This document shows positions 1 to 64,000 of a stretch of DNA of 64,000 nt, in pieces; position 1 is the first letter of the stretch; every line of letters starts with the position of its first letter. The DNA is taken from positions 1,321,683 through 1,385,682 of the forward strand of contig CBDCOZ010000003.1 in NCBI GenBank assembly GCA_965220085.1, in the 5' to 3' direction. This DNA comes from Candidatus Oxydemutatoraceae bacterium. Its GTDB lineage: Bacteria > Pseudomonadota > Gammaproteobacteria > Poriferisulfidales > Oxydemutatoraceae. The notes under the pieces are model-generated. The model did no database searches and was not told the origin of the DNA. It saw only the letters and a program-made list of their open reading frames with translations. Made by a program: the position numbers and the translations under genes.

Positions 1-201
1 TCGCTTTGTTCATACGCTCAAACAGGTTCCGGCCCCAAGGCTACGGACACAGCCCGCAGATGCCGCTTTCCCGCCGCGGGCGCGTTGAAGGCCCTTTAAT
101 CCGGTATCCCTTCTCTGCGCAACGATGCCCATCACGATGCATTGCCTCCCGCTGTTTTCTGCCGCCCGCTCGCGGGTCGTCCGTTCTGCCGCCCGCCGGC
201 G

Positions 202-1056
202 CTAATCGCCGCTCGCCGGCATCTCACCGACAAGCAACTGCGGGTCAAGCCGTTGATCAAACCAATTCACGCGCCAGTCCAGATGCGGGCCGGTCGCCCT
301 GCCGCTGGCGCCGACAGCGCCGATGACCTGTCCCTTTTGCACTCGGTCGCCGGGCCTGGCGTGTGCCGCGTCCAGATGCAACATCGTCGATGAAACACCG
401 TGACCGTGGTCGATCACCATCGTGACACCGGAAAAGTACATGTCGCGCACCAGCGCCACCTCCCCCGCCGCCGGCGCCTTCGCCGGCGTGCCGACAGGAG
501 CGGCAATATCCACCCCGTAATGCGGGCTGCGCGGTTTGCCATTGAGGATGCGGCCGACGCCATAAACGCCGGTGATGATGCCGCGCACCGGCCAAACAAA
601 TGGCTCCAGAAAAAACAACAGGGCGGTATCGCGGGCGCGCACGGCCCCGATCGAACGCCGATCTTGCTCAATCCGCGCATACGCTTCCGGCGGCGGCGTC
701 ACTTTGTCGGCGGCCAGATTATCGATCCGCTGCGTATCGTATTCGCGCCGCGCAATTTCCAGCGCGTGCGATGACACGCCGCCGTCGGCGAGCGTGATCT
801 CAAGCTTTGCCGACCGCGGCGCGTTGCGACCGAAGCCGATGACAAAGCGTCCGTCATCGCTCACCCGCAGCGCGCGTTTTTCAAACACCGCCTTCGCCCC
901 CGGCGCCGCCTTGCCGATGACCATGCCGCCCTGTAGCAAGGGCCCGCTGAGGCTGACACCGCCGCTTTGATAAGACGTATCCGCGGAGGCGCCGAGCGAA
1001 GGCAATACAAGCGTCATAGCGAACGCCGCTGCCTTGCGCCAACAATACGGAGTCAT
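202..1056 (-). CDS. Secreted M23-family metallopeptidase (LytM/lysostaphin-like)
   Basis: 284-aa ORF. The N-terminus MTPYCWRKAAAFAMTLVLPSLGASA has a signal-peptide shape. M23 hallmarks are present: HxxxD (PHYGVDIAAPVGTP), HxH (VIDHGHGVSSTMLHL) and GASGRATGPHLDW. It starts 4 nt after the stop of the upstream PCD-like gene on the same strand. Confidence 0.85.
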   Translation of the reverse strand: MTPYCWRKAAAFAMTLVLPSLGASADTSYQSGGVSLSGPLLQGGMVIGKAAPGAKAVFEKRALRVSDDGRFVIGFGRNAPRSAKLEITLADGGVSSHALEIARREYDTQRIDNLAADKVTPPPEAYARIEQDRRSIGAVRARDTALLFFLEPFVWPVRGIITGVYGVGRILNGKPRSPHYGVDIAAPVGTPAKAPAAGEVALVRDMYFSGVTMVIDHGHGVSSTMLHLDAAHARPGDRVQKGQVIGAVGASGRATGPHLDWRVNWFDQRLDPQLLVGEMPASGD

Positions 1057-1060
1057 GCCA

Positions 1061-1444
1061 TCAGTCGTACTTTATATAGGCAAAGCGTTGGTCGGTCGGC
1101 GCGCCTTCCAAGGCCCCGTCGTCCGCGCCCGGCTGCCATTGAACGACCTCCTCAATTTTTGCCGCCAGCTCAAAGTCCTTGTTGGTCACGCCCTTCGCGG
1201 CATGATTCATCAGTTTGACGATGACAAAGGCATACGACACCGCCAAGTCCGGATGGTGGAAAGCCGCCTCGGACAGGTGCGCAATCGTATTCACGACCAG
1301 CAACGTTCCCTTCCAGCTGTGCGTTTTGTACTTGCGCCGTATCCAACCGTCTTCGTAATACCAATGCGGCAACTCCGCCTCAAGTCGCTGCTTGATGTCC
1401 GCCTCCTCATATGTTTCTTCGCCTTTCAGTTCTCTCCATCCCAT
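1061..1444 (-). CDS. Pterin-4a-carbinolamine dehydratase (PCD/DCoH)-like small protein
   Basis: 127-aa ORF with the PCD signature E-x3-HHPD-x5-Y (SEAAFHHPDLAVSYAF) followed by NHAAKGVTNKDFELA. A strong SD (AAGGAGGA) sits 6 nt upstream of the ATG. It lies 78 nt downstream of the giant gene stop and 4 nt upstream of the M23 peptidase, which suggests an operon. Confidence 0.75.
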   Translation of the reverse strand: MGWRELKGEETYEEADIKQRLEAELPHWYYEDGWIRRKYKTHSWKGTLLVVNTIAHLSEAAFHHPDLAVSYAFVIVKLMNHAAKGVTNKDFELAAKIEEVVQWQPGADDGALEGAPTDQRFAYIKYD

Positions 1445-1522
1445 AGTTATCCTCCTTCTTCTCGGATTGATCTATAAATAATTGTCCGCTGCCGATACGC
1501 CCTCGCAAGGGAGCGATGATGC

Positions 1523-4500
1523 TTATCGCAGCGGGCCTTCAAGGAAGAGACGCAGGCGCAGTCTGATCCCGGCGCGGGGCTCTGTCACCTCAATCGTCAA
1601 TTCCCAGTCATCGGATTCTACCGCCTCCGCGCCGGCAAAGGAAACGCGCACCGCCACGGTGTGTGTCGTTGCCACAGGGCCCAGCGCGGCGGCGGCGGCC
1701 AAACGAATCTCGCCGCTGGCGGAATCTATCGCAAACAGGCCGCCCGCATTATCGCTCAGACTCCACGTCAGGCCGGATGTCACCGGATTATTCGCTTCGT
1801 CGCGCGCGACCAGCGCGATGCCGGATACCGCCGTCGCGGTCGCGGCGTTCTCGGCGATGCGGTTGTCAGCGCTATTGTCGTCCGCAACCCTCAGCGACTC
1901 CAATACATTCGTTACGTTTATCATCAGAGTATATTCGCCGATGCTGCCGTCGCTTGCGGTCGCCGCCGCCCTCACGCGATGGCCGGCGTCGGTTTCGTAG
2001 TCCGGCGCGCGGTCGGCGGACGTACGGACGACGCCGGCTGTGGTAATCACAAATAAGCCGCTCGCATCGTCTGTCAGTTGCCAGATGATACCGCTCAGCG
2101 CGACACCGTTCCTCGTCGCCGCCAGCGATACGCCCGCAACCGCCGTGTCTGCGCTATTCTCAACGATTGTGTTCGTAGTCGGGTCGGTGTCGCTTACCGT
2201 CGGCGCGATAATCGCCTCGTCAAAATCGATCACCGTGATCATCAAGTCCAGCCGGTTGGAAAGCACGGCGCCTTCCGCCGCTTGTGCCGTAATCGTGTGC
2301 GTCGCCGATGTTTCGTAATCTAACATGCCGGCCAAGCGTATCGCGCCGCTGTCGGCATCGATTGCAAACAGCCCGTCGGCGTCCTCGGTCAGGCTCCAGG
2401 TCAGTCCCGATGTCACCGGATTATTCGTTTCGTCGGTTGCGACCAGCGTAATACCGCCGAGTAGCGCGCCGACCGGCGTATTCTCGGCAACCGCAATGGT
2501 TGCGGTGCTGCGGTTTGCGATCGTCAGCGACTCCGGCGCATTGTCAATCGCTATCGCTACCTCCAACTCGGCGTAGACCATGTTATCGGTTTCAACTCTT
2601 ACCCTAACGGTATGCGTTTGTGTATTTTCGTGATCCTCCACAGACCTTGCGAGCACGATCTCGCCGCTAGCGGAGTCTATTGCAAACAGTCCGTCGGCAT
2701 CATCTGGCAAACTCCAGGTCAGCCCCGACGTCACCGGATTATTCGTTTCATCGCTTACAACCAGCATGATGTTGCTCACTGGCGCGCCGACCAGCGTATT
2801 CTTGGCAATACGGCTGTCGGGAACCGCCCCGATGGTGATATCGGGCATAGCCGCGTTGGTAACCGTCAATCTCTTCGGCACATTCCCCACATCCGCCCGC
2901 ACAGCAAAGGGAGCGGACAGATCTCCGTCCCGCTCCGCTCGCACTTGCAACACGTATGTCGGAGTAGTTTCATGATCCAGTTCGGCTCTTGCCAGTGTTA
3001 TCTCGCCGCTGTCGCGGTCTATTGCAAACAAGCCGCCCGCATCATCGCTCAGGATCCAAGTCAGGCCGGAGGTCACCGCGCTGTCGCCGTCGTTTGCGAT
3101 CAGCGTGATGCCGCGCAACGGCGCGCCGACCGTCGCGTTCTCGGCAATCGTGTTCGCGGCAGGGTCGGTATCCGCGATCGCCAGTCCGACCGGCGCCGCG
3201 GAGCGGCTCGCCTCGCCGCCATGGACGATGGCCGCAACCGAATAAGCATGCAATGTGCCCGCGACCCGCTCCGTATCCTCGTAAGTCATCACCGCAGTCG
3301 CAGTCGTTATCGCGATACCGTCGCGATAGACGGCATACGCAATCGCCGGCGGCGATTGCCAATGGCTTGTATCCGGCGCACTCCACGTCAGCACGTTGGC
3401 ATGGTCGGCGTATGTTATCGCCGCATCCCGCGGCCCTTGGCGCAGTTGATAACCGAACTCTTGCCAACTCGGCGTGCCTTCGCCGTCAAAGTCTGTTTTC
3501 AGCGCCGGGTACTCGTCCGCCGCGCCAAAATCCCAGTAATCGATGGAACCGTTCACATCCCACTTGGCATAGATACCGACATGCCCGGTCGGGGACTGCA
3601 ACTCGGCGGCGGTCTTGGCGGCGACACCCGCCGCAGAACCGAAGCCGAAAGCAACGCTCTGTCCGGACACGTCGCTATCCCAGTAGACCGCTTCAAAGAC
3701 GGGATTGCCCCCGGCAACCCTGCCGGCAACGCCGCCGTGATTCCCCGGCGCGACCAACGCGGTCGAATACGCATACTCCAGCCGCATATTGCCGCCGACA
3801 GAACCCAGCAATCCGCCGCCCTGTCGTTGCGCATTCACATAACCGGCGGCATACACATGCTCTATGATGATGTTCGCATCGTTATCGCCGCCGCCGCTCA
3901 AGCCGCCGCCTGCGGCATCGGCGAGCGCGCGACCGGTCGCATAACTCGCGCGCAACACACCGCCGTTGACCGAACCGAGCAACGAGCCGACTTGCTCTGT
4001 CCCTTGCGCGGCTACCGTTGAATAACTCTGCGCAACCGTGCCCCCGGCCAACTCGCCGACCAAGCCGCCGACGGCCGTTCCGCCGCGCACCGAACCGGTG
4101 ACGCCGACGCCGGTAATCGTCGCGCCGGCGGCGGAACCGAACAAGCCCTGCGCATCGGCGTCGCGGCGAATGTAAAGGTTCTCGATTACATGACCGTTGC
4201 CGTTAAACGCCGCGATAAAGCGGTTTTCACGCGCGCCGATCGGCATCCAGCCCGCGCCCGCTGTCCACTCCGAGTTCGTGCTTGCGGCATAGCTGCCGCT
4301 ATCGTTAAAGTCAAGACTCCGTGTCAATTCATAGCCGTTGCAGCCATGCGCGCAGTTCAGATCAGCGGCGCTATGAGGGAAAGCTGTCTCATAGCGCCGT
4401 GAGTCCGCGGATGGGATGCCATCGCCATCCAAGTCCCAGCGCAGCGCGTCAAGCTGCTCGAGGTTAGTGATTTCAATCAAGCCGTTATCGTCGGTGTCGT

Positions 4501-7500
4501 AATCGCGCGAGCGGGATACGGCGACGCTGCGAGCCGCCTCGCCGCCGTCGATCACCGCGACGACATGATAGGTGTAATCGCTGCCGATCGCAGCAGTAGT
4601 ATCGGCATACTCGGCGCGCGCCTCCGCGACACTTGCCAGCGCGAGGCTATCGCGATATACGGCATAGGCGACAACCGTATCCGCGGCGCAGTGCGTCGTA
4701 TCCGGCGCGCTCCAACTCAAGTCTCTGTCGCCGACTCCGCGCACCGTCAGCGCCAAGTCCTCGCGTATCTGACAGCCGAACTCTTGCCAACTCGGTATGC
4801 CGTCGCCGTCAAAATCCGCTTTCAAAGCGGGATATTGTTCGGCGTTGCCGAAATCCCAATTATCGCTGTCGTCCGCGTTCCAGTCGGCGTAGATGCCGCT
4901 GTAAGCCGTCGGCGTTTGCAACTCCGCGCCCGTCTTGCCGGTCGCGCCCGAAGCGGACCCCGAACCGGCCGCGCGCTGTTTGCCGGTGACTTGGGCATCC
5001 CAATAGACGACGGCAAACGTCGGATTGACGCCGTTGACTTCGCCGGCGATACCGCCGCTCGTCGCCGCCGCGGAGTTGATCAATGACGCGGCATAGCTAT
5101 ATTTGATCTGTAGCGCCCCCATGTTGCCAATCAGGCCGCCCGCTGCCCGTTGCGCGTTCACGTATCCCGTCGCATAGACATACTCAACGGTCGTATTCGC
5201 GCTGTTGCCGCTGCCGCCGATGAGACCGCCGGCGACCGCAGTGGCGCTGGTATTGCCGCTGGCATAGCTGGCAAGAACCGCTCCGCCGTCGGCGTAGCCG
5301 ACCAAGGGAGCGACCGCCTCGCCGCCGCGCGCCGATACTGCCGAGTAACTGTTCGTGACGATGCCGCCGGATAATTCGCCGACCAGTCCGCCGCTTTGAT
5401 CGCCGCCAGCGACCGATCCCGTTATGCCGATATTGGACACTGTCGCACTGCTGTTGATGCTGCCAAACAGACCCTGACGATCCGCGGCGCGATCGATGCG
5501 GAGGTTATCGATGCGGCGACCCTTGCCGTCAAATACCGCCGCATACCGGTCTTCCCGGGCGCCGATCGGCAGCCAACCCGCGCCCGTCGACCGCTTGGCG
5601 CTATCGCTGTCCGGCGCATAGCTGTTCGCATCCGCAAAATCCAGATCCCGGGTCAATTCATAACCGCCGCAACCGCTCGGGCACCCCTTGCCGCCGGAAG
5701 ATTTCGGGAAGGCGATCAGATAGTGGCTCCGGTTCTCGGTGCTGGCATGGCCGTCGCCATCGGTATCCCAGCGTATCGCATTCAGTTGATCCAGATTGGA
5801 AATATCAAGCAGGTTATCGTCATCCCGGTCATAATCTATCGTTGCCAATGTCTCAACGTGACGGCTCGCTTCGCCGCCGTTGACGACGGCGGCAATATGG
5901 TAGGTGTGCGCGATACCGCCGACGCTCGTCTCATCGAGATAACGCGCTTCGGCTATGCCGCCCGGCGCGGTCAGACGTATCCCGTCGCGGTAGACCGCAT
6001 ACCCGACCGTCGGCGGCGTCGCGCAGTGAGACACATCGGGCGCGTCCCAAGTCAGTTTTACCGCAGCGCCGACAAGGTAATGCACCGCGTTTTGCGGCGG
6101 CTCGCGCAACTGGCAGCCAAACTCCCGCCAACTCGCCTCGCCGTCGTTGTTGAAATCGACCTTCAATGCCGGGTATTGATTGTTGCTGCCAAAATCCCAA
6201 TAGTCGGCGCCGTCCGCATTCCAGTTGGCATAGATGCCGGCATAGGTCGTCGGCGCTTGCAGTTCGCTGATGGACTTGTCGCCGCCTTCATAGCCGGGGC
6301 CGAGCACATGCAGACCGATCGGATTGTCTCTGCCCGATGCCCCGGCATCCCAATACACGGCGGTCAGCGCATCGCTCCTGAGCGCATTAAAGCCGATAAG
6401 TCCCCCGCTTTCTATCGGGTCGGGGTGAATCAAAGCGGCGCTATAACCGTATTTGAGTTGCGCCGACTGCAAACTGCCGATCAGTCCGCCGGCCCACCTG
6501 TTGAAAGTCGCCATCGTCGCATCTACAAAACCGGTCGCATACACATGCGCTATCTCGCTGTCGTTGCCGCCGCCGCTGTCATCCGCGCGTCCGATCAAGC
6601 CGCCGGCGCGACCGTTGGCATGGGTATTGCCCGTCGCATAACTCGCGCGAATGACGCTGCGCTTTGCGCTTCCGAGCAGAGAGCCGATAGAGCGGTCGCC
6701 CAGCGCCGTCACCGCCGAATAGCTGTCCCTGACCGCGCCGTCGCTCAGTTCGCCAATCAGGCCGCCGACCCGATCGCCCGATGCGCTCAAACTCGACGCG
6801 CTCGCATCCACCGTGCCGGTCACGCCGACATTGCGCACTGTGCCGCCGACGACTGCGCCGAACAAACCCTGACGGTCGGCTTCGCGATCGATGGAAAGGT
6901 TGGCGATTACGTTGCCATTGCCGTTGAAGATCGCCGTGAAAGGCGCGGCTTCGCTGCCGATAGCAACCCAGCCCTCGGCGCTTCCGGCGCTGGCGGCGCG
7001 CAAATCCAAATCGTTGATCAATTCGTAGCCGGCGCAGGTTCCGACGCAACCCATATTGGTCGCGGCATCGACAAACCGCGTGACATACTCTTGCGTGCTC
7101 GCCGACGGCGCGCCGTCGCCGTCCAAATCCCAACGTATCGCAGCGAGTTGCTCCGCGGTGGCGACCTCAATCAAACCGTCGTCGTCGCTGTCATAGTCCC
7201 GCGCCATAGAGACAGCGACGCCGCGTACCGCTTCGCCGCCATGGACAACCGCCGCCACATGATAGGCATATGTGTCGTCGATCACGGCGGCGGTATCGGC
7301 GTAAGTCGTCTCGGCGATGCCTTCGCCCGCGGTCAAAGCCGCGCCGTCACGGTAAACGGCGTAGGTAACCGCTTGCGGCAACGCGCAGTGGTCGGTATCG
7401 GGCGCGCTCCAATTCAAGGTTCTTGAGGTTCCGGCGCCGCTCGCCGTCACGACCGGCGCGCTGCGCGCTTGGCAACCGAATTCCCGCCAACTCGCGGCGC

Positions 7501-10500
7501 CGTCGCCGTCAAAATCAACTTTCAGCGCGGGGTACTGATCGGAAGCGCCAAAGTCCCAGTAGTCGCTATTGTCCGTATTCCAGTTCTTGTAGATGCCGGT
7601 GTACGTCGTCGGCATCCGCAATTCAAAGCTCGTCTTGCCGTCGATACCGGAATCGGAACCGGCGCCGACACCGTTTTGCTTGCCCGAAGTTTCGCGGTCC
7701 CAATAGATATCGGCAAATGCGGCGTGGCTGTTCTCGCCGACGACACCGCCGGCCATCGTCGCCGCGCTGTCGATCAAGGCTGTGGAATACGCGTAACTTA
7801 TTTGCCCGGCACTGGTATCGCCAATCAAACCGCCCAACACTTCGCCGCTGTTATTGACGCCGCTCACATAGCCGGTGGCATAGGCATGCTCTGCCGTGCC
7901 TCCGAGGGCGGCGATACGACCGATCAAACCGCCCGCCCGGTTCGCAGCCGCCGCGTTGCCGGTCGCATAACTGCGACGCACCGCAGCCGCCCTGACCCTG
8001 CCAGCCAAAGAACCGACCTCGGAGCGTCCGCGTACCGCGACCGCCGAATAGCTGTTCTCTATCGCGCTATCGGTTCGCAGCAGACCGACCAAACCGCCGA
8101 CAACATCGTTGCCGACGACCGCGCCGGTGACACCGAGGTTGCCGATGCGCGCCGGCGTCTCGATCGCGCCGAACAAACCTTGTGCGGTTGCGTCGCGGTC
8201 GATATGCAGGTTATAGATCGTATGACCGTTGCCGTCGAACGTCGCCGCAAACCTGTCGCCGGCGGCGGGCGCGCCAATCGGCGCCCAACCCTCGCCCGTG
8301 GTCCACGCGCTGCTGACGTTGCCGGTCACATAGCTGGCAAAGTCGTCAAAGTCCAGATTCCTCATCAACTCATAACCGCTGCAACCGCCGGGGCAACCCA
8401 TGTCATCGGCGGGATCGGGAAAGACGGCGGCATACGTCGCGCTGCTGTCCGTTGCCGGAACGCCGTCGCCACCCAAATCCCAACGCACCGCGTCCAGTTG
8501 CTCCAGACTGTCGATCTCGATCAAGCCGTCGTCGTCGTCGTCGTAATCGACTATCCTTGAGCGGATGCTTTGGCGCGCGGCTTCCCCGCCGTCGATGACT
8601 GCCGCAAGGTGATAGACATATTCGGTGTCGGCGCTGCGTTGCGCATCGACATAACTCGTCGCGGTCCATTCGCCGGCGGCTGTCAGCGCTTCGCCGTCGC
8701 GGTAGACGTTATAGGAAACGCTTGTGTTCGCCTTGCAGTGAGACACATCGGGCGCACTCCAGGCCAAGGTCCTGACATCGCCGGTGCCGCGCGCCGCCAA
8801 TATCGGTTTTTCGCGCACCTGACAGCCGAACTCTTGCCAACTCGCTTCGCCGTCGTTGTTGAAATCGATCTTCAACGCCGGATACTGCTTGCTGCTGCCG
8901 AAATCCCAATAGTCGCCGCCATCCGTATTCCAGTCGGCATAGATGCCGACATATCCCGGCGGCGACCGCAACTCGGCGCTGCTCTTGCCGTCGATGCCGT
9001 CGATCGCTCGGTCCGCCGCATTGTCCCGGCCCGAGGTCTCAAGATCCCAATACACGGATGCGAATACGCTGTCCGAACCGGCGACGCCGACCGCGCCGCC
9101 GCTGCGTGGCAAGTCGGGGACGACCAGCGCCGTGGCGTAAGCGTAGCCGATCCGCGCGCCGCCGGCATCGCCAATCAAGCCGCCGCCTTTTCTGTTTGCA
9201 TTGTCGCCGTTTATATCCACGCGCCCGGTCGCATACGCATGTTCCAGCGAGGTGCTGGCGTTGGAAACAAAGCCGAGCAGACCGCCGACCTGATTGCTCG
9301 CGGATACGTTGCCGGTGGCATAGCTTGTGCGCAACGCTATGTTGGCGACATAACCGACGATACCGCCGGCAAAACCGTTTGCCCGCACCGACACCGCGGA
9401 GTAACTGTTCGCAATCGCGCCGCCCTCCAAACTGCCGACCACGCCGCCGACCCGATTGCCGGCCCTGGCGATCGCGCCGGTCACGCCGATGTTCGCAATC
9501 GTTGCGCCGCGGGCATCGCCGAACAAGCCTTGTCTTTCCGCGTTGGTGTCGATGCCGAGGTTATAAACCGTATGGCCGTTGCCGTTGAACGCGGTCGCGA
9601 AAACATTGGTGAGATTGCCGATTGGATCCCAGCCATCCGCCCATGCCGAATTGACCGCGCCGCTCGCATAGTCGGCGGGGTTGTCAAAATCCAGATCGCG
9701 CGTCAGTTCATAGCCGCCGCAAACCCCCGGGCAACCGACCGTGCCGACGGTGTTCGGGAAGGCCGCGGCATAATCCGCCGCATGGTCCGCATCATCGGGA
9801 TTGCCATCGCCGTCCATGTCCCAGCGCATCGCGTTGAGTTGCTCCAATGTGCCGATCCCGATCAAACCATCGTCGTCGATGTCGTAATCCCGCCCCGATA
9901 CGATGACACTGCGGCTCGCTTCGCCGCCGTTGATGACCGCCGCAACATGGTAGGCGTATATCGTGTCGGCATCCGCGGTTACGTCGGCGTAGGAAGATGT
10001 CTCTATGCCGTCGGCGAGCACGATGCCGTCGCGGTATACGGCATAGGTAATCGTCGGCGTGGAAGCCCAATGAGAGAGCTCAGGCTCCGACCAATCCAGC
10101 GTTCTGGATGTGAGCTGATAGCCCACGGTCAAATCTGCCGGGCCCTCGCGCAACTGGCAGCCGAACTCCTGCCAACTCGCCTCCCCGTAGCCGTCAAAAT
10201 CTGTTTTCAGCGCCGGGTATTGTTCGGAAGTTCCAAAATCCCAGTGGTCGCTATCGCTTGTGTTCCAATTCTCATAGATGCCGGTATAGGTCGTTGGCAT
10301 CTGTAATTCGGCGCTCGTCCATCCGCTGATGCCATCATCAGAGCCGTCGCCGACGCCGTTGTTCTTGGCCGAGGTCTCGCGGTCCCAATAGACATCGGTG
10401 AACGTCGCATTGACATTCTCACCGACGAAGCCGCCGCTCATCGACGCTATGGAGTCAAGCAATGCGGTGGAATAACCATAGTTGATCTGTCCCGCACCGG

Positions 10501-13500
10501 CATTGCCGAGCAAACCGCCCGACGATTCGCTGTTCCGATTGAAGCCGCTCACATACCCGGTCGCATAGACGTGCTCTACAGTGCCGCCGTGCGCAGAAAT
10601 ACGACCGATCAAACCGCCCGTCCGATTAAAGCCTTCCGCATTCCCGGTCGCATAACTGCGGCGAATCGTACCCGCCCTGAGTCTGCCGACCAAGGAACCG
10701 ATATCAAAGCGTCCGCGTACCGCGACCGTTGAAAAACTGTCCTCTATCACCCCGTCAGTTCGCAACTGACCGGCCAAGCCACCGGAAACCTCTCTGACAC
10801 GTACCACACCGGTGACACCGAGGCGGCTGATGACCGCCGGGGTTTCAACGATACCGAATAAACCTTGTGCAGCCGCATCCCTGTCAATATGCAGGTTATA
10901 GATCGTATGGCCGTTGCCATTGAAGACCGCGGTAAATTTATTATCGGCGCCACTTCCGCCGATCGGCTCCCAGCCCTCGCCCTGCGTCCAGGCCGTCGTG
11001 ACCGTGCTGCCCTCGACATAACTGCCGACATCGGCAAAATCCAGATCGCCGTTCAGTTCATATCCGCGGCAACCGCTGCCAGCCGGGCAACCCATGCCGG
11101 GCAGAGCGGCGTCGGGGAAAACCAACAGATAGGCGCGGGTGCTTGCCGCCGGAACGCCGTCGCCGTCCAAGTCCCAACGCACGACATTGAGCTGATCCAA
11201 ACTGCTGATCTCGATCAAACCATTGTCGTCGGTATCGTAATCGGTCGATCGTGACACCGCGACACTGCGGCTGGCTTCGCCGCCATGGACCACCGCCGCC
11301 ACCTGATACACATAGTCAACGCCGTCGATCGCGCCGCTGTCCATATATGCCGTATCGCGGATGTCGTCGTCGCGGGTCAGCGCGACACCATCGCGATAGA
11401 CCGCATAGCCGACGGCCGGAGCCGGGTCCCAATGCGATGTATCGGGCGCTTGCCAAGCCAGTTTCCTCGGCGCGCCGCTGCCGGTCTCCAAGCGCGACGG
11501 GCCTTCGCGCAACTGATAACCGAATTCCTGCCAACTCGCTTCGCCGCTGTTGTTGAAATCGATCTTCAATGCCGGATACTGCTTGGCGCCGCCGAAATCC
11601 CAATAGTCGCCGCCGTCGGCATTCCAATTCGCATAGATACCGGCGTAAGTCGTTGCCATCTGTAATTCCATGCTCGTCTTGCCGCCGATACCGGAATCAG
11701 AACCGTTGCCGACGCCGTTGCTCATGGCCGAGGTCTCAACATCCCAATAGACATCGTCGAATGTCGCCGCGTCACTCCTGCCGACGAAACCGCCATGGAA
11801 GGTCTTTGCGGGGTACACCAAAGCGGTAGAATACGCAGAGCGGATCTGTCCCGCTCTGACACGACCGATTAAGCCGCCGACCGAACTATTGGCGCCGCCG
11901 CGCGTACCGTCCGCGTAACCAGTCGCATAGACATGTTCCACACTCGCCCCCTCCGAAGCAATGCCGCCTATCAGACCGCCTATCTGGCTAGAGCCTGTCG
12001 CGTTGCCGGTCGCATAACTTCTGCGAACTATCCCGCCTTGGATGTCACCGACCAAAGAACCGACGCCATGGGTTCCCCGCACCGCGACCGCCGAGTAACT
12101 CTCCTCTACGGTGCCGCCGTCATATATCCGCCCGACCAAACCGCCGGCGGCATCCTGCACTCTGATGGAACCGGTCACACCGACGCGTCGGACTATCGCC
12201 GGCGCTTCGATTCCCCCGAACAAACCTCGCAGGGACGGGGTTCCGCCGCCATACAAGTTATGGATCGTATGACCGTTGCCGTCAAATGTCGTTTCAAACC
12301 TGTTGCCGACAAATTTCTCGCCGATCGGCGGCCAGCCATCGCCTTCTGTCCACGCGGCATTGATCGCGCCGGAAGCATAACTCGCGGGGTCGGCAAAATC
12401 CAAGTCCTTGATCAACTCGTAGCCGCGACAAGCGGAGGTCGCTGTCGACACCGCGGCGGGACAGCCCATGCCGGGCAGCGCGGCGATAAAAGCGCGTTGA
12501 TATCGCTGCGGCTCAAACATCGGGGGCCCCTCGCTGTCCAAGTCCCAACGCACCGCATCCAACTGTTCCAATGTGGCGATTTCAATCAAACCGTCGTCAT
12601 CGCGGTCGTAATCTCTTATCGGCAACACAAAACCGGCGCTGCGGCTCGCTTCGCCGCCGCCCACGACCGCCGCAACGCGGTAGGTGTTAATGATATCAAG
12701 GTCTATCGCCGCGTCGACATAGCTTGTCCGCGCAAGACCGTCCGCCGCGACCGCATCGTTGTGATAGACGACATAGGCGATGATTGGCGCAGACGCCGGC
12801 CAATGCGATGTGTCAGGCGTCGTCCAACTCAGTGTGCGGGAAGCGCCGATGCCGCTCATCGTCAGCGTCGGGCCTTCGCGCAACTGATAGCCGAATTCCT
12901 GCCAACTGATGTCCCCGTCGTTGTTGAAATCGACTTGCAACGCGGGGTATTGTTTGTCGGCGCCGAAATCCCAGTAGTCGGTGTTCTCCGCATTCCAGCT
13001 CGCATAGAGATCTTCATAGTCGGCAAAGGCCTGCAAGAGAACGGTCGGCGCGCCGGCGACACCCGGGGCATAGCCGCCGCTCACCGCTTTGTCCAATTCG
13101 CCCGAAGCGTCAACATCCCAATACACGCTGTCAAAAACCGGGGCGCCCGCGGATGCCCCGCCGCCGATAGCGCCGCTGCGCTTTGCCTCTGCCGGGACGC
13201 GCGCGGTAGAGTAACTGTAACGGAGTCGCACCGCCCCCAGATAACCGATCAGACCGCCGGCGTCGTTGTCCGCGTCACTGACGGCCACGGCCAGTTGACC
13301 GGTGGCGTAAGTATGTTCCACCGTGCTTTCGTTTGAATACGCATAGGCCTCGCCGATCAAACCGCCGACCCCTCGGTGGCCGCGCACATAGCCCGTGGCA
13401 TAACTCGCGCGCACGGTGCCTTTGTCATTAAAACCAAGCAACGAACCGACCTCAAATGCCGAATCCAATGCCACCGTGGAATAACTCTCTTCGATCAGAC

Positions 13501-16500
13501 CGCCGTGCAGCTCGGCGACCAAACCGCCCGCCCGCTCCTGGTGTCGGTCGGTCCTTATCGTGCCGCTGACGCCGATGTTTGAGATGACGCCATCCTCGCC
13601 GACCGAACCGAACAAGCCCTGCCGCCCCGCATTGCGCCGGATATGCAGGTTTTCAATCGCATGGCCGTTGCCGTTAAATGTCGTCGCAAACGGATTGCCG
13701 CTGTCGCCGATTGGCGGCCAACCTTCGCCGCTCATCCAGGTATCGGTGCTGCTCAAAACATGGTCGGCGGGGTCGGAAAAATCCAGATTCGTCAACAACT
13801 CATAGCCGATGCAACCGCTTTTCGGGCAGCCCATGCCCTCCGTCGCAATCAAAAATGCGGCCTGATAATTCGCCCGATTGCCCGCGGTCGCAATACCATC
13901 GCCGTCCAAATCCCAGCGCATCGCGTTGAGTTGATCCAGGTTGGCGATGTCTATCAGACCATCGTCGTCAAAGTCATAATCGCGTCCCGACATCGCATAA
14001 CTGCGGCTTGCTTCGCCGCCGTCTATGACAGCGGCAACGTGATACGCATAGGAACTGGTCGTATTGGCGGTCATATCGGCATAAGATTCGGCCGATAAAT
14101 TATAGGCCCCGGCTAACGCGATGCCGTCGCGGTAAACCCGGTAGCGGATAGGCGGCGCGGCATCCCACTCAGGCGCCGCGGTCGGCGCTTGCCAATTCAG
14201 AGATCGGGCGGTATCGCCATATGCGACCGATAACGCCGGCGGCCCTTGGCGCAACTGGTAACCGAATTCCTGCCACCTCGCCTCGCCGTTGCCGTCAAAA
14301 TCAACTTTCAGCGCGGGGTATTGCGCGGCGCTGCCAAAGTCCCAATGGTCGCCGCCGTCGTTCCAATTGGCATAGATACCGGCATAGTCTGTCGGACTCT
14401 GCAACTCGGCAGTCCCTTTGCCGCCGATGCCGGTGACCGCACCCAACCCGATCGCATCGTTCTTGGCCGAAGTCTCGGTATCCCAATAGACAGCGGTCGC
14501 CTCAACCGAAGCCGCAAAAACACCGCCGACACCGCCGCTCGCGCTGCCTGACGGATGAAGCAGACCGGTGGCATAACTATACTTGACATTCGCATTGCCC
14601 AGATTGCCGATCAAACCGCCGCCGAACTGACTGCTGCCGCCGCGGGTTACGTTCACATAACCGCTCGCATACGTATGTTCAATCGTCCCATTCGCGGAGC
14701 CGCTGTCGTCTCTGCCGAGCAAGCCGCCCGCTTCGGAGTTGGCAAACACATTGCCGGTCGCATAACTCCTGCGGATGGCGGCGCCCGCCCGACTGGCGCC
14801 GAGCAAGGAGCCGACATAAGCCCGGCCTTCGACCGCCACCGCGGAGTAGCTGTCTTCTATCGTGCCGCTCGCGCTATCGCCGATCAGTCCGCCGACATAA
14901 TTATTGTCGCCCGCGTCGATGGATCCGGTGACGCCGACATTGCGCACCACAGCGCCGGCGATCGCGCCGAACAACCCTTGGTAGGGCGCGTTGCGGTCGA
15001 TGCGCAACCTGCGAAGCGTATGGCCGTTGCCGTCAAAGGTCGCCGTAAACGCGGCGCTGTCGCCGCCGATCGGCGGCCAACCGGCGCCGCTCGTCCACGC
15101 CGTGTTGATACGGCCGCTGTGATAACTGTCGGCGGCGGCAAAATTCAAATCGCGCGTCAACTCATAACCGATGCACGCATCGTTGACGCAACCCAGACCG
15201 GAAATCGCGCTGTGAAAAGCGCGGTCGTAGTCCGTTTGATCGCCCGCGGCAACGACGCCATTGCCGTCCAAGTCCCAGCGCATCGCGTTGAATTGTTCCA
15301 ACGTACTCACTTCGATCAGACCGTTGTCATCGCGGTCATAGTCATACGATTCCGATACGATGGCGCTGCGAATCGCCTCGCCGCCGTAAACGTTCGCGGC
15401 GACGTGATAGACGTAGTTGCGGGTCGCGGTCGTGTTCGTATCGGCGTATTCCGTCAGCGCCGTGTTTTCAATCTCCGGCACGAGGATGCCGTCGCGATAG
15501 AGCGCAAACGTGACCATCGGCGCCGGCGCGCAGTGCGAGGTGTCGGGCATATCCCAAGTAAGAGTTCTGGTTGCATGGACTCCGCTCACTGTCAGCGTCG
15601 GCCCCGTGCGTAACTGGCAACCGAACTCCTGCCAACTCGCCTCACCGTTGCCGTCAAAATCGATCTTCAGCGCCGGGTACTGCTCGGACGTGCCAAAATC
15701 CCAGTGGTCGCCATCGCTTGCATTCCAGCTCGCATAGATGCCGGTGTAGGTCGTCGGCAGTTGTAGTTCGGCGCTCGTCCATCCGCTGATGCCATCATCG
15801 GAACCGTCGCCGACACCGTTGCTATTGGCCGAGGTCTCGCGGTCCCAATAGACATCGGTGAACGTCGCATTGACATTCTCACCGATGACACCGCTGCCCA
15901 TTGATACTATGGGGTCGATCAAAGCGGTGGAATAACCGTAGCCGATCTGTCCCGCCTCGACACGACCGATTAAACCACCTAACAATCTACTGTTACTATC
16001 TAAGCCACTTACATACCCGGTCGCATAGACGTGCTCTACGGTGCCCCCGTGCGTAGAAATACGACCAATCAAACCACCCGTCTGCCTATGCGAATTTATA
16101 TTCCCGGTTGCATAACTCGTACGAACCGTGCCCGCCCTGAGTCTGCCGACCAAAGAACCAACTTCGTTGCGTCCGCTCACCGCGACCGTCGAAAAACTGT
16201 CCTCTATCACCCCGTCAACGCGCACCTGACCGGCCAAGCCGCCGGAAGTATCCTGCCCGTTTACCGCACCGGTGACACCGAGGCGGCTGATGACCGCCGG
16301 GGTTTCAACTACACCGAACAAACCTTGCAGAGATGCATCCCTGTCTATATGCAGGTTATAGATCGTATGACCGTTGCCAGCGAATGCCGCTACAAATCTA
16401 TTATCGGCGCCACTGCCGCCAATCGGCTCCCAACCCTCGCCTTCGCGCCACGCATCATGGACTTTGCCGGTAGCGTAGCTGTCGGGGTCATCAAAATCCA

Positions 16501-19500
16501 GGCTTTGATCCAATTCATACCCGCGACACCCCGAAGGCTCGGCGGAGGTCGACGCAACGGCCGGACACCCCATGCCGACCAGCGCGCCGACAAAAGCTTT
16601 GCCGTAGGCGCGGGCGCCGGCGGATGCAATACCGTCGCCGTCCAAGTCAAACCGCACCGCATCCAGTTGCTCCAGCGTGCTGATTTCAATCAAGCCGTCG
16701 TCGTCGCTGTCGTAATCGTTGATCGGCAACACGACGCGGTCACTGCGGCTCGCTTCGCCGCCATGGATAACCGCCGCCACCCAGTAGGCGTTTCTGACAG
16801 CGAGGTCCGCGCCGGTTATGGCGTAACGCGTCTGCGCAAAGTCTATGCCGTCGCTCAAGAGCGCGCCGTTGTGATACACGGCGTAGGTGACCGTCGGCGT
16901 AGCGGGCGACCAGTGCGACACATCGGGCGCGCTCCACTCCAGCGTCCAATCGGTATCGGCCCCGCTGGCGGTCAAATTGGCGGGGCCGTCGCGCAACTGA
17001 TAGCCGAATTCTTGCCAGCTCGCGATGTCGTCATTGTCAAAATCAACTTTCAGCGCCGGGTATTGCGACGCGCTGCCGAAGTCCCAGTAGTCGCCGCCGT
17101 CGGCATTCCAGTTTTGATAGATGCCGACATAGCCTGTCGCCGCCTGCAACCCGGCCGTCGTCTCGCCGCTGATGCCCGCAACCGCCGCCGACCCGCTCGC
17201 GCTGTTCGCGATGCCCGACGTGTCAATATCCCAATAGGCATCGCGGAGTATGGCGTTCGCATTGATCACACCGCCGCCGACTCCGCCGCTGCGTAACACG
17301 CCGGCGGGAAGTTGCGCGGTCGCGTAGCCATAGCCGAGCCGCACCGCTCCCAGATTGCCGATCAAACCGCCGACATTGTAATTAAAACCCCCGCTCGCCA
17401 AACTGATTTGCCCGGTGGCGTATGTATGCTCGACCGTGCTGCCTGTGGAGACGCCGTACACTTGACCGATCAAGCCGCCGATTTCCTGATGACCGCTTAC
17501 ATTGCCCGTCGCATAACTCGCGCGCACCGCGCCTTGCTCGTTGTAGCCGAGCAGCGAACCGACGTCAAATCCGGCCGCGACCGATACCGTCGAGTAACTC
17601 TTTTCAATGCGACCGCCGCCGACCATTGCGGCGACCAAGCCGCCCATCAATTCTTGATACGGGGTCGCAGTAATCGCGCCGGTCACACCGACATTTGAGA
17701 TCATCGCGCCTTCGCCGAGTTCGCCGAACAGCCCTTGTTGGTTCGCCAGACGACCGATATGCAAGCCCTCTATGGCATAGCCGTCGCCGTTAAACGTCGC
17801 TGTGAAGCGATCACCGCTGTCGCCGATCGGCGACCAGCCGTCGCCCGCCGTCCATGCCTCGTTGACAGCGCCGCCGGCATAGCTCGCCGCGGCGCGGAAA
17901 TCGAGCGCGGTCGTCAGTTCATAGCCGCTGCAACCGTCGGCGCAACCCATGCCGGCGATCGCATGCGGGAAAGCCCGCGCGTAGTCTCCGGCGTGATCGG
18001 ATGTCGGCGCGCCGTCGCCGTCCGTGTCCCAACGCAACGCATTCAGTTGTTCCAAGTTGGCGATCTCTATCAAACCGTCGTCGTCGCGGTCGTAGTCATG
18101 CGATCTGGATACGACGCGCGCGCGGATCGCTTCGCCGCCATCGATGACAACGGCGACATGATAGACATAATTCGTGCCGGCGATCGCGGCGGTGTCGGCA
18201 TAACGCATCGCCGTCAGGTTTTTGCCATCCGACAACACGGAGCCGTCGCGATAGACGGCAAATGCGACGGTGGGCGAAGAGGCGCAGTGAGCCGTATCGG
18301 GCATGCCCCAACTGATATCCCTCCGCTGATCGGCGCCTTGCGTCGCCGCCGCGACGCCCGCGCGCAACTGGCATCCGAACTCTTGCCACGTCGCCATGCC
18401 GTCGTTGTTAAAGTCAACTTTCAGAGCCGGGTATTGCTCGCTGTCGCCGAAATCCCAATGATCGTTGGCATCCGCATTCCAGGCGCCATAGATACCGGTA
18501 TACGTCGTCGGCAAGCGCAACTCGGCGGTGGTTTTGCCGATGACACCGTCGGCGGCGCCGTTGCCGACCGCGTTCGTTGCGCCGGAGGTTTGGGTATCCC
18601 AGTAGACGGCGGCAAACACGGAGTCGCTGCCGGTGATCCTGCCGATGACGCCGCCGCGCGCGCTCATATTGGGAGCGACCGCGGCCGTGGCATAGCCATG
18701 CCTCAGTCGCGAACTGTGACTGACGTCGGCGACCAATCCGCTCGCAAATGCGCTCGGGTGATCGCTCGTCGTGCCGACATAACCGGTGGCGTAAACATGC
18801 TCCGCGGTCGCGCTTCCCAAAGTGGAACCGGCCGCGCCGATCAAGCCGCCCGCCGCGTTGATGGCATAGGCGCTGCCGGTCGCATAACTGCTCCGAACCG
18901 CGCCGGTTTCAAGACGACCGACCAGAGAAGCGACGCCATGCGACCCCTCCGCCGTGACCGTTGAGTAGCTGTTGGCAACCGTGCTGCTATTGCTTACCTG
19001 CCCGACCAAGCCGCCGATATTGTCGCTGTTGCTGCCGTTGGACCTTGACGCCACTTTGCCGGTCACGCCGACATTGGCAATCATCGCGTTTTGACCGCCG
19101 ACGCCGAAGAGTCCCTGATGCGACGCCAGACTGTCGATGCGCAAGTTGTAAATCGTGTGACCGTTGCCGTTGAATTCTGTTTTCAGGCGGCGGATGTTGA
19201 CGCCGATCGGCGACCAACCGGCGCCGCTTGCCCATACGGTGTTCGTGGTGCCGGCGGCATAGCTGTCAAGGTCGGCAAAATCCAAATCGCGGAGCAACTC
19301 GTAGCCTCTGCAACTGCCGCTGGCGGGACAACCCATGTTGGCGGCGGCGCCGGGGAAAGCCGCGGCATACGATTCGGCGACCCAGGATAAGGGCGTGCCG
19401 TCGCCGTCCAAATCCCAACGCACCGCATTGAGTTGATGCAGATTGCCGATCTCGATCAGACCGTCATCGTCGCTGTCATAGTCGGCAGCGGATGCATAAG

Positions 19501-19597
19501 ACACAGAACAGCACGCTGCCAGCGCCGCTATTCCGGCAAGCAATATTTTCAACTCGGTAACCCCCTCCAAGTACTTCATGACAGAACTAATATTCAT
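1523..19597 (-). CDS. Giant secreted multi-module protein, 6,024 aa: signal peptide, 12 x (Ca-binding DxDxDG motif + GLUG-like beta-helix + FN3-like) modules, about 5 cadherin-like repeats, conserved FLEGPLR C-terminal tail
   Basis: Uninterrupted 18,075-nt ORF. The N-terminus MNISSVMKYLEGVTELKILLAGIAALAACCSVSYASA is signal-peptide-like, with an AxA site before ADYDSDDDG. I counted 12 DYDxDDDGLIEI...WQEFG[YC]QLR modules by motif. The C-terminal region carries cadherin motifs (GLFAIDxxSGEIxLA, LDHE/YE, YxLxVxA). The protein ends ...AGIRLRLRLFLEGPLR. Confidence 0.9.
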   Translation of the reverse strand: MNISSVMKYLEGVTELKILLAGIAALAACCSVSYASAADYDSDDDGLIEIGNLHQLNAVRWDLDGDGTPLSWVAESYAAAFPGAAANMGCPASGSCRGYELLRDLDFADLDSYAAGTTNTVWASGAGWSPIGVNIRRLKTEFNGNGHTIYNLRIDSLASHQGLFGVGGQNAMIANVGVTGKVASRSNGSNSDNIGGLVGQVSNSSTVANSYSTVTAEGSHGVASLVGRLETGAVRSSYATGSAYAINAAGGLIGAAGSTLGSATAEHVYATGYVGTTSDHPSAFASGLVADVSHSSRLRHGYATAAVAPNMSARGGVIGRITGSDSVFAAVYWDTQTSGATNAVGNGAADGVIGKTTAELRLPTTYTGIYGAWNADANDHWDFGDSEQYPALKVDFNNDGMATWQEFGCQLRAGVAAATQGADQRRDISWGMPDTAHCASSPTVAFAVYRDGSVLSDGKNLTAMRYADTAAIAGTNYVYHVAVVIDGGEAIRARVVSRSHDYDRDDDGLIEIANLEQLNALRWDTDGDGAPTSDHAGDYARAFPHAIAGMGCADGCSGYELTTALDFRAAASYAGGAVNEAWTAGDGWSPIGDSGDRFTATFNGDGYAIEGLHIGRLANQQGLFGELGEGAMISNVGVTGAITATPYQELMGGLVAAMVGGGRIEKSYSTVSVAAGFDVGSLLGYNEQGAVRASYATGNVSGHQEIGGLIGQVYGVSTGSTVEHTYATGQISLASGGFNYNVGGLIGNLGAVRLGYGYATAQLPAGVLRSGGVGGGVINANAILRDAYWDIDTSGIANSASGSAAVAGISGETTAGLQAATGYVGIYQNWNADGGDYWDFGSASQYPALKVDFDNDDIASWQEFGYQLRDGPANLTASGADTDWTLEWSAPDVSHWSPATPTVTYAVYHNGALLSDGIDFAQTRYAITGADLAVRNAYWVAAVIHGGEASRSDRVVLPINDYDSDDDGLIEISTLEQLDAVRFDLDGDGIASAGARAYGKAFVGALVGMGCPAVASTSAEPSGCRGYELDQSLDFDDPDSYATGKVHDAWREGEGWEPIGGSGADNRFVAAFAGNGHTIYNLHIDRDASLQGLFGVVETPAVISRLGVTGAVNGQDTSGGLAGQVRVDGVIEDSFSTVAVSGRNEVGSLVGRLRAGTVRTSYATGNINSHRQTGGLIGRISTHGGTVEHVYATGYVSGLDSNSRLLGGLIGRVEAGQIGYGYSTALIDPIVSMGSGVIGENVNATFTDVYWDRETSANSNGVGDGSDDGISGWTSAELQLPTTYTGIYASWNASDGDHWDFGTSEQYPALKIDFDGNGEASWQEFGCQLRTGPTLTVSGVHATRTLTWDMPDTSHCAPAPMVTFALYRDGILVPEIENTALTEYADTNTTATRNYVYHVAANVYGGEAIRSAIVSESYDYDRDDNGLIEVSTLEQFNAMRWDLDGNGVVAAGDQTDYDRAFHSAISGLGCVNDACIGYELTRDLNFAAADSYHSGRINTAWTSGAGWPPIGGDSAAFTATFDGNGHTLRRLRIDRNAPYQGLFGAIAGAVVRNVGVTGSIDAGDNNYVGGLIGDSASGTIEDSYSAVAVEGRAYVGSLLGASRAGAAIRRSYATGNVFANSEAGGLLGRDDSGSANGTIEHTYASGYVNVTRGGSSQFGGGLIGNLGNANVKYSYATGLLHPSGSASGGVGGVFAASVEATAVYWDTETSAKNDAIGLGAVTGIGGKGTAELQSPTDYAGIYANWNDGGDHWDFGSAAQYPALKVDFDGNGEARWQEFGYQLRQGPPALSVAYGDTARSLNWQAPTAAPEWDAAPPIRYRVYRDGIALAGAYNLSAESYADMTANTTSSYAYHVAAVIDGGEASRSYAMSGRDYDFDDDGLIDIANLDQLNAMRWDLDGDGIATAGNRANYQAAFLIATEGMGCPKSGCIGYELLTNLDFSDPADHVLSSTDTWMSGEGWPPIGDSGNPFATTFNGNGHAIENLHIRRNAGRQGLFGSVGEDGVISNIGVSGTIRTDRHQERAGGLVAELHGGLIEESYSTVALDSAFEVGSLLGFNDKGTVRASYATGYVRGHRGVGGLIGEAYAYSNESTVEHTYATGQLAVAVSDADNDAGGLIGYLGAVRLRYSYSTARVPAEAKRSGAIGGGASAGAPVFDSVYWDVDASGELDKAVSGGYAPGVAGAPTVLLQAFADYEDLYASWNAENTDYWDFGADKQYPALQVDFNNDGDISWQEFGYQLREGPTLTMSGIGASRTLSWTTPDTSHWPASAPIIAYVVYHNDAVAADGLARTSYVDAAIDLDIINTYRVAAVVGGGEASRSAGFVLPIRDYDRDDDGLIEIATLEQLDAVRWDLDSEGPPMFEPQRYQRAFIAALPGMGCPAAVSTATSACRGYELIKDLDFADPASYASGAINAAWTEGDGWPPIGEKFVGNRFETTFDGNGHTIHNLYGGGTPSLRGLFGGIEAPAIVRRVGVTGSIRVQDAAGGLVGRIYDGGTVEESYSAVAVRGTHGVGSLVGDIQGGIVRRSYATGNATGSSQIGGLIGGIASEGASVEHVYATGYADGTRGGANSSVGGLIGRVRAGQIRSAYSTALVYPAKTFHGGFVGRSDAATFDDVYWDVETSAMSNGVGNGSDSGIGGKTSMELQMATTYAGIYANWNADGGDYWDFGGAKQYPALKIDFNNSGEASWQEFGYQLREGPSRLETGSGAPRKLAWQAPDTSHWDPAPAVGYAVYRDGVALTRDDDIRDTAYMDSGAIDGVDYVYQVAAVVHGGEASRSVAVSRSTDYDTDDNGLIEISSLDQLNVVRWDLDGDGVPAASTRAYLLVFPDAALPGMGCPAGSGCRGYELNGDLDFADVGSYVEGSTVTTAWTQGEGWEPIGGSGADNKFTAVFNGNGHTIYNLHIDRDAAAQGLFGIVETPAVISRLGVTGVVRVREVSGGLAGQLRTDGVIEDSFSTVAVRGRFDIGSLVGRLRAGTIRRSYATGNAEGFNRTGGLIGRISAHGGTVEHVYATGYVSGFNRNSESSGGLLGNAGAGQINYGYSTALLDSIASMSGGFVGENVNATFTDVYWDRETSAKNNGVGDGSDDGISGWTSAELQMPTTYTGIYENWNTSDSDHWDFGTSEQYPALKTDFDGYGEASWQEFGCQLREGPADLTVGYQLTSRTLDWSEPELSHWASTPTITYAVYRDGIVLADGIETSSYADVTADADTIYAYHVAAVINGGEASRSVIVSGRDYDIDDDGLIGIGTLEQLNAMRWDMDGDGNPDDADHAADYAAAFPNTVGTVGCPGVCGGYELTRDLDFDNPADYASGAVNSAWADGWDPIGNLTNVFATAFNGNGHTVYNLGIDTNAERQGLFGDARGATIANIGVTGAIARAGNRVGGVVGSLEGGAIANSYSAVSVRANGFAGGIVGYVANIALRTSYATGNVSASNQVGGLLGFVSNASTSLEHAYATGRVDINGDNANRKGGGLIGDAGGARIGYAYATALVVPDLPRSGGAVGVAGSDSVFASVYWDLETSGRDNAADRAIDGIDGKSSAELRSPPGYVGIYADWNTDGGDYWDFGSSKQYPALKIDFNNDGEASWQEFGCQVREKPILAARGTGDVRTLAWSAPDVSHCKANTSVSYNVYRDGEALTAAGEWTATSYVDAQRSADTEYVYHLAAVIDGGEAARQSIRSRIVDYDDDDDGLIEIDSLEQLDAVRWDLGGDGVPATDSSATYAAVFPDPADDMGCPGGCSGYELMRNLDFDDFASYVTGNVSSAWTTGEGWAPIGAPAAGDRFAATFDGNGHTIYNLHIDRDATAQGLFGAIETPARIGNLGVTGAVVGNDVVGGLVGLLRTDSAIENSYSAVAVRGRSEVGSLAGRVRAAAVRRSYATGNAAAANRAGGLIGRIAALGGTAEHAYATGYVSGVNNSGEVLGGLIGDTSAGQISYAYSTALIDSAATMAGGVVGENSHAAFADIYWDRETSGKQNGVGAGSDSGIDGKTSFELRMPTTYTGIYKNWNTDNSDYWDFGASDQYPALKVDFDGDGAASWREFGCQARSAPVVTASGAGTSRTLNWSAPDTDHCALPQAVTYAVYRDGAALTAGEGIAETTYADTAAVIDDTYAYHVAAVVHGGEAVRGVAVSMARDYDSDDDGLIEVATAEQLAAIRWDLDGDGAPSASTQEYVTRFVDAATNMGCVGTCAGYELINDLDLRAASAGSAEGWVAIGSEAAPFTAIFNGNGNVIANLSIDREADRQGLFGAVVGGTVRNVGVTGTVDASASSLSASGDRVGGLIGELSDGAVRDSYSAVTALGDRSIGSLLGSAKRSVIRASYATGNTHANGRAGGLIGRADDSGGGNDSEIAHVYATGFVDATMATFNRWAGGLIGSLQSAQLKYGYSAALIHPDPIESGGLIGFNALRSDALTAVYWDAGASGRDNPIGLHVLGPGYEGGDKSISELQAPTTYAGIYANWNADGADYWDFGSNNQYPALKVDFNNDGEASWREFGCQLREPPQNAVHYLVGAAVKLTWDAPDVSHCATPPTVGYAVYRDGIRLTAPGGIAEARYLDETSVGGIAHTYHIAAVVNGGEASRHVETLATIDYDRDDDNLLDISNLDQLNAIRWDTDGDGHASTENRSHYLIAFPKSSGGKGCPSGCGGYELTRDLDFADANSYAPDSDSAKRSTGAGWLPIGAREDRYAAVFDGKGRRIDNLRIDRAADRQGLFGSINSSATVSNIGITGSVAGGDQSGGLVGELSGGIVTNSYSAVSARGGEAVAPLVGYADGGAVLASYASGNTSATAVAGGLIGGSGNSANTTVEYVYATGYVNAQRAAGGLIGNMGALQIKYSYAASLINSAAATSGGIAGEVNGVNPTFAVVYWDAQVTGKQRAAGSGSASGATGKTGAELQTPTAYSGIYADWNADDSDNWDFGNAEQYPALKADFDGDGIPSWQEFGCQIREDLALTVRGVGDRDLSWSAPDTTHCAADTVVAYAVYRDSLALASVAEARAEYADTTAAIGSDYTYHVVAVIDGGEAARSVAVSRSRDYDTDDNGLIEITNLEQLDALRWDLDGDGIPSADSRRYETAFPHSAADLNCAHGCNGYELTRSLDFNDSGSYAASTNSEWTAGAGWMPIGARENRFIAAFNGNGHVIENLYIRRDADAQGLFGSAAGATITGVGVTGSVRGGTAVGGLVGELAGGTVAQSYSTVAAQGTEQVGSLLGSVNGGVLRASYATGRALADAAGGGLSGGGDNDANIIIEHVYAAGYVNAQRQGGGLLGSVGGNMRLEYAYSTALVAPGNHGGVAGRVAGGNPVFEAVYWDSDVSGQSVAFGFGSAAGVAAKTAAELQSPTGHVGIYAKWDVNGSIDYWDFGAADEYPALKTDFDGEGTPSWQEFGYQLRQGPRDAAITYADHANVLTWSAPDTSHWQSPPAIAYAVYRDGIAITTATAVMTYEDTERVAGTLHAYSVAAIVHGGEASRSAAPVGLAIADTDPAANTIAENATVGAPLRGITLIANDGDSAVTSGLTWILSDDAGGLFAIDRDSGEITLARAELDHETTPTYVLQVRAERDGDLSAPFAVRADVGNVPKRLTVTNAAMPDITIGAVPDSRIAKNTLVGAPVSNIMLVVSDETNNPVTSGLTWSLPDDADGLFAIDSASGEIVLARSVEDHENTQTHTVRVRVETDNMVYAELEVAIAIDNAPESLTIANRSTATIAVAENTPVGALLGGITLVATDETNNPVTSGLTWSLTEDADGLFAIDADSGAIRLAGMLDYETSATHTITAQAAEGAVLSNRLDLMITVIDFDEAIIAPTVSDTDPTTNTIVENSADTAVAGVSLAATRNGVALSGIIWQLTDDASGLFVITTAGVVRTSADRAPDYETDAGHRVRAAATASDGSIGEYTLMINVTNVLESLRVADDNSADNRIAENAATATAVSGIALVARDEANNPVTSGLTWSLSDNAGGLFAIDSASGEIRLAAAAALGPVATTHTVAVRVSFAGAEAVESDDWELTIEVTEPRAGIRLRLRLFLEGPLR
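1560..3190 (-). repeat. Cadherin-like repeat region (about 5 repeats) at the C-terminus of giant protein 1
   Basis: The translation shows ~100-110-aa units with IAENxxxGAPV, TSGLTW[SI]L[SP]DDA, GLFAIDxxSGEIxLA, xLDxExxxTH and VRVRV-type motifs typical of cadherin/Big-like extracellular repeats. Confidence 0.75.
3190..19480 (-). repeat. Array of 12 divergent tandem coding modules (~1.35-1.5 kb each) in giant gene 1
   Basis: Each module reads: DYDxDDDGLIEIxxLEQLNAxRWDLDGDG, then ...MGCP..C.GYEL..DLDF, then GNGHTIxNLxI..QGLFG, then multiple GGL[IV]G/SYATG/VYATG Gly-rich beta-helix repeats, then VYWDxxTSG...WDFG..QYPALKVDF..WQEFG.QLR, then an FN3-like segment (L.W.APD.SHW/C...YxVYRDG...Y.Y.VAAV..GGEA.RS). 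The copies are divergent at nucleotide level, not identical. Confidence 0.85.
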
Positions 19598-19718
19598 CTA
19601 TTTATTAATGGGTGACACCCCCGGACATGTTTATAAATGTTCTTAGCGAAGGTGTTAAGCGAGTATACAAGTGCGTCATAAGTGGCTGGCGAATCATATA
19701 CTTAGCATGTGTATATCC

Positions 19719-20054
19719 TGTGTATAACCTATTTATGACTTATTAGTGTCGTGTTAATAGCCTGTGGATAAGTGCATCGCTCTGGAGACATGTTGTCGCG
19801 TATGTGCTGGCGTGTTCTGTGGATAACTTTATCACTTCATCAACGTAGCGGCGAGACATGTCCTGTGCATATCCTGTGTGTAAATGTATCACGACCCAGA
19901 CGTTGCCTAGAATCTTCTGTGGATAAATTTATGTGCCGCTGCGCCGGTATGTTACCGAGCGGGCGCTGTGAATATCCCTGTGTATAAAAATGTGGCACTC
20001 GATAGATGTAACCGCGAGTGTGCCGGTTATCCCTGTGGATATATCTGTGGATGA
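19719..20054. promoter_or_regulatory. Cluster of same-orientation DnaA boxes (TGTGGATAA = complement of TTATCCACA): candidate replication origin or DnaA-regulated region
   Basis: Three perfect 9-mers TGTGGATAA sit at 19763-19771, 19818-19826 and 19918-19926. Same-strand near matches are TGTGTATAA at 19719-19727 and 19979-19987, TGTGTGTAA at ~19875-19883, TGTGGATAT at 20034-20042 and TGTGGATGA at 20046-20054. Spacing is about 45-60 bp. An AT-rich stretch lies at ~19621-19760. The region is directly upstream of giant gene 1 (start 19597, minus strand). Confidence 0.6.
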
Positions 20055-20137
20055 AATGTGTCGCCTCGCAGACGCGACCAAGAATGTGCTACTGATGCCT
20101 TGTTAATATTTCTGTGGGCAAGTCTGTCCCCCAACGC

Positions 20138-20153
20138 TCTCCCGCGCGGGAGA
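20138..20153. repeat. 16-bp perfect palindrome TCTCCCGCGCGGGAGA
   Basis: Read directly from the sequence. It lies in the intergenic stretch between the DnaA-box cluster and the coiled-coil gene stop. It could be a protein-binding site or a short hairpin. Confidence 0.5.
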
Positions 20154-20343
20154 ATAGATTCGGCGACAACGCAAAAACTGTCCCCCAAACTATCTTTCAT
20201 GGCGCGCCCCAGAAACGACCCGCAAACAATTAAGTACGGAGCCCAAGCCGAAGCATCAAGCGCCCTATTGCTCCATGCGTCCGATATGTCTTGCATCATA
20301 CGCGCCCCCCTCTCTGTCGGCGCGAACAAGATACGGCGCAGGT

Positions 20344-21183
20344 CTAAACGAAGAGCGCAATAAATATAGTTAGCGCCGCAACAATAAGAGCCGCTAACCC
20401 AAGGGAGACCATCACGAACAGATTTGTGATTTTTGCTATTTGATTATCTATTGCTGCTCTCGTCTCAGTTACTATTGCTTTCAACTCATCTATTTTTTCT
20501 TGGGTTCTTTCTCTGGACTCGGCTATTTCTTTTTGGGTGTCTGATCTGGACTTGGCTATCATTGCTTCCAACTTAGCCATTTCTTTTTGGGTTTTTGCCC
20601 CGGACTCGGCTATTTCTTTTTGGGTGTCTGATCTGGACTTGGCTATCATTGCTTCCAACTTAGCCATTTCTTTTTGGGTTTTTGCCCCGGACTCGGCTAT
20701 TTCTTTTTGGGTGTCTGACCTGAACTTGGCTATCATTGCTTCCAACTTAGCCATTTCTTTTTGGGTTTTTGCCCCGGACTCGGCTATTTCTTTTTGGGTA
20801 TCTGACCTGAACTTGGCTATCACTGCTTCCAATTTATCTATTTCTTTTTGGGTTTTTGCCCCGGACTCAGCTATCATTACTTTCAACTCAGCCACTGCTA
20901 CTTGCAACTCAGTTATGTCTTTTTGGGTTTCCGACCTATGCTTGGCAAATTCCTCTCTGAGCGCTGATTCATACTCGGCAATTTTTGCTCTAATCGCCGA
21001 TTCAAACTCGGCAAATTCGCCTTTCGTTGTCAGAGCGCTCAGGTATCTGTGCAACAGCGCGGATAGCTCGTTGGCAATCGTGCGCGCTTTCTCCTCGTCA
21101 AAGCCCACGCCGGTCAAGTTCTCAACGGAGCCATAAATAACCTCCGCTGTCTCTTCCACTTTTAAATCTTTGGTTTTTTTCAT
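20344..21183 (-). CDS. Tail-anchored coiled-coil protein with 29-aa tandem repeats and a C-terminal transmembrane helix
   Basis: The ORF track gives 20344..21204. I prefer the second ATG (MKKTKDL...) because GGAGGG sits 6 nt upstream of it. The protein is Lys/Glu/Ala-rich with heptad-like repeats: ESGAKTQKEMAKLEAMIAK[FS]RSDTQKEIA occurs 4-5 times. The C-terminal hydrophobic helix is ITNLFVMVSLGLAALIVAALTIFIALFV. G+C is visibly lower than in the flanking giant genes. Confidence 0.75.
   Translation of the reverse strand: MKKTKDLKVEETAEVIYGSVENLTGVGFDEEKARTIANELSALLHRYLSALTTKGEFAEFESAIRAKIAEYESALREEFAKHRSETQKDITELQVAVAELKVMIAESGAKTQKEIDKLEAVIAKFRSDTQKEIAESGAKTQKEMAKLEAMIAKFRSDTQKEIAESGAKTQKEMAKLEAMIAKSRSDTQKEIAESGAKTQKEMAKLEAMIAKSRSDTQKEIAESRERTQEKIDELKAIVTETRAAIDNQIAKITNLFVMVSLGLAALIVAALTIFIALFV
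20515..20880. repeat. 87-bp direct tandem repeat, 4 copies plus a diverged fifth, inside the coiled-coil gene
   Basis: The motif GGACTCGGCTATTTCTTTTTGGGTGTCTGA recurs at 20515, 20602, 20689 and 20776, a period of 87 bp (29 codons), with a diverged copy at ~20873. Confidence 0.9.
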
Positions 21184-21378
21184 GATTATCCCTCCGGGTT
21201 TCATAATAATAATACTAATTCAGAAGCTATAATCAATAGCCTTCGTGCCGGATAATAGCGCTTATTTCGGGAGTCACAACCAACTAATAGACAGGCGGTT
21301 TTAATTGTCTGACGAACGGTCTGACAGCGCCAATTCACAGCGTGATTTTTCTGCAAAGAAGCATTTGCGCGAGTGCCG

Positions 21379-21693
21379 TCATGACGCTCCCGTCGCAGGT
21401 AATCGCAGAGTCCGAGCACAAACGAAGGACGATGCGATGAGAGAGAAATCTTCGCGCTTGCACGAACTGTTGCAAAACTTTCCGCCCGCACTCGCGAGGC
21501 GAATCATGCCGGAAACATTTTGGCTTGCCCTCTCTAATCCTTGAATACCGCTGCCGCCCGCAATCTGTGTGATGCCCATATGTTGATACGCGCGCTCCCT
21601 GCGATGCCATTGTTTGTCTTTCAATGCTTGAAACACTTTATAAACTTTGCTTTCTTTGTCATGAAAGCGGGTTTCGAAATCCTTCGCATTCAT
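21379..21693 (-). CDS. Small hypothetical protein (~104 aa), translationally coupled to the upstream methyltransferase fragment
   Basis: The ORF track gives 21379..21768. A start at the internal ATG (MNAKDFETRFHDKESKVYKVFQALKDKQWHRRERAYQH...) is favoured because AGGGGA sits ~7 nt upstream. This ATG lies 1 nt after the methyltransferase TAA stop. No recognisable domain. Confidence 0.4.
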   Translation of the reverse strand: MNAKDFETRFHDKESKVYKVFQALKDKQWHRRERAYQHMGITQIAGGSGIQGLERASQNVSGMIRLASAGGKFCNSSCKREDFSLIASSFVCARTLRLPATGAS

Positions 21694-21694
21694 A

Positions 21695-22860
21695 TTAATC
21701 CCCTGTGCGAGAACAAGCCGCGGCATAAACTGTCTCGTCTTTCTCGTAGGCCAGCGCTCTTCTGCCAAGCTTGTTTGCGGCTATCAATGTGGTTCCGCTT
21801 CCCGCAAACGGGTCATAAACAAAATCGGCTTTATTGCTAAACAAGGCAATAAGCCGTTCCATCAGAGGAAACGGTTTCTGTGTCGGGTGGATGCGTTGCT
21901 GTGGCGACGGAGACTTACAGACAAACGCATTATGCGCATTCCTGCCATTAAACCCGGTTCCCGGCCTTTTGCCGACCGCTATGGCTTCCCATGCATTGAC
22001 AGGCTTAAATTTGCGGTTGAACGGAACCGGGTTGGTTTTTTGCCAGACGATTGTCTCTGCCGCAACAAACCCATGAGACTTCAAACATTCGCAGCGCTCC
22101 CCAATCTGCGCTTGGGCGCAAAAGGTCGCCGCCCGCCCGCTTTAGGGAGGAGAATGTCAAACCATTCCAAAGGTTCAATGCCGCCATCCCAATCCCCAAA
22201 ATTCCCTTTGGGCATAATAAAATCTTTTCCGTCTTTGCGTAATCGTCTGGGAACTTGTTTTTCACAAGCGTAAGCCTTGCTTATGCCGCAGGGAGGATCG
22301 GTCAAAAACAAATCCACTTCGCGGTCATCCGGTTTTTCCGCCGCCGCAATCCCGTCTCCTAACTTAAATGCGCAATTGCTGCCCTCTAACGAGGCGGGGC
22401 ATTCTTGCAATGCAAGTTGTTCGGATAGCAGTTCTTCGATTTGTTTTGTAATGCTCCGAATGTTTCCATTCTTCTCAATTTTTGCATCTTCGCGAAGGAA
22501 TAAGCGCTCAAGCAGCATCGCATGTCCGCTGATATCCTTCGCATATAAATCAATCTCCCATGCCTTTTCCGATTCGTTATAGACGGGTTCTTTGTGAGAC
22601 AAGAACTTCCTATGTCTCGGGAAGTTCTCCGTTATCCATTTATTAACAGATGCCCGTAATTTAATCTTCTGCTTGACTTGGTCGGCAGTCGCTATGCTCA
22701 CCGTATCAACCCCTCGCGGGTAATCCGCTTGCCATGCATTTGGCATGCGCCATGCCGGCGACATGCGCTTTGGCGGAATGATGAACGGCGCAATGACGTT
22801 TGACCGCGCCGGCGCGCGAAGGGTTTTCATCCGCAAAGAGGGCGGAGCCCTTGCGGACAT
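21695..22860 (-). pseudogene. Frameshift-disrupted beta-class (PF01555-like) N4/N6 DNA methyltransferase with an unusual DPPC motif
   Basis: Two overlapping ORFs in different frames make up the gene. ORF 22081..22860 carries ...DLFLTDPPCGIS...GDWDGGIEPLEWFDILLPKAGG and then leaves the expected sequence (RRPFAPKRRLGSAANV*). ORF 21695..22084 starts at a TTG and carries ...GFVAAETIVWQKTNPVPF...RIHPTQKPFPLMERLIALFS...VYDPFAGSGTTLIAANKLGRRALAYE (motifs HPTQKP and FxGSGTT). A single -1/+2 frameshift at about 22085-22135 (GC runs GGGCGGGCGGCG / CCCC) reconciles them. The true start is uncertain: GTG at 22701 with a GAGGGG SD is a candidate, and a ~150-aa N-terminal region of unknown function precedes the DPPC motif. 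Confidence 0.7.
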
Positions 22861-23012
22861 TTTTATGCATCGTTGTCCGCAGCGTTGTCTTTGTCATGTT
22901 TTCTATCGGCATGGCTTTCGCTCCGCCCTTGCCCTCGCGCATTCCTATTATGGCGGTTTTGCCAACGCCGCCCCTCTCCGGCAGCCTCTCCGCTCGCCGC
23001 GAGAGGGAATGC

Positions 23013-23760
23013 TTACCGGAGGGGGCCTTCGAGGAAGACGCGCAAGCGGATCCGGATTCCGACATCGACATCGGGTCGCTCCGTCGCCATAATGGTAATG
23101 GTCAGCATAAACGGAGCGGATACCACCATCTCGCGATTGGGTTCTCTGAACGAAGCCCGCACTATTATGGTACGCGTCTGCTCCGTCTCAAGGTCCGGCG
23201 CGTCGTTCGCCAATGTAATCGCGCCGCTGGCAGGGTCAATCGCGAACAAGCCGCCGGGGTTCGTCACCAAGTTCCACGTCAGCCCTTCCGTCACTTCCGT
23301 GCCCGCTTCGTCGGTCACCATAAGCCGGATACCCGGCACCGGCGCGCCGGCCCGCGCGCCCTCGGCAATGATACTGCCGGCGCCATCGCTGTCGGTAACC
23401 ATCAATGTCTCCAGCACATTGGTCAGGTTTATCGTCAGAACCAGCGTGGCCGGCTGATAACGGTCGACCACGGCGGTTACGGTGACGCTGTAAACGCGAT
23501 CTTCGCTTTCGTAATCCGGCGCGGCTTTCGCCAGCGTAATCTCGCCGCTGGTGGAATTGATTGCAAACAAGCCCTCCGCATCATCGCTCAAACTCCATGT
23601 CACGCCGCTGACAATGGCAGCGGAGGCGGCTTCGTCCCGCGCTTGCAATGTCACGCCCGATATCGCCATGCCCGCCGTCGCCGTCTCCGCCACTGTGTTG
23701 GCGGTCGGGTTGATGTCGGTTATCGCCAGCGTTGTGTTGGCTTGCACCGCGTACGCATAG
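23013..23760 (-). repeat. Cadherin-like repeat region (2-3 repeats) plus conserved C-terminal tail of giant protein 2
   Basis: TAVAET..AGMAISGVTLQARDEA...VSGVTWSLSDDAEGLFAINSTSGEITLAKAAPDYE...YSVTVTAV is followed by a second unit and then ERPDVDVGIRIRLRVFLEGPLR*. Confidence 0.7.
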
Positions 23761-26700
23761 GCGGCGCGGATCGCTTCGCCGCCGTTGACGACGGCCGCAA
23801 TATGATATATGTCTCCGTCGGCCGCGCCGGTCACATCATGCTTTGTCTCTTCCAAACCCGATGCGCCCGGCAAAGCGCCCCCGTTGCGGTAGATCGCATA
23901 AGCGACCGACCGACACGGGCTGCCGGCATCCCAAGGCGACGTATCCGGGGCCCTCCAGTTCAATCCGTGCACGCTCTCGTCATCGGCATCCGTTACCGTC
24001 GCGCTCACTCCTTGCGGGCCTTGGCGCAACTGGCAACCGAACTCTTCCCAACTCGGCGACGTAGCCGGATTGTCGTCAAAATCCGTCTTCAGCGCCGGGT
24101 ATTGTTCGGCGCTGCCGAAGTCCCAATAGTCGGCGTTGCCGGCATTCCAATTCGCATAGATGCCGCCATAGCCGGTCGGCGCCCGCAACTCGGCGCTCGT
24201 CTGCGCGAGCGGCCCGTTCGTCTCGGCGTTGCCTTCAATGATGGCGTAGGCATCATCGACCGCGGGCACGGATATGTCGGCAGCCCAATAGACCGCGTCA
24301 AACACGGTGGTTTGATTGCTGTTAAAGCCGGCGATACCGCCGCGCTCGGCGGCATCCGCGGCAATCGGCGCGACCGCGTAGGCGTATGTGAGCGTTGACG
24401 CGCCTATCCGGCCGACCAAACCGCCCGCCCGCGCATCGTCGGTGGCGCCGATGTAACCGGTCGCATAGACATGCTCCGCAACGGCGCCGTCCCCAAGCGA
24501 GCCGGCTATGCCCGCGACTTCCTGAGCAGCCGATGCGGCGCCGCTCGTGTAACTGCGCCGCAGCGCGCCGCCGCCGGCAATCTGCCCCGCCAACGGCGCG
24601 GCGCGGAGCCGCCCGCCGCTGACCGATACCGCCGAATAGACCTCTTCTATCGTCGTCCCCGCGGCCAAGCCGACCACGCCGCCGGTATCGCTGCTGTTAG
24701 CGCCCGCCGTCACCGAACCGGTCACGCCGAGATTGGAAATCGTCGTCTCGCCGGTCGCTCCGAACAGCCCCTGCCGGTTAGCATCGCGCTCGATAAACAG
24801 GTTATAGATCGCATGGCCTTTGCCGTTGAAAACGCCGGTGAATCGTGTCGCGGAATTGCCTAACGGCGACCAACCCGCGCCGCCTTCGTCACGGGTCCAA
24901 CCATTGAGTCCGGCATTGAGGATGCCATAATCGTTCGGGTCTTCAAAGTCCAAATCGCGCGTCAACTCATAACCTGTGCAACCGCCCACGGCGGGGCAAC
25001 CCATCCCGTCCAAAGCGCTCGCAAACGCGTGGGTCGCCGCGTAAGCCGCCGCATCGTCTGCCGCCGCCGAACCGTCGCCGTCGAGATCAAAAGCGACCGC
25101 GCCCAGTTGCTCCAGCCGCGTGATCTCTATCAGGCCATCGTCATCGACATCGTAATCGCGACCCGCGCGCACCGCGCTCCGACCCGCTTCGCCGCCGTCG
25201 ATGAGCACCGCCACGCGATAACTCAGCAGGCCCGAGGCATCGCTGTCGACATAGCGCCTCTCCGCGGTCACGCCCCGGGCGACGCTGCCGCGATACACCC
25301 GATACCTCACGCCCGCGGCCGGGTCCGCATCCGGCGCGCTCCACTCAAGAATGACGACGTTGCCGGTCGTCTGCAACGGCTCCAGTATCGGCGCCGCGCG
25401 CAACTGATTGCCGAACTCCTGCCACGTCACCTCGTTGTCGCCGTTGACATTCGCCTGCAACGCGGGATACTGCGCAGCGCTGCCGAAGTCCCAGTAATCG
25501 CTGCCATCGTCATCCCAAACCCCGTAGATGCCGCTATAGCCGGTCGGCGCCTGCAAAACGGAGGTCAACCTCCCGCCGAGATCAGACGTGCCGCCCGTAC
25601 CGCCGGCCAAGGCATTATTCAGACCCGAGGTCACGGTATCCCAGTAGCTCGGCGCAAATGTCGCGGCGCTGCCAGGCGCAGCGCCGCCGATACCGCCGCC
25701 GTTGGCGGCATCCGCGTCGATATAGGCGGTGGAATAGCCGTACTTCAGTTGCGCCCGACCGACCGCGCCGAGCAGACCGCCGGTCGCCGTCGTCGCGCCG
25801 ACAAAGCCGGTCGCGTACGCATGCTCCGCCGCCGTCGTAATCGCCGTAGTGGTGGATATGTCGTGCGCCGCGCCGATCAGGCCGCCCGCCTGTCCGTCGG
25901 CGCGCACCACGCCGGTGGCATAAGCCGCGCGCACCGTGCCGCCGCCGTGATAACCCAGCAAGGAGCCCGCCGCCTGCGCGCCGGTCACGTTGACCGACGA
26001 CCAAATCTGCTCCAATGTGCCGCCCGCCAAAGAACCGGCGATGCCGCCGACATTAGCGCCGCTCGCATCGATGTCGCCGATTACGCCGACATTGCGCACC
26101 GTGCCGGCGGCGCCGACGACGCCGAACAGCCCGCGGTCATCCCCGGCGCCGACAACATTCAAGTCGCTAACCGTTTCGCCGTTGCCATCCAGCGTCGTCG
26201 CAAAGGGAGCCTTCGCCGTGCCAATCGGCGTCCATTCGCCGTCCAGAGCGAGGCTGTTAGCCAGCTCATAGCCGACGCACTCGCTCGGGCAACCCATGCC
26301 GGGGACGGCCTCGGGGAAGGCCGCCCTATATGTCGGCGCGCTTGCCGTCGGCGAGCCGTCGCCGTTCAAATCAAACCGTATCGCATCAAACTGCGCCGCC
26401 GTCGCCACTTCTATCAGGCCGTCATCATCGGCATCGTAATCAATCAAACCCGACTCTGCCGCGCCGCGGCTCGCCTCGCCGCCGTCGATCACCGCCGCCA
26501 CATAGTAGAAATAGGATACGCCGGCGACCGCGGTGTTATCGACATGCGTCAGCGCCGAAGTGCTCGCCAGCGCCGGCAAGGCGCCGTCGCGATACACGTT
26601 GTACGCAAGCGCCGGGGGCGGGTCGCAGTGCGACACCTCCGGCGCCGACCACGTCAGCGTGCGCGCAGAAGCGAGACCCGATACCGTCAGCGCCGGCGCC

Positions 26701-29700
26701 GCGCGCGCCTGACAACCGAAATCTTGCCAGTTCGGCGGTGTCGCCGGGTCGCCGTCAAAATCAACCCGCAGCGCGGGATACTGCTCGGCATCGCCGAAGT
26801 CCCAGTAATCGGTCGCATTGCCGGCGGCATCGGCGGCATCCCAGTCAGCGTAGATGCCGCTGTAATCGGTCGGGAATTGCAACGCGATGCTCGTGTGCGC
26901 GCCGACGCCGGCAGCGAGATCGGTCGCCTGCGCCGAGGCGTCGCTGTCCCAATACGTCGCCGCAAACACGCCGTTGCCATCGCCGGTGACGCCGCCGCGC
27001 ATCGCGCCAATCGGCAACGCCGTCGAATACGCGTAGCGCGCGGTCGCGCCGCCGGCGAGGCCGATCAAACCGCCCGCGACCGGAGCCGACACCCTGCCGG
27101 TCGCATACGCATGCTCCGCCGTCGCCATAACGCTCGTGCTGTCGCCGATCAGACCGCCGCCCGAGCCCGTCGTCGCCGTCACCGAACCGGCGGCATAACT
27201 CGCGCGCACGACGCCGTCGCCCGCCAAACCGACCAAGCCGCCGACGGCCGTGTCGCCCGCCGCCGCCGCCGTCGCGTAAGAAGCCGACAGCGCGCCGCCG
27301 TTCAGACGACCGAGCAACCCGCCGACATTGTCGCCGCCCGACGCCGCGCCGGCGGCGGCGAGGCGAGACAACGCGCCGCCGCTCAGGCGACCGACGACAA
27401 GACCGACATTGTCGCCGCCCGCGACCGCGCCGCGCACGGCAAGGTTTGACACCTTGCCGTCGCCGCCGACCACGCCGAACAGACCCTGATCATCGGCGCC
27501 GCCGCGATCGATGCGCAGATTCGCTATCTCCAAACCGTTGCCGTCAAAGGTCGTCGCGAACTCCGTCGTCGCATCGCCCAGCGGCGGCCAGCCGGCGGCG
27601 CCGGCCCACGCCGTGCCCGTCGTGCCTTTGAAGTCCAGATCGTTCATCAACTCATAACCGACGCAGGTCTGATCCTTGCAACCCATGCCGCGCACCGACG
27701 CCGGGAAAGCCGCCCGATAGGTCTGCGAACTCGCGGGTGCCGGTTCGCCGTCGCCATCCAAGTCAAAGCGAATCGCGTACAGTTGTTCCGGGCTCTCTAT
27801 CTCTATCAGACCGTCGTCATCGGCATCGTAATCGTTCAGCGCGCCCGACGCCCGGCTGCCGCTGCGCGAAGCCTCGCCGCCGCCGACCGCCGCCGCCACC
27901 GCATACGCAAAGTCGTCGCCGAGCCGCGCAGCCGCGTCGGCGTAGGTCGTCTCGCTCAAACCGGTCGCGATCGCCGCCCGGTTGCGATACACGGTATACG
28001 TAACGACCGGCTCCGGCGACCAATGCGATGTCGTCACCGCCGTCCACGACAACTCGCGCGCGCCGCTGTCCGCGCCCGTCACCGGCGACAACGCCGGACC
28101 TTCGCGCAACTGATAACCGAACTCCTGCCATGTGGGCGTGCCGTCGTTGTCAAAATCAACCTGTAGCGCCGGGTATTGCTCGGACGTGCCGAAATCCCAA
28201 TAATCGGTCGCATTGCCGGAGGCATCGTTCGCGTTCCAATCGGCGTAGATGCCGGCGTAGCCGGTCGGCGATTGCAACATCGCGCGCACACGGGCGCTCG
28301 CGCCGGTCGCGCTGCCGGCCGTCGCCGTCGTCGCCGCCGCCGCGCTGTCCCAGTACGCCGCCATGAACGCGCCGCCGCCGCTGCCGATGAGGCCGCCGAC
28401 GACAGCGCCCGCCGGCAAAGCGGTCGCATAGGCGTAGCGCGCCGTCGCGTTGCCGCCGGCGCCGATGAGGCCGCCGGCGCTCGCCGCCGAGACATGGCCG
28501 GTCGCATAGACATACTCCGCCGTCGCCGTAGAACTCGCGCTGCCTCCGAGCAGACCGCCGCCCGCCGCCGTCGCCGACACCGCGCCGCTCGCATAACTCG
28601 CGCGCACCGTCGCGCCATCGGCCAAGCCCGCCAAACCGCCGACATAATCAGCGCCCGACACCGACGCCCGGGAATACGATTCCCGCAACGAAGCCGAGAC
28701 CGCCCTGCCGACGATGCCGCCGACGTTGTCATCGCCCGCCACCGAACCGACCATGCGCACACGCGTGACGGCGGCGCCGCTCTCGGCGCGACCGACGATG
28801 CCGCCGACATTGTCGCCGCCCGATACCGAACCGCTCACGGACACGCGCCGGATCGCGCCGTCGTCGCCGACGACGCCGAACAGACCCTGATCGGCGTCGC
28901 TGCTGCGATCGATGCGCAGGTTGGCTATCTCAAAACCGTTGCCGTCAAAGGTCGCCGCAAACGCCGCCGTCGCATTCCCAATCGGCGTCCAGCCGGCGCC
29001 GCGCGTCCACGCCCCGTTGTCGGTCGATGTCATGTAGTGCGCGGCGTTGTCAAAGTCCAAACCTTGCGTCAACTCGTAGCCGACGCAACCGCCCACGGCG
29101 GGGCAACCCCGCCCCGGCGGCGCGCCGACAAACGCCGCGGCGTAAGCCGCCTCATCGCCCGCCGCCACGACGCCGTCGCCGTCCGCGTCATATGCCATCG
29201 CCGCCAGTTGCTCCAATGCGCTGATCTCTATCAAACCGTCGTCATCGGCGTCGTAATCCAGCACGCTCGACGTCGCCGCCGCGCGCGCCGCCTCGCCGCC
29301 GTCGATCACCGTCGCGACCTGATACAGATACGAGCGCACCTCCGGCGCCGTATCGTCATGGCTCGTCCCGCCGATGACCGATGCGATCTCGCTGACCTCG
29401 GCATACTCGGTCGCCTGATTCGCGCCGGTGCCGGTGGTAATCCGATAGACCGTATAACGCACATCCGCCGACGCGCAACCCGCTATGCCCGCCGTCTCTG
29501 CGGCGCTCCAACTCACGGCGCGCCGTTCGCTCGCGCCGCTCACCGTCAAATCGCTCACGCCCGAGCGCAACTGACAGCCGAACTCTTGCCAAGTCGCCGC
29601 ATTATCGCCGTCAAAGTCCGCCTTCAGCGCCGGATAGTCGTCGGCGCCGCCGAAGTCCCAATAGTCGGTCGCGCCGCCGTCGTCCCAGTCGGCATAGATG

Positions 29701-32700
29701 CCTCCGTAGCCCGTCGGGGTTTGCAAAGCGCCGCTCGTTTGCGCCATCGCGCCGCTCACGGCGCCGTTGCCGACCGCGGCGGCGCGTCCCGCGAGCGCGG
29801 CATCCCAGTACGCCGCCGCCAGCGTCGGACTGCCCGACGCCCTGCCGATTACGGCCGCCGCCGTCGCTGTCGTCGGGGCGACCAGCGCCGTCGCATAGCC
29901 GTACTGCAGACGCCAGCCGCCTTCGCCGGAGCCAATCAAACCGCCGGCATAGCCGTCCGCCGCCACATAGGCGGTGGCATAGACATGGCTCGCCGACGAA
30001 GCCGCGTTCATAAACCCGATCAAACCGCCCGCGGATTCGCTCGTAAGATCGCCGGCGCGAGTATCGACCACGCGACCGCTGGCGTAACTGCGCGTCGCCA
30101 TGCCGCCGTCCAAATAGCCGACCAAGCCGCCGAGATGCATGCTGCCGCTGACCGCCGCCGACGACCAACTGCGATCGATCAGAGCGCCGTTATCCGCGCG
30201 CCCGACCAGACCGCCCGCCTGTTGTCCGCTGTCGGCCTCGGCGGCGCCGGCGACCGCGCTGCCGCTGGCATAACTGCGCCGCACCGTGGCGGCATCCGCA
30301 TAGCCGGCCAAGCCGCCCAGATACATGTCGCCGCTGACCGCCGCCGACGACCAACTGCGATCGATCAGAGCGCCGTTATCAAGCCGCCCGACCAGGCCGC
30401 CCATCTGCCGCCCGCCGCCGGCCTCGGCGGCGGCGACCGTGCCGCCGCTGGCATAGCTGCGCCGCACCGCGCCGCCGTTGACGTAGCCGGCCAAAGAGCC
30501 GACGCGCTCATAGCCCGTGACCGACACCGACGACCAACTGTCTTCCGCCGCGCCCGCCAACTCGCCGACCAAGCCGCCGATAGCCGTCGCCGTCCCGGCC
30601 ACGGCGACCGAACCGGCGACGCCGAGGTTGCGCGCGACGCCCGACGCGCCGATGCGCGAGAACAAACCCTGCGCCGTCTGACTCGCGTCGCGATTGATAT
30701 AGAGGTTTGATATCGCATAGCCGTTGCCGTCAAACACTTTCTCAAAAGAGCCGTCGGACCAGAGCGCGTCCCAGCCGCCGACCGCGCCGGTGTTCTGCCA
30801 GCCGGGGTTTATGCTGCCGCTCGCATAACTCGCGGCATCGGCAAAGTCCAGATCGTTCATCAGCTCAAAACCGAGGCAATTCAGCGCCGGCTCGTCCTCC
30901 GTCGGCGGCATACCGGCGACCGGCGGACAGCCCAGGCCCGGCACGGTGTTCGGAAACGCCTCTCGAAAAGCGGCGGACGATGGCATATCTATCGCCGCCA
31001 GTTGCTCCAGCGTCGTGATCTCTATCAGGCCGTCTTTGTCGCTGTCGTAACCGGCAAACGCGCGCTCGGCGGCGGCGCTGCGGGTCGCCTCGCCGCCATT
31101 GACCGCCGCCGCTATGTGATAGCTGTACTCGCCGCCGGCAGCGCTCGGGTTGATCGGCTCGCGCTCCGTCTTCGTCAGTCCCCGCGCCAACAACAGCCAT
31201 GCCGTCGTCGCCGTGCTCTCGTACACATACAGGTTATAGGTCACTGGCACCTCCTCGCTCCAGTGCGAGGTATCGGGCGCGCTCCAACGCAGCTTCCGCG
31301 ACGGCGTCCCGTCATTTCTGAGCATCCTGTCATCGCTTTCGACCGTCAACACCGGCGCGTCGCGCAACTGATAACCGAATTCCTGCCAAGTCGCCGCCTC
31401 GCCGTTGTCATCAAAGTCGATCTTCAGCGCCGGGTACTGTGTCGCGGCGCCGAAATCCCAATAGTCGGTACCGTCGTCATCCCAAGTCGCGTAGATGCCG
31501 CCGGCATAGCCGGTCGGCGCTTGCAACTCGGCGCTCGTCAGGCCCTGTATGCCGCTTACCGTCGCGCCGCCCGACACCAAACCGACGCTGTTGTCCTGAC
31601 TCGTCACGCCGCGGTCCCAATACGCCGCCGTCGCCGAGTAATTGCTGTTGTCGAGGCGACCGCCGAAACCGCCGCTGGCCGTCGCCGCCGCCGACAGCAA
31701 CGCCGTCGAATAAGCATACTTCAACTGCGCCCGTCCCATATGCCCGATTAAACCGCCGGCGTTGCCGCCGTCGCCCGCAGTGCGCGACGCATCGACAAAG
31801 CCAGTCGCATAGACATGCTCGACAGTACTGTCGGCGGCAGCGGCGGCGCCGAGCAAACCGCCGCTCTCGGCCGCGCCGCTCGCGGAACCGGTCGCATAGC
31901 TCGCGCGCACCGTGCCGCCGTTGTTCAAGCCCGCCAGCGAACCGACCCATGTGCCGCCGGCAGCCGACACCGCCGAATACGAGCGTTCTATCGCGCCGCC
32001 GGCCAATTCTCCGGCGATGCCGCCGATGCGATCGTTGTCGGCGCCGCCGCTGACCGAACCGGTCACGCCGACATTGGACACCGCGCCGCCGGCGCCGATG
32101 ACGCCGAACAAGCCCTGCCGATCGTTGCCATCCGCGGCGCGCTCGATACGCAGGTTGGCGATCGTATGCCCCTTGCCGTTGAAAGTCCCGACAAAGCGAT
32201 TCGTGTTATCGCCGATCGGCGTCCAGCCCTCTTCTTCGTCGCTCGTCCAGGCGAGATTCACCGTGCCCGAGCCATAACTGGCGGGATCGTCAAAATCCAA
32301 GTCATTGCTCAACTCGTAACCGATGCAATGCGCCCCCCCCGGTTGGGCGGGAGCCGGGCAACCCATGTTCGGCTGCGGGTTGAGAAAGCCCGCCTCGTAC
32401 GCATCCTGATCGCCCGCCGCGACGACGCCATTGCCGTCCAAGTCGTAGCGCACCGCGTTCAACTGCTCCAAGGTCGCGATGTCTATCAGGCCGTCGTCAT
32501 CGGCATCGTAATCGGTCACGCCTTGCACCGTGATGCGCGCGCTGCGCGCCGCTTCGCCGCCGCTGATTAATACCGCCACTTGGTATCGCGGCGCGGCGCC
32601 CAAATCGGCATCGCTATCGGTGTGTTCGGTGGCCGTCAGGCTCATCGCATCGGCCAAAGCGACGTTGTCGCGATAGACGCGGTAGCGCAGGTCGGATGCC

Positions 32701-35700
32701 GACAGCGCGCGGTCGGGGTCGCTATCCCAGTGCGATATATCCGGCGCGTCCCAACTCAGCTGCGCCGCGCCCATGTCGTCCGTGGTCTCAAACGCGCGCA
32801 AGGTCAAACGCACGCGCAACTGATAGCCGAACTCCTGCCAACTCGCCTCCTCATCCTCCTCGTCGAACACCACTTTCAGCGCCGGATAGGAACCCGGCGT
32901 GAAATCCCAATAGTCGGTGCCGTCTTCGTTCCAAAGACGATAAATCCCCTCATAGTCCGACGGCGCTTGCAAAGCGGCGGTCGACTGCGCCGTCGCATCG
33001 AAGGTGAAAAACCTAGTCGAGCCAGAACCAAACCGCCGATTCGATGACGTCAGCCCCGACGTGTCGCTATCCCAATATGTCCCCCCACGGACTATCGGAT
33101 CTGATGTCGCCCCGCCGACCAGACCGCCCCTCGTCGGCGCGTCGATCAGCGCGGTCACATAGCCATAGCGCAGCGTACTGCCGCGGATAGCGCCCAGAAT
33201 TCCGCCCGCAGACCCAGACTGACCCGACTTCACGAAACCGGTCGCGTAGACATGCTCCACAGGAGTCCTACTGTGACCGCTTTCGGCTATCATGAAGCCC
33301 GCCAGACCGCCGCCGGACGAAGCGGTTACGGTTACGTAGCCGCTTGCATAACTCGTCCGCACCGTAGCCCTGTCGATATAGCCGACCAAGGAACCGATAT
33401 TATTGGCGCCGCTCACCGCCGCCATCGAATAACTGCGCTCAACCGCAGCACTGCCGCCGGTCAAGTGACCGACCAGACCGCCGATGCTGCCATTGCCGGT
33501 CACGCTGCCCGACACGCCGACGCGGCTGATCGTACCGCTGACAAAACCGAACAAGCCCTGGGCGTTCGTCTCCGGCCGATTGATATGCAAGTTGTATATC
33601 GTGCGGCCTTTGCCGTCAAATTTCGCTATAAATCTCGTCTGGCGAGTGTTGCTATCGCCAATCGGCGTCCAGCCTTCGCCGCTCGTCCAAGCGGCTTGGT
33701 TGGCGCTATCGGCGTAGTCGTTGGCGTCTTCAAAGTCCAGATCGCGGGCCAACTCATAACCGGTGCAAACTGACGGACAACCCATCCTAAACGGCGGGCG
33801 CGGGAAGGCCGCGGCATACGCCTCCCTATCTTCCGCCGACAACACGACGTCGACGCGGGGGTGATAACGCACGGCGTCCAGTTGCTCCAGAGTGCTGACT
33901 TCTATCAAGTTGTCATCGTCGACATCGTAGTCCAGCAGAGCCGGGCCGAGCGTGGTGCGCAACGCCTCGCCGCCGTCTATCACCGCCGCCACCGCATAGT
34001 CATGCTGCGCTGCGCCGCCGGGCAACACGTCGTTATCGGTATGCGGCGTCAAGGCTGTCTTGTCGTCGCGATCGGCGGCCAACTCGGTCAGAACATCGCC
34101 GCGCAGGCGGTAGATGCGGTAGGTCAGCGTCGGCGGCGGATCCCAGTGCTCCAGATTCGGCGAATTCCATTCCAGCGCGCGACCGTTGATCAGATTGTCC
34201 GCCGCGGTCAGCGACAACCTGCGACGCAGTTGATAACCGAATTCTTGCCAACTGACTTCGTTGTCGTCGTTAAAATCAACCTGCAACGCCGGGTAGTCGC
34301 CGCCGATGCCGAAATCCCAGTAGTCGCTGCCGTCGTCGTTCCACAGGGCCGTCGATGCCCTCTCGCTGATGCCGCTGACATCGCCGCCGGGGGAGGCGGT
34401 CTCAGCCGCCGTCACATGGGCATCCCACCACACCCCCTGGAAACTGCCCATGCCGTCGCCGCTGACGGCGCCGCCGCCGATCGACAGCGTCCGCGCGTAG
34501 GCGTAGCGCACCGTCGCAACGCCGCCGCCGCCGATCAAGCCGCCGCCGGCGGCGGATGTCACCCTGCCGCTCGCGTAGACATGCTCGACCGTCGTCGCCG
34601 TATTCGCCGCGGCGGCGCCGCCGACCAGACCGCCGCCCGAGGTCTCGGCATCGACGCTGCCGGTGGCATAACTCGCGCGCACCGCGCCGCCGTCGATATA
34701 ACCGAGCAGAGAACCGATGTGTTCGTCGCCGCTCGCCGCCGCCGTCGAATACGATTGCTCCAGCGTCCCGCCGCGCAACTCGCCGACGATGCCGCCGATG
34801 CGATCATCGCCCGTCACCGCGCCGCTGACGCGAACGCGCCTGATCACCGCCTCGCTGCCGGCCACGCCGAACAGGCCTTGCGCGCTGCTCGCCGGACGGT
34901 TGATATGCAGGTTGGCGATGGCAAAACCCTTGCCGTCAAAAGTCGCATCGAAGGCGTCGCCGTCATCGCCGATCGGCGGCCAGCCGGCGCCGCGCGTCCA
35001 CGCCCCGCTGTCGGTCGCCGCCATATAGCGCGCGGGATCGTCAAAATCCAAATCGGTGATCAATTCATAGCCGACACACCCCGCCGGACAACCCATCGTC
35101 ACCGCCGGGTCGGGGAAGGCCGCGGCATACGCCTCCCTATCCTCCGCCGCCACCGCGCCGTCGCCGTTCAAGTCGTAACGCACGGCGTCCAGTTGCTCCA
35201 GGGCGCTCACATCTATCAGGCCGTCGTCGTCGAGGTCATAATCTCGCGGCGCGGTCGAGTGCGCCGCGCTGCGGCTCGCCTCGCCGCCATTGATCACCGC
35301 CGCCACATGGTAGGTGTTGTCGCTCTCGCCCGGGTCGGCATCGGCATAACTCGTATCGACAACGCCGGTTTGCAACAAGGTCGCGCCGATCGACGTAGTC
35401 GAGCGATAGATCGCATACGCGATGTCCGGCGGGTTTGTCGTCCAGTGCGAGACGTCGGGCGCGTCCCAAGTCAGCGTCCGCTCGGAGACGGTCGGCGCGA
35501 CGCGCAAGTTCTGCGGGCCTTGGCGCAACTGCCAGCCGAATTCCTGCCAACTCACCATGCCGTTGCCGTCGAAGTCCGCCTTCAGCGCCGGGTATTCGTC
35601 GCTGTCGCCAAAGTCCCAATAGTCGGTCGGGTTGCCGGCGACATCGTCCGCGTTCCAGGTCGCGTAGATGCCGCCGTAGCCGGTCGGCGCTTGCAACGCG

Positions 35701-38700
35701 GCGGTGGCAAACCCGCTGATGCCGCCGACCGCGTTGTCGTTGGCCTCGCCGACCGCCTCGCTCAGACCCGAGGTCTGCGTATCCCAAACCACCGCGCCGA
35801 AGGCGAGGTCGCCATTCGCTTCTCCCAGCGCGCCGCCGGCGACACCCGCGGCCTGCGCCGCGGAATAACCGAGTTGCGCCGTGGAATAGGCATAGCGCAA
35901 GCGCGCGGAGGCGTCGGCCTCGCCAATCAGACCGCCGACGTTTTCGCTCGGAGACGCCGCCGGTCGGCGCTTGACAAATCCGGTCGCGTAGACGTGCTCT
36001 ATGGCAGAGCCGCTTCCGCTCAAACTGCCGACCAGACCGCCGCCGCGGGTTGCGTCCGTCGCGCCGCTGGCGTAAGCGCGGCGGATCGAACCGCCGGTCT
36101 GCCGGCCGACCAGAGGGCCCATCGCTTGCTCGCCGCTAACCATCGCCGCCGACCAGACTTGATCGACCAGCCCGCCTTGCAGGCTGCCGGCCAAGCCGCC
36201 GCCCGCCGAGCGCGCGGCGACCGCGCCGGTGACGCCGACATTCATGATCAACGCGCCGGCAGCGACCCTGCCGAACAAGCCCTGATTAGCGGAATCGCCG
36301 CGATTGACATAGAGGTTGTACACCGCATTGCCGTTGCCATTGAAGGTCGCCGCAAACGCGCTCTCGCTATCGCCGATCGGCGTCCAGCCTTCTTCTTCGT
36401 CGCCGTCGGCGGGGTTGATGACCCACGCATGGGTCGCGGTATCGCCGCCCGCGTAGTCGTTCGGGTCGTTGAAATCCAAATCGCGCATCAATTCATAGCC
36501 GATGCAATTGCCGCAACCCGTCGCATTCGGGAAGGCTTCGTTGTAACGCGCAAAGTCATCGCCCGTCACGATGCCGTCGCCGTTCGGGTCATAGCGCACC
36601 GCGGCCAGTTGTTCCAGATTGGCGATGTCTATCAGGCCGTCGTCGTCGCTGTCGTAATCGACCAGTCCGGCGAGGGTCAGCGTCGGCGTGCGCACGGCCT
36701 CGCCGCCGTTGATCACCGCCGCCACGCCGTAGGCATAGCGGCTGCCCGAGGCCACGCCTCTGTCGTCGTACTCGACAACGGTCATGCCCTCGCTCAGTAT
36801 CTCGCCGTCGCGATACACCGCATACGTAATCGGCGGCGTATCGCTCCACGCCACCGTCAGCGGCGCCACCCACCGCAACTTGCGCGCGGAGAAATCGCCG
36901 GCGAGCGCGAAACCGGTCGGCGCGGTGCGCAGTTGCCAGCCGAATTCCTCCCAACTGACTTCGCCGTCGCCGTCAAAATCAACTTGCAACGCCGGGTATT
37001 GATTGGCCACGCCGAAGTCCCAGTAATCGGTCGCGGCGCCGGCGGCATCGTTCGCATTCCAGGCGGCGTAGATGCCGACATATCCCCCGGGCGCTTGCAG
37101 TTCGCTCGTCGTCCGCGCGCTGACGCCGGCGACGACGACGCCGGCGCTGCCGGCGCTCGCCCGGTTCGTCGTCTCGGTATCCCAAACCGCCGCCTCGAAG
37201 CTACCGCCGCCGCCGGCGCCGAACAGACCGCCGCCGCCGGTCACCAAGCCCGTCGCATACGCATAGCGCAGGTTCGCGTCGCCGCCGCCGAACAGACCGC
37301 CGCCGTCGGCGACCGCGCCGGTCGCATAGACATGCTCCAGCGTCGCCGCGTCGGCGCCGCCGACCAGACCGCCGCCGCCGGATGCGGCCGATACCGCGCC
37401 GGTCGCATAACTCGCGCGCACCGCGCCGGCGGCGACATAACCCGCCAACGCGCCGACATGCGCGCCGCCCGACGCCGACACCGTTGAATACGATCGCTCT
37501 ATCACGCCGCCGTTCAGGCTGCCGGCGATGCCGCCGATGCGGTCGTTGTCCGCGCCCGCTGTGATGGTACCGGAAACACTCAAGCGCGACACCGAAGCGC
37601 CGCTGCCGATAGCGGCAAACAGCCCTTGGTTATCGTTGCCGTCGTCGGTGCGCTTGATATACAGATTGGCTATCCTATGCCCGTTGCCGTCGAAGGTCGC
37701 CGCGTAGGGATCGCCGGCGCTGCCGATCGGCGGCCACCCCGCGCCGTCCTCGCCCTCGCTCCAGCCCTCGTCCGCGGCGCCGGCGTAGCTGTCGGCATCG
37801 TCAAAGTCCAAATCGCGCGTCAATTCATAGCCGGCGCACACAGCGTTCGGGCAGCCCATGCCGGTCGCGGCATGGGGATAGGCCAGCGCGTGCGCCGCCG
37901 CCGTCGCCTTGCCGTCGCCGTTTAGGTCATGGCGCACCGCGTCCAACTGCCGCAGGTTGGCGATGTCTATCAGGCCGTCGTCATCCATATCGTAATCGAC
38001 CGCCGGCGCCGATTCGCAGACGCTGCGCGATGCCTCGCCGCCGACGATCACCGCCGCTACGTGATAGACATGGGTCGCCTGCGCATCGGTTTCCGCGTCG
38101 ACATAACGCAAGCCGGCGCTGTCGCTCTCGCTCAGATCGGCCAACAATAGGCCGTCGCGATAGATGCGGTAGGTCACCGGCGGCGGGTTGCTCCATGCCG
38201 GCGGCATACTCGGCGCGCGCCACGTCAGCGTCCGCTCGCCCTCTTCGTTTGCGACCGTCAGGTCGCGCGGGCCTTCGCGCAGTTGATAGCCGAACTCCTC
38301 CCAACTGGCGCTGCCGTTGTCGTTGAAATCGGTCTTCAGCGCCGGGTATTGGCCGGCGCCGCCGAAGTCCCAGTAGTCGCCGCCTTCGTTCCAGTCGGCG
38401 TAGATGCCGGCGTAGCCGGTCGGCGCTTGCAACCCGGCGCTCGTCGCGCTCGTCGGCCCGACCGTCTCGGCGACGGTTTGAATGTCGCCGTAGGCCGCGG
38501 TGGCGACCGCGGAGGTGTCGGTATCCCAATAGACCGCGTCAAACACGGTGGTTTGATTGCTGTTGTAGCCGGCGATACCGCCGCGCTCGGCAGCGCCCGG
38601 CGCGATCTGCGCGGTCGCGTAGGCGTAGCGGAGCGTCGACGTTCCGACCCAGCCGATCAGACCGCCGGCGCGCTCATTGCCGTCGGCGCCCATGTAACCG

Positions 38701-41700
38701 GTCGCATACGCGTGCTCGACAACGATGCCGTCCTGCAGCGCGCCGGTTATGCCGCCGAGTTCCTTGTCCGCCGATGCGGCGCCGGTCGTGTAAACGCGCC
38801 GCACCGCGCCGCCGCCGGTCAGCCACCCCGCCAACGGCGCGGCGCGGATCGTCCCGCCGTCCGCCGATACCGCCGAATAGACATCTTTTATCGTCGTCCC
38901 CAAGGTCTTGCCGACCAAGCCGCCGGTGTCGTGGCCCGCCGTCACCGAACCGGTGACGCCGAGATTGGAGATCGTCGCATTGCCGGTCTCGCCAAACAGC
39001 CCCTGAATATTGCCATTGCGCTCGATATGCAGGTTATAGATCGTATGCCCCCTGCCGTTGAAGATGCCGGAAAATCGTGTCGCGGGCGCGCCCAACGGCG
39101 GCCAACCTTCGCCCTCTTCGGCGCGGCTCCAGCCATGGACTCCGGCATCGCCGCCGGCATAACTCGCATCCTCGTCAAAGTCCAGATCGCGCGTCAGTTC
39201 ATAGCCGACGCAACCGGCGGGACAACCCATGTCCGCCGCCCGCGCCGGAAACGCCGCTTCGTAGTCCGGCGCGCCCGCCATCATGCCGTCGCCGTCCAAG
39301 TCGCGGCGGATCGCATCGAGTTGTTCCAGCCATGCGATCTCTATCAGGCCGTCGTCGTCGGTATCGTAATCGATCGTCGCCGCCGCCGTCGGCGAGTGGC
39401 TGCGGCTCGCCTCGCCGCCGTAGACGACGGCGGCCACGTGATAGGCCGAGGTCTCGCCGTCGCTCAAATCGGCATCGACATAACTCCGTTGCGACAGCTC
39501 CGCGGCATCGGCCAAGAGCGCGCCGCGGCGATACACCGTGTAGCGCAACGGCGGCGGCGGATTCCACGCCGACACATCCGGCGCGTCCCAAGTCAATCTG
39601 CGGTTGGTCTCGCCGGCGATGGCGAACGCCGGCGGGCCTTGCCGCAGTTGATAGCCGAACTCTTGCCATGTCGCCTCGCCGTCGCCGTTGAAATCCGTCC
39701 GCAACGCCGGGTACTCGTTCGGGCCGCCGAAGTCCCAACTCGCCGCCGACACATCCCAGTCGGCGTAGATGCCGCGGTAGGCCGTCGGCGTCTGCAACTC
39801 AGCGCTCGTGCGGCCGGTCACGCCGCTCAACGTACCGCTGCCGATGGCGTCGCTCTTGGCCGAAGTCTGGGTGTCCCAATACGCCGCTGTCGCGGCGGCG
39901 GAAGCTTCGACATGACCGCCAAAGCCGCCGCTCTCTGTCGCGCTCGGATTGATCAGACCCGTCGCATAGCCATAGCGCACCGTCACGTTGCCCAGGTTGC
40001 CAATCAAACCGCCGCCGCGATATTCGCTGCCGTCGCGCGTCGTGTTGATGTAGCCGGTCGCGTAGACATGTTCCACCGTGCCGCCCTCCAGGAAGTGGAT
40101 GTCGCGCCCGAGCACGCCGCCGCCTTGCGAGTTCGCATAGACATTGCCGGTCGCGTAACTGCGGCTGACGGTCGAAGCGCTTGAGGCATAGCCGACCAAA
40201 GAGCCGATATGCGCCCGGCCCTCCGCCGACACCGCCGACCAACTGTTCTCCAGCGTACTCTCCAAATGCTGACCGATCAGACCGGCGATATTGTTACGGT
40301 CGCCGCCGTCGATGGCGCCGGTGACGCCGATATTGCGGATACTGGCGCCGCTGACCGTGCCGAACAGACCCTGAGCTATCCGCTCGCGGTCGATATACAG
40401 GTTGTGGATCGTGTGACCGTTGCCGTCAAAGGTCGCCGTGTAACCATTGTCACCCTCGCCCTCTCTATTCTGGCCATCTCTCACGGCCGGGTCGCCGATC
40501 GGCAACCAGCCCTCTTCGTCGTCGCCATCGTCGGGGTCCAGCGTCCACACGGTGATCGCGGTCGTGTCGGCAAAGAGGTAACTCGTCAGGTCCTCAAAGT
40601 CCAGATCGCGCGTCAGTTCATAGCCGACGCAACCGGCGGGACAACCCATGTCCGCCGCCCGCGCGGGGAAAGCCGCGTCATAGGTCGGCGAATTCGCGTT
40701 CGTCGGCATGCCGTTGCCGTCCAAGTCGCCGGTCACCGCGCCGAGTTGTTCCAGATACGCGATCTCTATCAGGCCGTCGTCGTCGGTATCGTAGTCGATC
40801 TCGGGCTGCGTCCAGACGGCTCCGGCGCTGATGCGCCCGCCGCCGTGGCGCGCGATTACCGCGCCGATGTGATAGCGGTACTCGGCGCCCGCGTCGGTCT
40901 TTAGACGCTCGTCGTCGCGATAGCGCAACTCGGCGAGGTCTTCGGCCAGCAAGAAGCCGTCGCGATAGACGTTATAGCGCAGGTCGGATGCCGACAGTGC
41001 GCGCGCCGGCTCGCCGTCCCAGTGCGAGACATCGGGCGCGCTCCACGTGATCTCACGCGCGTCGATATCGCCCGCGACCGTCACGTTGGCCGGCGCGTCG
41101 CGCAACTGATAGCCAAACTCCTGCCAACTCACGATGCCGTCGTTGTTGAAGTCAATCTTGAGCGCCGGGTACTGCGCGATCGTGCCGAAGTCCCAGTCGT
41201 CGCTTGCACCCTCTTCGTTCCAGTCGGCATAGATGCTCTCATACGTCGTCGGCGCGCGCAAGATATCGCTTGCTTGCTCGCCGCTGGAGACGACCTCGTC
41301 GGCGCTGCCGTCGCCGATCAAGGGGACATCCGGCAGGACGCGCTCGCTATCGGCATAGACAGCGTTGATGTCAAAGTCGGGCGTAACACGGACCTGTCCC
41401 GCCAGACTGCCGACGCGACCGACCGGGGATTGCGCCAGCGTCGATACATAGCCATAGCGGAGTCGGATGGTCCTGGCCCCTCTGCCCACGTCCCCTATGA
41501 CACCGCCCGCGGCTGCGGGAAGATCGGTAGCGGGAACGCCCGAGAGCATCGCGCCGGTCGCGTAGACGTGCTCTATGGTCGCATCGGTTTCAGGAATGCT
41601 CGCAGTGCCGCCGGCATTGCCGGCGATGCCGCCGACATGGCCGATGCTGGCGGATACGTTGCCGCTCGCATAACTCGTTCGCACTACGCTGTCAACGTTC

Positions 41701-44700
41701 ATCAGATGAACAAGACCGCCCACAGCAAAATCATCATCATCCGCCAGTATCGTTGCGGCGGAATAAGTATTCATCAACGTGCTTCTTACCACGTCAGTAA
41801 CCACACTTGCCGAATATCGCACCGAGCCGAGAACGCCGACATTCGTCACGCTTGCGTCGCTCGCTCCGAAAATTAATGAGGCGACACTGCGCATGAACAC
41901 GGTATGACCGTTGCCATCGAAGGTCGCGGTGAGGTAGCCGTTGATGCCCGGCCACGCCGCCGCCCAGACGGGGTTGACGACGCCGCTGCCATAACTCGCC
42001 GCATCGGTGAAGTCCAGATCGCGCGTCAGTTCATAGCCGGCGCAACCGCCGGCGGGGCACATATCATCGGCCGGGAACGGGAACGCCGCGCGGTAATCGT
42101 CCGCGTTATCCGCCTCCGGTTCGCCGTCGCCGTCAACATCCCAGCGGATCGCGTCGAGTTGCTCGACCGTGGCGATCTCTATCAGGCCGTTGTCGTCGCT
42201 GTCGTAGTCAAAGCGGTCGCTCACGCGCCAGACGGCGACGCTGCGGCTTGGCTCGCCGCCCTCGATTACCGCCGCGACGGTATAGGTGTGGCGCTTATCG
42301 TCCGCAACACCCGTATCGGTATAGCGCGCAGCGCTCAGCGACTCTGCCAGCAGCGTTTCTACCCTGTCGACGACCTCCTCCTGGGTATTGGTATCAATCA
42401 CTGTCTCAATGCTTGAACGATAGACGTTGTAGGTGAGTGCCGGCGGGTCATCCCAGTGCGAAGTGTCGGGTGCGTCCCAGCGCAGTTCGCGCGCCGCGAG
42501 GTCGCCGCTCACGCGCAGGTCGCGCGGGCCTTCGCGCAGTTGCCAGCCGAATTCCTGCCAAGTGGCCGTGCCGTCGTTGTTCGTATCGACCTTCAGCGCC
42601 GGGTATTGGCTGGCGTTGCCGAAGTCCCAGTAGTCGCTGCCGTCGTCGTCCCAACTCGCATAGATACCGCTATAGCCGGTCGGCACGGCGAGCGCCAAAG
42701 TCGTCGCGCCGGCGATGCCGGTGACGGCGTGGGTGGTGTCATCGCCGAAGGCGGCGGCGATGCCGGCGGTCTCGGTATTCCAGTAGACCGCGGTCGCCGC
42801 CAGCGTGTCGAAGGCGCTTCCGATGACGGCGCCGCCGCTGTCGTCGTTGATGCGCGCGGTGGTATAGGCATAGCGCAACGTCGCGGCATCGTCAAAATAT
42901 ATGCCGATCAAACCGCCGCCGCTGTCATTAATGTTGTTATAGCCGGTCGCATAGACGTGCTCGGTCGGCGCACAGGCAGCGCCGGCGAGCGCGCCATCTC
43001 TAACAATTGAAATGGTGTCGTCCGGATGATCGCGCAAACGGCCGGTGGCATAGCTCGCGCGCAGGGCGCCGCCGGCGCTGCTACAAGCGCCGATGAGGCT
43101 GCCGCTGACCTGACCGACAGCCGCCGACACCGACGACCAACTGCCTTCCACCGTGCCGCCGGCATTCAGCTCAGCGACCAGACCGCTCCCCCATTGCTTG
43201 TCAATCAACTCGCCGGTGATGCCAACATTGCGCACGATACCGCCGTCGCCAACCTTCCCGAACAAACCAAAAGCCGAGTGACCGCTTCTGGCGTTATAGT
43301 AATTGCGCAGCGTATGACCGTTGCCGTCAAATATCGCCGTGAAACCATCGCCTGTGTCTCTTCCGATTGCCGGCCAACCTTCGCCGAGACCCGCGTTATT
43401 GAACCAAGGCGTCGCGCCGCTCTGCGCAGTCGGCACCCACATTTCGGTGGCAGTGCTGCCGATGTAATAGCTGTCGGCAGCGTTGAAATCCAGATCGCGC
43501 GTCAACTCATAGCCGGCGCAACCGCTATCGGGGCAACCCATGCCGTCAATCGCCGGGAACATAAAGACGTAAGTCGCCGCGCTCGTTTCCGGGATGCCGT
43601 CGCCGTCCAAATCAAAATCTATCGCGCGCAGTTGATCGAGGTTGCTCACTTCTATCAGGCCATCGTCGTCCAGATCAAAGTCGCGCAAGCCCGATGTCAC
43701 CGCCGGCGCGCGCGCCGCTTCGCCGCCCTCGACGACCGCCGCCACGTGATAGCGATGCGTGATCGTCGGTATCGCGCCGTTATCGGCATACGTCGTGTCG
43801 GTCAGACCGCTGCGCAACAACACCGTATCCGGCGCGTCCGGCAAGCGCGTGTGGGGATGGCGGTAGATGTTGTAAGTGACCGTCGGCGGATTGTCCCAGT
43901 GCGAGGTGTCGGGGGCGTCCCAGCGCAGTGTGCGCGACGGGCCGGTACCGCTCGCTGTCAGATTCTGCGGCGGCTCGCGCAACTGATAGCCGAACTCCTG
44001 CCAGCTCGCGATGCCGTCGTTGTTGAAATCCACCTTCAGCGCGGGGTATTGTTGCGCGGTGCCGAAGTCCCAGTAGTCGGTCGGGTTGCCATTGGCATCG
44101 TCTGCGTCCCAGTCGGCGTAGATGCCGACGTAACCCTGAGGCCCTTGTAATTCGGCGGTGGTATGGCCGCTGATATTGGTCGCCGCCGAGTTTGTATCGG
44201 CGTGACCGACCGCCGCGGTCGTGCCGCTGGCATCCGTGTCCCAATAGACGGCGGTGAATGTATCATTCACGCTATTAGAACCGATGACACCGCCGCGCTC
44301 TGTCGTCGCCGGTTCCAGAAAGGCGGTGGAATAGGCGTATTTGAGTGTGCCCTCACCAAAATAACCAAGCAGACCGCCGGCACGGCGCATATCGCCGCCG
44401 TGCGTACCGTCAACTTGACCGGTCGCATAGACGTGCTCTACCGCAGGCAGGCTGGCTATATTGTTCATCGCACCGATCAGACCGCCGGCATACTGACCCG
44501 CGCGCGCGCGACCAGTCGCATAACTCGTATATATGCCGCCGCCACCCATATCGGCGACCAGCGAACCCGCAGAAGCCGCGGCGGTTGCCGCCACTGACGA
44601 CCAGCTATTTTCTACGCGACCGCCCGCCAGACGGGTGACCACACCCGCAGCCTGATTTTCATCCACGACTTCCACCGAACCGGTGACGCCGAGGTTTTTC

Positions 44701-47700
44701 ACCGTACCGGTAACATAACCGAACAGCCCCCTGTCCGCGACAGTGTCGCGTATATATAGATTCGCGACCGTATGACCGTTGCCGTCAAAGGTTGTAGCAA
44801 AGCGGTTGCTAGCGCTGCCAATCGTAGCCCAGCCTATGGTATTCGGGTCCGAGTTGCGGCCCCAATCTTCGTCATCAACACCGTCGGCATAGCTGCTTGC
44901 ATCATCAAAATCCAAGTCGCGCATCAACTCGTAGCCGCTGCAACCCGTAGACGGGCAACCCATGCCGGTGGCGGCGGACGGGAAGGCGGCGGCGTACTCC
45001 GCTTGTCGCTCGGCGGACACATTGCTCACATCGCCGTCGCCGTTTATATCGTATCTGACCGCAGCGAGTTGCTCCAGATTGCTGATTTCTATCAGGCCGT
45101 CGTCGTCGCTATCGTAATCGCCGGCGGTTAGCGTCACAGCAGCGACACCGCTGCCGTATTCGTGACCGTCTATCAATACCGCCACGCGGTAACTGCGGCT
45201 GGCGTTGAGGTTGGCGGCGGTATCAATATACGCCGGCGTCTCAAGCCCTGTCGCTATCTGCGTGCCGTCGCGGTAGACCGCATAGCGCAATTCCGGTGCC
45301 GGCGTCCAGTGTGTCGTCACCGGCGCGTTCCATGTCAATAGATTGCCGTTTGCCAGCGTCGGCGCCAACGGATCGCGCAGTTGATAGCCGAACTCTTCCC
45401 AGCTCACCGTGCTGTCACCGTTGAAATCAACCTGCAATGCGGGGTATTGTTCGGCGGTGCCGAAGTCCCAATAGTCGGTCGCGTTACCGGCGGCATCGTT
45501 GGCATCCCAGTCGGCGTAGATGCCGCCATAGGCGGTCGGCGTCTGTAGCTCGGCGGTGGTCTTGCCGGCGACGGAGCGCAGCGTCGCGCTGCCGGCGTCG
45601 CCAAAGCCGCTCGCCGCGCCGGTCGCCTGCGTATCCCAGTACAGCGCGGTGAGATTGCCGCCGCTCGCGACATCGCCGATGAGACCGCCGGCGCTGGCAG
45701 CGGCAAGCGGGGCCGCGACATAGCCGTAGCGTACTGTCGCCGCGGCGCCCAGCGCACCGATGAGACCGCCGCCGGCGGCGGCAGCCGACACATAGCCCGC
45801 CGCGTAACTGTGCTCGATGACATCCGACGCGGCGGCGCTCGCGCCGATGAGGCCGCCGACCGCATCGGCGCCGACGACGGCGGCGACGGCATACGCCGCG
45901 CGCCATGTGACATCGTCGGCGTTGCCGACGGCGCCGCCGATCGTATCACCGCCGCGCACCGAACCGGCGACATAGACATTGTCAAGCGTCGCCTTGCTGA
46001 CAAACGCGGCGAGCAGACCGACGCCGTTGCTGCCGCGCACCGCGCCGGTGATGCCGATGTTTTTGATCTCTAGTTGTTCGCCGTTGATCTCTGCGAACAG
46101 CCCTTGGCGGTCGCTGTTCGGGCGGTTGATATAGAGGTTGCGTATCGCGCGACCGTTGCCGTCAAGGTCGCCGGCGTAGACGCCGCTCGGGTCTATCGGC
46201 GTCCAGCCTTCGCCTTCAATCCACGCCGGATCAACGCGACCGGCGGCATAGTCCGCCGGGTCGTCGAAGTTCAGATCGTTTGACAATTCGTAGCCGTCGC
46301 AACCGCCGCCGCCGCAACCCATGCCGCTCGCCGCGTTCGGGAACGCCGCGGCATACGCCGCCGCGTCGTTGCTCGCCGGTTCGCCGTTGGCGTCGAGGTC
46401 CCAGCGCATCGCGTTGAGTTGCTCCAAGTTGGCGATCTCTATCAGGCCGTCGTCGTCGCTGTCGTAATCGGTCGTCGGGTAGGCAATCGCTGCGCCGCGC
46501 GTCACTTCGCCGCCGTAAATCACCGCCGCCACGCGATAGACATTGATGCCGTTGCTCGGGGCGCTGTCGGTATAGGTCGTCGCGGTCAAACCTTCCGCCA
46601 GCAGGGTGACATCGCTCGCGGCGGCGGCGGTTGCGCGGTAGACGTTGTAAGTGATCGTCGGCGGGTCGTCCGGCCAGTGCGACGTCACGGGTACTGTCCA
46701 GCTCAATACTTTTGATGAGCCGGAATCGCTGACGCTGACCGTCGGCGCTTCGCGCAGTTGATAGCCGAACTCTTGCCAGGTGGCGCTGCCCTTGTTGTCA
46801 AAGTTTGTTTTCAGCGCCGGGTATTGGCTGGCGCTGCCGAAATCCCAGTAGTCGCTGGCGCCGCCTTCGTTCCAGTCGGCGTAGATGCCGCTATAGCCGG
46901 TCGGGGCTTGCAGTTCGGCGGCGGTCTGCCCGGCGATGCCGGCGGCGGCGCCGGCGGTCTGGTTGGACACCGCGACATCCCAATACAGCGCGGTGTAGTC
47001 GGAGTCGGGGCGTTGTTTACCGACGACACCGCCGAGAGTACCAAGACCGCCGGGGGCGATCGCGACCAGCGCGGTCGCATAACCGTAGCGCAGGGTATTG
47101 CGCTCGCCGTAGTCTTGATGACCGACCTGGCCAATCAGACCGCCGGCGTCACCGGCCTCCTCCAAATAACCGCTGGCATAGACATGTTGTACCGTCGCCC
47201 CGCCCCGGATCATCCCGAGCAAACCGCCGACCCGTGAGTCGGTCGTTGCGGTGCCAAGCGCGTTACCGGTCGCATAGCTCGTCGCAAGCGAAGCGTTCGT
47301 CACTCTGCCAATCAAACTGCCGGATATAGAGTCGGAGTCCGCCGTCACCGCCGACCACAGATTGCGCGCGGTAGCACCGTCCGCTACCTCGCCGGCCACC
47401 CCTCCCGTTACATTAGCAAGACTTTCGGCATCGCCGGTGATGCCGAGATTGGAGATTGCGGCAGCGGCACCGGTAACGGCGCCGAACAGACCGATTTCCA
47501 GCGGGGAGGATACGATTAGAATAAGGTTTTTAATCGTATGACCGTTGCCGTCAAAGACCGCGCGGAAGCCGTCGTTGTCGGGCAGCGTACCGCCGATTGG
47601 AAGCCACCCGTCTGCACCCACTGCGGATGTCCACTGCGTATTGACACTGCCGCTGGCATAGCTTGCGGCGGCGGTAAAGTCCAAGTCGTTCATCAACTCA

Positions 47701-50700
47701 TAGCCGCGGCAACCGTCGGCGGGACAACCCATGCCCGATGTGGCGGCGGGGAAAGCGGCGGCGTACGCCGTTATATACGACGGCTCCTCGCCGCCGAGGT
47801 TGCTGTCCACCGCGCCGATGCCGTAGGGGTCGTAGCGGATGGCATTCAGTTGTTCCAGTGTCGTAATCTCTATCAGGCCGTCGTCATCGGTATCGTAGTC
47901 GGTGCCCGAGACCACGACATCCCGGTATACCTCGCCACTGTCCACCCGCACCGAGACGTGATAGATATAGGCGGCAGCGGCAACGGTGGAAGGCAGTACG
48001 TCGGTGTAACTTGTCGTCGTCAGGCCCTCGGCCAGCAGGCTGATCTCGGCGCCGGTCGATGCCATGCGGTAGATGTCATAGGTCACGGGCGGTTGCGGCG
48101 ACCAGTGCGAGACGTCAGGCGCGCCCCAACTCAGCGTGTGATCGTTGCCGGCGCCGGCAACGATCGCGACATCGGCCGGGGGGACGCGCAACTGATAACC
48201 GAATTCTTGCCACGTGGCGCCGCCGATGCCGTTGAAGTCGACTTTCAGCGCCGGGTATTGATTCGCCGTGCCGAAGTCCCAGTAGTCGCCGCCATGGTTC
48301 CAGTCGGCGTAGATGCCGGCGTAGCCGGTCGGCGCTTGCAACGCGGCGCTGGTCAGGCCGCTCGCGCCGGCGGTCGTCTCATCGCCGCCGATGCCTTTGT
48401 TGCGACCGGTCGTCTCGGTGTCCCAGTAGACGTCGGCGAGAGCGACATGGGCGGCGGTGATCGGGCCGATGACGCCGCCGCTGTCGGCGACGCCGATGAC
48501 GACTTCGCCGAGACCGTAGGCGTAGCGCAACGTCGCGAAATGTTCCGTCGTCGTCACGCCCGCAGGCAGGCGGGCAAAGCCGACGAGCGAACCGGCGAAC
48601 ATGCCGGCGTCGCCGAGCGCGCCGGCGACGCCGGTCGCATCGACGCGGCCGGTCGCATAGACGCGCTCCAAGACGCCGTCGCCGTCCTTGATGTCGATCT
48701 GACCGACCAGACCGCCGGCGCGGCTGTTGGCAAATACGCTGCCGCTGGCATAACTGGCGCGGATGCGCCCGCCGCTGTCGATATCGCCGACCAAACCGCC
48801 GACCGCAATGCCGGCGCGGAGCGACACCGCCGCCCAACTGTTCTCAATCACGGCATCCTCGCCGCCCATCTGGGTCGCGATGCCGCCGCTCCTGCCGGTC
48901 GCCGCGATCGAGCCGGTGACGCCGAGGTTGCGCACTATCGCGCCGGGGTCCAGGCCGCCAAACAGCGCCTGATCGGCGTTGGCGGCGTCGGCGGCGGGAT
49001 TGTTGATGTAGAGGTTCTTGATCACATGACCGTTGCCTTCAAAGGTCGTTCTCAGATCGCCCGGAGCCGGCCAACCGGCGCCGGTCGTCCACGTCGTCTT
49101 GGAACTGGCATCGGCGTAGTCGGCATCGTCGTCAAAGTCCAGATCGCGCGTCAGTTCGTAGCCGCGACACTGCGCGTACGGGCAGCCCATGCCGGGGGCG
49201 GCGGCGGGAAAAGCGGCGGCATATTGCGCCGCGTCCCGCGCCAGCGGCGCGCCTTCGCCGTTAAAATCCCAGCGCACGGCGTGGAGTTGTTGCAATGTCG
49301 CGATCTCTATCAGGCCGTCGTCGTCGCTGTCATAATCGTTGCCCGATTGCGCCGCGCTGCGATGCGCTTCGCCGCTGTCTATGCGCACGGCGACCTCGTA
49401 GACGTAACCGCTGTCGGCGGCGGCGGTGTTATCGGTATAACTCGTCGCCGTGTAATCTTCGGCCAGCAGGCTGACTTGGGTGCCGGTGGGTCTCTCGGTT
49501 ATGCGGTAGACATCATAAGCGACCGGCGGCGGCGGCGACCAGTGCGAGACATCGGGCGCGCCCCAGCTCAGCGTCCGCTCGTTGCCGGCGCCGGCGACCG
49601 TGACATCGGCCGGGGCGGCGCGCAGTTGATAGCCGAATTCCTGCCAACTCGGATCCGTATCGGGGTCACCGTCAAAATCAACCTTCAAGGCAGGGTACTG
49701 TGCCGCGGTGCCGAAATCCCAGTAGTCGCTGGCGCCGCCCTCGTCCCAGTCGGCGTAGATGCCGGCATAACCGTCGGGCGCTTGCAGCGCGGCGGTCGGC
49801 AGGCCGATGATGGCGGGCGCGGGCGCGGTAGCGGCGCCGTTCTCGCGACCGGTGGTCTCGCGATCCCAGTACAGCGCCGCCAATGCGCGCGCGACGGGGA
49901 GTCTTGCGATCAGGCCGGCGGCATCGCGTATCGGCACGACCTCGCCGCGCCCGTAGGCATAGCGCAGGGTCAGCTTGCCGGTGTCAGAACCGCTGTCCGT
50001 GGCCGCGCCGCCGATCAGCGAGGCGGCGTAGCGCTTGGCATCGCCGCGGCTGCCGTCGACGCGACCGCTGGCATAGACGTGCCGCAACGTACTGTCGCCG
50101 CTTGAGAAGTCGCCGGAGCCGGCCAAGCCGCCGGCGAGGCGACTGCCGACGACGCTGCCGCTGGCATAACTCGCGCGGATCTGCGCTTGCGAGAACCTGC
50201 CGACCAGCGAGCCGCCGCCGGTCACGCTGCGCGTGACGACCGCCGACCAGCTGTTCTCCAGCATGCTGTCGGTCAGCGCGCCGATCAGACCGGCGACGGT
50301 CAGCGCGCCCGTCACCGAGCCGGTGATGCCGATGTTGCGGATTGTCGCGCCCTGCGTTTGATAGAACAGCGCCTGATATTCGTTGCCGGCGGCGGCGGAA
50401 AGATTATTGATCCAGAGGTTTTTGATCACACGGCCGTTGCCGTCAAAGATCGCCGCGTACGGGGCATCGGCGCCGCCGATTGGCGTCCAGCCGACGCCGC
50501 CCGTCCACAGGTCGTTGACGGCGCCGGTGACATAACTCTGCGCATCGTCAAAGTCCAAGTCGCGCGTCAATTCGTAGCCGACGCAGCCGGCGGGACAGCC
50601 CATGCCGCTCACCGCCGCCGGGAACGCTTGGGCGTAACTCGGCGAACTCGCGTTCGCCGGCGCGCCGTCGCCGTCGAGGTCCCAGCGCATCGCGTTGAGT

Positions 50701-53700
50701 TGTTCCAGCGTCGCGATGTCTATCAGGCCGTCGTCATCGGCATCGTAGTCTTCCATCCCCGACCGGACGACGCTGCGGCTCGCCTCGCCGCCGTAGACGA
50801 CCGCGGCGACGCGGTATTCGTAGATTGCATCCGCGCTCGCGCCGCTGTCGCGGTAGGTCGTCGCCGTCACGCCGCGGGCGACGACGGCCTCCCGCAAGTC
50901 GGGGCACACCGGTTTGCAATTCCCTTCGCTGTCCTGCGCGCCGTTCGGGCACGGCGCGGCGCAGAGGCGCAACGCGACGGAATAGGCCTCGCCGGCGGCG
51001 CATGCGGTGGCGCCGTTGTTTGAGCATACGCTCTTGCCCGAGTGGACCCCGCTGGGGATGTGTCCGTGGTTGCCATATATGCCGCACGTCGCCGCCGCGG
51101 AGCGGCAACGACCGTTGCTGAGAATAATATCCCCGTTGTGACTTTCGCACCAGTCGCGGAATTCGAGATCGGCGGCATTGACGCAGGTCGTCGTTCCTTC
51201 TATCGCCGCTTGGCCTGGCGGGCAGGAATGCGGGGCCGGCGCGCAGACGCCGCCGATGGCGGTCTGTGTGCTGGCACAGGCGACACAGGCGCTGCCTTGC
51301 AAGACCTCGTTGTCGCCGCAGAGCATGGAGACGCATGAACCGTCGCTGATGTCTTCGGGCGTCGCGTCGGTTTCGAGCCAGCGGTAGATGTCGTAGGCGA
51401 GCGGCGGCGGGTCGTCCCAGTGCGATGTGACCGGCGCGTTCCAGCGCAATTCGCGCGCGCCGCCGCGACCGCTGACCGTCAGATCGCGCGGGCCTTCGCG
51501 CAGTTGATAGCCGAACTCTTGCCAGGTCGCGATGCTGTCGCCGTCAAAGTCGGCCTTGAGCGCCGGGTATTGCGAAGCGTCGCCGAAATCCCAGTCGTCG
51601 CTGGTGTCGTTGTCGTCCCAGTCGGCGTAGATGCCGCCATAGCCGGTCGGGGCTTGCAGTTCGGCGGTCGTCTTGCCGGCGACACCCGAGGCGGTTCCGG
51701 CGCCGGCGGCGTTGTCGCGGCCCGATGCGCCGGTATCCCAATAGAACGCGGTTCTTCCCAGCGCGTTGGCGTAGCGCCCGGCGTAACCGCCGCTGAGCGG
51801 CGCCGCCGGGTCGATGCGCGCGACGGAATAACCGTACTCGCTGCCGTCGTCCGCCGCATCGGAGCCGACCAGACCGCCGGCCCAGCGCTGCGATGCGCTG
51901 ACGTAACCGGTCGCGTAGACGCTGTCCAGAAACGTGACCACCAAGCCGAGTTTGCCGACGAGTCCGCCGACCGCTTCGCGCCCGCCGACATTGCCGGTCG
52001 CATAACTGCGGTAAAATGCGGCGCTGCCGGCGGCCGCTTCGCCGGCGAGCGCGCCGACATTGGCGGCGGCGCCGCCGATGCTGACCGCCGACCAGGCCTC
52101 GCTGATGAAGCCGCCGTTTGACACTTCTCCGACCAAGCCGCCGACCGCCTGCGCGGTGCTGGCGGCGACCGTGATGGCGCCGCTGATGCCGAGGCGGTAC
52201 AGGCTCCTGTCGTTGTCTGTTACCCTGAGGCGACCGAACAGGCCCTGATGCGATGCGCCGCGGTTGATGCGGAGGTTGGCGATGACGCGACCGTTGCCGT
52301 TGAATTCGCCGCTGTAACTCGCGTCGCCGCCGCCGATCGGCTGCCAGCCTTCGCCGCTGGTCCACGCCGCTTTGTTGGCGATATCGGCGTAGTCGGCATC
52401 GTCGGCAAAATCCAGATCGCGCATCAATTCGTAGCCTTTGCAAGCAACCGCGCAACCCATCGGATGCGCGGCGACGGCGGCGCCGGGGAAGGCCGCCATA
52501 TAACTCGGCGTGCTCGCCTCCGCTATGCCGTCGCCGTTCAGGTCATAACGGATCGCGTGCAGTTGTTCCAGCGTCGCGATGTCTATCAAACCGTCGTTGT
52601 CGGTATCGTAATCGGTCAGCGATGCGGCGACCTCCGATATCGGGTAACCGCCCTCGACGACGGCATGCACTTGATAGGCATAGGTCCTGTTGGCAACGAC
52701 AGCATTGTCGATATAGTCCGTTTTTGTCCGATTCGCCGCTATCTGCGCGCCATCGCGCCGGATATCATAGGTCACGGACGGGCGCGCGGCGGGCGGCCAG
52801 TGACTCAGGTCGGGCGCTGTCCAGACCAGCATGCGCGACGCGCCGCTGCCGCTAATCGTCAGGTTCAGGCTCTCGCGCAACTGCCAGCCGAACTCCTGCC
52901 AACTCGCGATGCCGTCGCCGTTGAAGTCTGTTTGCAACGCCGGGTATTGGTCGGCGTCGCCGAAATCCCAGTAGTCGCTTGTGCCGCCTTCGTTCCAGTC
53001 GGCGTAGATGCCGCCGTAGCCGGTCGGGGCTTGCAGTTCGGCGGTAGCATGACCGGCGGCGCCAGCGGAGGACCCGGCGCGCACGCCGCGGCGCACTGTC
53101 GAGGTCTCGGTATCCCATAACAGCGCGGTCGCTGTCACGCGGTCGCCGACAGCGCCGATGACGCCGGCCAGAAGGTGTTTTCTCGCGCTCGCGGGGGATA
53201 GCATAGTCGTGGAATAGCCGTAGGCCAAGCGCGCGCCGCTCGCGGCGCCGATGAGGCCGCCAATATTCACAGGGAAGCTTTCGAGTGTTGTCATGAAATC
53301 GACAAAACCGGTCGCATAGCTGTGTTCGACGCGCACCGCCGCATCGGAGTCTATGGCGCCGATCAAACCGCCGCCGAATTCGTCGGCATACACTGCGCCG
53401 GTCGCGTAACTCCTGCGGATCGTCGCGGCGCCCATCGCTTTGCCGATCAGGCCGCCGGCGTCCCTGAAACTGCGTATGTGCGCCGCCGACCAGGCATCGC
53501 TGACGACGCCGCCGTTCATCGCGCCGATCAAACCGCCCGGCGTAGATGCCGCGCTCTGAACCGTGCCTATTCGCCCGGTCACGCCGACGGCGCGTATCGT
53601 CGCCCCGTCGGTGGCGCCGAACAGGCCTTGCGGGCGCGCGAGAGCAATTCCCGTGTAAAGGTTTCTGATGACGTAACCGTTGCCGTCAAAGACCGCCGCG

Positions 53701-56700
53701 TACGGGGCTTCGGCGCCGCCGCCAATCGATATCCAGCCCGTGTCGGCGGTGAACAGCGCCTTGTTCGTGAGCGTGCCGTCCAAGCGCACAGAGTCATGAT
53801 GGTAGTAGCTGTCGTTGTCGTTGAAGTCCAGATCGCGCGTCAACTCGTAACCGATGCAGGTCTGATTCGGACAGCCCAGCCAGGGGGAAGCGAAATAGAA
53901 ATCGTAATCCTCGCCGGCGTTGGCGCTGTCGGGCCTGCCGTCGCCGTCGGGGTCAAAGCGCAACATCGAGAGTTGCTCCAGGTTGCTGATCTCGATCAGG
54001 CCGTCGTCATCCAAATCATAATCGGCGGCGCCGGAGAAAGGATAGGCGCGGGTCACTTCGCCGCCGGCCACCGCCGCCGCTATGCGGTAACCGTAACTGC
54101 GATACAGATTGGCATCGGTATCCGTATAAGACGATGCGGTCAGGCCCTGCGCGTCGTCGATCGCGCTGACCGTGGTGCCGCGGTAGAGGTTGTAGGTCAG
54201 CGTCGGCGGGTTGTCCCAGTGCGATGTGACCGGCGGTTTCCAACTCAGCGTGATGCCGTCGGTGTCGGAGACGACGGCGACATCGCGCGGGCCTTCGCGC
54301 AACTGGTAGCCGAATTCCTGCCAACTGACGACGCCGTCGTTGTTGAAATCGACCTTCAGCGCCGGGTATTGGCGGTTGCTGCCGAAGTCCCAGTAGTCGG
54401 TCGGGGCGCCGGCGGCATCGTTGGCGTCCCAGTCGGCGTAGATGCCGTCGTAGCCGGTCGGGGTTTGCAGTTCGGCCGTGGACTTGCCGACAATGACGGC
54501 GGACGAACCGGAGACGGCGTGACCGACGCCTTTTGCCAGTTGGCTCGTATGGCTGTCCCAGTAAACGGCGGCGAAGGGATTGGCGGCGCGGTTTTCGCCG
54601 ATGACGCCGCCGATCTCGGTCGCGTTGCGATTGACCAGGGCCGTGGAATAGGCATAGCGCAACGCGCCGACGGTATGAAAGGAGCCGACGAGACCGCCGC
54701 CGCGGCGCGCATCACCGCCCGCCGTCGGGTCGACAAAACCGGTCGCATAGACGTGCTCTATCGTCACGTTGCTGCCCAAGTCATCCGTGAAGCCGACCAG
54801 ACCGCCGAGGAGTTGGTTGCCGCGCACCGTGCCGGTGGCGTAACTCGCGCGCACCGTGCCGTCTCCTATCTGACCGATCAACGAGGCGGCGTTCTGGGGA
54901 GCGCTTGCCGCGACCGACGACCAGGCGTTCTCAACCAGCCCCGCGTTTGCCAAATGCGTCGCCAGACCGGCGACCTGACCGCTGCTGCTGCTGCCGGCGA
55001 CCGCGCCGGTGATGCCGACATTTCTGATCGCGCCGCCGCTGACATAGCCGAACAGACTGGGGCCCGAGTCGGTTCTGTCGATATAAAGGTTGGCTATCGT
55101 ATGACCGTTGCCGTCAAACGTCGCGGCGAAGGCGTTCGTTGTGTTGGCTCCGATTCGCGCCCAACCCTTCGTCGCCGCATCCGTGACCCTGCTCCACTTG
55201 GCATCGTCTGTGCCGTCGGCGTAGCTGCCGCGGTCGTCAAAATCCAGATCGCGCATCAACTCGTAGCCGGCGCAAGCGCTCGGGCAACCCATGCCGGCGG
55301 TCGCCGCGGGGAAGGCCGCGGCATAGGCCGCCGCGCCCGCGGGCGCATCCGCTGCGCCGCTGCCGTCCAAGTCCCAGCGTATCGCGTTCAGTTGCTCCAG
55401 CCAGTTGATGTCTATCAGGCCGTCGTCGTCGCTGTCGTAATCGACCGCGCCCGATGCCGCCGAACTGCGGTAGGCTTCGCCGCCGTCGAGCAACACCGCG
55501 ACGCGGTAGGTGTATTCGGTGCCGGTGGTCGCGGTAGTGTCGGCATATGTCGTCGCGCTCAGGTCTCTGGCGATCACCAGGTTGGATGTGGTATGGCGGT
55601 AGACCGTGTAGGTGACGACTGGCGGCGGCGACGACCAGTGCGAGACATCGGGCGCGCCCCAATGCAGCGCGCGCGAGGGACCGAGACCGCCGGCGACGCT
55701 GACCGCCCTCGGATAGTCGCGCAACTGGTAGCCGAATTCTTGCCACGTCGCGATGTTGTCGCCGTCAAAGTCGACCTTGAGCGCCGGATATTGCGAGGCG
55801 CTGCCGAAGTCCCAGTTGTCGGTCGCATTGCCGGCGGCGTCGGCGGCGTCCCAGGTTGAGTAGATGCCGGCGTAGTCAGTCGGCGCTTGCAATTCGGCCG
55901 CGGGCAAGCCGGCGGCGCCGGCGCGTCCGTCGTCGGCGACGATACCGGTGGTATCGGTATCCCAATACAAGGCGCTCAGGACGATGTCGCCCTCCGAGTT
56001 ATGGACGATGGCGCCGTGGTCGCTGGCGCCGGTCGCATAGCCGTAAGCGATCGACACGCCATAATCCTGATAGTCGTTGATGTTGGCTATCAACGAGGCC
56101 GCATTGGGGCCGCTTACGGGACCGCTCGCATAGACGTGTTCGATGACGGCGGCGGCGCCGCTGATACTGCCGATCAAGCCGCCGCCGCCGCTTTGGTTGT
56201 CGGATATGTCGACGGCGCCGGTCGCATAACTGCGGCGAATGACCGCCTCTTGAATCGTGCCGTCGGTGTTCCTGATTTGGCCGATCAGACCGCCGACCGC
56301 ATCGGCGCCTTCGACCGCCACCGCCGCATAGCTGTTCTCGATGCGGCTGTTTTCTTCCAGCACCGAGGCCAGACCGCCGATGATCCTGCCTGATTTTGCG
56401 ACCGCGCCGGTGACGCCGATGTTGGTCAGCGTGGCATCTCCGTCCAAGCCGCCAAACAGACCGCTGGCGTCGGCGCCGGCGGAGTAGAGGTTGCGCACCG
56501 TGCGACCGTTGCCGTGAAATAGCAAGTCTTCGTTGTCCTCCTCGACCAGCAGTTGCCGCCAGCCTTTGCCGCTCGTCCACGTCGCTTTGTTGGCGGCGGG
56601 GTCGCGGTAACTGGCATCGTCGTCGAAGTCCAGATCGCGCATCAGTTCGTAGCCGCGACAGCCGCGCGGGCAACCGGCGCCGGCGGCCGGGTAGGCCGCG

Positions 56701-59700
56701 AGGTGCAACAGCCGGGCGGCTTCGTATATATCGAGCAGGCCGGCGTCGATGATGCCGTCGTAATTCTGGTCGGCGCGGGTGGCCGCGAGTTGTTCCAGGT
56801 TGCGGATCTCTATCAGGCCGTCGTCGTCGGTGTCGTAATCGATGCCCGATACCACGGCGCTGCGGTAGGCCTCGCCGCCGTCGAGCAACACCGCGACCAG
56901 ATAGTTGCGGGCGCTGCCGGCGACCGCGGTATGGTCGGTATACGTCGTCGCGCTCAGGTCTTCGGCAACGACGCGGGTGGCGGTGGCGGCGCGGCGGTAG
57001 ACGTTATACGTGACGACCGGCGGCGGCGACCAGTGCGAGACATCGGGCGCGCCCCAACTCAGCGCGCGCGAGGCGCCGACACCGGCGACGACGGCGACCG
57101 GCGCCGGGTAGTTACGCAGTTGATAGCCGAATTCTTGCCAAGTCGCGATGTTGTCGCCGTTGAAATCAACCTTCAGCGCCGGGTATTGTTGCGCGCTGCC
57201 GAAATCCCAGTAGTCGGTCGCGTTGCCGTCGGCATCGGCGGCATCCCAGTCGGCATAGAGACCTTTGTAGCCGATCGGCGCTTGCAGCTCGGCGGCGGTG
57301 TGGCCGCGCAGATGCTGGGTCGGGGCATCGCCGGCGTTGGCGGCGTTGTTGCGCGCAGTCGTCTGCCGGTCCCAGTAAGCGGCGGCGATGACGGGGTTTG
57401 TGTCAGTGCGCGAGTTGTAGCCGGCCAAACCGCCGCTGTTGACGTATTGCGCGACGTTGGCGGTCACGCGACCGGCAGCGTAGGCGTAGGCGATCGTGAC
57501 GCCGCCTCTCATCTCGCCAATGAGACCGCCGGCGCGGGTCGGCGCTGTGACGCGTCCGCTGGCATAGGCGTGTTCGAGCGTCGCATCGTTATTTTCAAAC
57601 AGGCCGATCAATCCGCCGGCAACCCGATCGTCGGCGCGCACCGCGGCGGTGGCATAACCGGCGACCACCCTGCCGTCGGACACTTTGCCGACCAGTCCGC
57701 CGACCGCTGCGCCGCCGTGTACGTCCGTCGCCGCATAGCTGTTCTCAAGCGTCGCGGCATCGACGACGCCCGCCAGAGCGCCGACCGCGCCGCCCTTGGA
57801 GGCTGCGACATTGTCGGCCAAAATGACGCGCACCGAACCGGTCACGCCGACATTGGCGATCGTCGCATCGAACACCGTGCCGAACAGGCCCATGTCGCCG
57901 TGACCGCGCAGGCCCTCGCGAGCGATGCGCAGGTTGGCTATCGCGCGACCGTTGCCGTGAAATGTCGCCCGATACGGATAGTTGGCATTGCCGAGCGGAT
58001 CCCACATCCCGTCCGTCCAAGCGGCTTGGTTGGCGGTGTCGGCGTAGTCGGCGGCGGCGTCAAAGTCCAGGTCTTTGCTCAACTCGTAGCCGCGACAGGC
58101 GCGGTTCGGGCAGCCCATGTCGCTGGCGCGGACGGGGAACGCCGTTTCGTAGTCGGCGGCGCGCGCGGGGAAGTCGATGCCGGCATCGTTCGGGTCGCCG
58201 TTGCCGTTGAGGTCTATGCCTATCGCCGCCAGTTGTTCCAGGTTGCGAATGTCTATCAGGCCGTCGTCGTCGCTGTCGTAGTCGACGCGGGTGATCATGA
58301 CCGCGTTGCTGCGCGCCGCCTCGCCGCCGCCGGAAGCGACGAACGCCGCCACGCGGTATTCGTTGTCGCCGCCGGTCGAGCTCGCCGCGGTGTCGTGCGT
58401 CGTCGCGCTCAGCGCGGAGGCGGCGGGCGCCGCCTCATCGTTGAGCCAGACCCGATAGCGCAGTTGCGGCGGATTGTCCCAGTGCGAGGTATCCGGCGCC
58501 GTCCAACTGAGGATGCCGGCGCTCTCGGTCAGCTCGATGTCGTCGCGCAACTGGTAGCCGAATTCTTGCCAACTCACGTTGCCGTTGCCGTTAAAATCAA
58601 CCTTCAGCGCCGGGTATTGCGAGGCGGCGCCGAAATCCCAGTGGTCGTTGTTGGCGGAACCGGGCATCCCCCAGGCGGCGTAGATGCCAAGATATTGGGT
58701 CTGCGTTTGCAAGGCGGCGGTCGTCTGACCGCCGATGTTGACGGAAGAGCCGACGCCGACCGCTTCGCTCTTGCCCGAAGTCACGGTGTCCCAATATGTG
58801 TGCTCGACGGCGCTGTCCGCCCTGTCGCCGCCGACGCCGCCGCTGTTCGTCGCCGCTTTGGCGATCAGGCCGGTCACGTAGGCATACCGCAGTTGCGCTT
58901 GCCCCATAAAGCCGATGAGACCGCCGGCGACGCCGCCGTCGCCGCTCGCGCGCGATGCGCTGACAAAGCCGGTGGCGTAGACGTGTTCTGCCGCGCTGTC
59001 GGCGTTGTCGGCAGCGGCGCCAATCAGGCCGCCGACTTGGGCGACGCCAGTCGCGGCGCCGTTGGCATAACTCCGCCGTATCGTGCCGGCGTTGTTAAAC
59101 CCGACCAGCGAGCCGACCATCTCGCCGCCCGATACCGTCGCCCCCGAGAAAGAGTTTTCTATCGTGGCGCCGTTCAGTTCGCCGGCGATGCCGCCGATGC
59201 GGTCGTTGTCGTCGCCGCCCGAGACCGAACCGCTGACGACGGCGAGGTTTGTAATGATGCCGGCGCTGCCGACGACGCCGAACAGACCTTGGCCGTCGTT
59301 GTTATCCGCCGCGCGGTTGATATGCAAGTTGCTAATCTTTTTGCCCTTGCCGTCGAAGGTCGTTGCGAACGGAGCCGCGCCGTCGCCTATCGGCGACCAG
59401 CCTTCGCCGCTCGTCCATTCCGCATTGACCGCGCCCGAGCGGTAGTCGGCGGCGTCTTTAAAGTCCAGGTCTTGGCGCAATTCGTAGCCGACACAGGCGT
59501 TGTTTAAGCAACCCATGTGCGGCGCCGGATTGAAAAAACCCGACTCATACGCGCTCTGATCAGCCGCCGCGACGGCGCCGTCGCCGTTCAAGTCATAACG
59601 CATCGCGTTCAATTGATCCAGCGTTCTGATGTCTATCAGACCGTCGTCGTCGTCGTCGTAATCGGTCTCCGTCGCCTCCGCCGTCGGCGAGTGGCTGCGG

Positions 59701-62700
59701 CTCGCCTCGCCGCCATTGACGATCGCCGCGACTTGATAGGCATATGTGGTCCCGGCGACCGCGCTGGCATCGACATGGGCGCGCAACGACAACTCCGCGG
59801 CGCCCGCCAAGGCCAAGCCGTCGCGATACACCGCGTAGCGCAATTCCGGCGGCGGGTCCCACGCCGATACGTCCGGCGCGTCCCAACTCAAACTGCGGTC
59901 GCTCGTTCCGCCGATGGCGAACGCCGGCGGCCCTTGCCGCAACTGATAACCGAACTCTTGCCAGGTCGCTTCGCCGTTGCCGTCAAAATCAACCTTCAGC
60001 GCCGGGTATTGCTCGCTCGTGCCGAAGTCCCAGTGGTCGTCGCCGCCGGCATCCCAGCTGGCGTAGATGCCGTCATAGCCGGTCGGCGTTTGCAACGCGG
60101 ATGTCGTGTGGCCGGTCACGCTGCTCAATGTGCCGCTGCCGATGCCGGCGCTCTTGCCCGAGGTCTGGGTGTCCCAATACGCCGCCGTCGCCATGGGGGA
60201 AGTTTCAACACGACCGCCGAAGCCGCCGCTGTCTGTCGCGCTCGGGTTAATCAGACCCGTCGCATAGCCGTAGCGCACCGTCACGTTGCCCAGATTGCCG
60301 ATCAAACCGCCGCCGCGATATCGGCTGCCGCCTCGCGTCGTGTCGATGTAGCCGGTCGCGTAGACATGCTCGACCGTGCCGCGCGTCTGGTGGTGGTTGT
60401 CGCGTCCGAGCGCGCCGCCGGCTTGCGAATTCGCGTAGACATTGCCGGTCGCATAACTGCGGCGGATTTTGGAGTCGTTGGAGGCGATGCCGACCAAAGA
60501 GCCGACATGCGCCCGGCCCGCCGCCGACACCGCCGACCAGCTGTTCTCCAGCGTGCTGTTTACATGCCGACCGACCAGTCCGCCGATATCATTGCCTATG
60601 CTGTCGTTGCCTGTGCCGCCGTCGATGGCGCCGGTCACGCCGATGTTGCGGATGGCGCCGCCGACGACGATGCCGAACAGACCCTGATACCGCCGCGCGC
60701 GATCGATGTACAGGTTGTAAATCACGCGGCCGTTGCCGTCAAAAGTCGCCGTGTAAGCGTTCGAATCGTCGCCATCTCTCACGCCCGGATCGCCGAGCGG
60801 CAACCAGCCTTCTTCGACATCGCTGTCGGCGGGGTTGTCTGTCCAAGGTTGGGCGAAGGGGTCGCCGCCGGCATAGCTCGCCGCATCGTTAAAGTCCAGA
60901 TCGCGCGTCAGTTCGTAGCCTGCGCAACCGCCCGCCGGGCAACCCATGCCGGCGGAGGCATCCGGAAAGGCGTCGGCGTATTCGCTCGCATTGGCCAATG
61001 CCGGCTCGCCGTCGCCGTCCAAGTCCCAGCGGATGGCGTTGAGTTGCTCCAGATATTCGATTTCTATCAGGCCGTTGTCATCGGCGTCGTAATCGGCGGC
61101 GACCGCGACGACGCTGTGCAAGGCCTCGCCGCCATTGACGATCACGGTCAGGCGGTAGATGTCGCCGCCGTCGCTATCGACATAGGAGCAGGTCGTGACG
61201 CCGTTGGCGTCTGTGGTCTCGGCGATGGCGCCGCTCAGCTCCGTCGTGTCGCGATAGACTTTGTAGCCGACGGTCGGCGGGTTTGTCCACGCCGATAAGT
61301 CCGGCGCGCTCCAGTTCAAGGTTCTGGCGGAGCCGTTGCTGTTGACCGTCACATTGCGCGGGCCGTCGCGCAACTGGTAGCCGAATTCCTGCCAACTCGC
61401 GGCGCTGTTGGGGTCGTTGTCGAAATCTATCTTCAGGACGGGATATTGCGAGATGGCGCCGAAGTCCCAGTGGTCGGTCGTGTCGCCATCGTCCCAGTCG
61501 GCGTAGATGCCGTCGTAGCCGGTCGGCGCGCGCAGCTCGCCCGTCGTCCGCGCCGTGATGCCGCCGACGGTCGCGCCGCTGACCAAACCGATGGCGTTCG
61601 TTTTGCCCGATACCATGCGGTCCCAGTACGCCGCCGTCGCCGCGTAAGCGCTGTTGTCAAGATGCCCGCCCAGACCGCCGGCGGCTGTCGCGGCGGAATC
61701 TATCAGCGCCGCCGCATAGGCGTACTTCAATCGCGCTTGCCCCATGGAGCCGATGAGACCGCCGGCTGCGCTGCCGTCGCTGGCGATGCGCGATGCGGTG
61801 ACAAAGCCGGTCGCGTAGACGTGCTCCGCCGCGGTGTTCGCGGTGTTCGCGACGGCGCCGATGAGACCGCCGACTTCGTGACTGCCGCCGACCGCGCCGG
61901 TGGCATAACTTCTGATAATCTTGGCGCCTCCTCCGTCCGACGATCCGTTCAGGAAGCCGACCAGACTGCCGACCCGGGAATGACCGTTTGCTGTTACCGT
62001 CGAATAGACGTCCTCTATCTTGCTGTTGAAGGTCTGGCCAATCAGGCCGCCGGCGGCCGTGTTTCCAAAACCGTTCGCGGTCACCGACCCGGTCACGCCG
62101 ACGCCGGTAATATAGCCTCCGCCGTAGAACCCGAATAAGCCCAAGTTATCGCGGTCGCGATTAATATGCAGGTTGCTGACCGTATGGCCGTTGCCGGCGA
62201 AATGACCGCGATAGGACGCGCCTTGTTCGCCGATTGGTTCCCAGCCTTCGCCGCTCGTCCATTCCGCATTGACCACGCCGCTCCTGTAACTGCCGGGGTC
62301 GTTGAAGTCCAGATCGCGCATCAACTCGTAGCCCACGCATTGCCCCGAAACGTCGCCGACGCTGGCGACGCATGATGATAGATTGGGATGACATTGACTC
62401 CCAACCTGAAGGACAATGGCGGGATCCGAATTTGACCGGGGGAAGGCAACATCGTGGCCCGTATCAGAAGGGCCATGACCGTTGGCATCCAAATCCCACC
62501 GCAATGCGTTCAGTTGCTCCAACCACCAGATTTCGACCAAGCAGTCGTTATCGGTATCAAAGACATCCTGTGTCTGCGGCGGGGCGGTTTGCGCCGACAC
62601 GATGCCCGACAGCGCGAGCGAGAACACGCAACAGAAAAGCAACGATCCGAAGTGGACCGATAACGGTTTCGCTTTGTTTGTAAACTCCGACAAGTTTTGA

Positions 62701-62723
62701 CCTCGTGTTTGCGATTGTTTCAT
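23013..62723 (-). CDS. Giant secreted multi-module protein, 13,236 aa: signal peptide, about 27 x (Ca-binding DxDxDG motif + GLUG-like beta-helix + FN3-like) modules, cadherin-like repeats, conserved FLEGPLR C-terminal tail
   Basis: Uninterrupted 39,711-nt ORF. The N-terminus MKQSQTRGQNLSEFTNKAKPLSVHFGSLLFCCVFSLALSGIVSA|QT is a signal peptide. I counted 27 W[QE][ED]FG.Q.R module ends in the translation. The C-terminal cadherin-like repeats read GLFAINSTSGEITLA, GLFAIDPASGAITLA. The protein ends ...GIRIRLRVFLEGPLR, paralogous to gene 1. Confidence 0.9.
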   Translation of the reverse strand: MKQSQTRGQNLSEFTNKAKPLSVHFGSLLFCCVFSLALSGIVSAQTAPPQTQDVFDTDNDCLVEIWWLEQLNALRWDLDANGHGPSDTGHDVAFPRSNSDPAIVLQVGSQCHPNLSSCVASVGDVSGQCVGYELMRDLDFNDPGSYRSGVVNAEWTSGEGWEPIGEQGASYRGHFAGNGHTVSNLHINRDRDNLGLFGFYGGGYITGVGVTGSVTANGFGNTAAGGLIGQTFNSKIEDVYSTVTANGHSRVGSLVGFLNGSSDGGGAKIIRSYATGAVGGSHEVGGLIGAVANTANTAAEHVYATGFVTASRIASDGSAAGGLIGSMGQARLKYAYAAALIDSAATAAGGLGGHLDNSAYAATAAYWDRMVSGKTNAIGLVSGATVGGITARTTGELRAPTGYDGIYADWDDGDTTDHWDFGAISQYPVLKIDFDNDPNSAASWQEFGYQLRDGPRNVTVNSNGSARTLNWSAPDLSAWTNPPTVGYKVYRDTTELSGAIAETTDANGVTTCSYVDSDGGDIYRLTVIVNGGEALHSVVAVAADYDADDNGLIEIEYLEQLNAIRWDLDGDGEPALANASEYADAFPDASAGMGCPAGGCAGYELTRDLDFNDAASYAGGDPFAQPWTDNPADSDVEEGWLPLGDPGVRDGDDSNAYTATFDGNGRVIYNLYIDRARRYQGLFGIVVGGAIRNIGVTGAIDGGTGNDSIGNDIGGLVGRHVNSTLENSWSAVSAAGRAHVGSLVGIASNDSKIRRSYATGNVYANSQAGGALGRDNHHQTRGTVEHVYATGYIDTTRGGSRYRGGGLIGNLGNVTVRYGYATGLINPSATDSGGFGGRVETSPMATAAYWDTQTSGKSAGIGSGTLSSVTGHTTSALQTPTGYDGIYASWDAGGDDHWDFGTSEQYPALKVDFDGNGEATWQEFGYQLRQGPPAFAIGGTSDRSLSWDAPDVSAWDPPPELRYAVYRDGLALAGAAELSLRAHVDASAVAGTTYAYQVAAIVNGGEASRSHSPTAEATETDYDDDDDGLIDIRTLDQLNAMRYDLNGDGAVAAADQSAYESGFFNPAPHMGCLNNACVGYELRQDLDFKDAADYRSGAVNAEWTSGEGWSPIGDGAAPFATTFDGKGKKISNLHINRAADNNDGQGLFGVVGSAGIITNLAVVSGSVSGGDDNDRIGGIAGELNGATIENSFSGATVSGGEMVGSLVGFNNAGTIRRSYANGAATGVAQVGGLIGAAADNADSAAEHVYATGFVSASRASGDGGVAGGLIGFMGQAQLRYAYVTGLIAKAATNSGGVGGDRADSAVEHTYWDTVTSGKSEAVGVGSSVNIGGQTTAALQTQTQYLGIYAAWGMPGSANNDHWDFGAASQYPALKVDFNGNGNVSWQEFGYQLRDDIELTESAGILSWTAPDTSHWDNPPQLRYRVWLNDEAAPAASALSATTHDTAASSTGGDNEYRVAAFVASGGGEAARSNAVMITRVDYDSDDDGLIDIRNLEQLAAIGIDLNGNGDPNDAGIDFPARAADYETAFPVRASDMGCPNRACRGYELSKDLDFDAAADYADTANQAAWTDGMWDPLGNANYPYRATFHGNGRAIANLRIAREGLRGHGDMGLFGTVFDATIANVGVTGSVRVILADNVAASKGGAVGALAGVVDAATLENSYAATDVHGGAAVGGLVGKVSDGRVVAGYATAAVRADDRVAGGLIGLFENNDATLEHAYASGRVTAPTRAGGLIGEMRGGVTIAYAYAAGRVTANVAQYVNSGGLAGYNSRTDTNPVIAAAYWDRQTTARNNAANAGDAPTQHLRGHTAAELQAPIGYKGLYADWDAADADGNATDYWDFGSAQQYPALKVDFNGDNIATWQEFGYQLRNYPAPVAVVAGVGASRALSWGAPDVSHWSPPPVVTYNVYRRAATATRVVAEDLSATTYTDHTAVAGSARNYLVAVLLDGGEAYRSAVVSGIDYDTDDDGLIEIRNLEQLAATRADQNYDGIIDAGLLDIYEAARLLHLAAYPAAGAGCPRGCRGYELMRDLDFDDDASYRDPAANKATWTSGKGWRQLLVEEDNEDLLFHGNGRTVRNLYSAGADASGLFGGLDGDATLTNIGVTGAVAKSGRIIGGLASVLEENSRIENSYAAVAVEGADAVGGLIGQIRNTDGTIQEAVIRRSYATGAVDISDNQSGGGGLIGSISGAAAVIEHVYASGPVSGPNAASLIANINDYQDYGVSIAYGYATGASDHGAIVHNSEGDIVLSALYWDTDTTGIVADDGRAGAAGLPAAELQAPTDYAGIYSTWDAADAAGNATDNWDFGSASQYPALKVDFDGDNIATWQEFGYQLRDYPRAVSVAGGLGPSRALHWGAPDVSHWSSPPPVVTYTVYRHTTSNLVIARDLSATTYADTTATTGTEYTYRVAVLLDGGEAYRSSAASGAVDYDSDDDGLIDINWLEQLNAIRWDLDGSGAADAPAGAAAYAAAFPAATAGMGCPSACAGYELMRDLDFDDRGSYADGTDDAKWSRVTDAATKGWARIGANTTNAFAATFDGNGHTIANLYIDRTDSGPSLFGYVSGGAIRNVGITGAVAGSSSSGQVAGLATHLANAGLVENAWSSVAASAPQNAASLIGQIGDGTVRASYATGTVRGNQLLGGLVGFTDDLGSNVTIEHVYATGFVDPTAGGDARRGGGLVGSFHTVGALRYAYSTALVNRNATEIGGVIGENRAANPFAAVYWDSHTSQLAKGVGHAVSGSSAVIVGKSTAELQTPTGYDGIYADWDANDAAGAPTDYWDFGSNRQYPALKVDFNNDGVVSWQEFGYQLREGPRDVAVVSDTDGITLSWKPPVTSHWDNPPTLTYNLYRGTTVSAIDDAQGLTASSYTDTDANLYRSYGYRIAAAVAGGEVTRAYPFSGAADYDLDDDGLIEISNLEQLSMLRFDPDGDGRPDSANAGEDYDFYFASPWLGCPNQTCIGYELTRDLDFNDNDSYYHHDSVRLDGTLTNKALFTADTGWISIGGGAEAPYAAVFDGNGYVIRNLYTGIALARPQGLFGATDGATIRAVGVTGRIGTVQSAASTPGGLIGAMNGGVVSDAWSAAHIRSFRDAGGLIGKAMGAATIRRSYATGAVYADEFGGGLIGAIDSDAAVRVEHSYATGFVDFMTTLESFPVNIGGLIGAASGARLAYGYSTTMLSPASARKHLLAGVIGAVGDRVTATALLWDTETSTVRRGVRAGSSAGAAGHATAELQAPTGYGGIYADWNEGGTSDYWDFGDADQYPALQTDFNGDGIASWQEFGWQLRESLNLTISGSGASRMLVWTAPDLSHWPPAARPSVTYDIRRDGAQIAANRTKTDYIDNAVVANRTYAYQVHAVVEGGYPISEVAASLTDYDTDNDGLIDIATLEQLHAIRYDLNGDGIAEASTPSYMAAFPGAAVAAHPMGCAVACKGYELMRDLDFADDADYADIANKAAWTSGEGWQPIGGGDASYSGEFNGNGRVIANLRINRGASHQGLFGRLRVTDNDRSLYRLGISGAITVAASTAQAVGGLVGEVSNGGFISEAWSAVSIGGAAANVGALAGEAAAGSAAFYRSYATGNVGGREAVGGLVGKLGLVVTFLDSVYATGYVSASQRWAGGLVGSDAADDGSEYGYSVARIDPAAPLSGGYAGRYANALGRTAFYWDTGASGRDNAAGAGTASGVAGKTTAELQAPTGYGGIYADWDDNDTSDDWDFGDASQYPALKADFDGDSIATWQEFGYQLREGPRDLTVSGRGGARELRWNAPVTSHWDDPPPLAYDIYRWLETDATPEDISDGSCVSMLCGDNEVLQGSACVACASTQTAIGGVCAPAPHSCPPGQAAIEGTTTCVNAADLEFRDWCESHNGDIILSNGRCRSAAATCGIYGNHGHIPSGVHSGKSVCSNNGATACAAGEAYSVALRLCAAPCPNGAQDSEGNCKPVCPDLREAVVARGVTATTYRDSGASADAIYEYRVAAVVYGGEASRSVVRSGMEDYDADDDGLIDIATLEQLNAMRWDLDGDGAPANASSPSYAQAFPAAVSGMGCPAGCVGYELTRDLDFDDAQSYVTGAVNDLWTGGVGWTPIGGADAPYAAIFDGNGRVIKNLWINNLSAAAGNEYQALFYQTQGATIRNIGITGSVTGALTVAGLIGALTDSMLENSWSAVVTRSVTGGGSLVGRFSQAQIRASYASGSVVGSRLAGGLAGSGDFSSGDSTLRHVYASGRVDGSRGDAKRYAASLIGGAATDSGSDTGKLTLRYAYGRGEVVPIRDAAGLIARLPVARALAALYWDRETTGRENGAATAPAPAIIGLPTAALQAPDGYAGIYADWDEGGASDYWDFGTAAQYPALKVDFDGDPDTDPSWQEFGYQLRAAPADVTVAGAGNERTLSWGAPDVSHWSPPPPVAYDVYRITERPTGTQVSLLAEDYTATSYTDNTAAADSGYVYEVAVRIDSGEAHRSAAQSGNDYDSDDDGLIEIATLQQLHAVRWDFNGEGAPLARDAAQYAAAFPAAAPGMGCPYAQCRGYELTRDLDFDDDADYADASSKTTWTTGAGWPAPGDLRTTFEGNGHVIKNLYINNPAADAANADQALFGGLDPGAIVRNLGVTGSIAATGRSGGIATQMGGEDAVIENSWAAVSLRAGIAVGGLVGDIDSGGRIRASYASGSVFANSRAGGLVGQIDIKDGDGVLERVYATGRVDATGVAGALGDAGMFAGSLVGFARLPAGVTTTEHFATLRYAYGLGEVVIGVADSGGVIGPITAAHVALADVYWDTETTGRNKGIGGDETTAGASGLTSAALQAPTGYAGIYADWNHGGDYWDFGTANQYPALKVDFNGIGGATWQEFGYQLRVPPADVAIVAGAGNDHTLSWGAPDVSHWSPQPPVTYDIYRMASTGAEISLLAEGLTTTSYTDVLPSTVAAAAYIYHVSVRVDSGEVYRDVVVSGTDYDTDDDGLIEITTLEQLNAIRYDPYGIGAVDSNLGGEEPSYITAYAAAFPAATSGMGCPADGCRGYELMNDLDFTAAASYASGSVNTQWTSAVGADGWLPIGGTLPDNDGFRAVFDGNGHTIKNLILIVSSPLEIGLFGAVTGAAAAISNLGITGDAESLANVTGGVAGEVADGATARNLWSAVTADSDSISGSLIGRVTNASLATSYATGNALGTATTDSRVGGLLGMIRGGATVQHVYASGYLEEAGDAGGLIGQVGHQDYGERNTLRYGYATALVAIAPGGLGTLGGVVGKQRPDSDYTALYWDVAVSNQTAGAAAGIAGQTAAELQAPTGYSGIYADWNEGGASDYWDFGSASQYPALKTNFDNKGSATWQEFGYQLREAPTVSVSDSGSSKVLSWTVPVTSHWPDDPPTITYNVYRATAAAASDVTLLAEGLTATTYTDSAPSNGINVYRVAAVIYGGEVTRGAAIAYPTTDYDSDDDGLIEIANLEQLNAMRWDLDANGEPASNDAAAYAAAFPNAASGMGCGGGGCDGYELSNDLNFDDPADYAAGRVDPAWIEGEGWTPIDPSGVYAGDLDGNGRAIRNLYINRPNSDRQGLFAEINGEQLEIKNIGITGAVRGSNGVGLLAAFVSKATLDNVYVAGSVRGGDTIGGAVGNADDVTWRAAYAVAAVVGADAVGGLIGASAAASDVIEHSYAAGYVSAAAAGGGLIGALGAAATVRYGYVAAPLAAASAGGLIGDVASGGNLTALYWDTQATGAASGFGDAGSATLRSVAGKTTAELQTPTAYGGIYADWDANDAAGNATDYWDFGTAEQYPALQVDFNGDSTVSWEEFGYQLRDPLAPTLANGNLLTWNAPVTTHWTPAPELRYAVYRDGTQIATGLETPAYIDTAANLNASRSYRVAVLIDGHEYGSGVAAVTLTAGDYDSDDDGLIEISNLEQLAAVRYDINGDGDVSNVSAERQAEYAAAFPSAATGMGCPSTGCSGYELMRDLDFDDASSYADGVDDEDWGRNSDPNTIGWATIGSASNRFATTFDGNGHTVANLYIRDTVADRGLFGYVTGTVKNLGVTGSVEVVDENQAAGVVTRLAGGRVENSWSSVAATAAASAGSLVADMGGGGIYTSYATGRARAGQYAGGLIGAMNNIASLPAVEHVYATGQVDGTHGGDMRRAGGLLGYFGEGTLKYAYSTAFLEPATTERGGVIGSNSVNDTFTAVYWDTDASGTTAAVGHADTNSAATNISGHTTAELQGPQGYVGIYADWDADDANGNPTDYWDFGTAQQYPALKVDFNNDGIASWQEFGYQLREPPQNLTASGTGPSRTLRWDAPDTSHWDNPPTVTYNIYRHPHTRLPDAPDTVLLRSGLTDTTYADNGAIPTITHRYHVAAVVEGGEAARAPAVTSGLRDFDLDDDGLIEVSNLDQLRAIDFDLDGDGIPETSAATYVFMFPAIDGMGCPDSGCAGYELTRDLDFNAADSYYIGSTATEMWVPTAQSGATPWFNNAGLGEGWPAIGRDTGDGFTAIFDGNGHTLRNYYNARSGHSAFGLFGKVGDGGIVRNVGITGELIDKQWGSGLVAELNAGGTVEGSWSSVSAAVGQVSGSLIGACSSAGGALRASYATGRLRDHPDDTISIVRDGALAGAACAPTEHVYATGYNNINDSGGGLIGIYFDDAATLRYAYTTARINDDSGGAVIGSAFDTLAATAVYWNTETAGIAAAFGDDTTHAVTGIAGATTLALAVPTGYSGIYASWDDDGSDYWDFGNASQYPALKVDTNNDGTATWQEFGWQLREGPRDLRVSGDLAARELRWDAPDTSHWDDPPALTYNVYRSSIETVIDTNTQEEVVDRVETLLAESLSAARYTDTGVADDKRHTYTVAAVIEGGEPSRSVAVWRVSDRFDYDSDDNGLIEIATVEQLDAIRWDVDGDGEPEADNADDYRAAFPFPADDMCPAGGCAGYELTRDLDFTDAASYGSGVVNPVWAAAWPGINGYLTATFDGNGHTVFMRSVASLIFGASDASVTNVGVLGSVRYSASVVTDVVRSTLMNTYSAATILADDDDFAVGGLVHLMNVDSVVRTSYASGNVSASIGHVGGIAGNAGGTASIPETDATIEHVYATGAMLSGVPATDLPAAAGGVIGDVGRGARTIRLRYGYVSTLAQSPVGRVGSLAGQVRVTPDFDINAVYADSERVLPDVPLIGDGSADEVVSSGEQASDILRAPTTYESIYADWNEEGASDDWDFGTIAQYPALKIDFNNDGIVSWQEFGYQLRDAPANVTVAGDIDAREITWSAPDVSHWDGEPARALSASDLRYNVYRDGFLLAEDLAELRYRDDERLKTDAGAEYRYHIGAVIARHGGGRISAGAVWTQPEIDYDTDDDGLIEIAYLEQLGAVTGDLDGNGMPTNANSPTYDAAFPARAADMGCPAGCVGYELTRDLDFEDLTSYLFADTTAITVWTLDPDDGDDEEGWLPIGDPAVRDGQNREGEGDNGYTATFDGNGHTIHNLYIDRERIAQGLFGTVSGASIRNIGVTGAIDGGDRNNIAGLIGQHLESTLENSWSAVSAEGRAHIGSLVGYASSASTVSRSYATGNVYANSQGGGVLGRDIHFLEGGTVEHVYATGYINTTRDGSEYRGGGLIGNLGNVTVRYGYATGLINPSATESGGFGGHVEASAAATAAYWDTQTSAKSDAIGSGTLSGVTGRTSAELQTPTAYRGIYADWDVSAASWDFGGPNEYPALRTDFNGDGEATWQEFGYQLRQGPPAFAIAGETNRRLTWDAPDVSAWNPPPPLRYTVYRRGALLADAAELSQRSYVDADLSDGETSAYHVAAVVYGGEASRSHSPTAAATIDYDTDDDGLIEIAWLEQLDAIRRDLDGDGMMAGAPDYEAAFPARAADMGCPAGCVGYELTRDLDFDEDASYAGGDAGVHGWSRAEEGEGWPPLGAPATRFSGIFNGRGHTIYNLHIERNGNIQGLFGETGNATISNLGVTGSVTAGHDTGGLVGKTLGTTIKDVYSAVSADGGTIRAAPLAGWLTGGGAVRRVYTTGAASADKELGGITGALQDGIVVEHAYATGYMGADGNERAGGLIGWVGTSTLRYAYATAQIAPGAAERGGIAGYNSNQTTVFDAVYWDTDTSAVATAAYGDIQTVAETVGPTSATSAGLQAPTGYAGIYADWNEGGDYWDFGGAGQYPALKTDFNDNGSASWEEFGYQLREGPRDLTVANEEGERTLTWRAPSMPPAWSNPPPVTYRIYRDGLLLADLSESDSAGLRYVDAETDAQATHVYHVAAVIVGGEASRSVCESAPAVDYDMDDDGLIDIANLRQLDAVRHDLNGDGKATAAAHALAYPHAATGMGCPNAVCAGYELTRDLDFDDADSYAGAADEGWSEGEDGAGWPPIGSAGDPYAATFDGNGHRIANLYIKRTDDGNDNQGLFAAIGSGASVSRLSVSGTITAGADNDRIGGIAGSLNGGVIERSYSTVSASGGAHVGALAGYVAAGAVRASYATGAVSAASGGGGLVGGADAATLEHVYATGAVADGGGLFGGGDANLRYAYATGLVTGGGGLFGAGGGGSFEAAVWDTETTNRASAGSAGVVVAGVSARTTSELQAPGGYVGIYAAWNANDAAGAATDYWDFGVANQYPALQVDFDGDGEVSWEEFGWQLRTAPTGFALAGDFSARKLRWVAPLTVAWSDTPPITYAVYRDGEILSEGMTVVEYDDRGVASGSRYAYGVAAVINGGEAVRTPTLTLAGLVDYDSDDDGLIDIANLEQLAAVRYDPNGDGIVTGDDFARYNEAFPNATGCGNCIGYELMRDLDFNDPNDYAGGDTATHAWVINPADGDEEEGWTPIGDSESAFAATFNGNGNAVYNLYVNRGDSANQGLFGRVAAGALIMNVGVTGAVAARSAGGGLAGSLQGGLVDQVWSAAMVSGEQAMGPLVGRQTGGSIRRAYASGATDATRGGGLVGSLSGSGSAIEHVYATGFVKRRPAASPSENVGGLIGEADASARLRYAYSTAQLGYSAAQAAGVAGGALGEANGDLAFGAVVWDTQTSGLSEAVGEANDNAVGGISGFATAALQAPTGYGGIYATWNADDVAGNPTDYWDFGDSDEYPALKADFDGNGMVSWQEFGWQLRQGPQNLRVAPTVSERTLTWDAPDVSHWTTNPPDIAYAIYRSTTSIGATLLQTGVVDTSYADADPGESDNTYHVAAVINGGEASRSAAHSTAPRDYDLDDDGLIDVSALEQLDAVRYDLNGDGAVAAEDREAYAAAFPDPAVTMGCPAGCVGYELITDLDFDDPARYMAATDSGAWTRGAGWPPIGDDGDAFDATFDGKGFAIANLHINRPASSAQGLFGVAGSEAVIRRVRVSGAVTGDDRIGGIVGELRGGTLEQSYSTAAASGDEHIGSLLGYIDGGAVRASYATGSVDAETSGGGLVGGAAAANTATTVEHVYASGRVTSAAGGGLIGGGGVATVRYAYARTLSIGGGAVSGDGMGSFQGVWWDAHVTAAETASPGGDVSGISERASTALWNDDGSDYWDFGIGGDYPALQVDFNDDNEVSWQEFGYQLRRRLSLTAADNLINGRALEWNSPNLEHWDPPPTLTYRIYRLRGDVLTELAADRDDKTALTPHTDNDVLPGGAAQHDYAVAAVIDGGEALRTTLGPALLDYDVDDDNLIEVSTLEQLDAVRYHPRVDVVLSAEDREAYAAAFPRPPFRMGCPSVCTGYELARDLDFEDANDYADSANQAAWTSGEGWTPIGDSNTRQTRFIAKFDGKGRTIYNLHINRPETNAQGLFGFVSGTISRVGVSGSVTGNGSIGGLVGHLTGGSAAVERSYSMAAVSGANNIGSLVGYIDRATVRTSYASGYVTVTASSGGGLAGFMIAESGHSRTPVEHVYATGFVKSGQSGSAGGILGAIRGSTLRYGYVTALIDAPTRGGLVGGATSDPIVRGGTYWDSDTSGLTSSNRRFGSGSTRFFTFDATAQSTAALQAPSDYEGIYRLWNEDGTDYWDFTPGSYPALKVVFDEEDEEASWQEFGYQLRVRLTLRAFETTDDMGAAQLSWDAPDISHWDSDPDRALSASDLRYRVYRDNVALADAMSLTATEHTDSDADLGAAPRYQVAVLISGGEAARSARITVQGVTDYDADDDGLIDIATLEQLNAVRYDLDGNGVVAAGDQDAYEAGFLNPQPNMGCPAPAQPGGAHCIGYELSNDLDFDDPASYGSGTVNLAWTSDEEEGWTPIGDNTNRFVGTFNGKGHTIANLRIERAADGNDRQGLFGVIGAGGAVSNVGVTGSVSGGADNDRIGGIAGELAGGAIERSYSAVSAAGGTWVGSLAGLNNGGTVRASYATGSASGAAESGGLLGAAAAADSTVEHVYATGFVDASRTAGDGGNAGGLIGHMGRAQLKYAYSTALLSAAATASGGFGGRLDNSNYSATAAYWDRGVTSQDNSVGLVSGGATVSGIQGLTSAELQAPTGYAGGIYATWDDDGTDYWDFGAATQYPALKIDFDDNGEAATWQEFGYQLRDAPVLTVESDDRMLRNDGTPSRKLRWSAPDTSHWSEEVPVTYNLYVYESTATTAWLLLARGLTKTEREPINPSAAGGEYSYHIAAAVNGGEATRSAAAERAFAGYDSDKDGLIEITTLEQLAAIDMPSSAAFREAFPNTVPGLGCPPVAGMPPTEDEPALNCLGFELMNDLDFADAASYASGSINPGWQNTGAVGGWDALWSDGSFEKVFDGNGYAISNLYINRDASQTAQGLFSRIGASGVARNLGVAGSVAVAGTATAIGGLVGELAGAAEDSWSSVSVTGYERVGSLAGYVNGGAVRRSYASGGTVAAAEAGGGRQMGGLVGRLDNGALIDRSWSSAAVSGDMYLGGLAGYADAATVRRSYASGSAVAGAAEADSGQQAGGLVGRADNGALIDRSWSSAAVSGSMHLGGLVGYLDGGMATRSYASGRVVDTRAGDLTSESAGGLIGFMNAASSASHVYATAYVAADGYAGGLIGSGEGGWRLQYGYATALVAPTTATAAAVIGRASGSPTLAAAYWDAALAGRAAAVGNGAVSGAMAQTSGALQTPTGYGGIYADWDDGGATDYWDFGGADDYPALKADFDGDNAATWQEFGCQLRSGVSDLTVSGASERRAVSWSAAETAGIAGCASADVRYTVYRITTGTGANQATEYAEVSEIASVIGGTSHDDTAPEVRSYLYQVATVIDGGEAARAAATSSVLDYDADDDGLIEISALEQLAAMAYDADGDGVVAAGDEAAYAAAFVGAPPGRGCPAVGGCVGYELTQGLDFDNAAHYMTSTDNGAWTRGAGWTPIGNATAAFAATFDGNGFEIANLRIDRSSDADQGLFGVVGDDGAIRRVSVSGSVSGGDNVGGIVGRAESGAAVTRVRMVGSVAGDDNVGGIVGRAVSASLRESYSRASVSGADYVGGLAGLADGATVRASYASGAVSATAAGGGLLGGSASSTATAEYVYATGHVSAASAGGLIGAGGNATARYAYATALPAGAVVGGLIGSGGGAFMAAYWDSAAAATTATAGSATGASARVRAMLQSPTGYAGIYADWNANDASGNATDYWDFGTSEQYPALQVDFDNDGTPTWQEFGYQLREGPALSPVTGADSGARELSWTAVTTSHWSPEPVVTYTVYRNRAAIATGLSETTYADAAARLGDDFAYAVAAAVGGGEASRSGSRASGALNDYDADDDGLIEIESPEQLYAIRFDLDGDGEPAPASSQTYRAAFPASVRGMGCKDQTCVGYELMNDLDFKGTTGTAWAGAAGWPPLGDATTEFATTFDGNGLEIANLRIDRGGADDQGLFGVVGGDGKVSNLAVRGAVAGGDNVGLVVGRLSGGALSRLAAAGAASGGDNVGGLLGRLNGGALSASYATAAAAGDTAVGGLVGLAGDGVVRASYAAGSVTATTGSGGGLIGDSTSVMATAEHAYATGRVSAPVAGGLIGLAGGATARYAYSTALPIGAMRGGVTGDGNGVFAATYWDSDASAQATDLAAGVGAHTSIALQFPTDYSGIYADWDAADAAGNATDYWDFGDAEQYPALRVDFDGDPATPPNWQDFGCQARAAPALTVSGLASARTLTWSAPEVSHCDPPPALAYNVYRDGALPALASTSALTHVDNTAVAGVSYFYYVAAVIDGGEASRGAAESGLIDYDADDDGLIEVATAAQFDAIRFDLNGDGSPTASAPTYRAAFPEAVPGMGCPSECVGYELANSLALDGEWTPIGTAKAPFATTLDGNGETVSDLNVVGAGDDRGLFGVVGAAGTVRNVGVIGDIDASGANVGGIAGSLAGGTLEQIWSSVNVTGAQAAGSLLGYHGGGTVRAAYATGVVRADGQAGGLIGAAHDISTTTAITTAAEHAYATGFVGATTATGGLLGAVGRAQLKYGYSTAYIDADAANGGGIGGAAPGSAATFAPSYWDTVTSGLNNALAGGTGGTSDLGGRLTSVLQAPTGYSGIYGVWDDDGSDYWDFGSAAQYPALQANVNGDNEVTWQEFGNQLRAAPILEPLQTTGNVVILEWSAPDADPAAGVRYRVYRGSVARGVTAERRYVDSDASGLLSYRVAVLIDGGEAGRSAVRAGRDYDVDDDGLIEITRLEQLGAVAFDLDGDGSAAADDAAAYAATHAFASALDGMGCPAVGGCTGYELTRDLDFEDPNDYGILNAGLNGWTRDEGGAGWSPLGNSATRFTGVFNGKGHAIYNLFIERDANRQGLFGATGETTISNLGVTGSVTAGANSSDTGGVVGLAAGTTIEEVYSAVSVSGGRLRAAPLAGQIAGGGALRRSYTSGAASAAQEVAGIAGSLGDGAVAEHVYATGYIGATDDARAGGLVGRIGASTLTYAYAVAPIAADAAERGGIAGFNSNQTTVFDAVYWAADISVPAVDDAYAIIEGNAETNGPLAQTSAELRAPTGYGGIYANWNAGNADYWDFGSAEQYPALKTDFDDNPATSPSWEEFGCQLRQGPQGVSATVTDADDESVHGLNWRAPDTSPWDAGSPCRSVAYAIYRNGGALPGASGLEETKHDVTGAADGDIYHIAAVVNGGEAIRAAYAYAVQANTTLAITDINPTANTVAETATAGMAISGVTLQARDEAASAAIVSGVTWSLSDDAEGLFAINSTSGEITLAKAAPDYESEDRVYSVTVTAVVDRYQPATLVLTINLTNVLETLMVTDSDGAGSIIAEGARAGAPVPGIRLMVTDEAGTEVTEGLTWNLVTNPGGLFAIDPASGAITLANDAPDLETEQTRTIIVRASFREPNREMVVSAPFMLTITIMATERPDVDVGIRIRLRVFLEGPLR
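30124..30495. repeat. Near-identical ~186-bp direct tandem duplication (2 copies plus a partial third) inside giant gene 2
   Basis: ...GCCGCTGACCGCCGCCGACGACCAACTGCGATCGATCAGAGCGCCGTTATC... occurs at ~30150 and again at ~30336, with flanking AAGCCGCC[GC]AGAT[GA]CATG starts at 30124 and 30310. At protein level this duplicates GGLVGRxDNGALIDRSWSSAAVSG. Confidence 0.8.
50885..51345 (-). other. Cys-rich ~150-aa insertion unique to one module of giant protein 2
   Basis: Translation: DISDGSCVSMLCGDNEVLQGSACVACASTQTAIGGVCAPAPHSCPPGQAAIEGTTTCVNAADLEFRDWCESHNGDIILSNGRCRSAAATCGIYGNHGHIPSGVHSGKSVCSNNGATACAAGEAYSVALRLCAAPCPNGAQDSEGNCKPVCPDLREA. It is inserted within an FN3-like segment (between ...DIYRWLETDATPE and VVARGVTATTYRDSG...YEYRVAAVVYGGEASRS). 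It contains about 16 Cys, whereas other modules have very few. Confidence 0.8.
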
Positions 62724-62780
62724 GCAAATTCGGATTGTCAGAGTATAACACGCTCTGCGGCGGGCGGCGGAAAATGGGGA

Positions 62781-62960
62781 TTATATGCTTAAAAACATAA
62801 GACTCATTATCGCCGTTTGAGAATAGCGAGTTTCTAACTCTTTCCTTGTCGGCTTTTTATTCTCATACATTGGCTTTTCGGGCGCCTTGGCTAATAGCGC
62901 ATCCTTAACCGCATCTGCAAATGCTTTAAGCGTTGTTTTCTTATGGTTTTTCTGTTTCAT
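62781..62960 (-). CDS. Small ORF B (59 aa), downstream partner of the overlapping ORF pair; absent from the ORF track because it is under 60 aa
   Basis: Manual translation of the minus strand: MKQKNHKKTTLKAFADAVKDALLAKAPEKPMYENKKPTRKELETRYSQTAIMSLMFLSI*. AAGGA sits 7 nt upstream of the ATG. The start codon overlaps the ORF A stop (ATGA). Confidence 0.35.
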   Translation of the reverse strand: MKQKNHKKTTLKAFADAVKDALLAKAPEKPMYENKKPTRKELETRYSQTAIMSLMFLSI

Positions 62961-63136
62961 TGTAATCCTTCTAAAAAGTTATCCATTTTTTCGGGAATTA
63001 TATGCCTGTGTATGCAAAACAGCCTATCAGTCCGCAATCCTAAAATTGACTCCGGCCATTGCGCTGCTTTGCGCTCTGTTTCAAACATCTTATACAGTTC
63101 AAATAATCCGATTGTCTTTGCCTTTCTCTTTGCCAT
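62957..63136 (-). CDS. Small ORF A (59 aa), upstream partner of an ATGA-overlapping ORF pair
   Basis: MAKRKAKTIGLFELYKMFETERKAAQWPESILGLRTDRLFCIHRHIIPEKMDNFLEGLQ. AGGGG sits ~7 nt upstream of this ATG. The ORF track's longer version (to 63193) starts at a TTG. Its stop TGA overlaps the ATG of ORF B (caATGAaac). AT-rich context. Confidence 0.35.
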   Translation of the reverse strand: MAKRKAKTIGLFELYKMFETERKAAQWPESILGLRTDRLFCIHRHIIPEKMDNFLEGLQ

Positions 63137-63363
63137 CGAAATACCCCTATTCAATGGTCTGATTGCATACACAGGCATATATTCCCCGACCAATGACCAG
63201 TGTCAGGCAGACAGGTATTTGACCGACACATGAACCGTACGCGCTCCCCTCGCAGGGGGGTCGCTCGCACTCAGCGCAAAGGCCGAGTCGCAGGCGAAGG
63301 ACGGGTTGTCGGAGCTTGCAAGGAGAGTGGGGGCAAACTCCCGCCGGTTGAAGTGCAGGTATT

Positions 63364-63399
63364 TACTGCTTGGGCATGGCTTAGCTACTCCAAGCAGTA
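63364..63399 (-). other. 10-bp-stem hairpin (TACTGCTTGG ... CCAAGCAGTA) spanning the hsdR stop codon
   Basis: A perfect inverted repeat at 63364-63373 / 63390-63399 with a 16-nt loop that contains the TAA stop (63381-63383) of the hsdR fragment. An alternative pairing is GCTACT / AGTAGC. No U-tract follows, so it is not a canonical intrinsic terminator. Confidence 0.35.
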
Positions 63400-64000
63400 G
63401 CGACTAGTTCGGCTTGTTGTAGCACCATCTGCACGGCAGCGTCCTGCAGGTCGGGTGGGTAGCCATACTCGCCCAGAATGCGCTTGACCAATAGTCGCAT
63501 CTGCGCTCGTGCCGACTCGCGCTTAGCCCAGTCCACGCTGACATTCTTGCGCAGGGACTCCACCAGTTCATGGGCGATGACTAGTAATTGTTTGTTGCCC
63601 ATCACCTCCACGGCGCTCTCGTTTTCAGCCAGTGCGTCGTAGAAGGCAACTTCTTCTTCGGACAGCCCCTGCTCTTCGCCGCGCCGCTGCGCCTCGCGCA
63701 CTTCCTTCGCCAAGGCAATTAACTCCTGTAGCGTTTCCACCGTGCTGATGGCGTTGGAGTGATAGCGCGCCATAGCGTCTTTCAACCGTTCAGAAAAAGC
63801 CCGTGATTCCACCATATTTACCTTGCTGCGCGAGCGAATCTGACCGTCCAGCAAACGCCGCAGCGCTTCCAACGCCAGATTCTTCTGCTCCATCTCCTGT
63901 ATTTCCTGCAGGAACTCATCGGATAAGATTGAAATCTCCTGAGTATGCAAACCAGCCGCTGCCAAAATATCTACAATCCCGGTAGAGATAGTTGCCCGAC
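63381..64000 (-). CDS. hsdR: Type I restriction enzyme R subunit (HsdR), C-terminal domain; 5' part lies beyond the window end
   Basis: The translation ...FSERLKDAMARYHSNAISTVETLQELIALAKEVREAQRRGEEQGLSEEEVAFYDALAENESAVEVMGNKQLLVIAHELVESLRKNVSVDWAKRESARAQMRLLVKRILGEYGYPPDLQDAAVQMVLQQAELVA matches the conserved C-terminal (DUF3387-type) region of HsdR proteins. The reading frame stays open to position 64000. Confidence 0.8.
   Translation of the reverse strand, partial: RATISTGIVDILAAAGLHTQEISILSDEFLQEIQEMEQKNLALEALRRLLDGQIRSRSKVNMVESRAFSERLKDAMARYHSNAISTVETLQELIALAKEVREAQRRGEEQGLSEEEVAFYDALAENESAVEVMGNKQLLVIAHELVESLRKNVSVDWAKRESARAQMRLLVKRILGEYGYPPDLQDAAVQMVLQQAELVATAWSS

What the first reader, a model, noticed from the sequence alone, without database searches (positions are those of the whole stretch)
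202..19597. Giant gene 1 appears co-transcribed with a PCD/DCoH-like gene and a secreted M23 peptidase
Same strand, 78-nt and 4-nt gaps, and a strong SD on the PCD-like gene. A pterin-4a-carbinolamine-dehydratase fold protein and a LytM-type peptidoglycan peptidase downstream of a 6,024-aa surface protein is an unexpected functional combination. The M23 peptidase could open peptidoglycan for export or anchoring of the giant protein. The PCD/DCoH fold protein could act as a small cofactor or chaperone rather than a dehydratase.
Basis: inference. Interest (0 to 1): 0.5.

Follow-up and report, generated by a model that had tools for sequence, protein, structure and literature searches.

The report
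Housekeeping gene pair beside giant genes
Two ordinary, widely conserved genes (a pterin-recycling enzyme and a cell-wall peptidase) sit between giant surface-protein genes here, but relatives keep the same pair without any giant gene, so the neighbourhood looks like an accident of genome history rather than a new functional module.

Summary
Three minus-strand ORFs lie at 1523-19597 (6,024 aa), 1061-1444 (127 aa, Pterin_4a) and 202-1056 (284 aa, Peptidase_M23), with 78-nt and 4-nt gaps and an AAGGAGG Shine-Dalgarno before the PCD gene.

The functional reading is mostly not supported.
- The PCD keeps the whole catalytic motif, including the His triad, and is 70-86% identical in hundreds of Gammaproteobacteria.
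- The M23 protein belongs to a widespread periplasmic subfamily.
- Four other genomes without giant genes carry PCD -> HAD phosphatase -> M23 -> HIT(-), two of them with a divergent formate dehydrogenase upstream. The PCD-M23 linkage therefore does not depend on the giants and is probably older.
- None of 84 PCD loci from other genomes has a giant homologue within 10 kb.
- The second giant gene in the window (13,236 aa) has neither gene downstream.
- Only the closest relative (L086) also has giant 3' ends next to these genes, in a different order (giant -> M23 -> decayed giant remnant -> PCD).

PCD and M23 are probably co-transcribed. Whether the giant gene shares their transcript cannot be decided from sequence. 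Verdict: ordinary genes caught in a lineage-specific, rearranging array of giant genes. Low interest.

The parts
1523..19597 (-). Giant gene 1 (6,024 aa). It has an N-terminal Sec-type signal peptide, about 12 units of roughly 450 aa (DxDxDGLIEI / GLUG motifs / YWDFG..QYPALK / FN3-like 'RGI_lyase' beta domain), C-terminal cadherin-like repeats, and the terminal motif IRLRLRLFLEGPLR*.
   Evidence: ORF list. Sequence and composition. Pfam Glug, RGI_lyase and Cadherin.
1445..1522 (-). 78-nt spacer between giant 1 and PCD. The first ~55 nt are homologous to the 3' flank of the giant gene in relative L086. The last ~30 nt (AATTATTT...AAGGAGG) resemble the PCD leader in L086 and carry the Shine-Dalgarno sequence. 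GC is 49% against about 62% in the flanking genes.
   Evidence: Sequence. Alignments A2 and A4. No promoter or terminator consensus. Fold no better than shuffles. GC.
1061..1444 (-). PCD / 4a-hydroxytetrahydropterin dehydratase gene (127 aa). The catalytic motif is complete (E58, H62, H63, P64, Y70, H80, D89). It carries a subfamily-specific conserved C-terminal extension of about 25 aa (WQPG...EG.P.D.RF.YIKYD).
   Evidence: Pfam 83.5 bits. NCBIfam NF002017 78.6 bits against a cut-off of 80. 6,247 homologues, the best 120 at 74-100% identity. Invariant columns. PDB alignments to 2ebb and 2v6u.
202..1056 (-). Secreted M23 metallopeptidase gene (284 aa). It has a signal peptide, an N-terminal domain and an M23 domain with H179xxxD183, H227 and H258-L-D260 (Asp in place of the second His of HxH). 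The start is 4 nt after the PCD stop, and there is no Shine-Dalgarno of its own.
   Evidence: Pfam 91.1 bits. Full-length match to PDB 2hsi, E = 6.5e-43, and to C. jejuni M23 structures 6jmx etc.. NCBIfam best match Pgp3, below cut-off. HLDW in 119 of 120 closest homologues. Residue numbering.
1..201 (-). Spacer downstream of M23 leading into a third giant-family gene. An ATG at 13..11 (MNKAKSLSV..., resembling the N-terminus of giant 2) lies 188 nt after the M23 stop. The body of that gene lies outside the window and is seen on contig L001 from the same genome.
   Evidence: L001 gene calls. Translation of L001 6286-7056 shows the same N-terminal architecture and GLUG motif. Coordinate mapping and frame check.
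23013..62723 (-). Giant gene 2 (13,236 aa), a paralogue with the same unit architecture and the same C-terminal motif (IRIRLRVFLEGPLR*). It serves as an internal control, because its downstream genes are not PCD or M23.
   Evidence: ORF list. Sequence. Downstream ORFs 22081-22860 and 21695-22084 (split N6_N4 DNA methylase) and 20344-21204 (coiled-coil repeat protein).

Best explanation
PCD and M23 are two ordinary housekeeping genes that form an old, loosely conserved neighbourhood in this gammaproteobacterial lineage: formate dehydrogenase(-) | PCD -> HAD phosphatase -> M23 | HIT(-). In this genome the neighbourhood has been engulfed by a lineage-specific, rearranging array of giant GLUG/cadherin-repeat genes.

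PCD is a cytoplasmic 4a-hydroxytetrahydropterin dehydratase with an intact active site. M23 is a Sec-exported periplasmic zinc peptidase that most likely cleaves peptidoglycan cross-links for normal wall growth or shape.

M23 is most likely translated by coupling to PCD on a shared mRNA. That mRNA may start in the 3' end of giant gene 1, in the 78-nt spacer, or arise by read-through from the giant gene. Neither protein is a dedicated accessory of the giant proteins.

Shown: family membership, motif conservation, the synteny patterns, and the absence of consensus promoter or terminator signals. Inferred: enzymatic activities, co-transcription of PCD and M23, and the order of evolutionary events.
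For: (1) PCD is very widespread and well conserved. There are 6,247 homologues, and the top 120 are at least 74% identical. The catalytic residues are invariant.

(2) The M23 subfamily is equally widespread in Alpha- and Gammaproteobacteria: 6,611 hits, with neighbours at 50-58% identity.

(3) The giant unit has only 7 weak, fragmentary hits in the same database.

(4) PCD -> HAD -> M23 -> HIT(-) without any giant occurs in L088, L111, L112 and L009. A divergent FdsA/FdsB lies upstream in L111 and L112.

(5) M23 -> HIT(-) is kept in L089, L090 and L091/L092. M23 overlaps unrelated upstream genes by 4 nt in L091 (ABC ATPase) and L093 (xseA).

(6) 0 of 84 PCD loci from other genomes have a giant homologue within 10 kb.

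(7) Giant 2 in the window lacks PCD and M23 downstream.

(8) In the one relative with giants (L086) the order is different (giant -> M23 -> decayed giant remnant -> PCD -> HIT(-) -> ccmABCDE). This shows rearrangement rather than a fixed operon.

(9) GC3 of PCD (0.70), M23 (0.74) and giant 1 (0.71) is alike, so all are resident genes.
Against: - Both genomes that possess this giant family have giant 3' ends directly abutting PCD and/or M23. In this genome the pair is flanked by giants on both sides. With only two genomes, a functional reason for the adjacency cannot be excluded.
- No terminator or promoter consensus separates giant 1 from PCD, so co-transcription with the giant is possible.
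- No other genome carrying the giants was found, so giant-centred synteny rests on three giant 3' ends.
Confidence: 0.75

Rival explanations
1. Giant gene 1, PCD and M23 form one functional operon. The M23 peptidase locally opens peptidoglycan so that the giant protein can cross or be anchored, and the PCD-fold protein serves as a small accessory factor.
For: - Same strand, short gaps, and no consensus terminator or promoter between the genes.
- In the closest relative, M23 directly follows a giant 3' end, and PCD directly follows a decayed giant 3' end.
- In this genome the pair is sandwiched between giants 1 and 3.
Against: - PCD and M23 occur together, or with other partners, in many genomes with no giant.
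- Giant 2 has neither gene downstream.
- Gene order differs between the only two giant-bearing genomes.
- PCD keeps every catalytic residue and is under strong purifying selection across lineages that lack giants.
- The HLD active-site variant of M23 is a trait of the whole widespread subfamily, not a giant-linked specialisation.
Confidence: 0.1
2. PCD and M23, with the HAD phosphatase and HIT protein in relatives, are themselves a functional unit. One possibility is a link between pterin or nucleotide metabolism and cell-envelope remodelling. On this reading their linkage is selected and not merely inherited.
For: The same-strand PCD -> HAD -> M23 string with a convergent HIT gene recurs in L009, L088, L111 and L112. 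The pair stays within 2.5 kb in L086 and L089 despite rearrangement.
Against: - 79 of the 80 best PCD loci among species-representative genomes have no M23 within 10 kb. This includes close relatives where PCD is followed by a sulfotransferase and DsrC.
- M23 orthologues in L090-L094 have no PCD nearby.
- There is no known biochemical connection. One protein is cytoplasmic and the other periplasmic.
Confidence: 0.1
3. There is no operon at all. Each of the three genes has its own promoter, and the short gaps merely reflect a compact 2-Mb genome.
For: - The AT-rich 78-nt spacer (49% GC) and a strong PCD Shine-Dalgarno that is conserved whatever the upstream gene is.
- The PCD leader resembles that in L086, where the upstream giant is a dead remnant.
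Against: - A 4-nt gap with no Shine-Dalgarno before M23 leaves no room for a promoter outside the PCD coding sequence.
- M23 orthologues typically overlap or abut an upstream gene.
- No sigma-70 consensus in the gaps.
Confidence: 0.05

Closest known systems
Bacterial pterin-4a-carbinolamine dehydratase (PhhB / COG2154, Pfam PF01329; e.g. PDB 2ebb, 2v6u)
   Same: - Pfam match far above threshold, covering the whole domain.
- The His-His-Pro, Tyr, His and Asp active-site pattern is intact.
- Size and fold class are the same.
- A divergent molybdopterin formate dehydrogenase is the commonest neighbour in relatives (17 of 82 loci). That fits the proposed role of COG2154 proteins in Moco metabolism (PMC3223725, table entry citing Naponelli et al. 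2008).
   Different: - No phenylalanine hydroxylase (phhA) gene lies next to it.
- It scores just below the NCBIfam equivalog cut-off (78.6 against 80).
- It carries a conserved C-terminal extension of about 25 aa of unknown role.
- Here it is flanked by a giant gene and an M23 peptidase.
Periplasmic M23 peptidoglycan peptidases with the 2hsi (Pseudomonas aeruginosa) and Campylobacter jejuni M23 (PDB 6jmx) architecture
   Same: - Full-length alignment to 2hsi (E = 6.5e-43) and alignment to 6jmx over residues 103-276.
- NCBIfam's best match is the Pgp3 model.
- Signal peptide, N-terminal domain plus M23 domain, HxxxD and the catalytic His residues.
   Different: - The second His of the HxH motif is Asp (H258-L-D260). 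This holds in 119 of 120 closest homologues, so it defines a subfamily.
- The score is below the Pgp3 family cut-off (143 against 300).
- Activity has not been tested.
Specialised peptidoglycan hydrolases encoded inside gene clusters of envelope-spanning machines (e.g. VirB1, EtgA, FlgJ; from general knowledge)
   Different: - Those enzymes are mostly lytic transglycosylases or muramidases that are co-inherited with their machine.
- Here the M23 gene is inherited independently of the giants and belongs to a general housekeeping subfamily.
Giant repetitive surface or adhesin-like proteins with GLUG and cadherin-like repeats
   Same: Giants 1, 2 and 3 have GLUG motifs, FN3-like and cadherin domains, acidic Ca-binding-like DxDxDG motifs and extreme length.
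   Different: - They have a Sec-type N-terminal signal instead of an obvious type I secretion signal.
- They share a short C-terminal motif (RLRLFLEGPL[RQ]*) that matched nothing in the JGI metagenome contigs that were scanned.
- The repeat unit itself has only 7 fragmentary hits in the protein database.

Membership tests
PCD/DCoH (Pfam PF01329, COG2154) | Significant match to the family profile over the whole domain | tested here: met
   Pterin_4a at 83.5 bits against a cut-off of 26, residues 12-100 on profile positions 3-91 of 91.
PCD/DCoH (Pfam PF01329, COG2154) | Catalytic signature [DE]-x3-H-H-P-x5-[YW]-x9-H-x8-D, including the His triad (signature recalled from Naponelli et al. 2008, a paper not held in the library) | tested here: met
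   E58, H62, H63, P64, Y70, H80 and D89 are present and invariant in 27 of 27 homologues. HHP and H80 align with the same residues in PDB 2v6u and 2ebb.
PCD/DCoH (Pfam PF01329, COG2154) | Passes an NCBIfam equivalog model for 4a-hydroxytetrahydrobiopterin dehydratase | tested here: inconclusive
   The best model, NF002017, gives 78.6 bits against a cut-off of 80.
PCD/DCoH (Pfam PF01329, COG2154) | Dehydratase activity, or complementation of a PhhA-dependent assay | not testable with these tools
   Requires an enzyme assay or E. coli complementation.
phhAB-type operon | PCD gene adjacent to an aromatic amino-acid hydroxylase gene | tested here: not met
   The only neighbours in the window are giant 1 and M23. 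The commonest neighbours in 82 relatives' loci are formate dehydrogenase subunits.
Peptidase M23 (Pfam PF01551) | Significant match to the M23 domain profile | tested here: met
   91.1 bits against a cut-off of 28.7, residues 178-272 on profile positions 2-96 of 96. There are 34 PDB relatives.
Peptidase M23 (Pfam PF01551) | HxxxD zinc-binding motif | tested here: met
   H179-Y-G-V-D183. An H[YF]G[VIL]D motif is present in all 120 closest homologues.
Peptidase M23 (Pfam PF01551) | HxH motif (catalytic His plus third zinc ligand) | tested here: not met
   The motif is H258-L-D260. 119 of 120 closest homologues also have HLDW, whereas 2hsi has HMH and 6jmx has HLH. Asp could still bind zinc, but activity is untested.
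Peptidase M23 (Pfam PF01551) | Export signal | tested here: inconclusive
   A signal-peptide-like N-terminus with ASA|DT is seen by inspection only. The public annotation uses a shorter start (P0121).
Operon giant1-PCD-M23 | Same strand and short intergenic distances | tested here: met
   The gaps are 78 nt and 4 nt.
Operon giant1-PCD-M23 | No terminator or promoter between the genes | tested here: inconclusive
   There are no consensus sites and no stable hairpin in the spacer. Consensus scans cannot exclude non-canonical signals.
Operon giant1-PCD-M23 | Gene order conserved in relatives | tested here: not met
   Giant-PCD: 0 of 84 loci. The only giant-bearing relative has a different order. 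The PCD-(HAD)-M23 part alone is conserved in four genomes.
Operon giant1-PCD-M23 | A transcript spanning the junctions | not testable with these tools
   No expression data are available.
Machine- or substrate-dedicated peptidoglycan hydrolase | Co-inheritance with the exported substrate or machine | tested here: not met
   M23 orthologues are found in many genomes lacking the giants and next to unrelated genes.

The most novel reading that the evidence does not exclude
The adjacency may not be accidental. In the only two genomes known to carry this giant-protein family, giant 3' ends abut M23 and PCD despite rearrangement. The housekeeping M23 endopeptidase could therefore have been recruited, by position and co-expression, to loosen peptidoglycan for passage or anchoring of proteins of 6,000-13,000 aa. 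These proteins carry a Sec signal and a previously unseen C-terminal motif (RLRLFLEGPL[RQ]).
Probability: 0.08. Interest if true: 0.55.

Novelty: new member of a known kind. Interest (0 to 1): 0.2.

Why it matters
The evidence instead shows two normal housekeeping genes trapped in an expanding array of giant genes.

That is useful mainly as a caution. Tight spacing next to a striking gene is not evidence of shared function. The M23 gene in particular habitually rides at the end of whatever operon lies upstream.

The side observations may be worth separate follow-up:
- the array of at least three giant genes, and their shared C-terminal motif;
- the decayed giant remnant in a relative;
- the HxD variant that defines the M23 subfamily.

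Tried and rejected
- **Giant-centred synteny from databases.** A protein search with the 206-aa C-terminal fragment of the L086 giant gave only 7 short GLUG fragments, none ending in the motif. Two DNA-pattern scans of the JGI metagenome contigs for the C-terminal motif plus stop codon gave 0 hits, then 16 hits that were all chance matches with upstream stop codons. Giant-centred synteny therefore rests on the window, L001 and L086.
- **Reaching beyond the window.** A look-up of the annotated 271-aa M23 product, meant to reach the 2.05-Mb chromosome, found no record. The cluster look-up gave no organism names.
- **Known RNA elements.** Rfam found nothing in the whole window, for example no Moco riboswitch before PCD.
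- **Shared giant promoter module.** The upstream regions of giants 1, 2 and 3 do not align meaningfully.
- **Terminator hairpin after giant stop codons.** The flanks of giant 1 and the L086 giant are homologous over about 55 nt, but they do not fold better than shuffles and have no U-tract.
- **Manual search for a sigma-70 promoter in the 78-nt spacer.** There is no acceptable -35/-10 pair, in agreement.
- **Naponelli et al. 2008 (PMC2287330).** The paper could not be read, so the motif is cited from memory and the Moco link from PMC3223725.

Full report
**1. Observation**

- 1523..19597 (6,024 aa)
- 1061..1444 (127 aa)
- 202..1056 (284 aa)

The gaps are 78 nt and 4 nt. AAGGAGG lies 7 nt upstream of the PCD start codon, and no Shine-Dalgarno precedes M23.

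Pfam assigns Pterin_4a (83.5 bits) and Peptidase_M23 (91.1 bits). The giant protein has Glug motifs, FN3-like 'RGI_lyase' beta domains and C-terminal cadherin domains. Its N-terminus looks like a signal peptide.

A consensus scan finds no sigma-70-type promoter or intrinsic terminator in either gap. The 78-nt spacer folds no better than shuffled sequence (z = -0.49). Rfam finds nothing in the window.

Co-transcription is compatible with the sequence but is not demonstrated.

**2. The PCD gene**

It is. E58-x3-H62-H63-P64-x5-Y70-x9-H80-x8-D89 matches the COG2154 catalytic signature (recalled from Naponelli et al. 2008, which could not be read). Every one of these residues is invariant in an alignment of 27 homologues. 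They align with the HHP and His residues of the solved PCD structures 2ebb and 2v6u.

The protein is remarkably conserved. There are 6,247 database relatives, and the best 120 are 74-100% identical. The nearest species-representative genomes are MAGs labelled Ca. Porisulfidus, Ca. Oxydemutatoraceae, Methylococcales and the like.

This is the signature of an enzyme under strong purifying selection, not of a fold recruited as an accessory to a lineage-specific giant protein.

Across 82 loci its commonest neighbour is a divergently transcribed NAD-linked molybdopterin formate dehydrogenase (FdsB in 17 loci, FdsA in 14). [quoted passage not shown]

**3. The M23 gene**

The protein aligns over its full length with the P. 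aeruginosa M23 structure 2hsi (E = 6.5e-43). It also aligns with the C. jejuni M23 peptidase structures 6jmx etc.. The best NCBIfam model is Pgp3, below cut-off.

The residues present are H179xxxD183, H227 and H258. The second His of the HxH motif is Asp (H258-L-D260). This is not a local degeneration, because 119 of the 120 closest homologues read HLDW. It defines a widespread subfamily in Alpha- and Gammaproteobacteria.

Read from Met1, the N-terminus is a good signal peptide. The public annotation's shorter start (P0121, 271 aa) is less convincing.

**4. Synteny centred on PCD**

I fetched 80 loci with 10-kb flanks from species-representative genomes and 4 loci from the 84%-identical relative. 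I then searched them with the window's M23 protein and giant protein.
- No locus has a giant homologue.
- Only L009 has M23, about 2 kb downstream of PCD.

In the 84%-identical relative, PCD lies between a divergent formate dehydrogenase and a sulfotransferase plus DsrC.

**5. Synteny centred on M23 and on the pair**

| Loci | Arrangement |
|---|---|
| L088, L111, L112, L009 (L009 with wider spacing) | PCD -> HAD-type acid phosphatase -> M23 -> HIT(-). L111 and L112 also have FdsA/FdsB(-) upstream of PCD. |
| L089 | M23 -> HIT(-) -> PCD -> ccmABCDE |
| L090, L091/L092 | M23 -> HIT(-) -> carAB -> greA |
| L093/L094 | M23 follows xseA |

M23 overlaps the upstream ABC ATPase gene by 4 nt in L091, and overlaps xseA by 4 nt in L093. 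None of these loci contains giant-family sequence.

Two conclusions follow:
- The PCD -> M23 same-strand linkage is independent of the giants and probably older. The window's arrangement looks like that string with the HAD gene lost.
- This M23 gene habitually sits tightly behind whatever gene lies upstream. A 4-nt gap therefore argues for co-transcription, but says nothing about shared function.

**6. The giants around the pair**

Contig L001 comes from the same genome (100% identity) and extends past the window start. It shows a third giant-family gene beginning 188-227 nt downstream of M23. PCD and M23 are therefore sandwiched between giants.

The closest relative available is L086 (PCD 86% identical, M23 68%). 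It reads as follows:
1. a giant 3' end (...LLLRLRLFLEGPLQ*);
2. about 80-100 nt of spacer;
3. M23;
4. a 429-nt spacer that contains a decayed giant 3' end (...YNVYRDG...VI*HVAVAVNGG...LRLHLFLEGAPR*, with an in-frame stop), ending 35 nt before PCD;
5. PCD;
6. HIT(-);
7. ccmABCDE.

The first ~55 nt after the giant-1 stop codon are homologous to the flank after the L086 giant. The last ~30 nt before PCD resemble the PCD leader of L086.

In this small lineage, then, giants have been gained, lost and shuffled at this site. The order of M23 and PCD relative to the giants is not fixed. Giant 2 in the same window (13,236 aa) ends with the same motif. It is followed by a low-GC insert carrying a split DNA methylase and a coiled-coil protein, not by PCD or M23.

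**7. Could the giants nevertheless need M23?**

Giant-centred synteny could not be extended. The giant repeat unit has only 7 fragmentary relatives in the 5.8-billion-protein database. The C-terminal motif has no true match in the JGI metagenome contigs.

With only two giant-bearing genomes, both showing adjacency, a positional recruitment of M23 cannot be excluded. I give it about 10%.

Against it stand four points:
- the independent and far wider inheritance of M23 and PCD;
- the variable order;
- the counter-example of giant 2;
- the lack of any giant-specific feature in either protein.

**8. Most likely mechanism**

PCD acts in the cytoplasm as a 4a-hydroxytetrahydropterin dehydratase, possibly serving pterin or Moco metabolism. 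M23 is exported by Sec and trims peptidoglycan cross-links as part of normal wall growth. M23 translation is probably coupled to PCD on one mRNA.

Whether that mRNA begins inside the last part of giant 1, in the AT-rich spacer (49% GC), or at the giant-1 promoter is unresolved. GC3 values are 0.70 for PCD, 0.74 for M23 and 0.71 for giant 1, so none of them is a recent import.

**9. Verdict**

The genes are new members of known families. Interest in this specific finding is low (0.2). The giant-gene array and its C-terminal motif are the more unusual features of the region.

Noticed in passing
window 1-201 and L001 6060-7056: A third giant-family gene starts just downstream of M23. An ATG lies at window 13..11 (minus strand), and the gene caller places a GTG start at L001 6286. 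Its N-terminus resembles giant 2 (…LSGAVSAQAPPQT…DDNGLIEI…). The ATG and the downstream ORF are out of frame on the Logan contig, which means either an assembly error or a real frameshift just outside the window.
   Followed up: partly
window 1523-1567 and 23013-23057; L086 577-621: All giant genes end in the same short motif, [IL]R[LI]RLR[LV]FLEGPL[RQ]*. It is conserved at the protein level with synonymous differences in the DNA, whatever domain precedes it. It loosely resembles the start of a repeat unit (L.QL.A.RWDLDGDG.P). No true match was found in the JGI metagenome contigs. It may be an unrecognised C-terminal sorting or capping signal.
   Followed up: partly
L086 1740-1962 and L087 170-392: A decayed remnant of a giant-gene 3' end, with an in-frame stop and the motif degraded to LRLHLFLEGAPR*, lies 35 nt upstream of PCD in the closest relative. 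This shows that giant genes are lost as well as gained at this site.
   Followed up: yes
window 277-291 (M23 residues 256-260): The M23 HxH motif reads H-L-D. 119 of the 120 closest homologues share HLDW, so a large proteobacterial M23 subfamily has Asp where the third zinc ligand is normally His. Whether these proteins are active peptidases is untested.
   Followed up: partly
window 23013-62723: Giant gene 2 encodes 13,236 aa in one uninterrupted ORF. Together with giant 1 this is about 58 kb of coding sequence in a genome whose largest contig is 2.05 Mb.
   Followed up: no
window 20344-22860: A low-GC insert (GC3 about 0.5, against 0.7-0.8 in the neighbours) lies between giants 2 and 1. It holds a DNA N6/N4 methylase split into two ORFs (22081-22860 and 21695-22084, the latter with Pfam N6_N4_Mtase at 88.8 bits). 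It also holds a 286-aa coiled-coil protein with a C-terminal hydrophobic tail, encoded by 4.6 copies of an 87-nt tandem repeat (20474-20874).
   Followed up: partly
window 1061-1140 (PCD residues 102-127): The PCD subfamily carries a conserved C-terminal extension of about 25 aa (WQPG...ALEG.P.D.RF.YIKYD) beyond the Pfam domain. Its function is unknown. The whole protein is 70-86% identical across Methylococcales, Thauera/Azoarcus and MAGs labelled Ca. Porisulfidus and Ca. Oxydemutatoraceae.
   Followed up: no
L002-L005, L111, L112 and 17 of 82 PCD loci: The commonest neighbour of this PCD subfamily is a divergently transcribed NAD-dependent molybdopterin formate dehydrogenase (FdsB/FdsA). This fits the proposed link between COG2154 proteins and Moco metabolism.
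   Followed up: partly
window 19490-19597 (giant 1 N-terminus): The giant-1 signal peptide contains a possible lipobox (L-A-A-C) ahead of the ASA|AD site, so the protein could be lipid-anchored. This is seen by inspection only.
   Followed up: no
window 1018-1056: The public annotation of the same genome starts M23 at Met14 (271 aa, P0121). The Logan gene call and the signal-peptide logic favour Met1 (284 aa). The choice changes the PCD-M23 gap from 4 nt to 43 nt.
   Followed up: partly

What the first reader, a model, noticed from the sequence alone, without database searches (positions are those of the whole stretch)
1523..1570. Shared C-terminal tail GIR[LI]RLR[LV]FLEGPLR on both giant proteins: candidate novel sorting/anchoring tag
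Gene 1 ends ...TEPRAGIRLRLRLFLEGPLR* and gene 2 ends ...ERPDVDVGIRIRLRVFLEGPLR* (at 23013-23080). The final ~14 residues are conserved while the preceding cadherin repeats have diverged. The tail is an alternating Arg/Leu amphipathic strand followed by FLEGPLR. It matches no sorting signal I know: not LPXTG, PEP-CTERM, GlyGly-CTERM, T9SS CTD, and no C-terminal Phe beta-barrel signal. Selective conservation of a very short C-terminal peptide is the hallmark of a processing or sorting tag recognised by a dedicated enzyme.
Basis: seen in the sequence. Interest (0 to 1): 0.7.

Follow-up and report, generated by a model that had tools for sequence, protein, structure and literature searches.

The report
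Short shared tail on giant adhesins
Two giant secreted cadherin-like proteins, and at least five more from the same genome, all end in the same 12-15-residue arginine/leucine peptide that matches no known sorting signal. It looks like a new, rare address or docking tag, but its partner is still unknown.

Summary
Gene 1 (1523-19597, minus strand, 6,024 aa) ends GIRLRLRLFLEGPLR*. Gene 2 (23013-62723, minus strand, 13,236 aa) ends GIRIRLRVFLEGPLR*.

Selection acts on the peptide, not the DNA. In the tail, pS is 0.69 and pN 0.08. In the preceding 213 codons, pS is 0.585 and pN 0.39.

A profile of the two tails, searched against 1.84 billion proteins, found five further proteins ending ...L[RK]LRLRLFLEGPLR. 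All five sit on the same 2.05-Mb contig as the window. A 231-aa protein from an unrelated, lower-GC metagenome contig ends GIRIRAKVFLEGLLQ behind a different domain.

The tail is always at the extreme C-terminus. It follows a linker of very variable length and is the only cationic alternating run in these very acidic, Sec-signal-bearing proteins. It is a β-type amphipathic strand with no transmembrane helix. It hits no NCBIfam, Pfam or PDB entry.

Relatives of the family carry LPXTG-like or Cys-TM-Arg anchors at the same position.

Best reading: an autonomous docking or anchoring tag that is recognised in trans. No enzyme, cleavage or receptor is shown, and the rest of the genome could not be read.

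The parts
1526..1570 (-). Tail of gene 1: GIRLRLRLFLEGPLR (stop codon at 1523-1525)
   Evidence: Translation. Identical in an independent Logan contig. AlphaFold2 places it outside the last Ig-like domain, with pLDDT below 50.
23016..23060 (-). Tail of gene 2: GIRIRLRVFLEGPLR (stop codon at 23013-23015)
   Evidence: Translation. 13 of 15 residues match gene 1, with about 9.5 synonymous differences. AlphaFold2 predicts IRIRLRVF as a β-strand at low confidence.
1523..19597 (-). Gene 1, 6,024 aa. Sec-type signal peptide, then 12 units of about 430 aa with the GLUG motif, then about five cadherin-like domains, then the tail.
   Evidence: ORF list. Pfam Cadherin 1.6e-26 and Glug 1.8e-06. Motif counts. 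The same protein with a start 6 codons later is P0126 in NCBI/ENA.
23013..62723 (-). Gene 2, 13,236 aa. Sec-type signal peptide, then about 26 GLUG units, then two cadherin-like domains, a 7-aa linker, and the tail.
   Evidence: ORF list. Pfam Cadherin and Glug. Motif counts and charge, D+E 1,624 against K+R 729.
1571..3210 (-). Block of cadherin-like domains in gene 1 directly before the tail (approximate limits)
   Evidence: Pfam PF00028. The AlphaFold2 model of the last 240 aa shows two complete β-sandwich domains, and Foldseek matches cadherin-23 EC repeats at E about 1e-9.
23061..23723 (-). Two cadherin-like domains plus the ERPDVDV linker in gene 2, directly before the tail (approximate limits)
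   Evidence: BLASTP and alignment with gene 1. AlphaFold2 model.
19487..19597 (-). N-terminal signal peptide of gene 1 (MNISSVMKYLEGVTELKILLAGIAALAACCSVSYASA|ADYD)
   Evidence: Read from the translation. It also contains a lipobox-like LAAC. This is a sequence-based inference only.
62592..62723 (-). N-terminal signal peptide of gene 2 (...LLFCCVFSLALSGIVSA|QT)
   Evidence: Read from the translation. The paralogues P0127, P0130, P0132 and P0133 have matching A-x-A|Q ends.

Best explanation
The last 12-15 residues form an autonomous C-terminal tag. The consensus is [GAV][IL][RK][LI]R[LA][RK][LV]FLEG[PL]L[RQ]-COOH. The tag is an amphipathic β-strand, with Ile/Leu on one face and Arg on the other, followed by a fixed FLEGPLR end. 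It hangs on a linker of very variable length behind the last Ig-like domain of Sec-exported, very acidic, giant GLUG/cadherin surface proteins.

I propose that it works in trans. After export, a component of the cell envelope or matrix binds the strand and its free C-terminus. That component could be a receptor protein that takes the strand in by β-strand addition, or an anionic polymer or membrane surface. This binding would hold or sort the whole set of giant adhesins at one common site.

Shown: the tail exists, it is under strong peptide-level selection, it is modular, it recurs in at least 7 proteins of one genome and in one other organism, it lacks a transmembrane helix, and it hits no known model. 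Inferred: that it is bound in trans, the nature of the partner, and that it serves retention or sorting rather than cleavage.
For: (1) Recurrence. P0127 (4,953 aa), P0130 (1,515), P0132 (4,042), P0133 (1,620) and P0143 (1,448) end in ...L[RK]LRLRLFLEGPLR. All are on the 2,046,636-bp contig that also holds the window's genes.
(2) Modularity. The tail sits 2-3 residues after the last domain in P0127 and some 17 residues, through a Pro/Asp-rich linker, in the P0130 group. In P0141 (GC about 47%, different organism) a variant, GIRIRAKVFLEGLLQ, follows a non-cadherin Ig-like region.
(3) Peptide-level selection with saturated synonymous sites.
(4) It is the most conserved stretch of the C-terminal 230 aa.
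(5) Its β hydrophobic moment is 0.9-1.15, against 0.3-0.4 for a helix. It is the only [RK]x[RK]x[RK]x run in each protein, and these proteins have 2-4 times more acidic than basic residues.
(6) The last cadherin domain is already complete. AlphaFold2 leaves the tail unpacked in gene 1 (pLDDT below 50) and draws it as a low-confidence strand in gene 2.
(7) Positional analogy. Single-unit relatives of the GLUG family carry recognised kinds of anchor at the same place: an LPATGG signal followed by a TM segment and basic residues, GG-x-C followed by a TM segment and an RRK cluster, or dockerin-like repeats. This compares with the tripartite signals described in bioRxiv 10.1101/2023.06.07.544157.
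(8) Five of six readable N-termini are Sec-type signal peptides, so the tail is outside the cytoplasm.
Against: No partner was identified. The window holds no sortase-like or receptor-like candidate. Its neighbours are an M23 peptidase, a pterin dehydratase, a coiled-coil membrane protein and restriction-modification fragments.

All seven carriers in this genome belong to one paralogous family, so inheritance of a family-specific end cannot be fully separated from a shared address. The only out-of-genome case is one 944-bp contig.

The strict motif is absent from 185,579 species-representative genomes, from the JGI metagenome collection and from IMG/VR. Its distribution is therefore very narrow for a sorting system.

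Which end of the proteins is attached to the cell is unknown. Gene 1 has a lipobox-like LAAC in its signal peptide, which would make the tail the distal end in that protein. AlphaFold2 for gene 2 allows the strand to lie on its own domain.
Confidence: 0.5

Rival explanations
1. A cleaved sorting signal. A dedicated peptidase or transpeptidase recognises FLEGPLR, cuts there (for example at Glu-Gly or Pro-Leu), and attaches the protein covalently to the envelope. It would resemble sortase or exosortase, or ligases that read a very short C-terminal tail.
For: At least seven proteins of one genome share an invariant extreme-C-terminal motif behind a linker. This is the classic signature used to discover sorting signals. 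The most invariant part is FLEG-x-L at the very end.
Against: The defining tripartite design is missing. No hydrophobic helix follows the motif and no basic cluster follows a helix. No NCBIfam sorting-domain model matches. The window holds no candidate enzyme other than a housekeeping-type M23 peptidase. No evidence of cleavage exists.
Confidence: 0.2
2. An intramolecular cap. The strand folds back onto the exposed edge of the last Ig-like domain and merely stabilises the end of the rod. It has no addressing role.
For: AlphaFold2 draws residues 122-129 of the gene 2 construct as a β-strand, at pLDDT about 56-58. The strand has strong β amphipathicity.
Against: In the gene 1 model the tail is unstructured, with pLDDT below 50, and the last domain already has a full set of strands. 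The linker varies from 2-3 to about 17 residues. The same tail follows a different kind of domain in P0141. An Arg face has no conserved acidic counterpart in the diverged domains.
Confidence: 0.12
3. An export signal for the step after Sec. A dedicated outer-membrane translocon would recognise the tail to move 1,400-13,000-aa proteins out of the periplasm.
For: The proteins have Sec signals. They show no autotransporter barrel, T9SS C-terminal domain or TPS domain in the regions scanned. The best full-length matches of the neighbouring M23 peptidase are proteobacterial, which hints at a cell with an outer membrane.
Against: The cell-envelope type of the organism is not established. No translocon gene lies in the window. 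The tail lacks the terminal aromatic residue of the outer-membrane β-signal.
Confidence: 0.1
4. Not a protein feature. The similarity would be residue of a recent duplication or gene conversion, or a shared DNA/RNA element such as a terminator or recombination site.
For: The two genes are paralogues. The seven bases TAAGCAT, which include the stop codon, are shared at and just after the stop.
Against: Synonymous sites in the tail are as diverged as elsewhere or more so (pS 0.69). The longest identical DNA run is about 9 bases. DNA similarity ends 4 bases after the stop. No terminator-like site is called on the coding strand. A lower-GC organism encodes the tail with different codons.
Confidence: 0.03

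Closest known systems
Tripartite C-terminal sorting signals: LPXTG/sortase, PEP-CTERM/exosortase, GlyGly-CTERM/rhombosortase, PGF-CTERM/archaeosortase, and MYXO-, JDVT-, Synerg- and CGP-CTERM/myxosortase-like enzymes
   Same: A short motif at the extreme C-terminus, shared by many secreted surface proteins of one genome. It lies behind a low-complexity linker, on proteins that have N-terminal signal peptides. Relatives of this very family carry such signals at the same position.
   Different: There is no hydrophobic transmembrane segment and no basic cluster after one. The whole tag is 12-15 residues, with Arg alternating inside a β-strand. No HMM match. No cognate enzyme is known.
T9SS C-terminal domain on giant gliding or adhesion proteins such as SprB
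   Same: It marks Sec-exported, repeat-rich giant surface proteins at the C-terminus for a post-Sec step and for surface attachment (general knowledge).
   Different: The T9SS domain is a folded β-sandwich of about 70-100 aa with its own HMMs. Here there are only 15 residues and no hit.
Strand-donation and strand-addition contacts: chaperone-usher N-terminal extensions, the C-terminal donor strand of type V pili, the 'latch' strand of MSCRAMM adhesins, and PDZ-type binding of a free C-terminus
   Same: A terminal peptide with alternating hydrophobic residues (here I-L-L-L-L on one face) next to Ig-like domains. This is the kind of element that is taken up as an extra strand by another protein (general knowledge; pattern).
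   Different: The other face is all Arg. No acceptor domain with a missing strand was found, and the last cadherin domain is complete. There is no homology to any of these systems.
C-terminal secretion signal of T1SS giant adhesins (LapA, SiiE, MpIBP)
   Same: Giant Ig/cadherin-like repeat adhesins whose extreme C-terminus carries the addressing information (general knowledge).
   Different: Those proteins lack a Sec signal peptide, have RTX repeats before the signal, and use about 50-60 residues. Here Sec signals are present and no RTX domain is found.
Outer-membrane protein β-signal (C-terminal strand read by BAM)
   Same: A C-terminal amphipathic β-strand used as a recognition element.
   Different: The β-signal ends in an aromatic residue and belongs to a barrel. 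This tail ends in Arg or Gln and follows soluble Ig-like domains.

Membership tests
Tripartite C-terminal sorting signals (LPXTG, PEP-CTERM, GlyGly-CTERM, PGF-CTERM, MYXO-CTERM and relatives) | Signature motif near the C-terminus, shared by several secreted proteins of one genome | tested here: met
   At least 7 proteins on one 2.05-Mb contig end in the motif.
Tripartite C-terminal sorting signals | A hydrophobic segment long enough for a transmembrane helix directly after the motif (definition) | tested here: not met
   Only 0-2 residues follow FLEGP. The mean hydrophobicity of the strand is about 0 and hydrophobic and Arg residues alternate.
Tripartite C-terminal sorting signals | A cluster of basic residues after the transmembrane segment | tested here: not met
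   There is no such segment. The Arg residues lie inside the strand, before FLEGPLR.
Tripartite C-terminal sorting signals | Match to a curated sorting-domain HMM | tested here: not met
   NCBIfam at E up to 10 gave nothing relevant on the last 44-500 aa of four tail proteins.
Tripartite C-terminal sorting signals | A cognate sorting enzyme that co-occurs with the signal | not testable with these tools
   No candidate in the window. The rest of the genome is not retrievable.
T9SS C-terminal domain | A folded C-terminal domain of about 70-100 aa that matches T9SS sorting-domain models | tested here: not met
   The tail is 15 aa behind a complete cadherin domain. No NCBIfam or Pfam hit.
T1SS (RTX-type) giant adhesins | No N-terminal Sec signal, with RTX repeats before an uncleaved C-terminal signal | tested here: not met
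   Sec-type signal peptides are present on five of six readable N-termini. No RTX or hemolysin-type Ca-binding Pfam hit in the last 1,000 aa.
Outer-membrane β-signal | An aromatic last residue on the final strand of a β-barrel | tested here: not met
   The last residue is Arg, or Gln in P0141. The preceding fold is cadherin-like, not a barrel.
Bacterial GLUG/cadherin-domain giant surface proteins (the passenger, not the tail) | Pfam PF00028 Cadherin and PF07581 Glug above the gathering score, plus a cadherin fold | tested here: met
   Cadherin 93 bits and Glug 28-31 bits. Cadherin reaches up to 789 bits in the paralogues. Foldseek matches cadherin-23 EC repeats with probability 1.00.

The most novel reading that the evidence does not exclude
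The tail is the first example of a C-terminal surface-protein address that works without a membrane-spanning segment. It would be a 12-15-residue Arg/Leu β-strand with a fixed FLEGPLR-COOH end, read by a still unknown envelope receptor or enzyme. That partner would collect a whole set of Sec-exported adhesins of up to 13,236 aa, about 33,000 aa or roughly 5% of a 2-Mb genome, at the cell surface of a probably host-associated bacterium.
Probability: 0.45. Interest if true: 0.75.

Novelty: new variant of a known kind. Interest (0 to 1): 0.6.

Why it matters
Short C-terminal tags have repeatedly led to the discovery of whole sorting machineries, including sortase, exosortase, rhombosortase and myxosortase. 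This tag lacks the membrane helix that all of those share, so its reader cannot be an intramembrane enzyme acting in the usual way.

It is also attached to some of the largest bacterial proteins on record. How such proteins are held on, or moved across, the envelope is poorly understood. Seven carriers in one small genome give a ready-made substrate set for finding the partner.

Cadherin-domain proteins are enriched in sponge symbionts and are thought to mediate attachment (PMC8163846). If this organism is such a symbiont, the tag is part of how that attachment apparatus is mounted.

Its very narrow known distribution limits its general importance for now.

Tried and rejected
- Word-index protein search with the last 121 aa of gene 1, and with an alignment of eight 44-aa C-termini: nothing at E up to 1 and up to 10. 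This index appears to miss very long proteins, since all 120 hits listed for a GLUG unit were shorter than 810 aa.
- Degenerate DNA pattern for RxRxFLEGPLR in GTDB species genomes and JGI metagenomes: only 7 hits, all out of any ORF context or in AT-rich repeats, so these are chance matches. A pattern ending in a stop codon found nothing in IMG/VR. The source genome itself did not appear.
- Fetching the loci of the other tail proteins (P0127, P0130) or more flank through the M23 peptidase: 'not on record'. No neighbourhood analysis for a processing enzyme was therefore possible.
- NCBIfam, Pfam and PDB sequence searches of the tail: no meaningful hit. The only PDB hit was a 13-residue stretch of a glutathione transferase at E 5.5.
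- Full-text literature search for the string FLEGPL and for the sample accessions: none found.
- RNA or DNA-element reading: no Rfam family, no tRNA, and no terminator-like site on the coding strand. Upstream regions of the two genes are unrelated.
- I considered that the tail is the first strand of a lost further domain or read-through product. I rejected this because the next gene starts 79 nt after the gene 1 stop, the DNA diverges right after the stop, and all eight carriers stop at the same residue.
- A resemblance of LFLEGP to the picornain 3C site (LEVLFQ/GP) and of AGIR to the SecM arrest motif came from memory only. I treated both as coincidence and did not test them.
Full report
**What is there**

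The window carries two very long ORFs on the minus strand: 1523-19597 (6,024 aa) and 23013-62723 (13,236 aa). Their translations end ...TEPRAGIRLRLRLFLEGPLR* and ...ERPDVDVGIRIRLRVFLEGPLR*. A six-frame scan finds FLEGP/LEGPL nowhere else in the 64 kb. The reported coordinates 1523-1570 are exactly the 15 tail codons plus the stop. A Logan assembly of run ERR14375724 is identical over the 231 bases compared, which span the tail, the stop and the sequence just downstream.

**The proteins**

Both proteins start with Sec-type signal peptides. Next come repeated units of about 430 aa: 12 in gene 1 and about 26 in gene 2. These units carry the GLUG motif and the strings DYDxDDDGLIEI and WDFG..QYPALK. 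Then come cadherin domains. Pfam PF00028 scores 1.6e-26. The AlphaFold2 model of the last 240 aa shows two complete β-sandwiches that Foldseek matches to cadherin-23 EC repeats. The proteins are strongly acidic. Gene 2 has 1,624 Asp+Glu against 729 Lys+Arg. The tail holds the only alternating [RK]x[RK]x[RK]x run in each protein.

**Is the conservation special?**

Yes. The last 236 aa of the two proteins are 44% identical, but the tail is 13 of 15 identical. At the DNA level, eight of the 13 identical codons differ synonymously. Nei-Gojobori counts give pS 0.69 and pN 0.08 in the tail, against pS 0.585 and pN 0.39 in the other 213 aligned codons. The peptide is under strong purifying selection, while silent sites are as diverged as in the rest of the gene. 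This excludes recent duplication, gene conversion or a DNA/RNA element as the cause. DNA similarity stops four bases after the stop codon. No Rfam family, tRNA or coding-strand terminator-like site is found.

**Other carriers**

I searched a profile of the two tails (A2) against 1.84 billion representative proteins. It returned gene 1 itself (P0126) and five more proteins whose match runs to their last residue:
- P0127 (4,953 aa): ...EASVLRLRLRLFLEGPLR
- P0130 (1,515 aa): ...EPALKLRLRLFLEGPLR
- P0132 (4,042 aa): ...EPALKLRLRLFLEGPLR
- P0133 (1,620 aa): ...EPALRLRLRLFLEGPLR
- P0143 (1,448 aa): ...DPVLRLRLRLFLEGPLR

It also returned P0141 (231 aa)...ISGIRIRAKVFLEGLLQ.

An exact look-up puts P0126, P0127, P0130, P0132, P0133 and P0143 on a contig of 2,046,636 bp. 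That is the same length as the contig carrying the window's pterin dehydratase and M23 peptidase. One genome therefore has at least seven carriers, together about 33,000 aa. Their architecture ranges from one GLUG unit plus many cadherin domains to 26 GLUG units plus two cadherin domains.

P0141 lies on a 944-bp ENA metagenome contig of about 47% GC and uses different codons. There the tail follows a Pfam 'Cadherin-like β sandwich' (PF12733) domain and a further Ig-like region. The in-frame upstream sequence shows the GLUG-unit end motif DWDFAGETLYPLL. The tag therefore exists outside this genome and behind another kind of domain.

**Anatomy of the tag**

In an alignment of the eight C-termini, the tail is the most conserved 14-column stretch. 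Its identity is 0.85-0.89, against 0.40-0.49 elsewhere, and the cadherin core motif is next best at 0.63-0.68. The distance from the last β-strand of the domain varies from 2-3 residues (P0127) to about 17 residues through a Pro/Asp-rich linker (the P0130 group).

The β-type hydrophobic moment is 0.9-1.15, against 0.3-0.4 for a helix. Mean hydrophobicity is about zero, so there is no transmembrane segment.

AlphaFold2 leaves the gene 1 tail unstructured, with pLDDT below 50, next to a complete domain. For gene 2 it draws IRIRLRVF as a strand at pLDDT about 56-58. So the tail has β propensity, but no confident home on its own protein.

**Comparison with known signals**

NCBIfam, which holds the curated CTERM, LPXTG and T9SS sorting-domain models, gives no relevant hit at E up to 10. 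Pfam and PDB sequences give none either.

The standard design of prokaryotic C-terminal sorting signals has three parts: a signature motif, a transmembrane helix, and an Arg cluster (bioRxiv 10.1101/2023.06.07.544157). The second and third parts are absent here, so the tail is not a member of that class. It is also too short for a T9SS domain. It sits on proteins with Sec signals and without RTX repeats, unlike T1SS adhesins. It ends in Arg or Gln rather than the aromatic residue of the outer-membrane β-signal.

The position is telling, however. Single-unit relatives of the GLUG family were found with one repeat unit as query, and the two that carry a name are annotated as Chloroflexi or Dehalococcoidia MAG proteins. 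These relatives end in an LPATGG sortase-type signal, in GG-x-C followed by a TM segment and an RRK cluster, in dockerin-like repeats, or in DUF11. In this family the extreme C-terminus is where the anchoring module is placed, and it is exchanged between lineages.

**Mechanism**

The best-supported reading, at confidence 0.5, is an autonomous tag that is recognised in trans. An exposed strand with one Leu/Ile face, one Arg face and a fixed free end would be bound by an envelope receptor through strand addition, or by an anionic surface. This would give all giant adhesins of the cell one common point of retention or sorting. The structure of the tag, its selection and its recurrence are shown. 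The partner and the mode of binding are inferred.

The rivals are:
- An intramolecular cap of the last domain (0.12).
- A post-Sec export signal (0.1).
- A non-protein cause (0.03, contradicted by the synonymous divergence).

**Limits**

The window holds no candidate sorting enzyme. Its neighbours are an M23 peptidase and a pterin dehydratase downstream of gene 1. Between the giant genes lies a low-GC island with a coiled-coil membrane protein and a broken DNA methylase. A type I restriction fragment lies upstream of gene 2.

The other five loci and the rest of the genome could not be fetched. The strict motif is absent from GTDB representative genomes, JGI metagenomes and IMG/VR. The known distribution is therefore one genome plus one short contig.

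The taxon is unknown. The M23 peptidase has its best full-length matches in Proteobacteria, at 42-45%, which is only a weak hint. Cadherin-domain genes and restriction-modification systems are enriched in sponge symbionts (PMC8163846). That fits this locus, but the source environment was not established.

**Verdict**

The interpretation as a novel C-terminal tag is supported as far as sequence evidence can go. The involvement of a dedicated enzyme is open. I rate it a new variant of a known kind (C-terminal address tags on surface proteins), with interest 0.6.

Noticed in passing
window 19700-20120 (read on the minus strand): There are five perfect matches to the DnaA-box consensus TTATNCACA, at 19719, 19763, 19818, 19918 and 19979, all in one orientation. 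Only 0.57 are expected in the whole window, and none of 100 shuffles reaches 5. About seven one-off variants are also present, and the unit looks like TTATNCACAG(G/A). This could be a DnaA-box cluster (origin-like or titration site) or an operator array just upstream of gene 1. No GC-skew switch is visible.
   Followed up: partly
window 20000-22900: A low-GC island (0.48, against 0.60-0.69 in the flanks) lies between the two giant genes. It holds a 286-aa coiled-coil protein with repeats of AESGAKTQKEMAKLEAMIAKxRSDTQKEI and a C-terminal membrane helix (20344-21204; matches phrog_9415). It also holds an N6/N4 DNA methylase split into two ORFs (21695-22084 and 22081-22860).
   Followed up: partly
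L001:6286-7056 (about 25-795 bases beyond the left edge of the window, minus strand): A third gene of the GLUG family starts right after the M23 peptidase. It has a signal-peptide end ...SGAVSAQA, then DVDDNGLIEIETLEQL (Pfam Glug 1.3e-4). The pterin dehydratase and M23 peptidase are therefore sandwiched between giant-adhesin genes. The C-terminus of this third gene is unknown.
   Followed up: partly
relatives P0027, P0033, P0047, P0058, P0063, P0069, P0079, P0087, P0090, P0100, P0109, P0114, P0116: Thirteen of the 120 listed single-unit GLUG relatives end in a shared C-terminal signal: GG-x-C, about 10 residues, a hydrophobic helix (LLLAPLGMIGG), then an Arg/Lys cluster. This is the tripartite, invariant-Cys design, yet no NCBIfam model matched the three I tested. 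It may be an undescribed Cys-type CTERM signal.
   Followed up: partly
window 19510-19521 (gene 1 signal peptide): Gene 1 has a lipobox-like LAAC at residues 26-29 of its signal peptide, so it might be lipid-anchored at the N-terminus. Gene 2 and the paralogues have no lipobox and instead end A-x-A|Q. If the lipobox is real, the tail of gene 1 would be the end pointing away from the cell.
   Followed up: no
window 1523-62723: Scale of the family: 6,024 and 13,236 aa in the window, plus 4,953, 4,042, 1,620, 1,515 and 1,448 aa elsewhere on the same 2.05-Mb contig. That is about 33,000 aa, roughly 5% of the contig, spent on tail-bearing GLUG/cadherin proteins.
   Followed up: yes
L009 1-204: Upstream of P0141, the same reading frame continues the GLUG-unit end motif (DWDFAGETLYPLL) but is interrupted by stop codons further up. 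The 231-aa call is therefore probably the end of a longer, broken or mis-assembled GLUG-family gene.
   Followed up: no

What the first reader, a model, noticed from the sequence alone, without database searches (positions are those of the whole stretch)
19600..22750. Lower-GC island separating the two giant paralogues
Between the 3' end of giant gene 2 and the start of giant gene 1 the composition drops visibly (AT-rich runs, A/T-rich codons). The genes here have a mobile or defence flavour: a DnaA-box array, a tandem-repeat coiled-coil membrane protein and a frameshifted orphan-type DNA methyltransferase with a coupled small ORF. Together with the hsdR fragment at the right edge this suggests the giant genes sit in, or were duplicated around, horizontally acquired DNA. 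No integrase or tRNA is visible in the window.
Basis: partly seen in the sequence, partly recalled or inferred. Interest (0 to 1): 0.5.

Follow-up and report, generated by a model that had tools for sequence, protein, structure and literature searches.

The report
Decayed restriction-modification transposon between giant genes
The low-GC stretch between the two giant genes is real and is mostly wreckage of mobile DNA: a broken copy of a transposon that carries a restriction-modification system and is common in sponge-symbiont bacteria, followed by an orphan membrane protein gene and a dense cluster of DnaA-binding sites whose role is unknown.

Summary
Window 19598-23012 has 48.6% G+C against 64.3% for the giant genes. 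Coding regions are atypical too: GC3 is about 0.48 against 0.71-0.79.

The right half (about 21454-22999, minus strand) is a decayed copy of an IS1595-family transposon. I reconstructed this transposon from other genomes as IR, transposase, type II methyltransferase, HNH restriction enzyme, small ORF4, IR. It is about 3 kb and makes 8-bp target duplications.

In the window copy:
- the transposase keeps only profile positions 173-266 of 335;
- the methyltransferase has one frameshift, DPPY changed to DPPC, and nine private substitutions at invariant sites;
- the 'coupled small ORF' is the first ~76 residues of the restriction enzyme.

So the methyltransferase is not an orphan. A second, internally deleted copy lies just upstream of giant gene 1 (62776-63189).

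The left half holds a near-orphan tail-anchored coiled-coil gene with a recent 29-residue repeat expansion. It also holds a real DnaA-box cluster: 7 sites with at most one mismatch in 336 bp, all on one strand.

Horizontal origin is supported for the transposon part. 'Duplicated around the island' is not supported: the giant proteins share only 42-44% identity. No close relative was available for an empty-site comparison. Overall this is an ordinary kind of feature. Two modest curiosities remain: the DnaA cluster and the cross-phylum transposon family.

The parts
19598..19707 (-). AT-rich leader upstream of giant gene 2 (ATG at 19597). It contains a 13-mer resembling the transposon terminal repeat at 19689-19701 (GCGAATCATATAC, plus-strand orientation, pointing into the island).
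   Evidence: GC 0.409. The 13-mer matches the consensus GGGAATTATATAC at 11/13. It matches the repeat of L058 at 14/16 by eye. The status is suggestive only: no partner repeat or target duplication can be tested.
19708..20054 (-). DnaA-box cluster. Perfect TTATCCACA at 19763, 19818 and 19918. One-mismatch boxes at 19719, 19979, 20034 and 20046. Two-mismatch boxes at 19708, 19864, 19875 and 19967. All are in one orientation. Four pairs are spaced by 2-3 bp.
   Evidence: far above simulated and empirical background. No GC-skew or GC3-skew sign change at this point.
20055..20343 (.). Spacer. The ORF 20027-20329 (100 aa) has no family match and is probably not a gene.
   Evidence: No Pfam, NCBIfam or PADLOC hit. 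GC 0.554.
20344..21183 (-). Tail-anchored coiled-coil protein of 279 aa counted from M8, with GGAGGG 6 nt upstream of that ATG. It carries 4.6 tandem copies of an 87-nt (29-aa) unit at 20474-20874 and a C-terminal transmembrane tail.
   Evidence: The only real homologues are P0245 (156 aa, 79% identity over the N-terminal part, on the same source contig, without the expansion), P0246 and P0248. No Pfam family passes its threshold.
21184..21453 (.). Spacer of unknown origin with promoter-like hexamers for the coiled-coil gene. The restriction-enzyme homology stops at its right end.
   Evidence: No similarity to any fetched locus.
21454..21693 (-). N-terminal stump of the HNH-type type II restriction enzyme (profile positions 2-76 of 234). 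The zinc-binding motif WHCRECEY has become WHRRERAY (21586-21609). The open frame runs on to 21379.
   Evidence: 61% identity to L003:7060-7773 over 64 aa. Profile E 2e-22, with no trace of the rest anywhere in the window. Family identity comes from PADLOC REase_II PDLC03537, E 7e-65, for the intact L061 homologue.
21695..22746 (-). Beta-class N6/N4 DNA methyltransferase pseudogene. It has a frameshift in GCGGGCGGGCGG at 22132-22152 and motif IV DPPY changed to DPPC at 22288-22299. Its native N-terminus is probably lost at the junction with the transposase fragment.
   Evidence: (the 351-aa reconstruction hits ~350-aa proteins at 57-60% identity over 93%). Nine private substitutions at positions invariant in 24 homologues. 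The frameshift is also in Logan contig L002.
22709..22999 (-). Fragment of an IS1595-family DDE transposase (profile positions 173-266 of 335). The zinc ribbon, the first catalytic Asp region and the C-terminal ~70 residues are missing.
   Evidence: PF12762 E 6e-8. NF033547. Element-specific profile E 5e-15. It begins just after the stop codon and hairpin of G1, a context that G1 shares with G2.
62776..62992 (-). Right-end remnant of a second copy of the same transposon. It holds ORF4 (62781-62960) and a terminal-repeat-like sequence, GGGGATTATATGC, at 62776, 54 nt upstream of the ATG of giant gene 1.
   Evidence: ORF4 profile E 7.5e-6. tblastx to L070 ORF4. Repeat match 11/13. GC 0.373.
62991..63189 (-). 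Miniature (~196 bp) internally deleted derivative. It has a 27-nt inverted-repeat pair (62991-63017 and 63163-63189, 92.6%) enclosing the first ~30-50 codons of the transposase.
   Evidence: Transposase profile positions 19-49, E 1e-4. tblastx to the L070 transposase N-terminus.

Best explanation
The island is an intergenic dumping ground of horizontally acquired, now mostly dead DNA. It lies between two old, independently complete giant GLUG-repeat genes.

Shown:
- The segment from about 21454 to 22999 is a degraded copy of a ~3-kb IS1595-family transposon. Its intact form is IR (GGGAATTATATAC...), DDE transposase, type II N6/N4 methyltransferase, HNH restriction enzyme, small ORF4, IR.
- In intact copies the first three genes are translationally coupled and the element makes 8-bp AT-rich target duplications.
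- A second, internally deleted copy sits directly upstream of giant gene 1.

Inferred history:
1. The element transposed into the AT-rich intergenic DNA next to the giant genes. Such DNA offers the few AT-rich targets in a 64% G+C genome.
2. The restriction gene was truncated first, which is the only order that is not lethal.
3. The methyltransferase then drifted (frameshift, DPPY to DPPC, nine private changes).
4. Deletions removed both ends of the transposase, fixing the remnant in place.

The left ~1.85 kb (19598-21453) is a separate low-GC segment of unknown source. It carries an intact near-orphan tail-anchored coiled-coil gene, recently lengthened by a 29-residue repeat expansion, and a dense one-orientation array of DnaA boxes. 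The boxes lie 120-460 bp upstream of giant gene 2. I infer that the array binds DnaA. It would then act either as a titration or regulatory site for the giant-gene promoter region, or as a relic of a mobile-element origin. It is not the chromosomal origin.
For: - Composition.
- Transposase fragment.
- Methyltransferase reconstruction and its lesions.
- Restriction-enzyme stump. Its family.
- The M-R pair is conserved in about 70 of 80 loci. A transposase of this family lies directly upstream in 25-27 of 82 loci, about 12 of them full length.
- Terminal inverted repeats and 8-bp target duplications in L021, L025, L026, L031, L033 and L054.
- Second copy upstream of G1.
- The G1 stop codon and hairpin are native, because G2 has the same context.
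- The giant genes are old paralogues.
- DnaA cluster statistics.
- No skew switch and all genes on one strand.
- Coiled-coil gene.
- Restriction-modification units with inverted repeats and 8-bp duplications are a documented mobile form (Furuta et al. 2010, PMC2853133).
Against: - No empty-site genome was available, so the insertion is inferred from element anatomy and composition, not from comparison.
- The window copy has lost its left terminal repeat. Its right end is at best the 11/13 match at 19689, so its limits and any target duplication cannot be shown.
- The transposase fragment has host-like G+C (0.605) while the M-R part has 0.47-0.52. The two may come from different copies or differ in age.
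- The coiled-coil gene has a paralogue on the same chromosome, so it may be resident rather than imported.
- DnaA binding is inferred from sequence only.
- The frameshift is confirmed only in an assembly that may use the same reads.
Confidence: 0.8

Rival explanations
1. The DnaA-box cluster with its flanking AT-rich DNA is the chromosomal replication origin (oriC) of this bacterium, and the low G+C simply reflects origin DNA.
For: There are three perfect and four one-mismatch boxes in 336 bp, plus weaker boxes spaced 2-3 bp from stronger ones as in DnaA-oligomerising arrays. Adjacent DNA has 41% G+C.
Against: Whole-sequence GC skew is negative on both sides. Coding-sense GC3 skew is -0.19 in G2 and -0.22 in G1, so there is no sign change. 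Every gene in the window is on the minus strand, so a 40-kb gene would be head-on to replication. No dnaA, dnaN, gidA or parAB lies nearby. All boxes point one way. The flank beyond the last boxes is 55% G+C, so no clear unwinding element is present.
Confidence: 0.07
2. The whole 19689-23000 stretch is one transposon copy. The coiled-coil gene and the DnaA array would be alternative cargo that replaced the 3' half of the restriction gene and ORF4, bounded on the left by the repeat-like 13-mer at 19689.
For: The 13-mer at 19689 matches the terminal repeat (11/13, and 14/16 to L058) in the expected orientation. It sits 92 nt before the G2 ATG, as the repeat at 62776 sits 54 nt before the G1 ATG. 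The repeat of the local miniature element shares ATAT(G)CCTGTGTAT with units of the DnaA array.
Against: None of 82 related loci carries such cargo or any DnaA-box cluster. An 11/13 match in AT-rich DNA is weak: seven matches with at most three mismatches were found against 6.3 expected window-wide. No partner repeat or target duplication exists.
Confidence: 0.15
3. The island is native intergenic DNA. Low G+C would be the normal state of promoters and short lineage-specific genes in a high-GC genome, and only the restriction-modification remnant is foreign.
For: The 5' ends of both giant genes and both upstream regions are AT-rich. The coiled-coil gene has a paralogue on the same chromosome.
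Against: GC3 of the coiled-coil gene is 0.475, against 0.71-0.79 for neighbouring genes. That gap is too large for a long-resident gene. Nearly half of the island is demonstrably transposon-derived.
Confidence: 0.2
4. The two same-orientation transposon remnants that bracket giant gene 1 are what is left of a composite transposon, or of a recombination substrate, that moved or duplicated the giant gene.
For: Remnants of one element family lie on both sides of G1, both on the minus strand. Copies of this element do recombine: L061 and L064 have exchanged flanks.
Against: G1 and G2 share only 42-44% identity with no collinearity. Both have their own signal peptide and the same native stop context. 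The remnants keep different, non-overlapping parts, so they cannot be compared. No target duplication flanks the pair.
Confidence: 0.07

Closest known systems
IS1595-family insertion sequences (ISXO2-like DDE transposase) and their passenger-carrying forms (transporter IS, as catalogued by ISfinder; from my own knowledge)
   Same: Zinc-ribbon plus DDE_Tnp_IS1595 transposase (PF12760, PF12762). Terminal inverted repeats of 24-31 bp. 8-bp target duplications. A cargo-less 1.28-kb form also exists (L054).
   Different: The form reconstructed here carries three coupled passenger genes: a type II methyltransferase, an HNH restriction enzyme and a ~55-aa ORF. The window copies are non-autonomous wrecks.
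Transposon-like mobile restriction-modification units (Furuta, Abe and Kobayashi 2010, PMC2853133)
   Same: Restriction-modification genes bounded by imperfect inverted repeats and inserted with 8-bp target duplication. Linked transposase homologues are often inactivated.
   Different: That study could not say which enzyme moved its units. Here many copies retain a full-length cognate transposase whose stop overlaps the methyltransferase start. The family is spread over at least 10 phyla, largely in MAGs named as sponge symbionts.
Non-origin DnaA-box clusters (E. coli datA and DARS, Bacillus subtilis DnaA-box clusters; from my own knowledge)
   Same: A dense group of consensus DnaA boxes in an intergenic region away from any recognisable origin.
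   Different: Eleven to thirteen boxes all in one orientation. They lie in low-GC, probably imported DNA directly upstream of an 18-kb gene. No binding or titration data exist.
DUF1640 / CCDC90-like tail-anchored coiled-coil proteins (PF07798)
   Same: A short N-terminal helical domain, heptad-rich repeats and a single C-terminal transmembrane helix. Weak hits such as P0266 have this look.
   Different: No Pfam match at E <= 0.01. Only three true homologues exist among 1.8 billion representatives.

Membership tests
IS1595-family transposon (window copy 21454-22999) | DDE_Tnp_IS1595 transposase | tested here: met
   PF12762 E 6e-8. NF033547 E 3e-6, which is below the curated cut-off because only a fragment is present. 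Element profile positions 173-266 of 335, E 5e-15.
IS1595-family transposon (window copy 21454-22999) | Complete transposase with zinc ribbon and all three catalytic residues | tested here: not met
   Only profile positions 173-266 remain. The N-terminal 172 and C-terminal ~70 positions are absent. It is therefore a remnant, not an active member.
IS1595-family transposon (window copy 21454-22999) | Terminal inverted repeats and 8-bp target-site duplication | tested here: inconclusive
   The left repeat has been deleted. The only candidate right repeat is the 11/13 match at 19689. Intact relatives do have both features.
IS1595-family transposon (copy upstream of G1, 62776-63189) | Terminal inverted repeats enclosing element-derived sequence | tested here: met
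   27-nt inverted pair with 92.6% identity, starting GGGAATTATATGC (12/13 to the consensus). Transposase N-terminus E 1e-4 and ORF4 E 7.5e-6. No target duplication was seen.
Type II restriction-modification system | Methyltransferase with intact catalytic motif IV (D/N/S)PP(Y/F/W) and motif I FxGxG in one reading frame | tested here: not met
   Motif I, DPFAGSGTT, is present. Motif IV reads DPPC where 24 of 24 homologues have DPPY. One frameshift lies at 22132-22152.
Type II restriction-modification system | Cognate restriction endonuclease adjacent to the methyltransferase | tested here: not met
   Only positions 2-76 of 234 remain and the CxxC motif is lost. The intact homologue matches PADLOC REase_II PDLC03537, E 7e-65. 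The window therefore holds a dead system.
Orphan (solitary) DNA methyltransferase such as CcrM or Dam | No cognate nuclease in the family's usual context | tested here: not met
   The 237-aa nuclease follows the methyltransferase in about 70 of 80 loci. The NCBIfam CcrM score of 64 bits is far below the cut-off of 830.
Chromosomal replication origin (oriC) | DnaA-box cluster | tested here: met
Chromosomal replication origin (oriC) | GC-skew sign change and switch of gene orientation at the site | tested here: not met
   Skew is negative on both sides. GC3 skew is -0.19 and -0.22. All genes are on the minus strand. Only 64 kb could be examined.
Chromosomal replication origin (oriC) | Origin activity (marker frequency, DnaA binding, unwinding) | not testable with these tools
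   This needs the whole chromosome, read coverage or experiments.
Genomic island in the classical sense | Atypical composition plus mobility genes | tested here: met
   for composition. for the transposase remnants.
Genomic island in the classical sense | Integrase, tRNA target and flanking direct repeats | tested here: not met
   No tRNA. No integrase domain in any island ORF. No flanking direct repeats.
Genomic island in the classical sense | Absence from close relatives | not testable with these tools
   No close relative was found in the genome or protein collections.
DUF1640 / CCDC90-like (PF07798) | Pfam profile match above the gathering score | tested here: not met
   No PF07798 hit at E <= 0.01.

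The most novel reading that the evidence does not exclude
The one-orientation array of 11-13 DnaA boxes is a functional high-capacity DnaA-binding locus that arrived with horizontally acquired DNA. It would act as a datA-like sink for the initiator. Alternatively it would place the promoter region of an 18-kb giant surface-protein gene under DnaA, and hence cell-cycle, control in an uncultured, probably sponge-associated symbiont.
Probability: 0.25. Interest if true: 0.55.

Novelty: new member of a known kind. Interest (0 to 1): 0.3.

Why it matters
For the window itself the result is mostly housekeeping.
- The island should be annotated as a dead transposon-borne restriction-modification system plus an orphan gene. 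It is neither a defence locus nor evidence that the giant genes were duplicated by mobile DNA.
- The intergenic DNA next to giant genes acts as a sink for AT-seeking transposons in a GC-rich genome. One remnant ends 54 nt before the start codon of the 40-kb gene, so it may now supply or disturb that gene's promoter.

Two by-products may be worth more than the finding.
1. A compact IS1595-family transposon with target duplications carries a complete type II restriction-modification system. It occurs in MAGs of a dozen phyla, most of which carry sponge-symbiont names. This gives a concrete vehicle for the known enrichment of restriction-modification genes in sponge microbiomes and a marker of cross-phylum gene flow.
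2. A DnaA-box cluster lies outside any recognisable origin. It could be tested for initiator titration.

Tried and rejected
- blastn of the island against plasmid and phage collections: no match.
- Rfam at a permissive threshold over 19000-23500: nothing.
- Promoter and terminator scans: at background level.
- Genome-collection scan with the C-terminus of G1, to find relatives and an empty site: no relative.
- Protein search with the N-terminal module of G2: only single-module GLUG proteins at 47% identity or less, so no comparator genome.
- Exact look-ups return only short Logan contigs from run ERR14375724. The 2.05-Mb source contig was not retrievable, so whole-chromosome skew, the context of paralogue P0245 and the organism's name stay unknown.
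- Coiled-coil gene in metagenome and viral collections, as a single sequence and as an alignment: nothing.
- Methyltransferase in viral contigs: nothing.
- I first thought the window and L004 transposase fragments were unrelated (BLAST E 26). The element-specific profile later showed that both belong to one family.
- I considered that G1 had inserted into a single transposase gene, because an N-terminal piece lies upstream and a central piece downstream. I rejected this because ORF4 and a terminal repeat lie between the N-terminal piece and G1. There are therefore two separate copies.
- The upstream regions of G1 and G2 are not alignable above shuffled background (score 49 against 46 +/- 7).
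- PDB sequence search with the restriction enzyme: no hit.
- Literature searches found no description of this particular element. The searches were limited.

Full report
Layout of the window. It holds two giant ORFs on the minus strand. G2 is 1523-19597 (6024 aa) and G1 is 23013-62723 (13236 aa). Both consist of ~470-residue GLUG-motif modules; their homologues carry PF07581. Each has its own signal-peptide-like N-terminus. Both end in ...FLEGPLR*, followed by TAAGCAT and a hairpin. All other genes in the window are also on the minus strand. These are the M23 peptidase, a pterin-4a-dehydratase gene (annotated on the identical Logan contig L001), the island genes, and an hsdR C-terminal region whose frame is open to the window edge.

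Check of the observation. The drop in G+C is real and sharp. In 200-nt windows G+C is 0.395-0.55 from 19500 to 22800, against 0.58-0.70 outside. The island 19598-23012 has 0.486 G+C and the giant ORFs 0.643. The difference also holds at synonymous sites. GC3 is 0.475 for the coiled-coil gene and 0.48-0.55 for the methyltransferase, against 0.71, 0.79 and 0.74 for G2, G1 and the M23 peptidase. A second low-GC patch (0.385-0.48) lies at 62600-63200, upstream of G1. There is no tRNA.

The methyltransferase and its partner. I joined the two frames at 22132-22152, within the run GCGGGCGGGCGG. This gives a 351-residue protein that matches ~350-residue proteins at 57-60% identity over 93-95% of its length. 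One frameshift therefore separates the two ORFs. The same frameshift is in Logan contig L002, which is 100% identical to window 21407-23307. In an alignment with 24 homologues the catalytic motif IV reads DPPC where all the others read DPPY. The window copy has nine private substitutions at positions invariant in the other 24, whereas those sequences have 0-5 each, median 0. In locus L003 the homologous methyltransferase is followed 7 nt later by a 237-residue ORF. The window's 'coupled small ORF' matches its first 64 residues at 61% identity. A profile built from 63 such partners finds only positions 2-76 of 234 in the window (21690-21454, E 2e-22) and nothing elsewhere. The conserved WHCRECEY has become WHRRERAY. 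PADLOC identifies the intact partner as a type II restriction enzyme (REase_II PDLC03537, E 7e-65, full-length match) and the methyltransferase as MTase_II. The module is therefore a dead type II restriction-modification system. It is not an orphan methyltransferase.

The transposon. A scan of one genome per species with the methyltransferase alignment returned 80 loci. In about 70 of them the restriction gene follows directly. In 27 of 82 loci a transposase of one IS1595 subfamily is present, nearly always directly upstream on the same strand. About 12 of these are full length (307-331 aa) and about 13 carry internal deletions or frameshifts. In L021, L025, L031, L033 and L061 the three genes overlap by a few bases and a ~50-60-residue ORF4 follows. 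The unit is bounded by 24-31-bp terminal inverted repeats beginning GGGAATTATATAC. It is flanked by 8-bp AT-rich direct duplications: ATATGAAA, CTTCCAAA, AAATCGAT, TAAATTAA, TAAATTTT and ATTTGAAA. This is a ~2.95-3.0-kb IS1595-family transposon with restriction-modification cargo. A cargo-less 1276-bp form occurs in L054. Two copies in one Bryobacterales MAG (L061 and L064) have exchanged flanks, which indicates an inversion by recombination between copies. The hosts named in the record titles span Chloroflexota, Acidimicrobiia, Gamma- and Alphaproteobacteria, Gemmatimonadota, Acidobacteriota, Nitrospinota, Nitrospirota, Verrucomicrobiota, Bacteroidota, Cyanobacteria and Binatia. Many names point to sponge symbiosis, for example Ca. 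Synechococcus spongiarum, Ca. Poriferisodalis, Ca. Poriferisocius, Ca. Porisulfidus, Spongiisociaceae and the Cycloclasticus symbiont of Poecilosclerida. Restriction-modification units with inverted repeats and 8-bp duplications are a known mobile form (Furuta et al. 2010, PMC2853133). I found no description of this particular family in limited searches.

The window copies. A profile of the element's transposase, run against the six-frame translation of the whole window, finds two pieces. Positions 173-266 of 335 lie at 22999-22727 (E 5e-15). Positions 19-49 lie at about 63136-63044 (E 1e-4). The first piece starts immediately after the native stop codon and hairpin of G1. It abuts the methyltransferase with loss of the transposase C-terminus and probably of the methyltransferase's own first codons. 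The second piece lies inside a 196-bp miniature element bounded by a 27-nt inverted pair (62991-63017 and 63163-63189, 92.6% identity, starting GGGAATTATATGC). Next to it is an ORF4 homologue (62978-62784, E 7.5e-6) that ends in another repeat-like sequence at 62776, 54 nt before the G1 ATG. tblastx links both pieces to the element in L070. G1 is thus bracketed by two decayed copies of one transposon family in the same orientation. A further 11/13 match to the terminal repeat lies at 19689, 92 nt before the G2 ATG. This match is only suggestive.

Order of events (inference). A restriction enzyme cannot outlive its methyltransferase, so truncation of the restriction gene must have come first. 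The single frameshift and few private substitutions in the methyltransferase suggest a recent loss of constraint. By contrast G1 and G2 align at only 42-44% amino-acid identity in every register and 65-69% at DNA level, with no collinear block. The paralogy is therefore much older than the insertions, and the idea that the genes were duplicated around the island is not supported. The AT-rich target duplications suggest a preference for AT-rich DNA. In a 64% G+C genome such DNA is concentrated in intergenic and promoter regions. That would explain repeated hits next to the giant genes.

The left half of the island. Window 19598-21453 has no similarity to the plasmid or phage collections, to any of the 84 fetched loci or to Rfam. 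The coiled-coil gene most likely starts at M8 (21183), with GGAGGG 6 nt upstream. It encodes 279 residues: a short N-terminal domain, heptad-rich repeats and a C-terminal transmembrane tail. An exhaustive profile search of 1.8 billion representatives gave only three true homologues. The best, P0245, has 156 aa and 79% identity over the N-terminal 117 residues of the match. It has the same N- and C-termini but lacks the 4.6 x 29-residue expansion, and it lies on the same 2.05-Mb source contig. The gene is thus a near-orphan with a paralogue in the same genome, recently lengthened by tandem duplication with 94% unit identity. Its function is unknown and no Pfam family passes its threshold.

The DnaA-box cluster. 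Eleven to thirteen boxes lie on one strand within 19708-20054 (up to 20113 if the weakest are counted). Three are perfect, four have one mismatch and the rest have two. Four pairs are separated by 2-3 bp. This density is far beyond chance. It is unlikely to be the chromosomal origin, for these reasons:
- Whole-sequence GC skew is negative on both sides.
- Coding-sense GC3 skew is -0.19 in G2 and -0.22 in G1.
- All genes are on one strand.
- No origin-linked genes are present.
- The DNA beyond the last boxes is 55% G+C.

I rate a DnaA-titrating or regulatory site, or a relic of a mobile-element origin, as the more likely readings. None of these can be tested here. One oddity remains unexplained. 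The repeat of the local miniature element (GGGAATTATATGCCTGTGTATGCAA) shares ATAT(G)CCTGTGTAT with units of the array.

Limits. No close relative of this genome was retrievable. A sponge-associated origin is only suggested by the relatives of the transposon. The source contig itself could not be fetched.

Verdict. It is wrong in several details: the methyltransferase is not an orphan, the hsdR 'fragment' is a window-edge effect, mobility genes are present, and duplication around the island is not supported. The feature is an ordinary kind of thing, namely decayed mobile DNA in an intergenic gap, so interest is low to moderate. The cross-phylum restriction-modification transposon and the non-origin DnaA-box cluster are the two points that might repay follow-up.

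Noticed in passing
L021:3957-6922, L025:3954-6961, L026:3954-6961, L033:3966-6919, L031:~3846-6875, L061:3934-6900: Intact ~3-kb IS1595-family transposons with the order IR, transposase, type II methyltransferase, HNH restriction enzyme, ORF4, IR, and 8-bp target duplications. They occur in MAGs of at least 10 phyla, many with sponge-symbiont names. This looks like a cross-phylum mobile restriction-modification element of the sponge microbiome.
   Followed up: partly
L061 and L064 (two contigs of one Bryobacterales MAG): The two element copies have swapped flanking octamers (AATACAAT and TATTTTTT). This is the signature of an inversion or other rearrangement by recombination between the copies.
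   Followed up: no
L054:3390-4665: A cargo-less 1276-bp insertion sequence of the same family with the same terminal repeat and target duplication TAAATTTT. It suggests that the restriction-modification cargo was captured by, or lost from, a plain IS.
   Followed up: no
window 22690-22746; L004:5965-7620 (= P0105, also L022): In both the window and an unrelated gammaproteobacterial MAG, the transposase is deleted from about profile position 260-266 up to about residue 15-20 of the methyltransferase. In L004 this gives an in-frame Zn-ribbon-transposase::methyltransferase fusion of 539 aa. This may be a recurrent deletion endpoint.
   Followed up: partly
window 62993-63017 versus 19708-19730, 19864-19885, 19967-19990: The terminal repeat of the local miniature element (GGGAATTATATGCCTGTGTATGCAA) shares ATAT(G)CCTGTGTAT with the double-box units of the DnaA array. 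Whether this is chance, shared ancestry or a host-factor site in the transposon end (as in the Tn5 outside end) is unresolved.
   Followed up: no
window 23013-62723 (G1): Coding-sense GC3 skew runs from about -0.05 at the 3' end to about -0.39 at the 5' end of the 40-kb gene. Whole-sequence GC skew changes from about -0.1 to about 0 near 41-46 kb. The cause is unknown. The change lies inside a gene, so it is not an origin.
   Followed up: partly
window 21407 (end of Logan contig L002): The independent short contig stops 47 nt beyond the point where restriction-enzyme homology ends (21454). This could reflect population heterogeneity or a graph branch at that junction.
   Followed up: no
window 1445-1525 and 22968-23015: Both giant genes end ...FLEGPLR*, followed by TAAGCAT and a GC-rich hairpin. 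This conserved stop and terminator context shows that the G1 3' end is native and that the transposon remnant begins right after it.
   Followed up: yes
window 63381-64000: The hsdR C-terminal domain (PF11867, E 2e-81) has a reading frame that is open to the window edge. The gene may be complete, so an intact type I restriction system may sit next to the dead type II one.
   Followed up: partly
G1, inside one repeat unit (protein sequence ...CVSMLCGDNEVLQGSACVACAS...): A Cys-rich insert of roughly 150 residues interrupts one of the otherwise regular GLUG modules of the 13236-aa protein.
   Followed up: no
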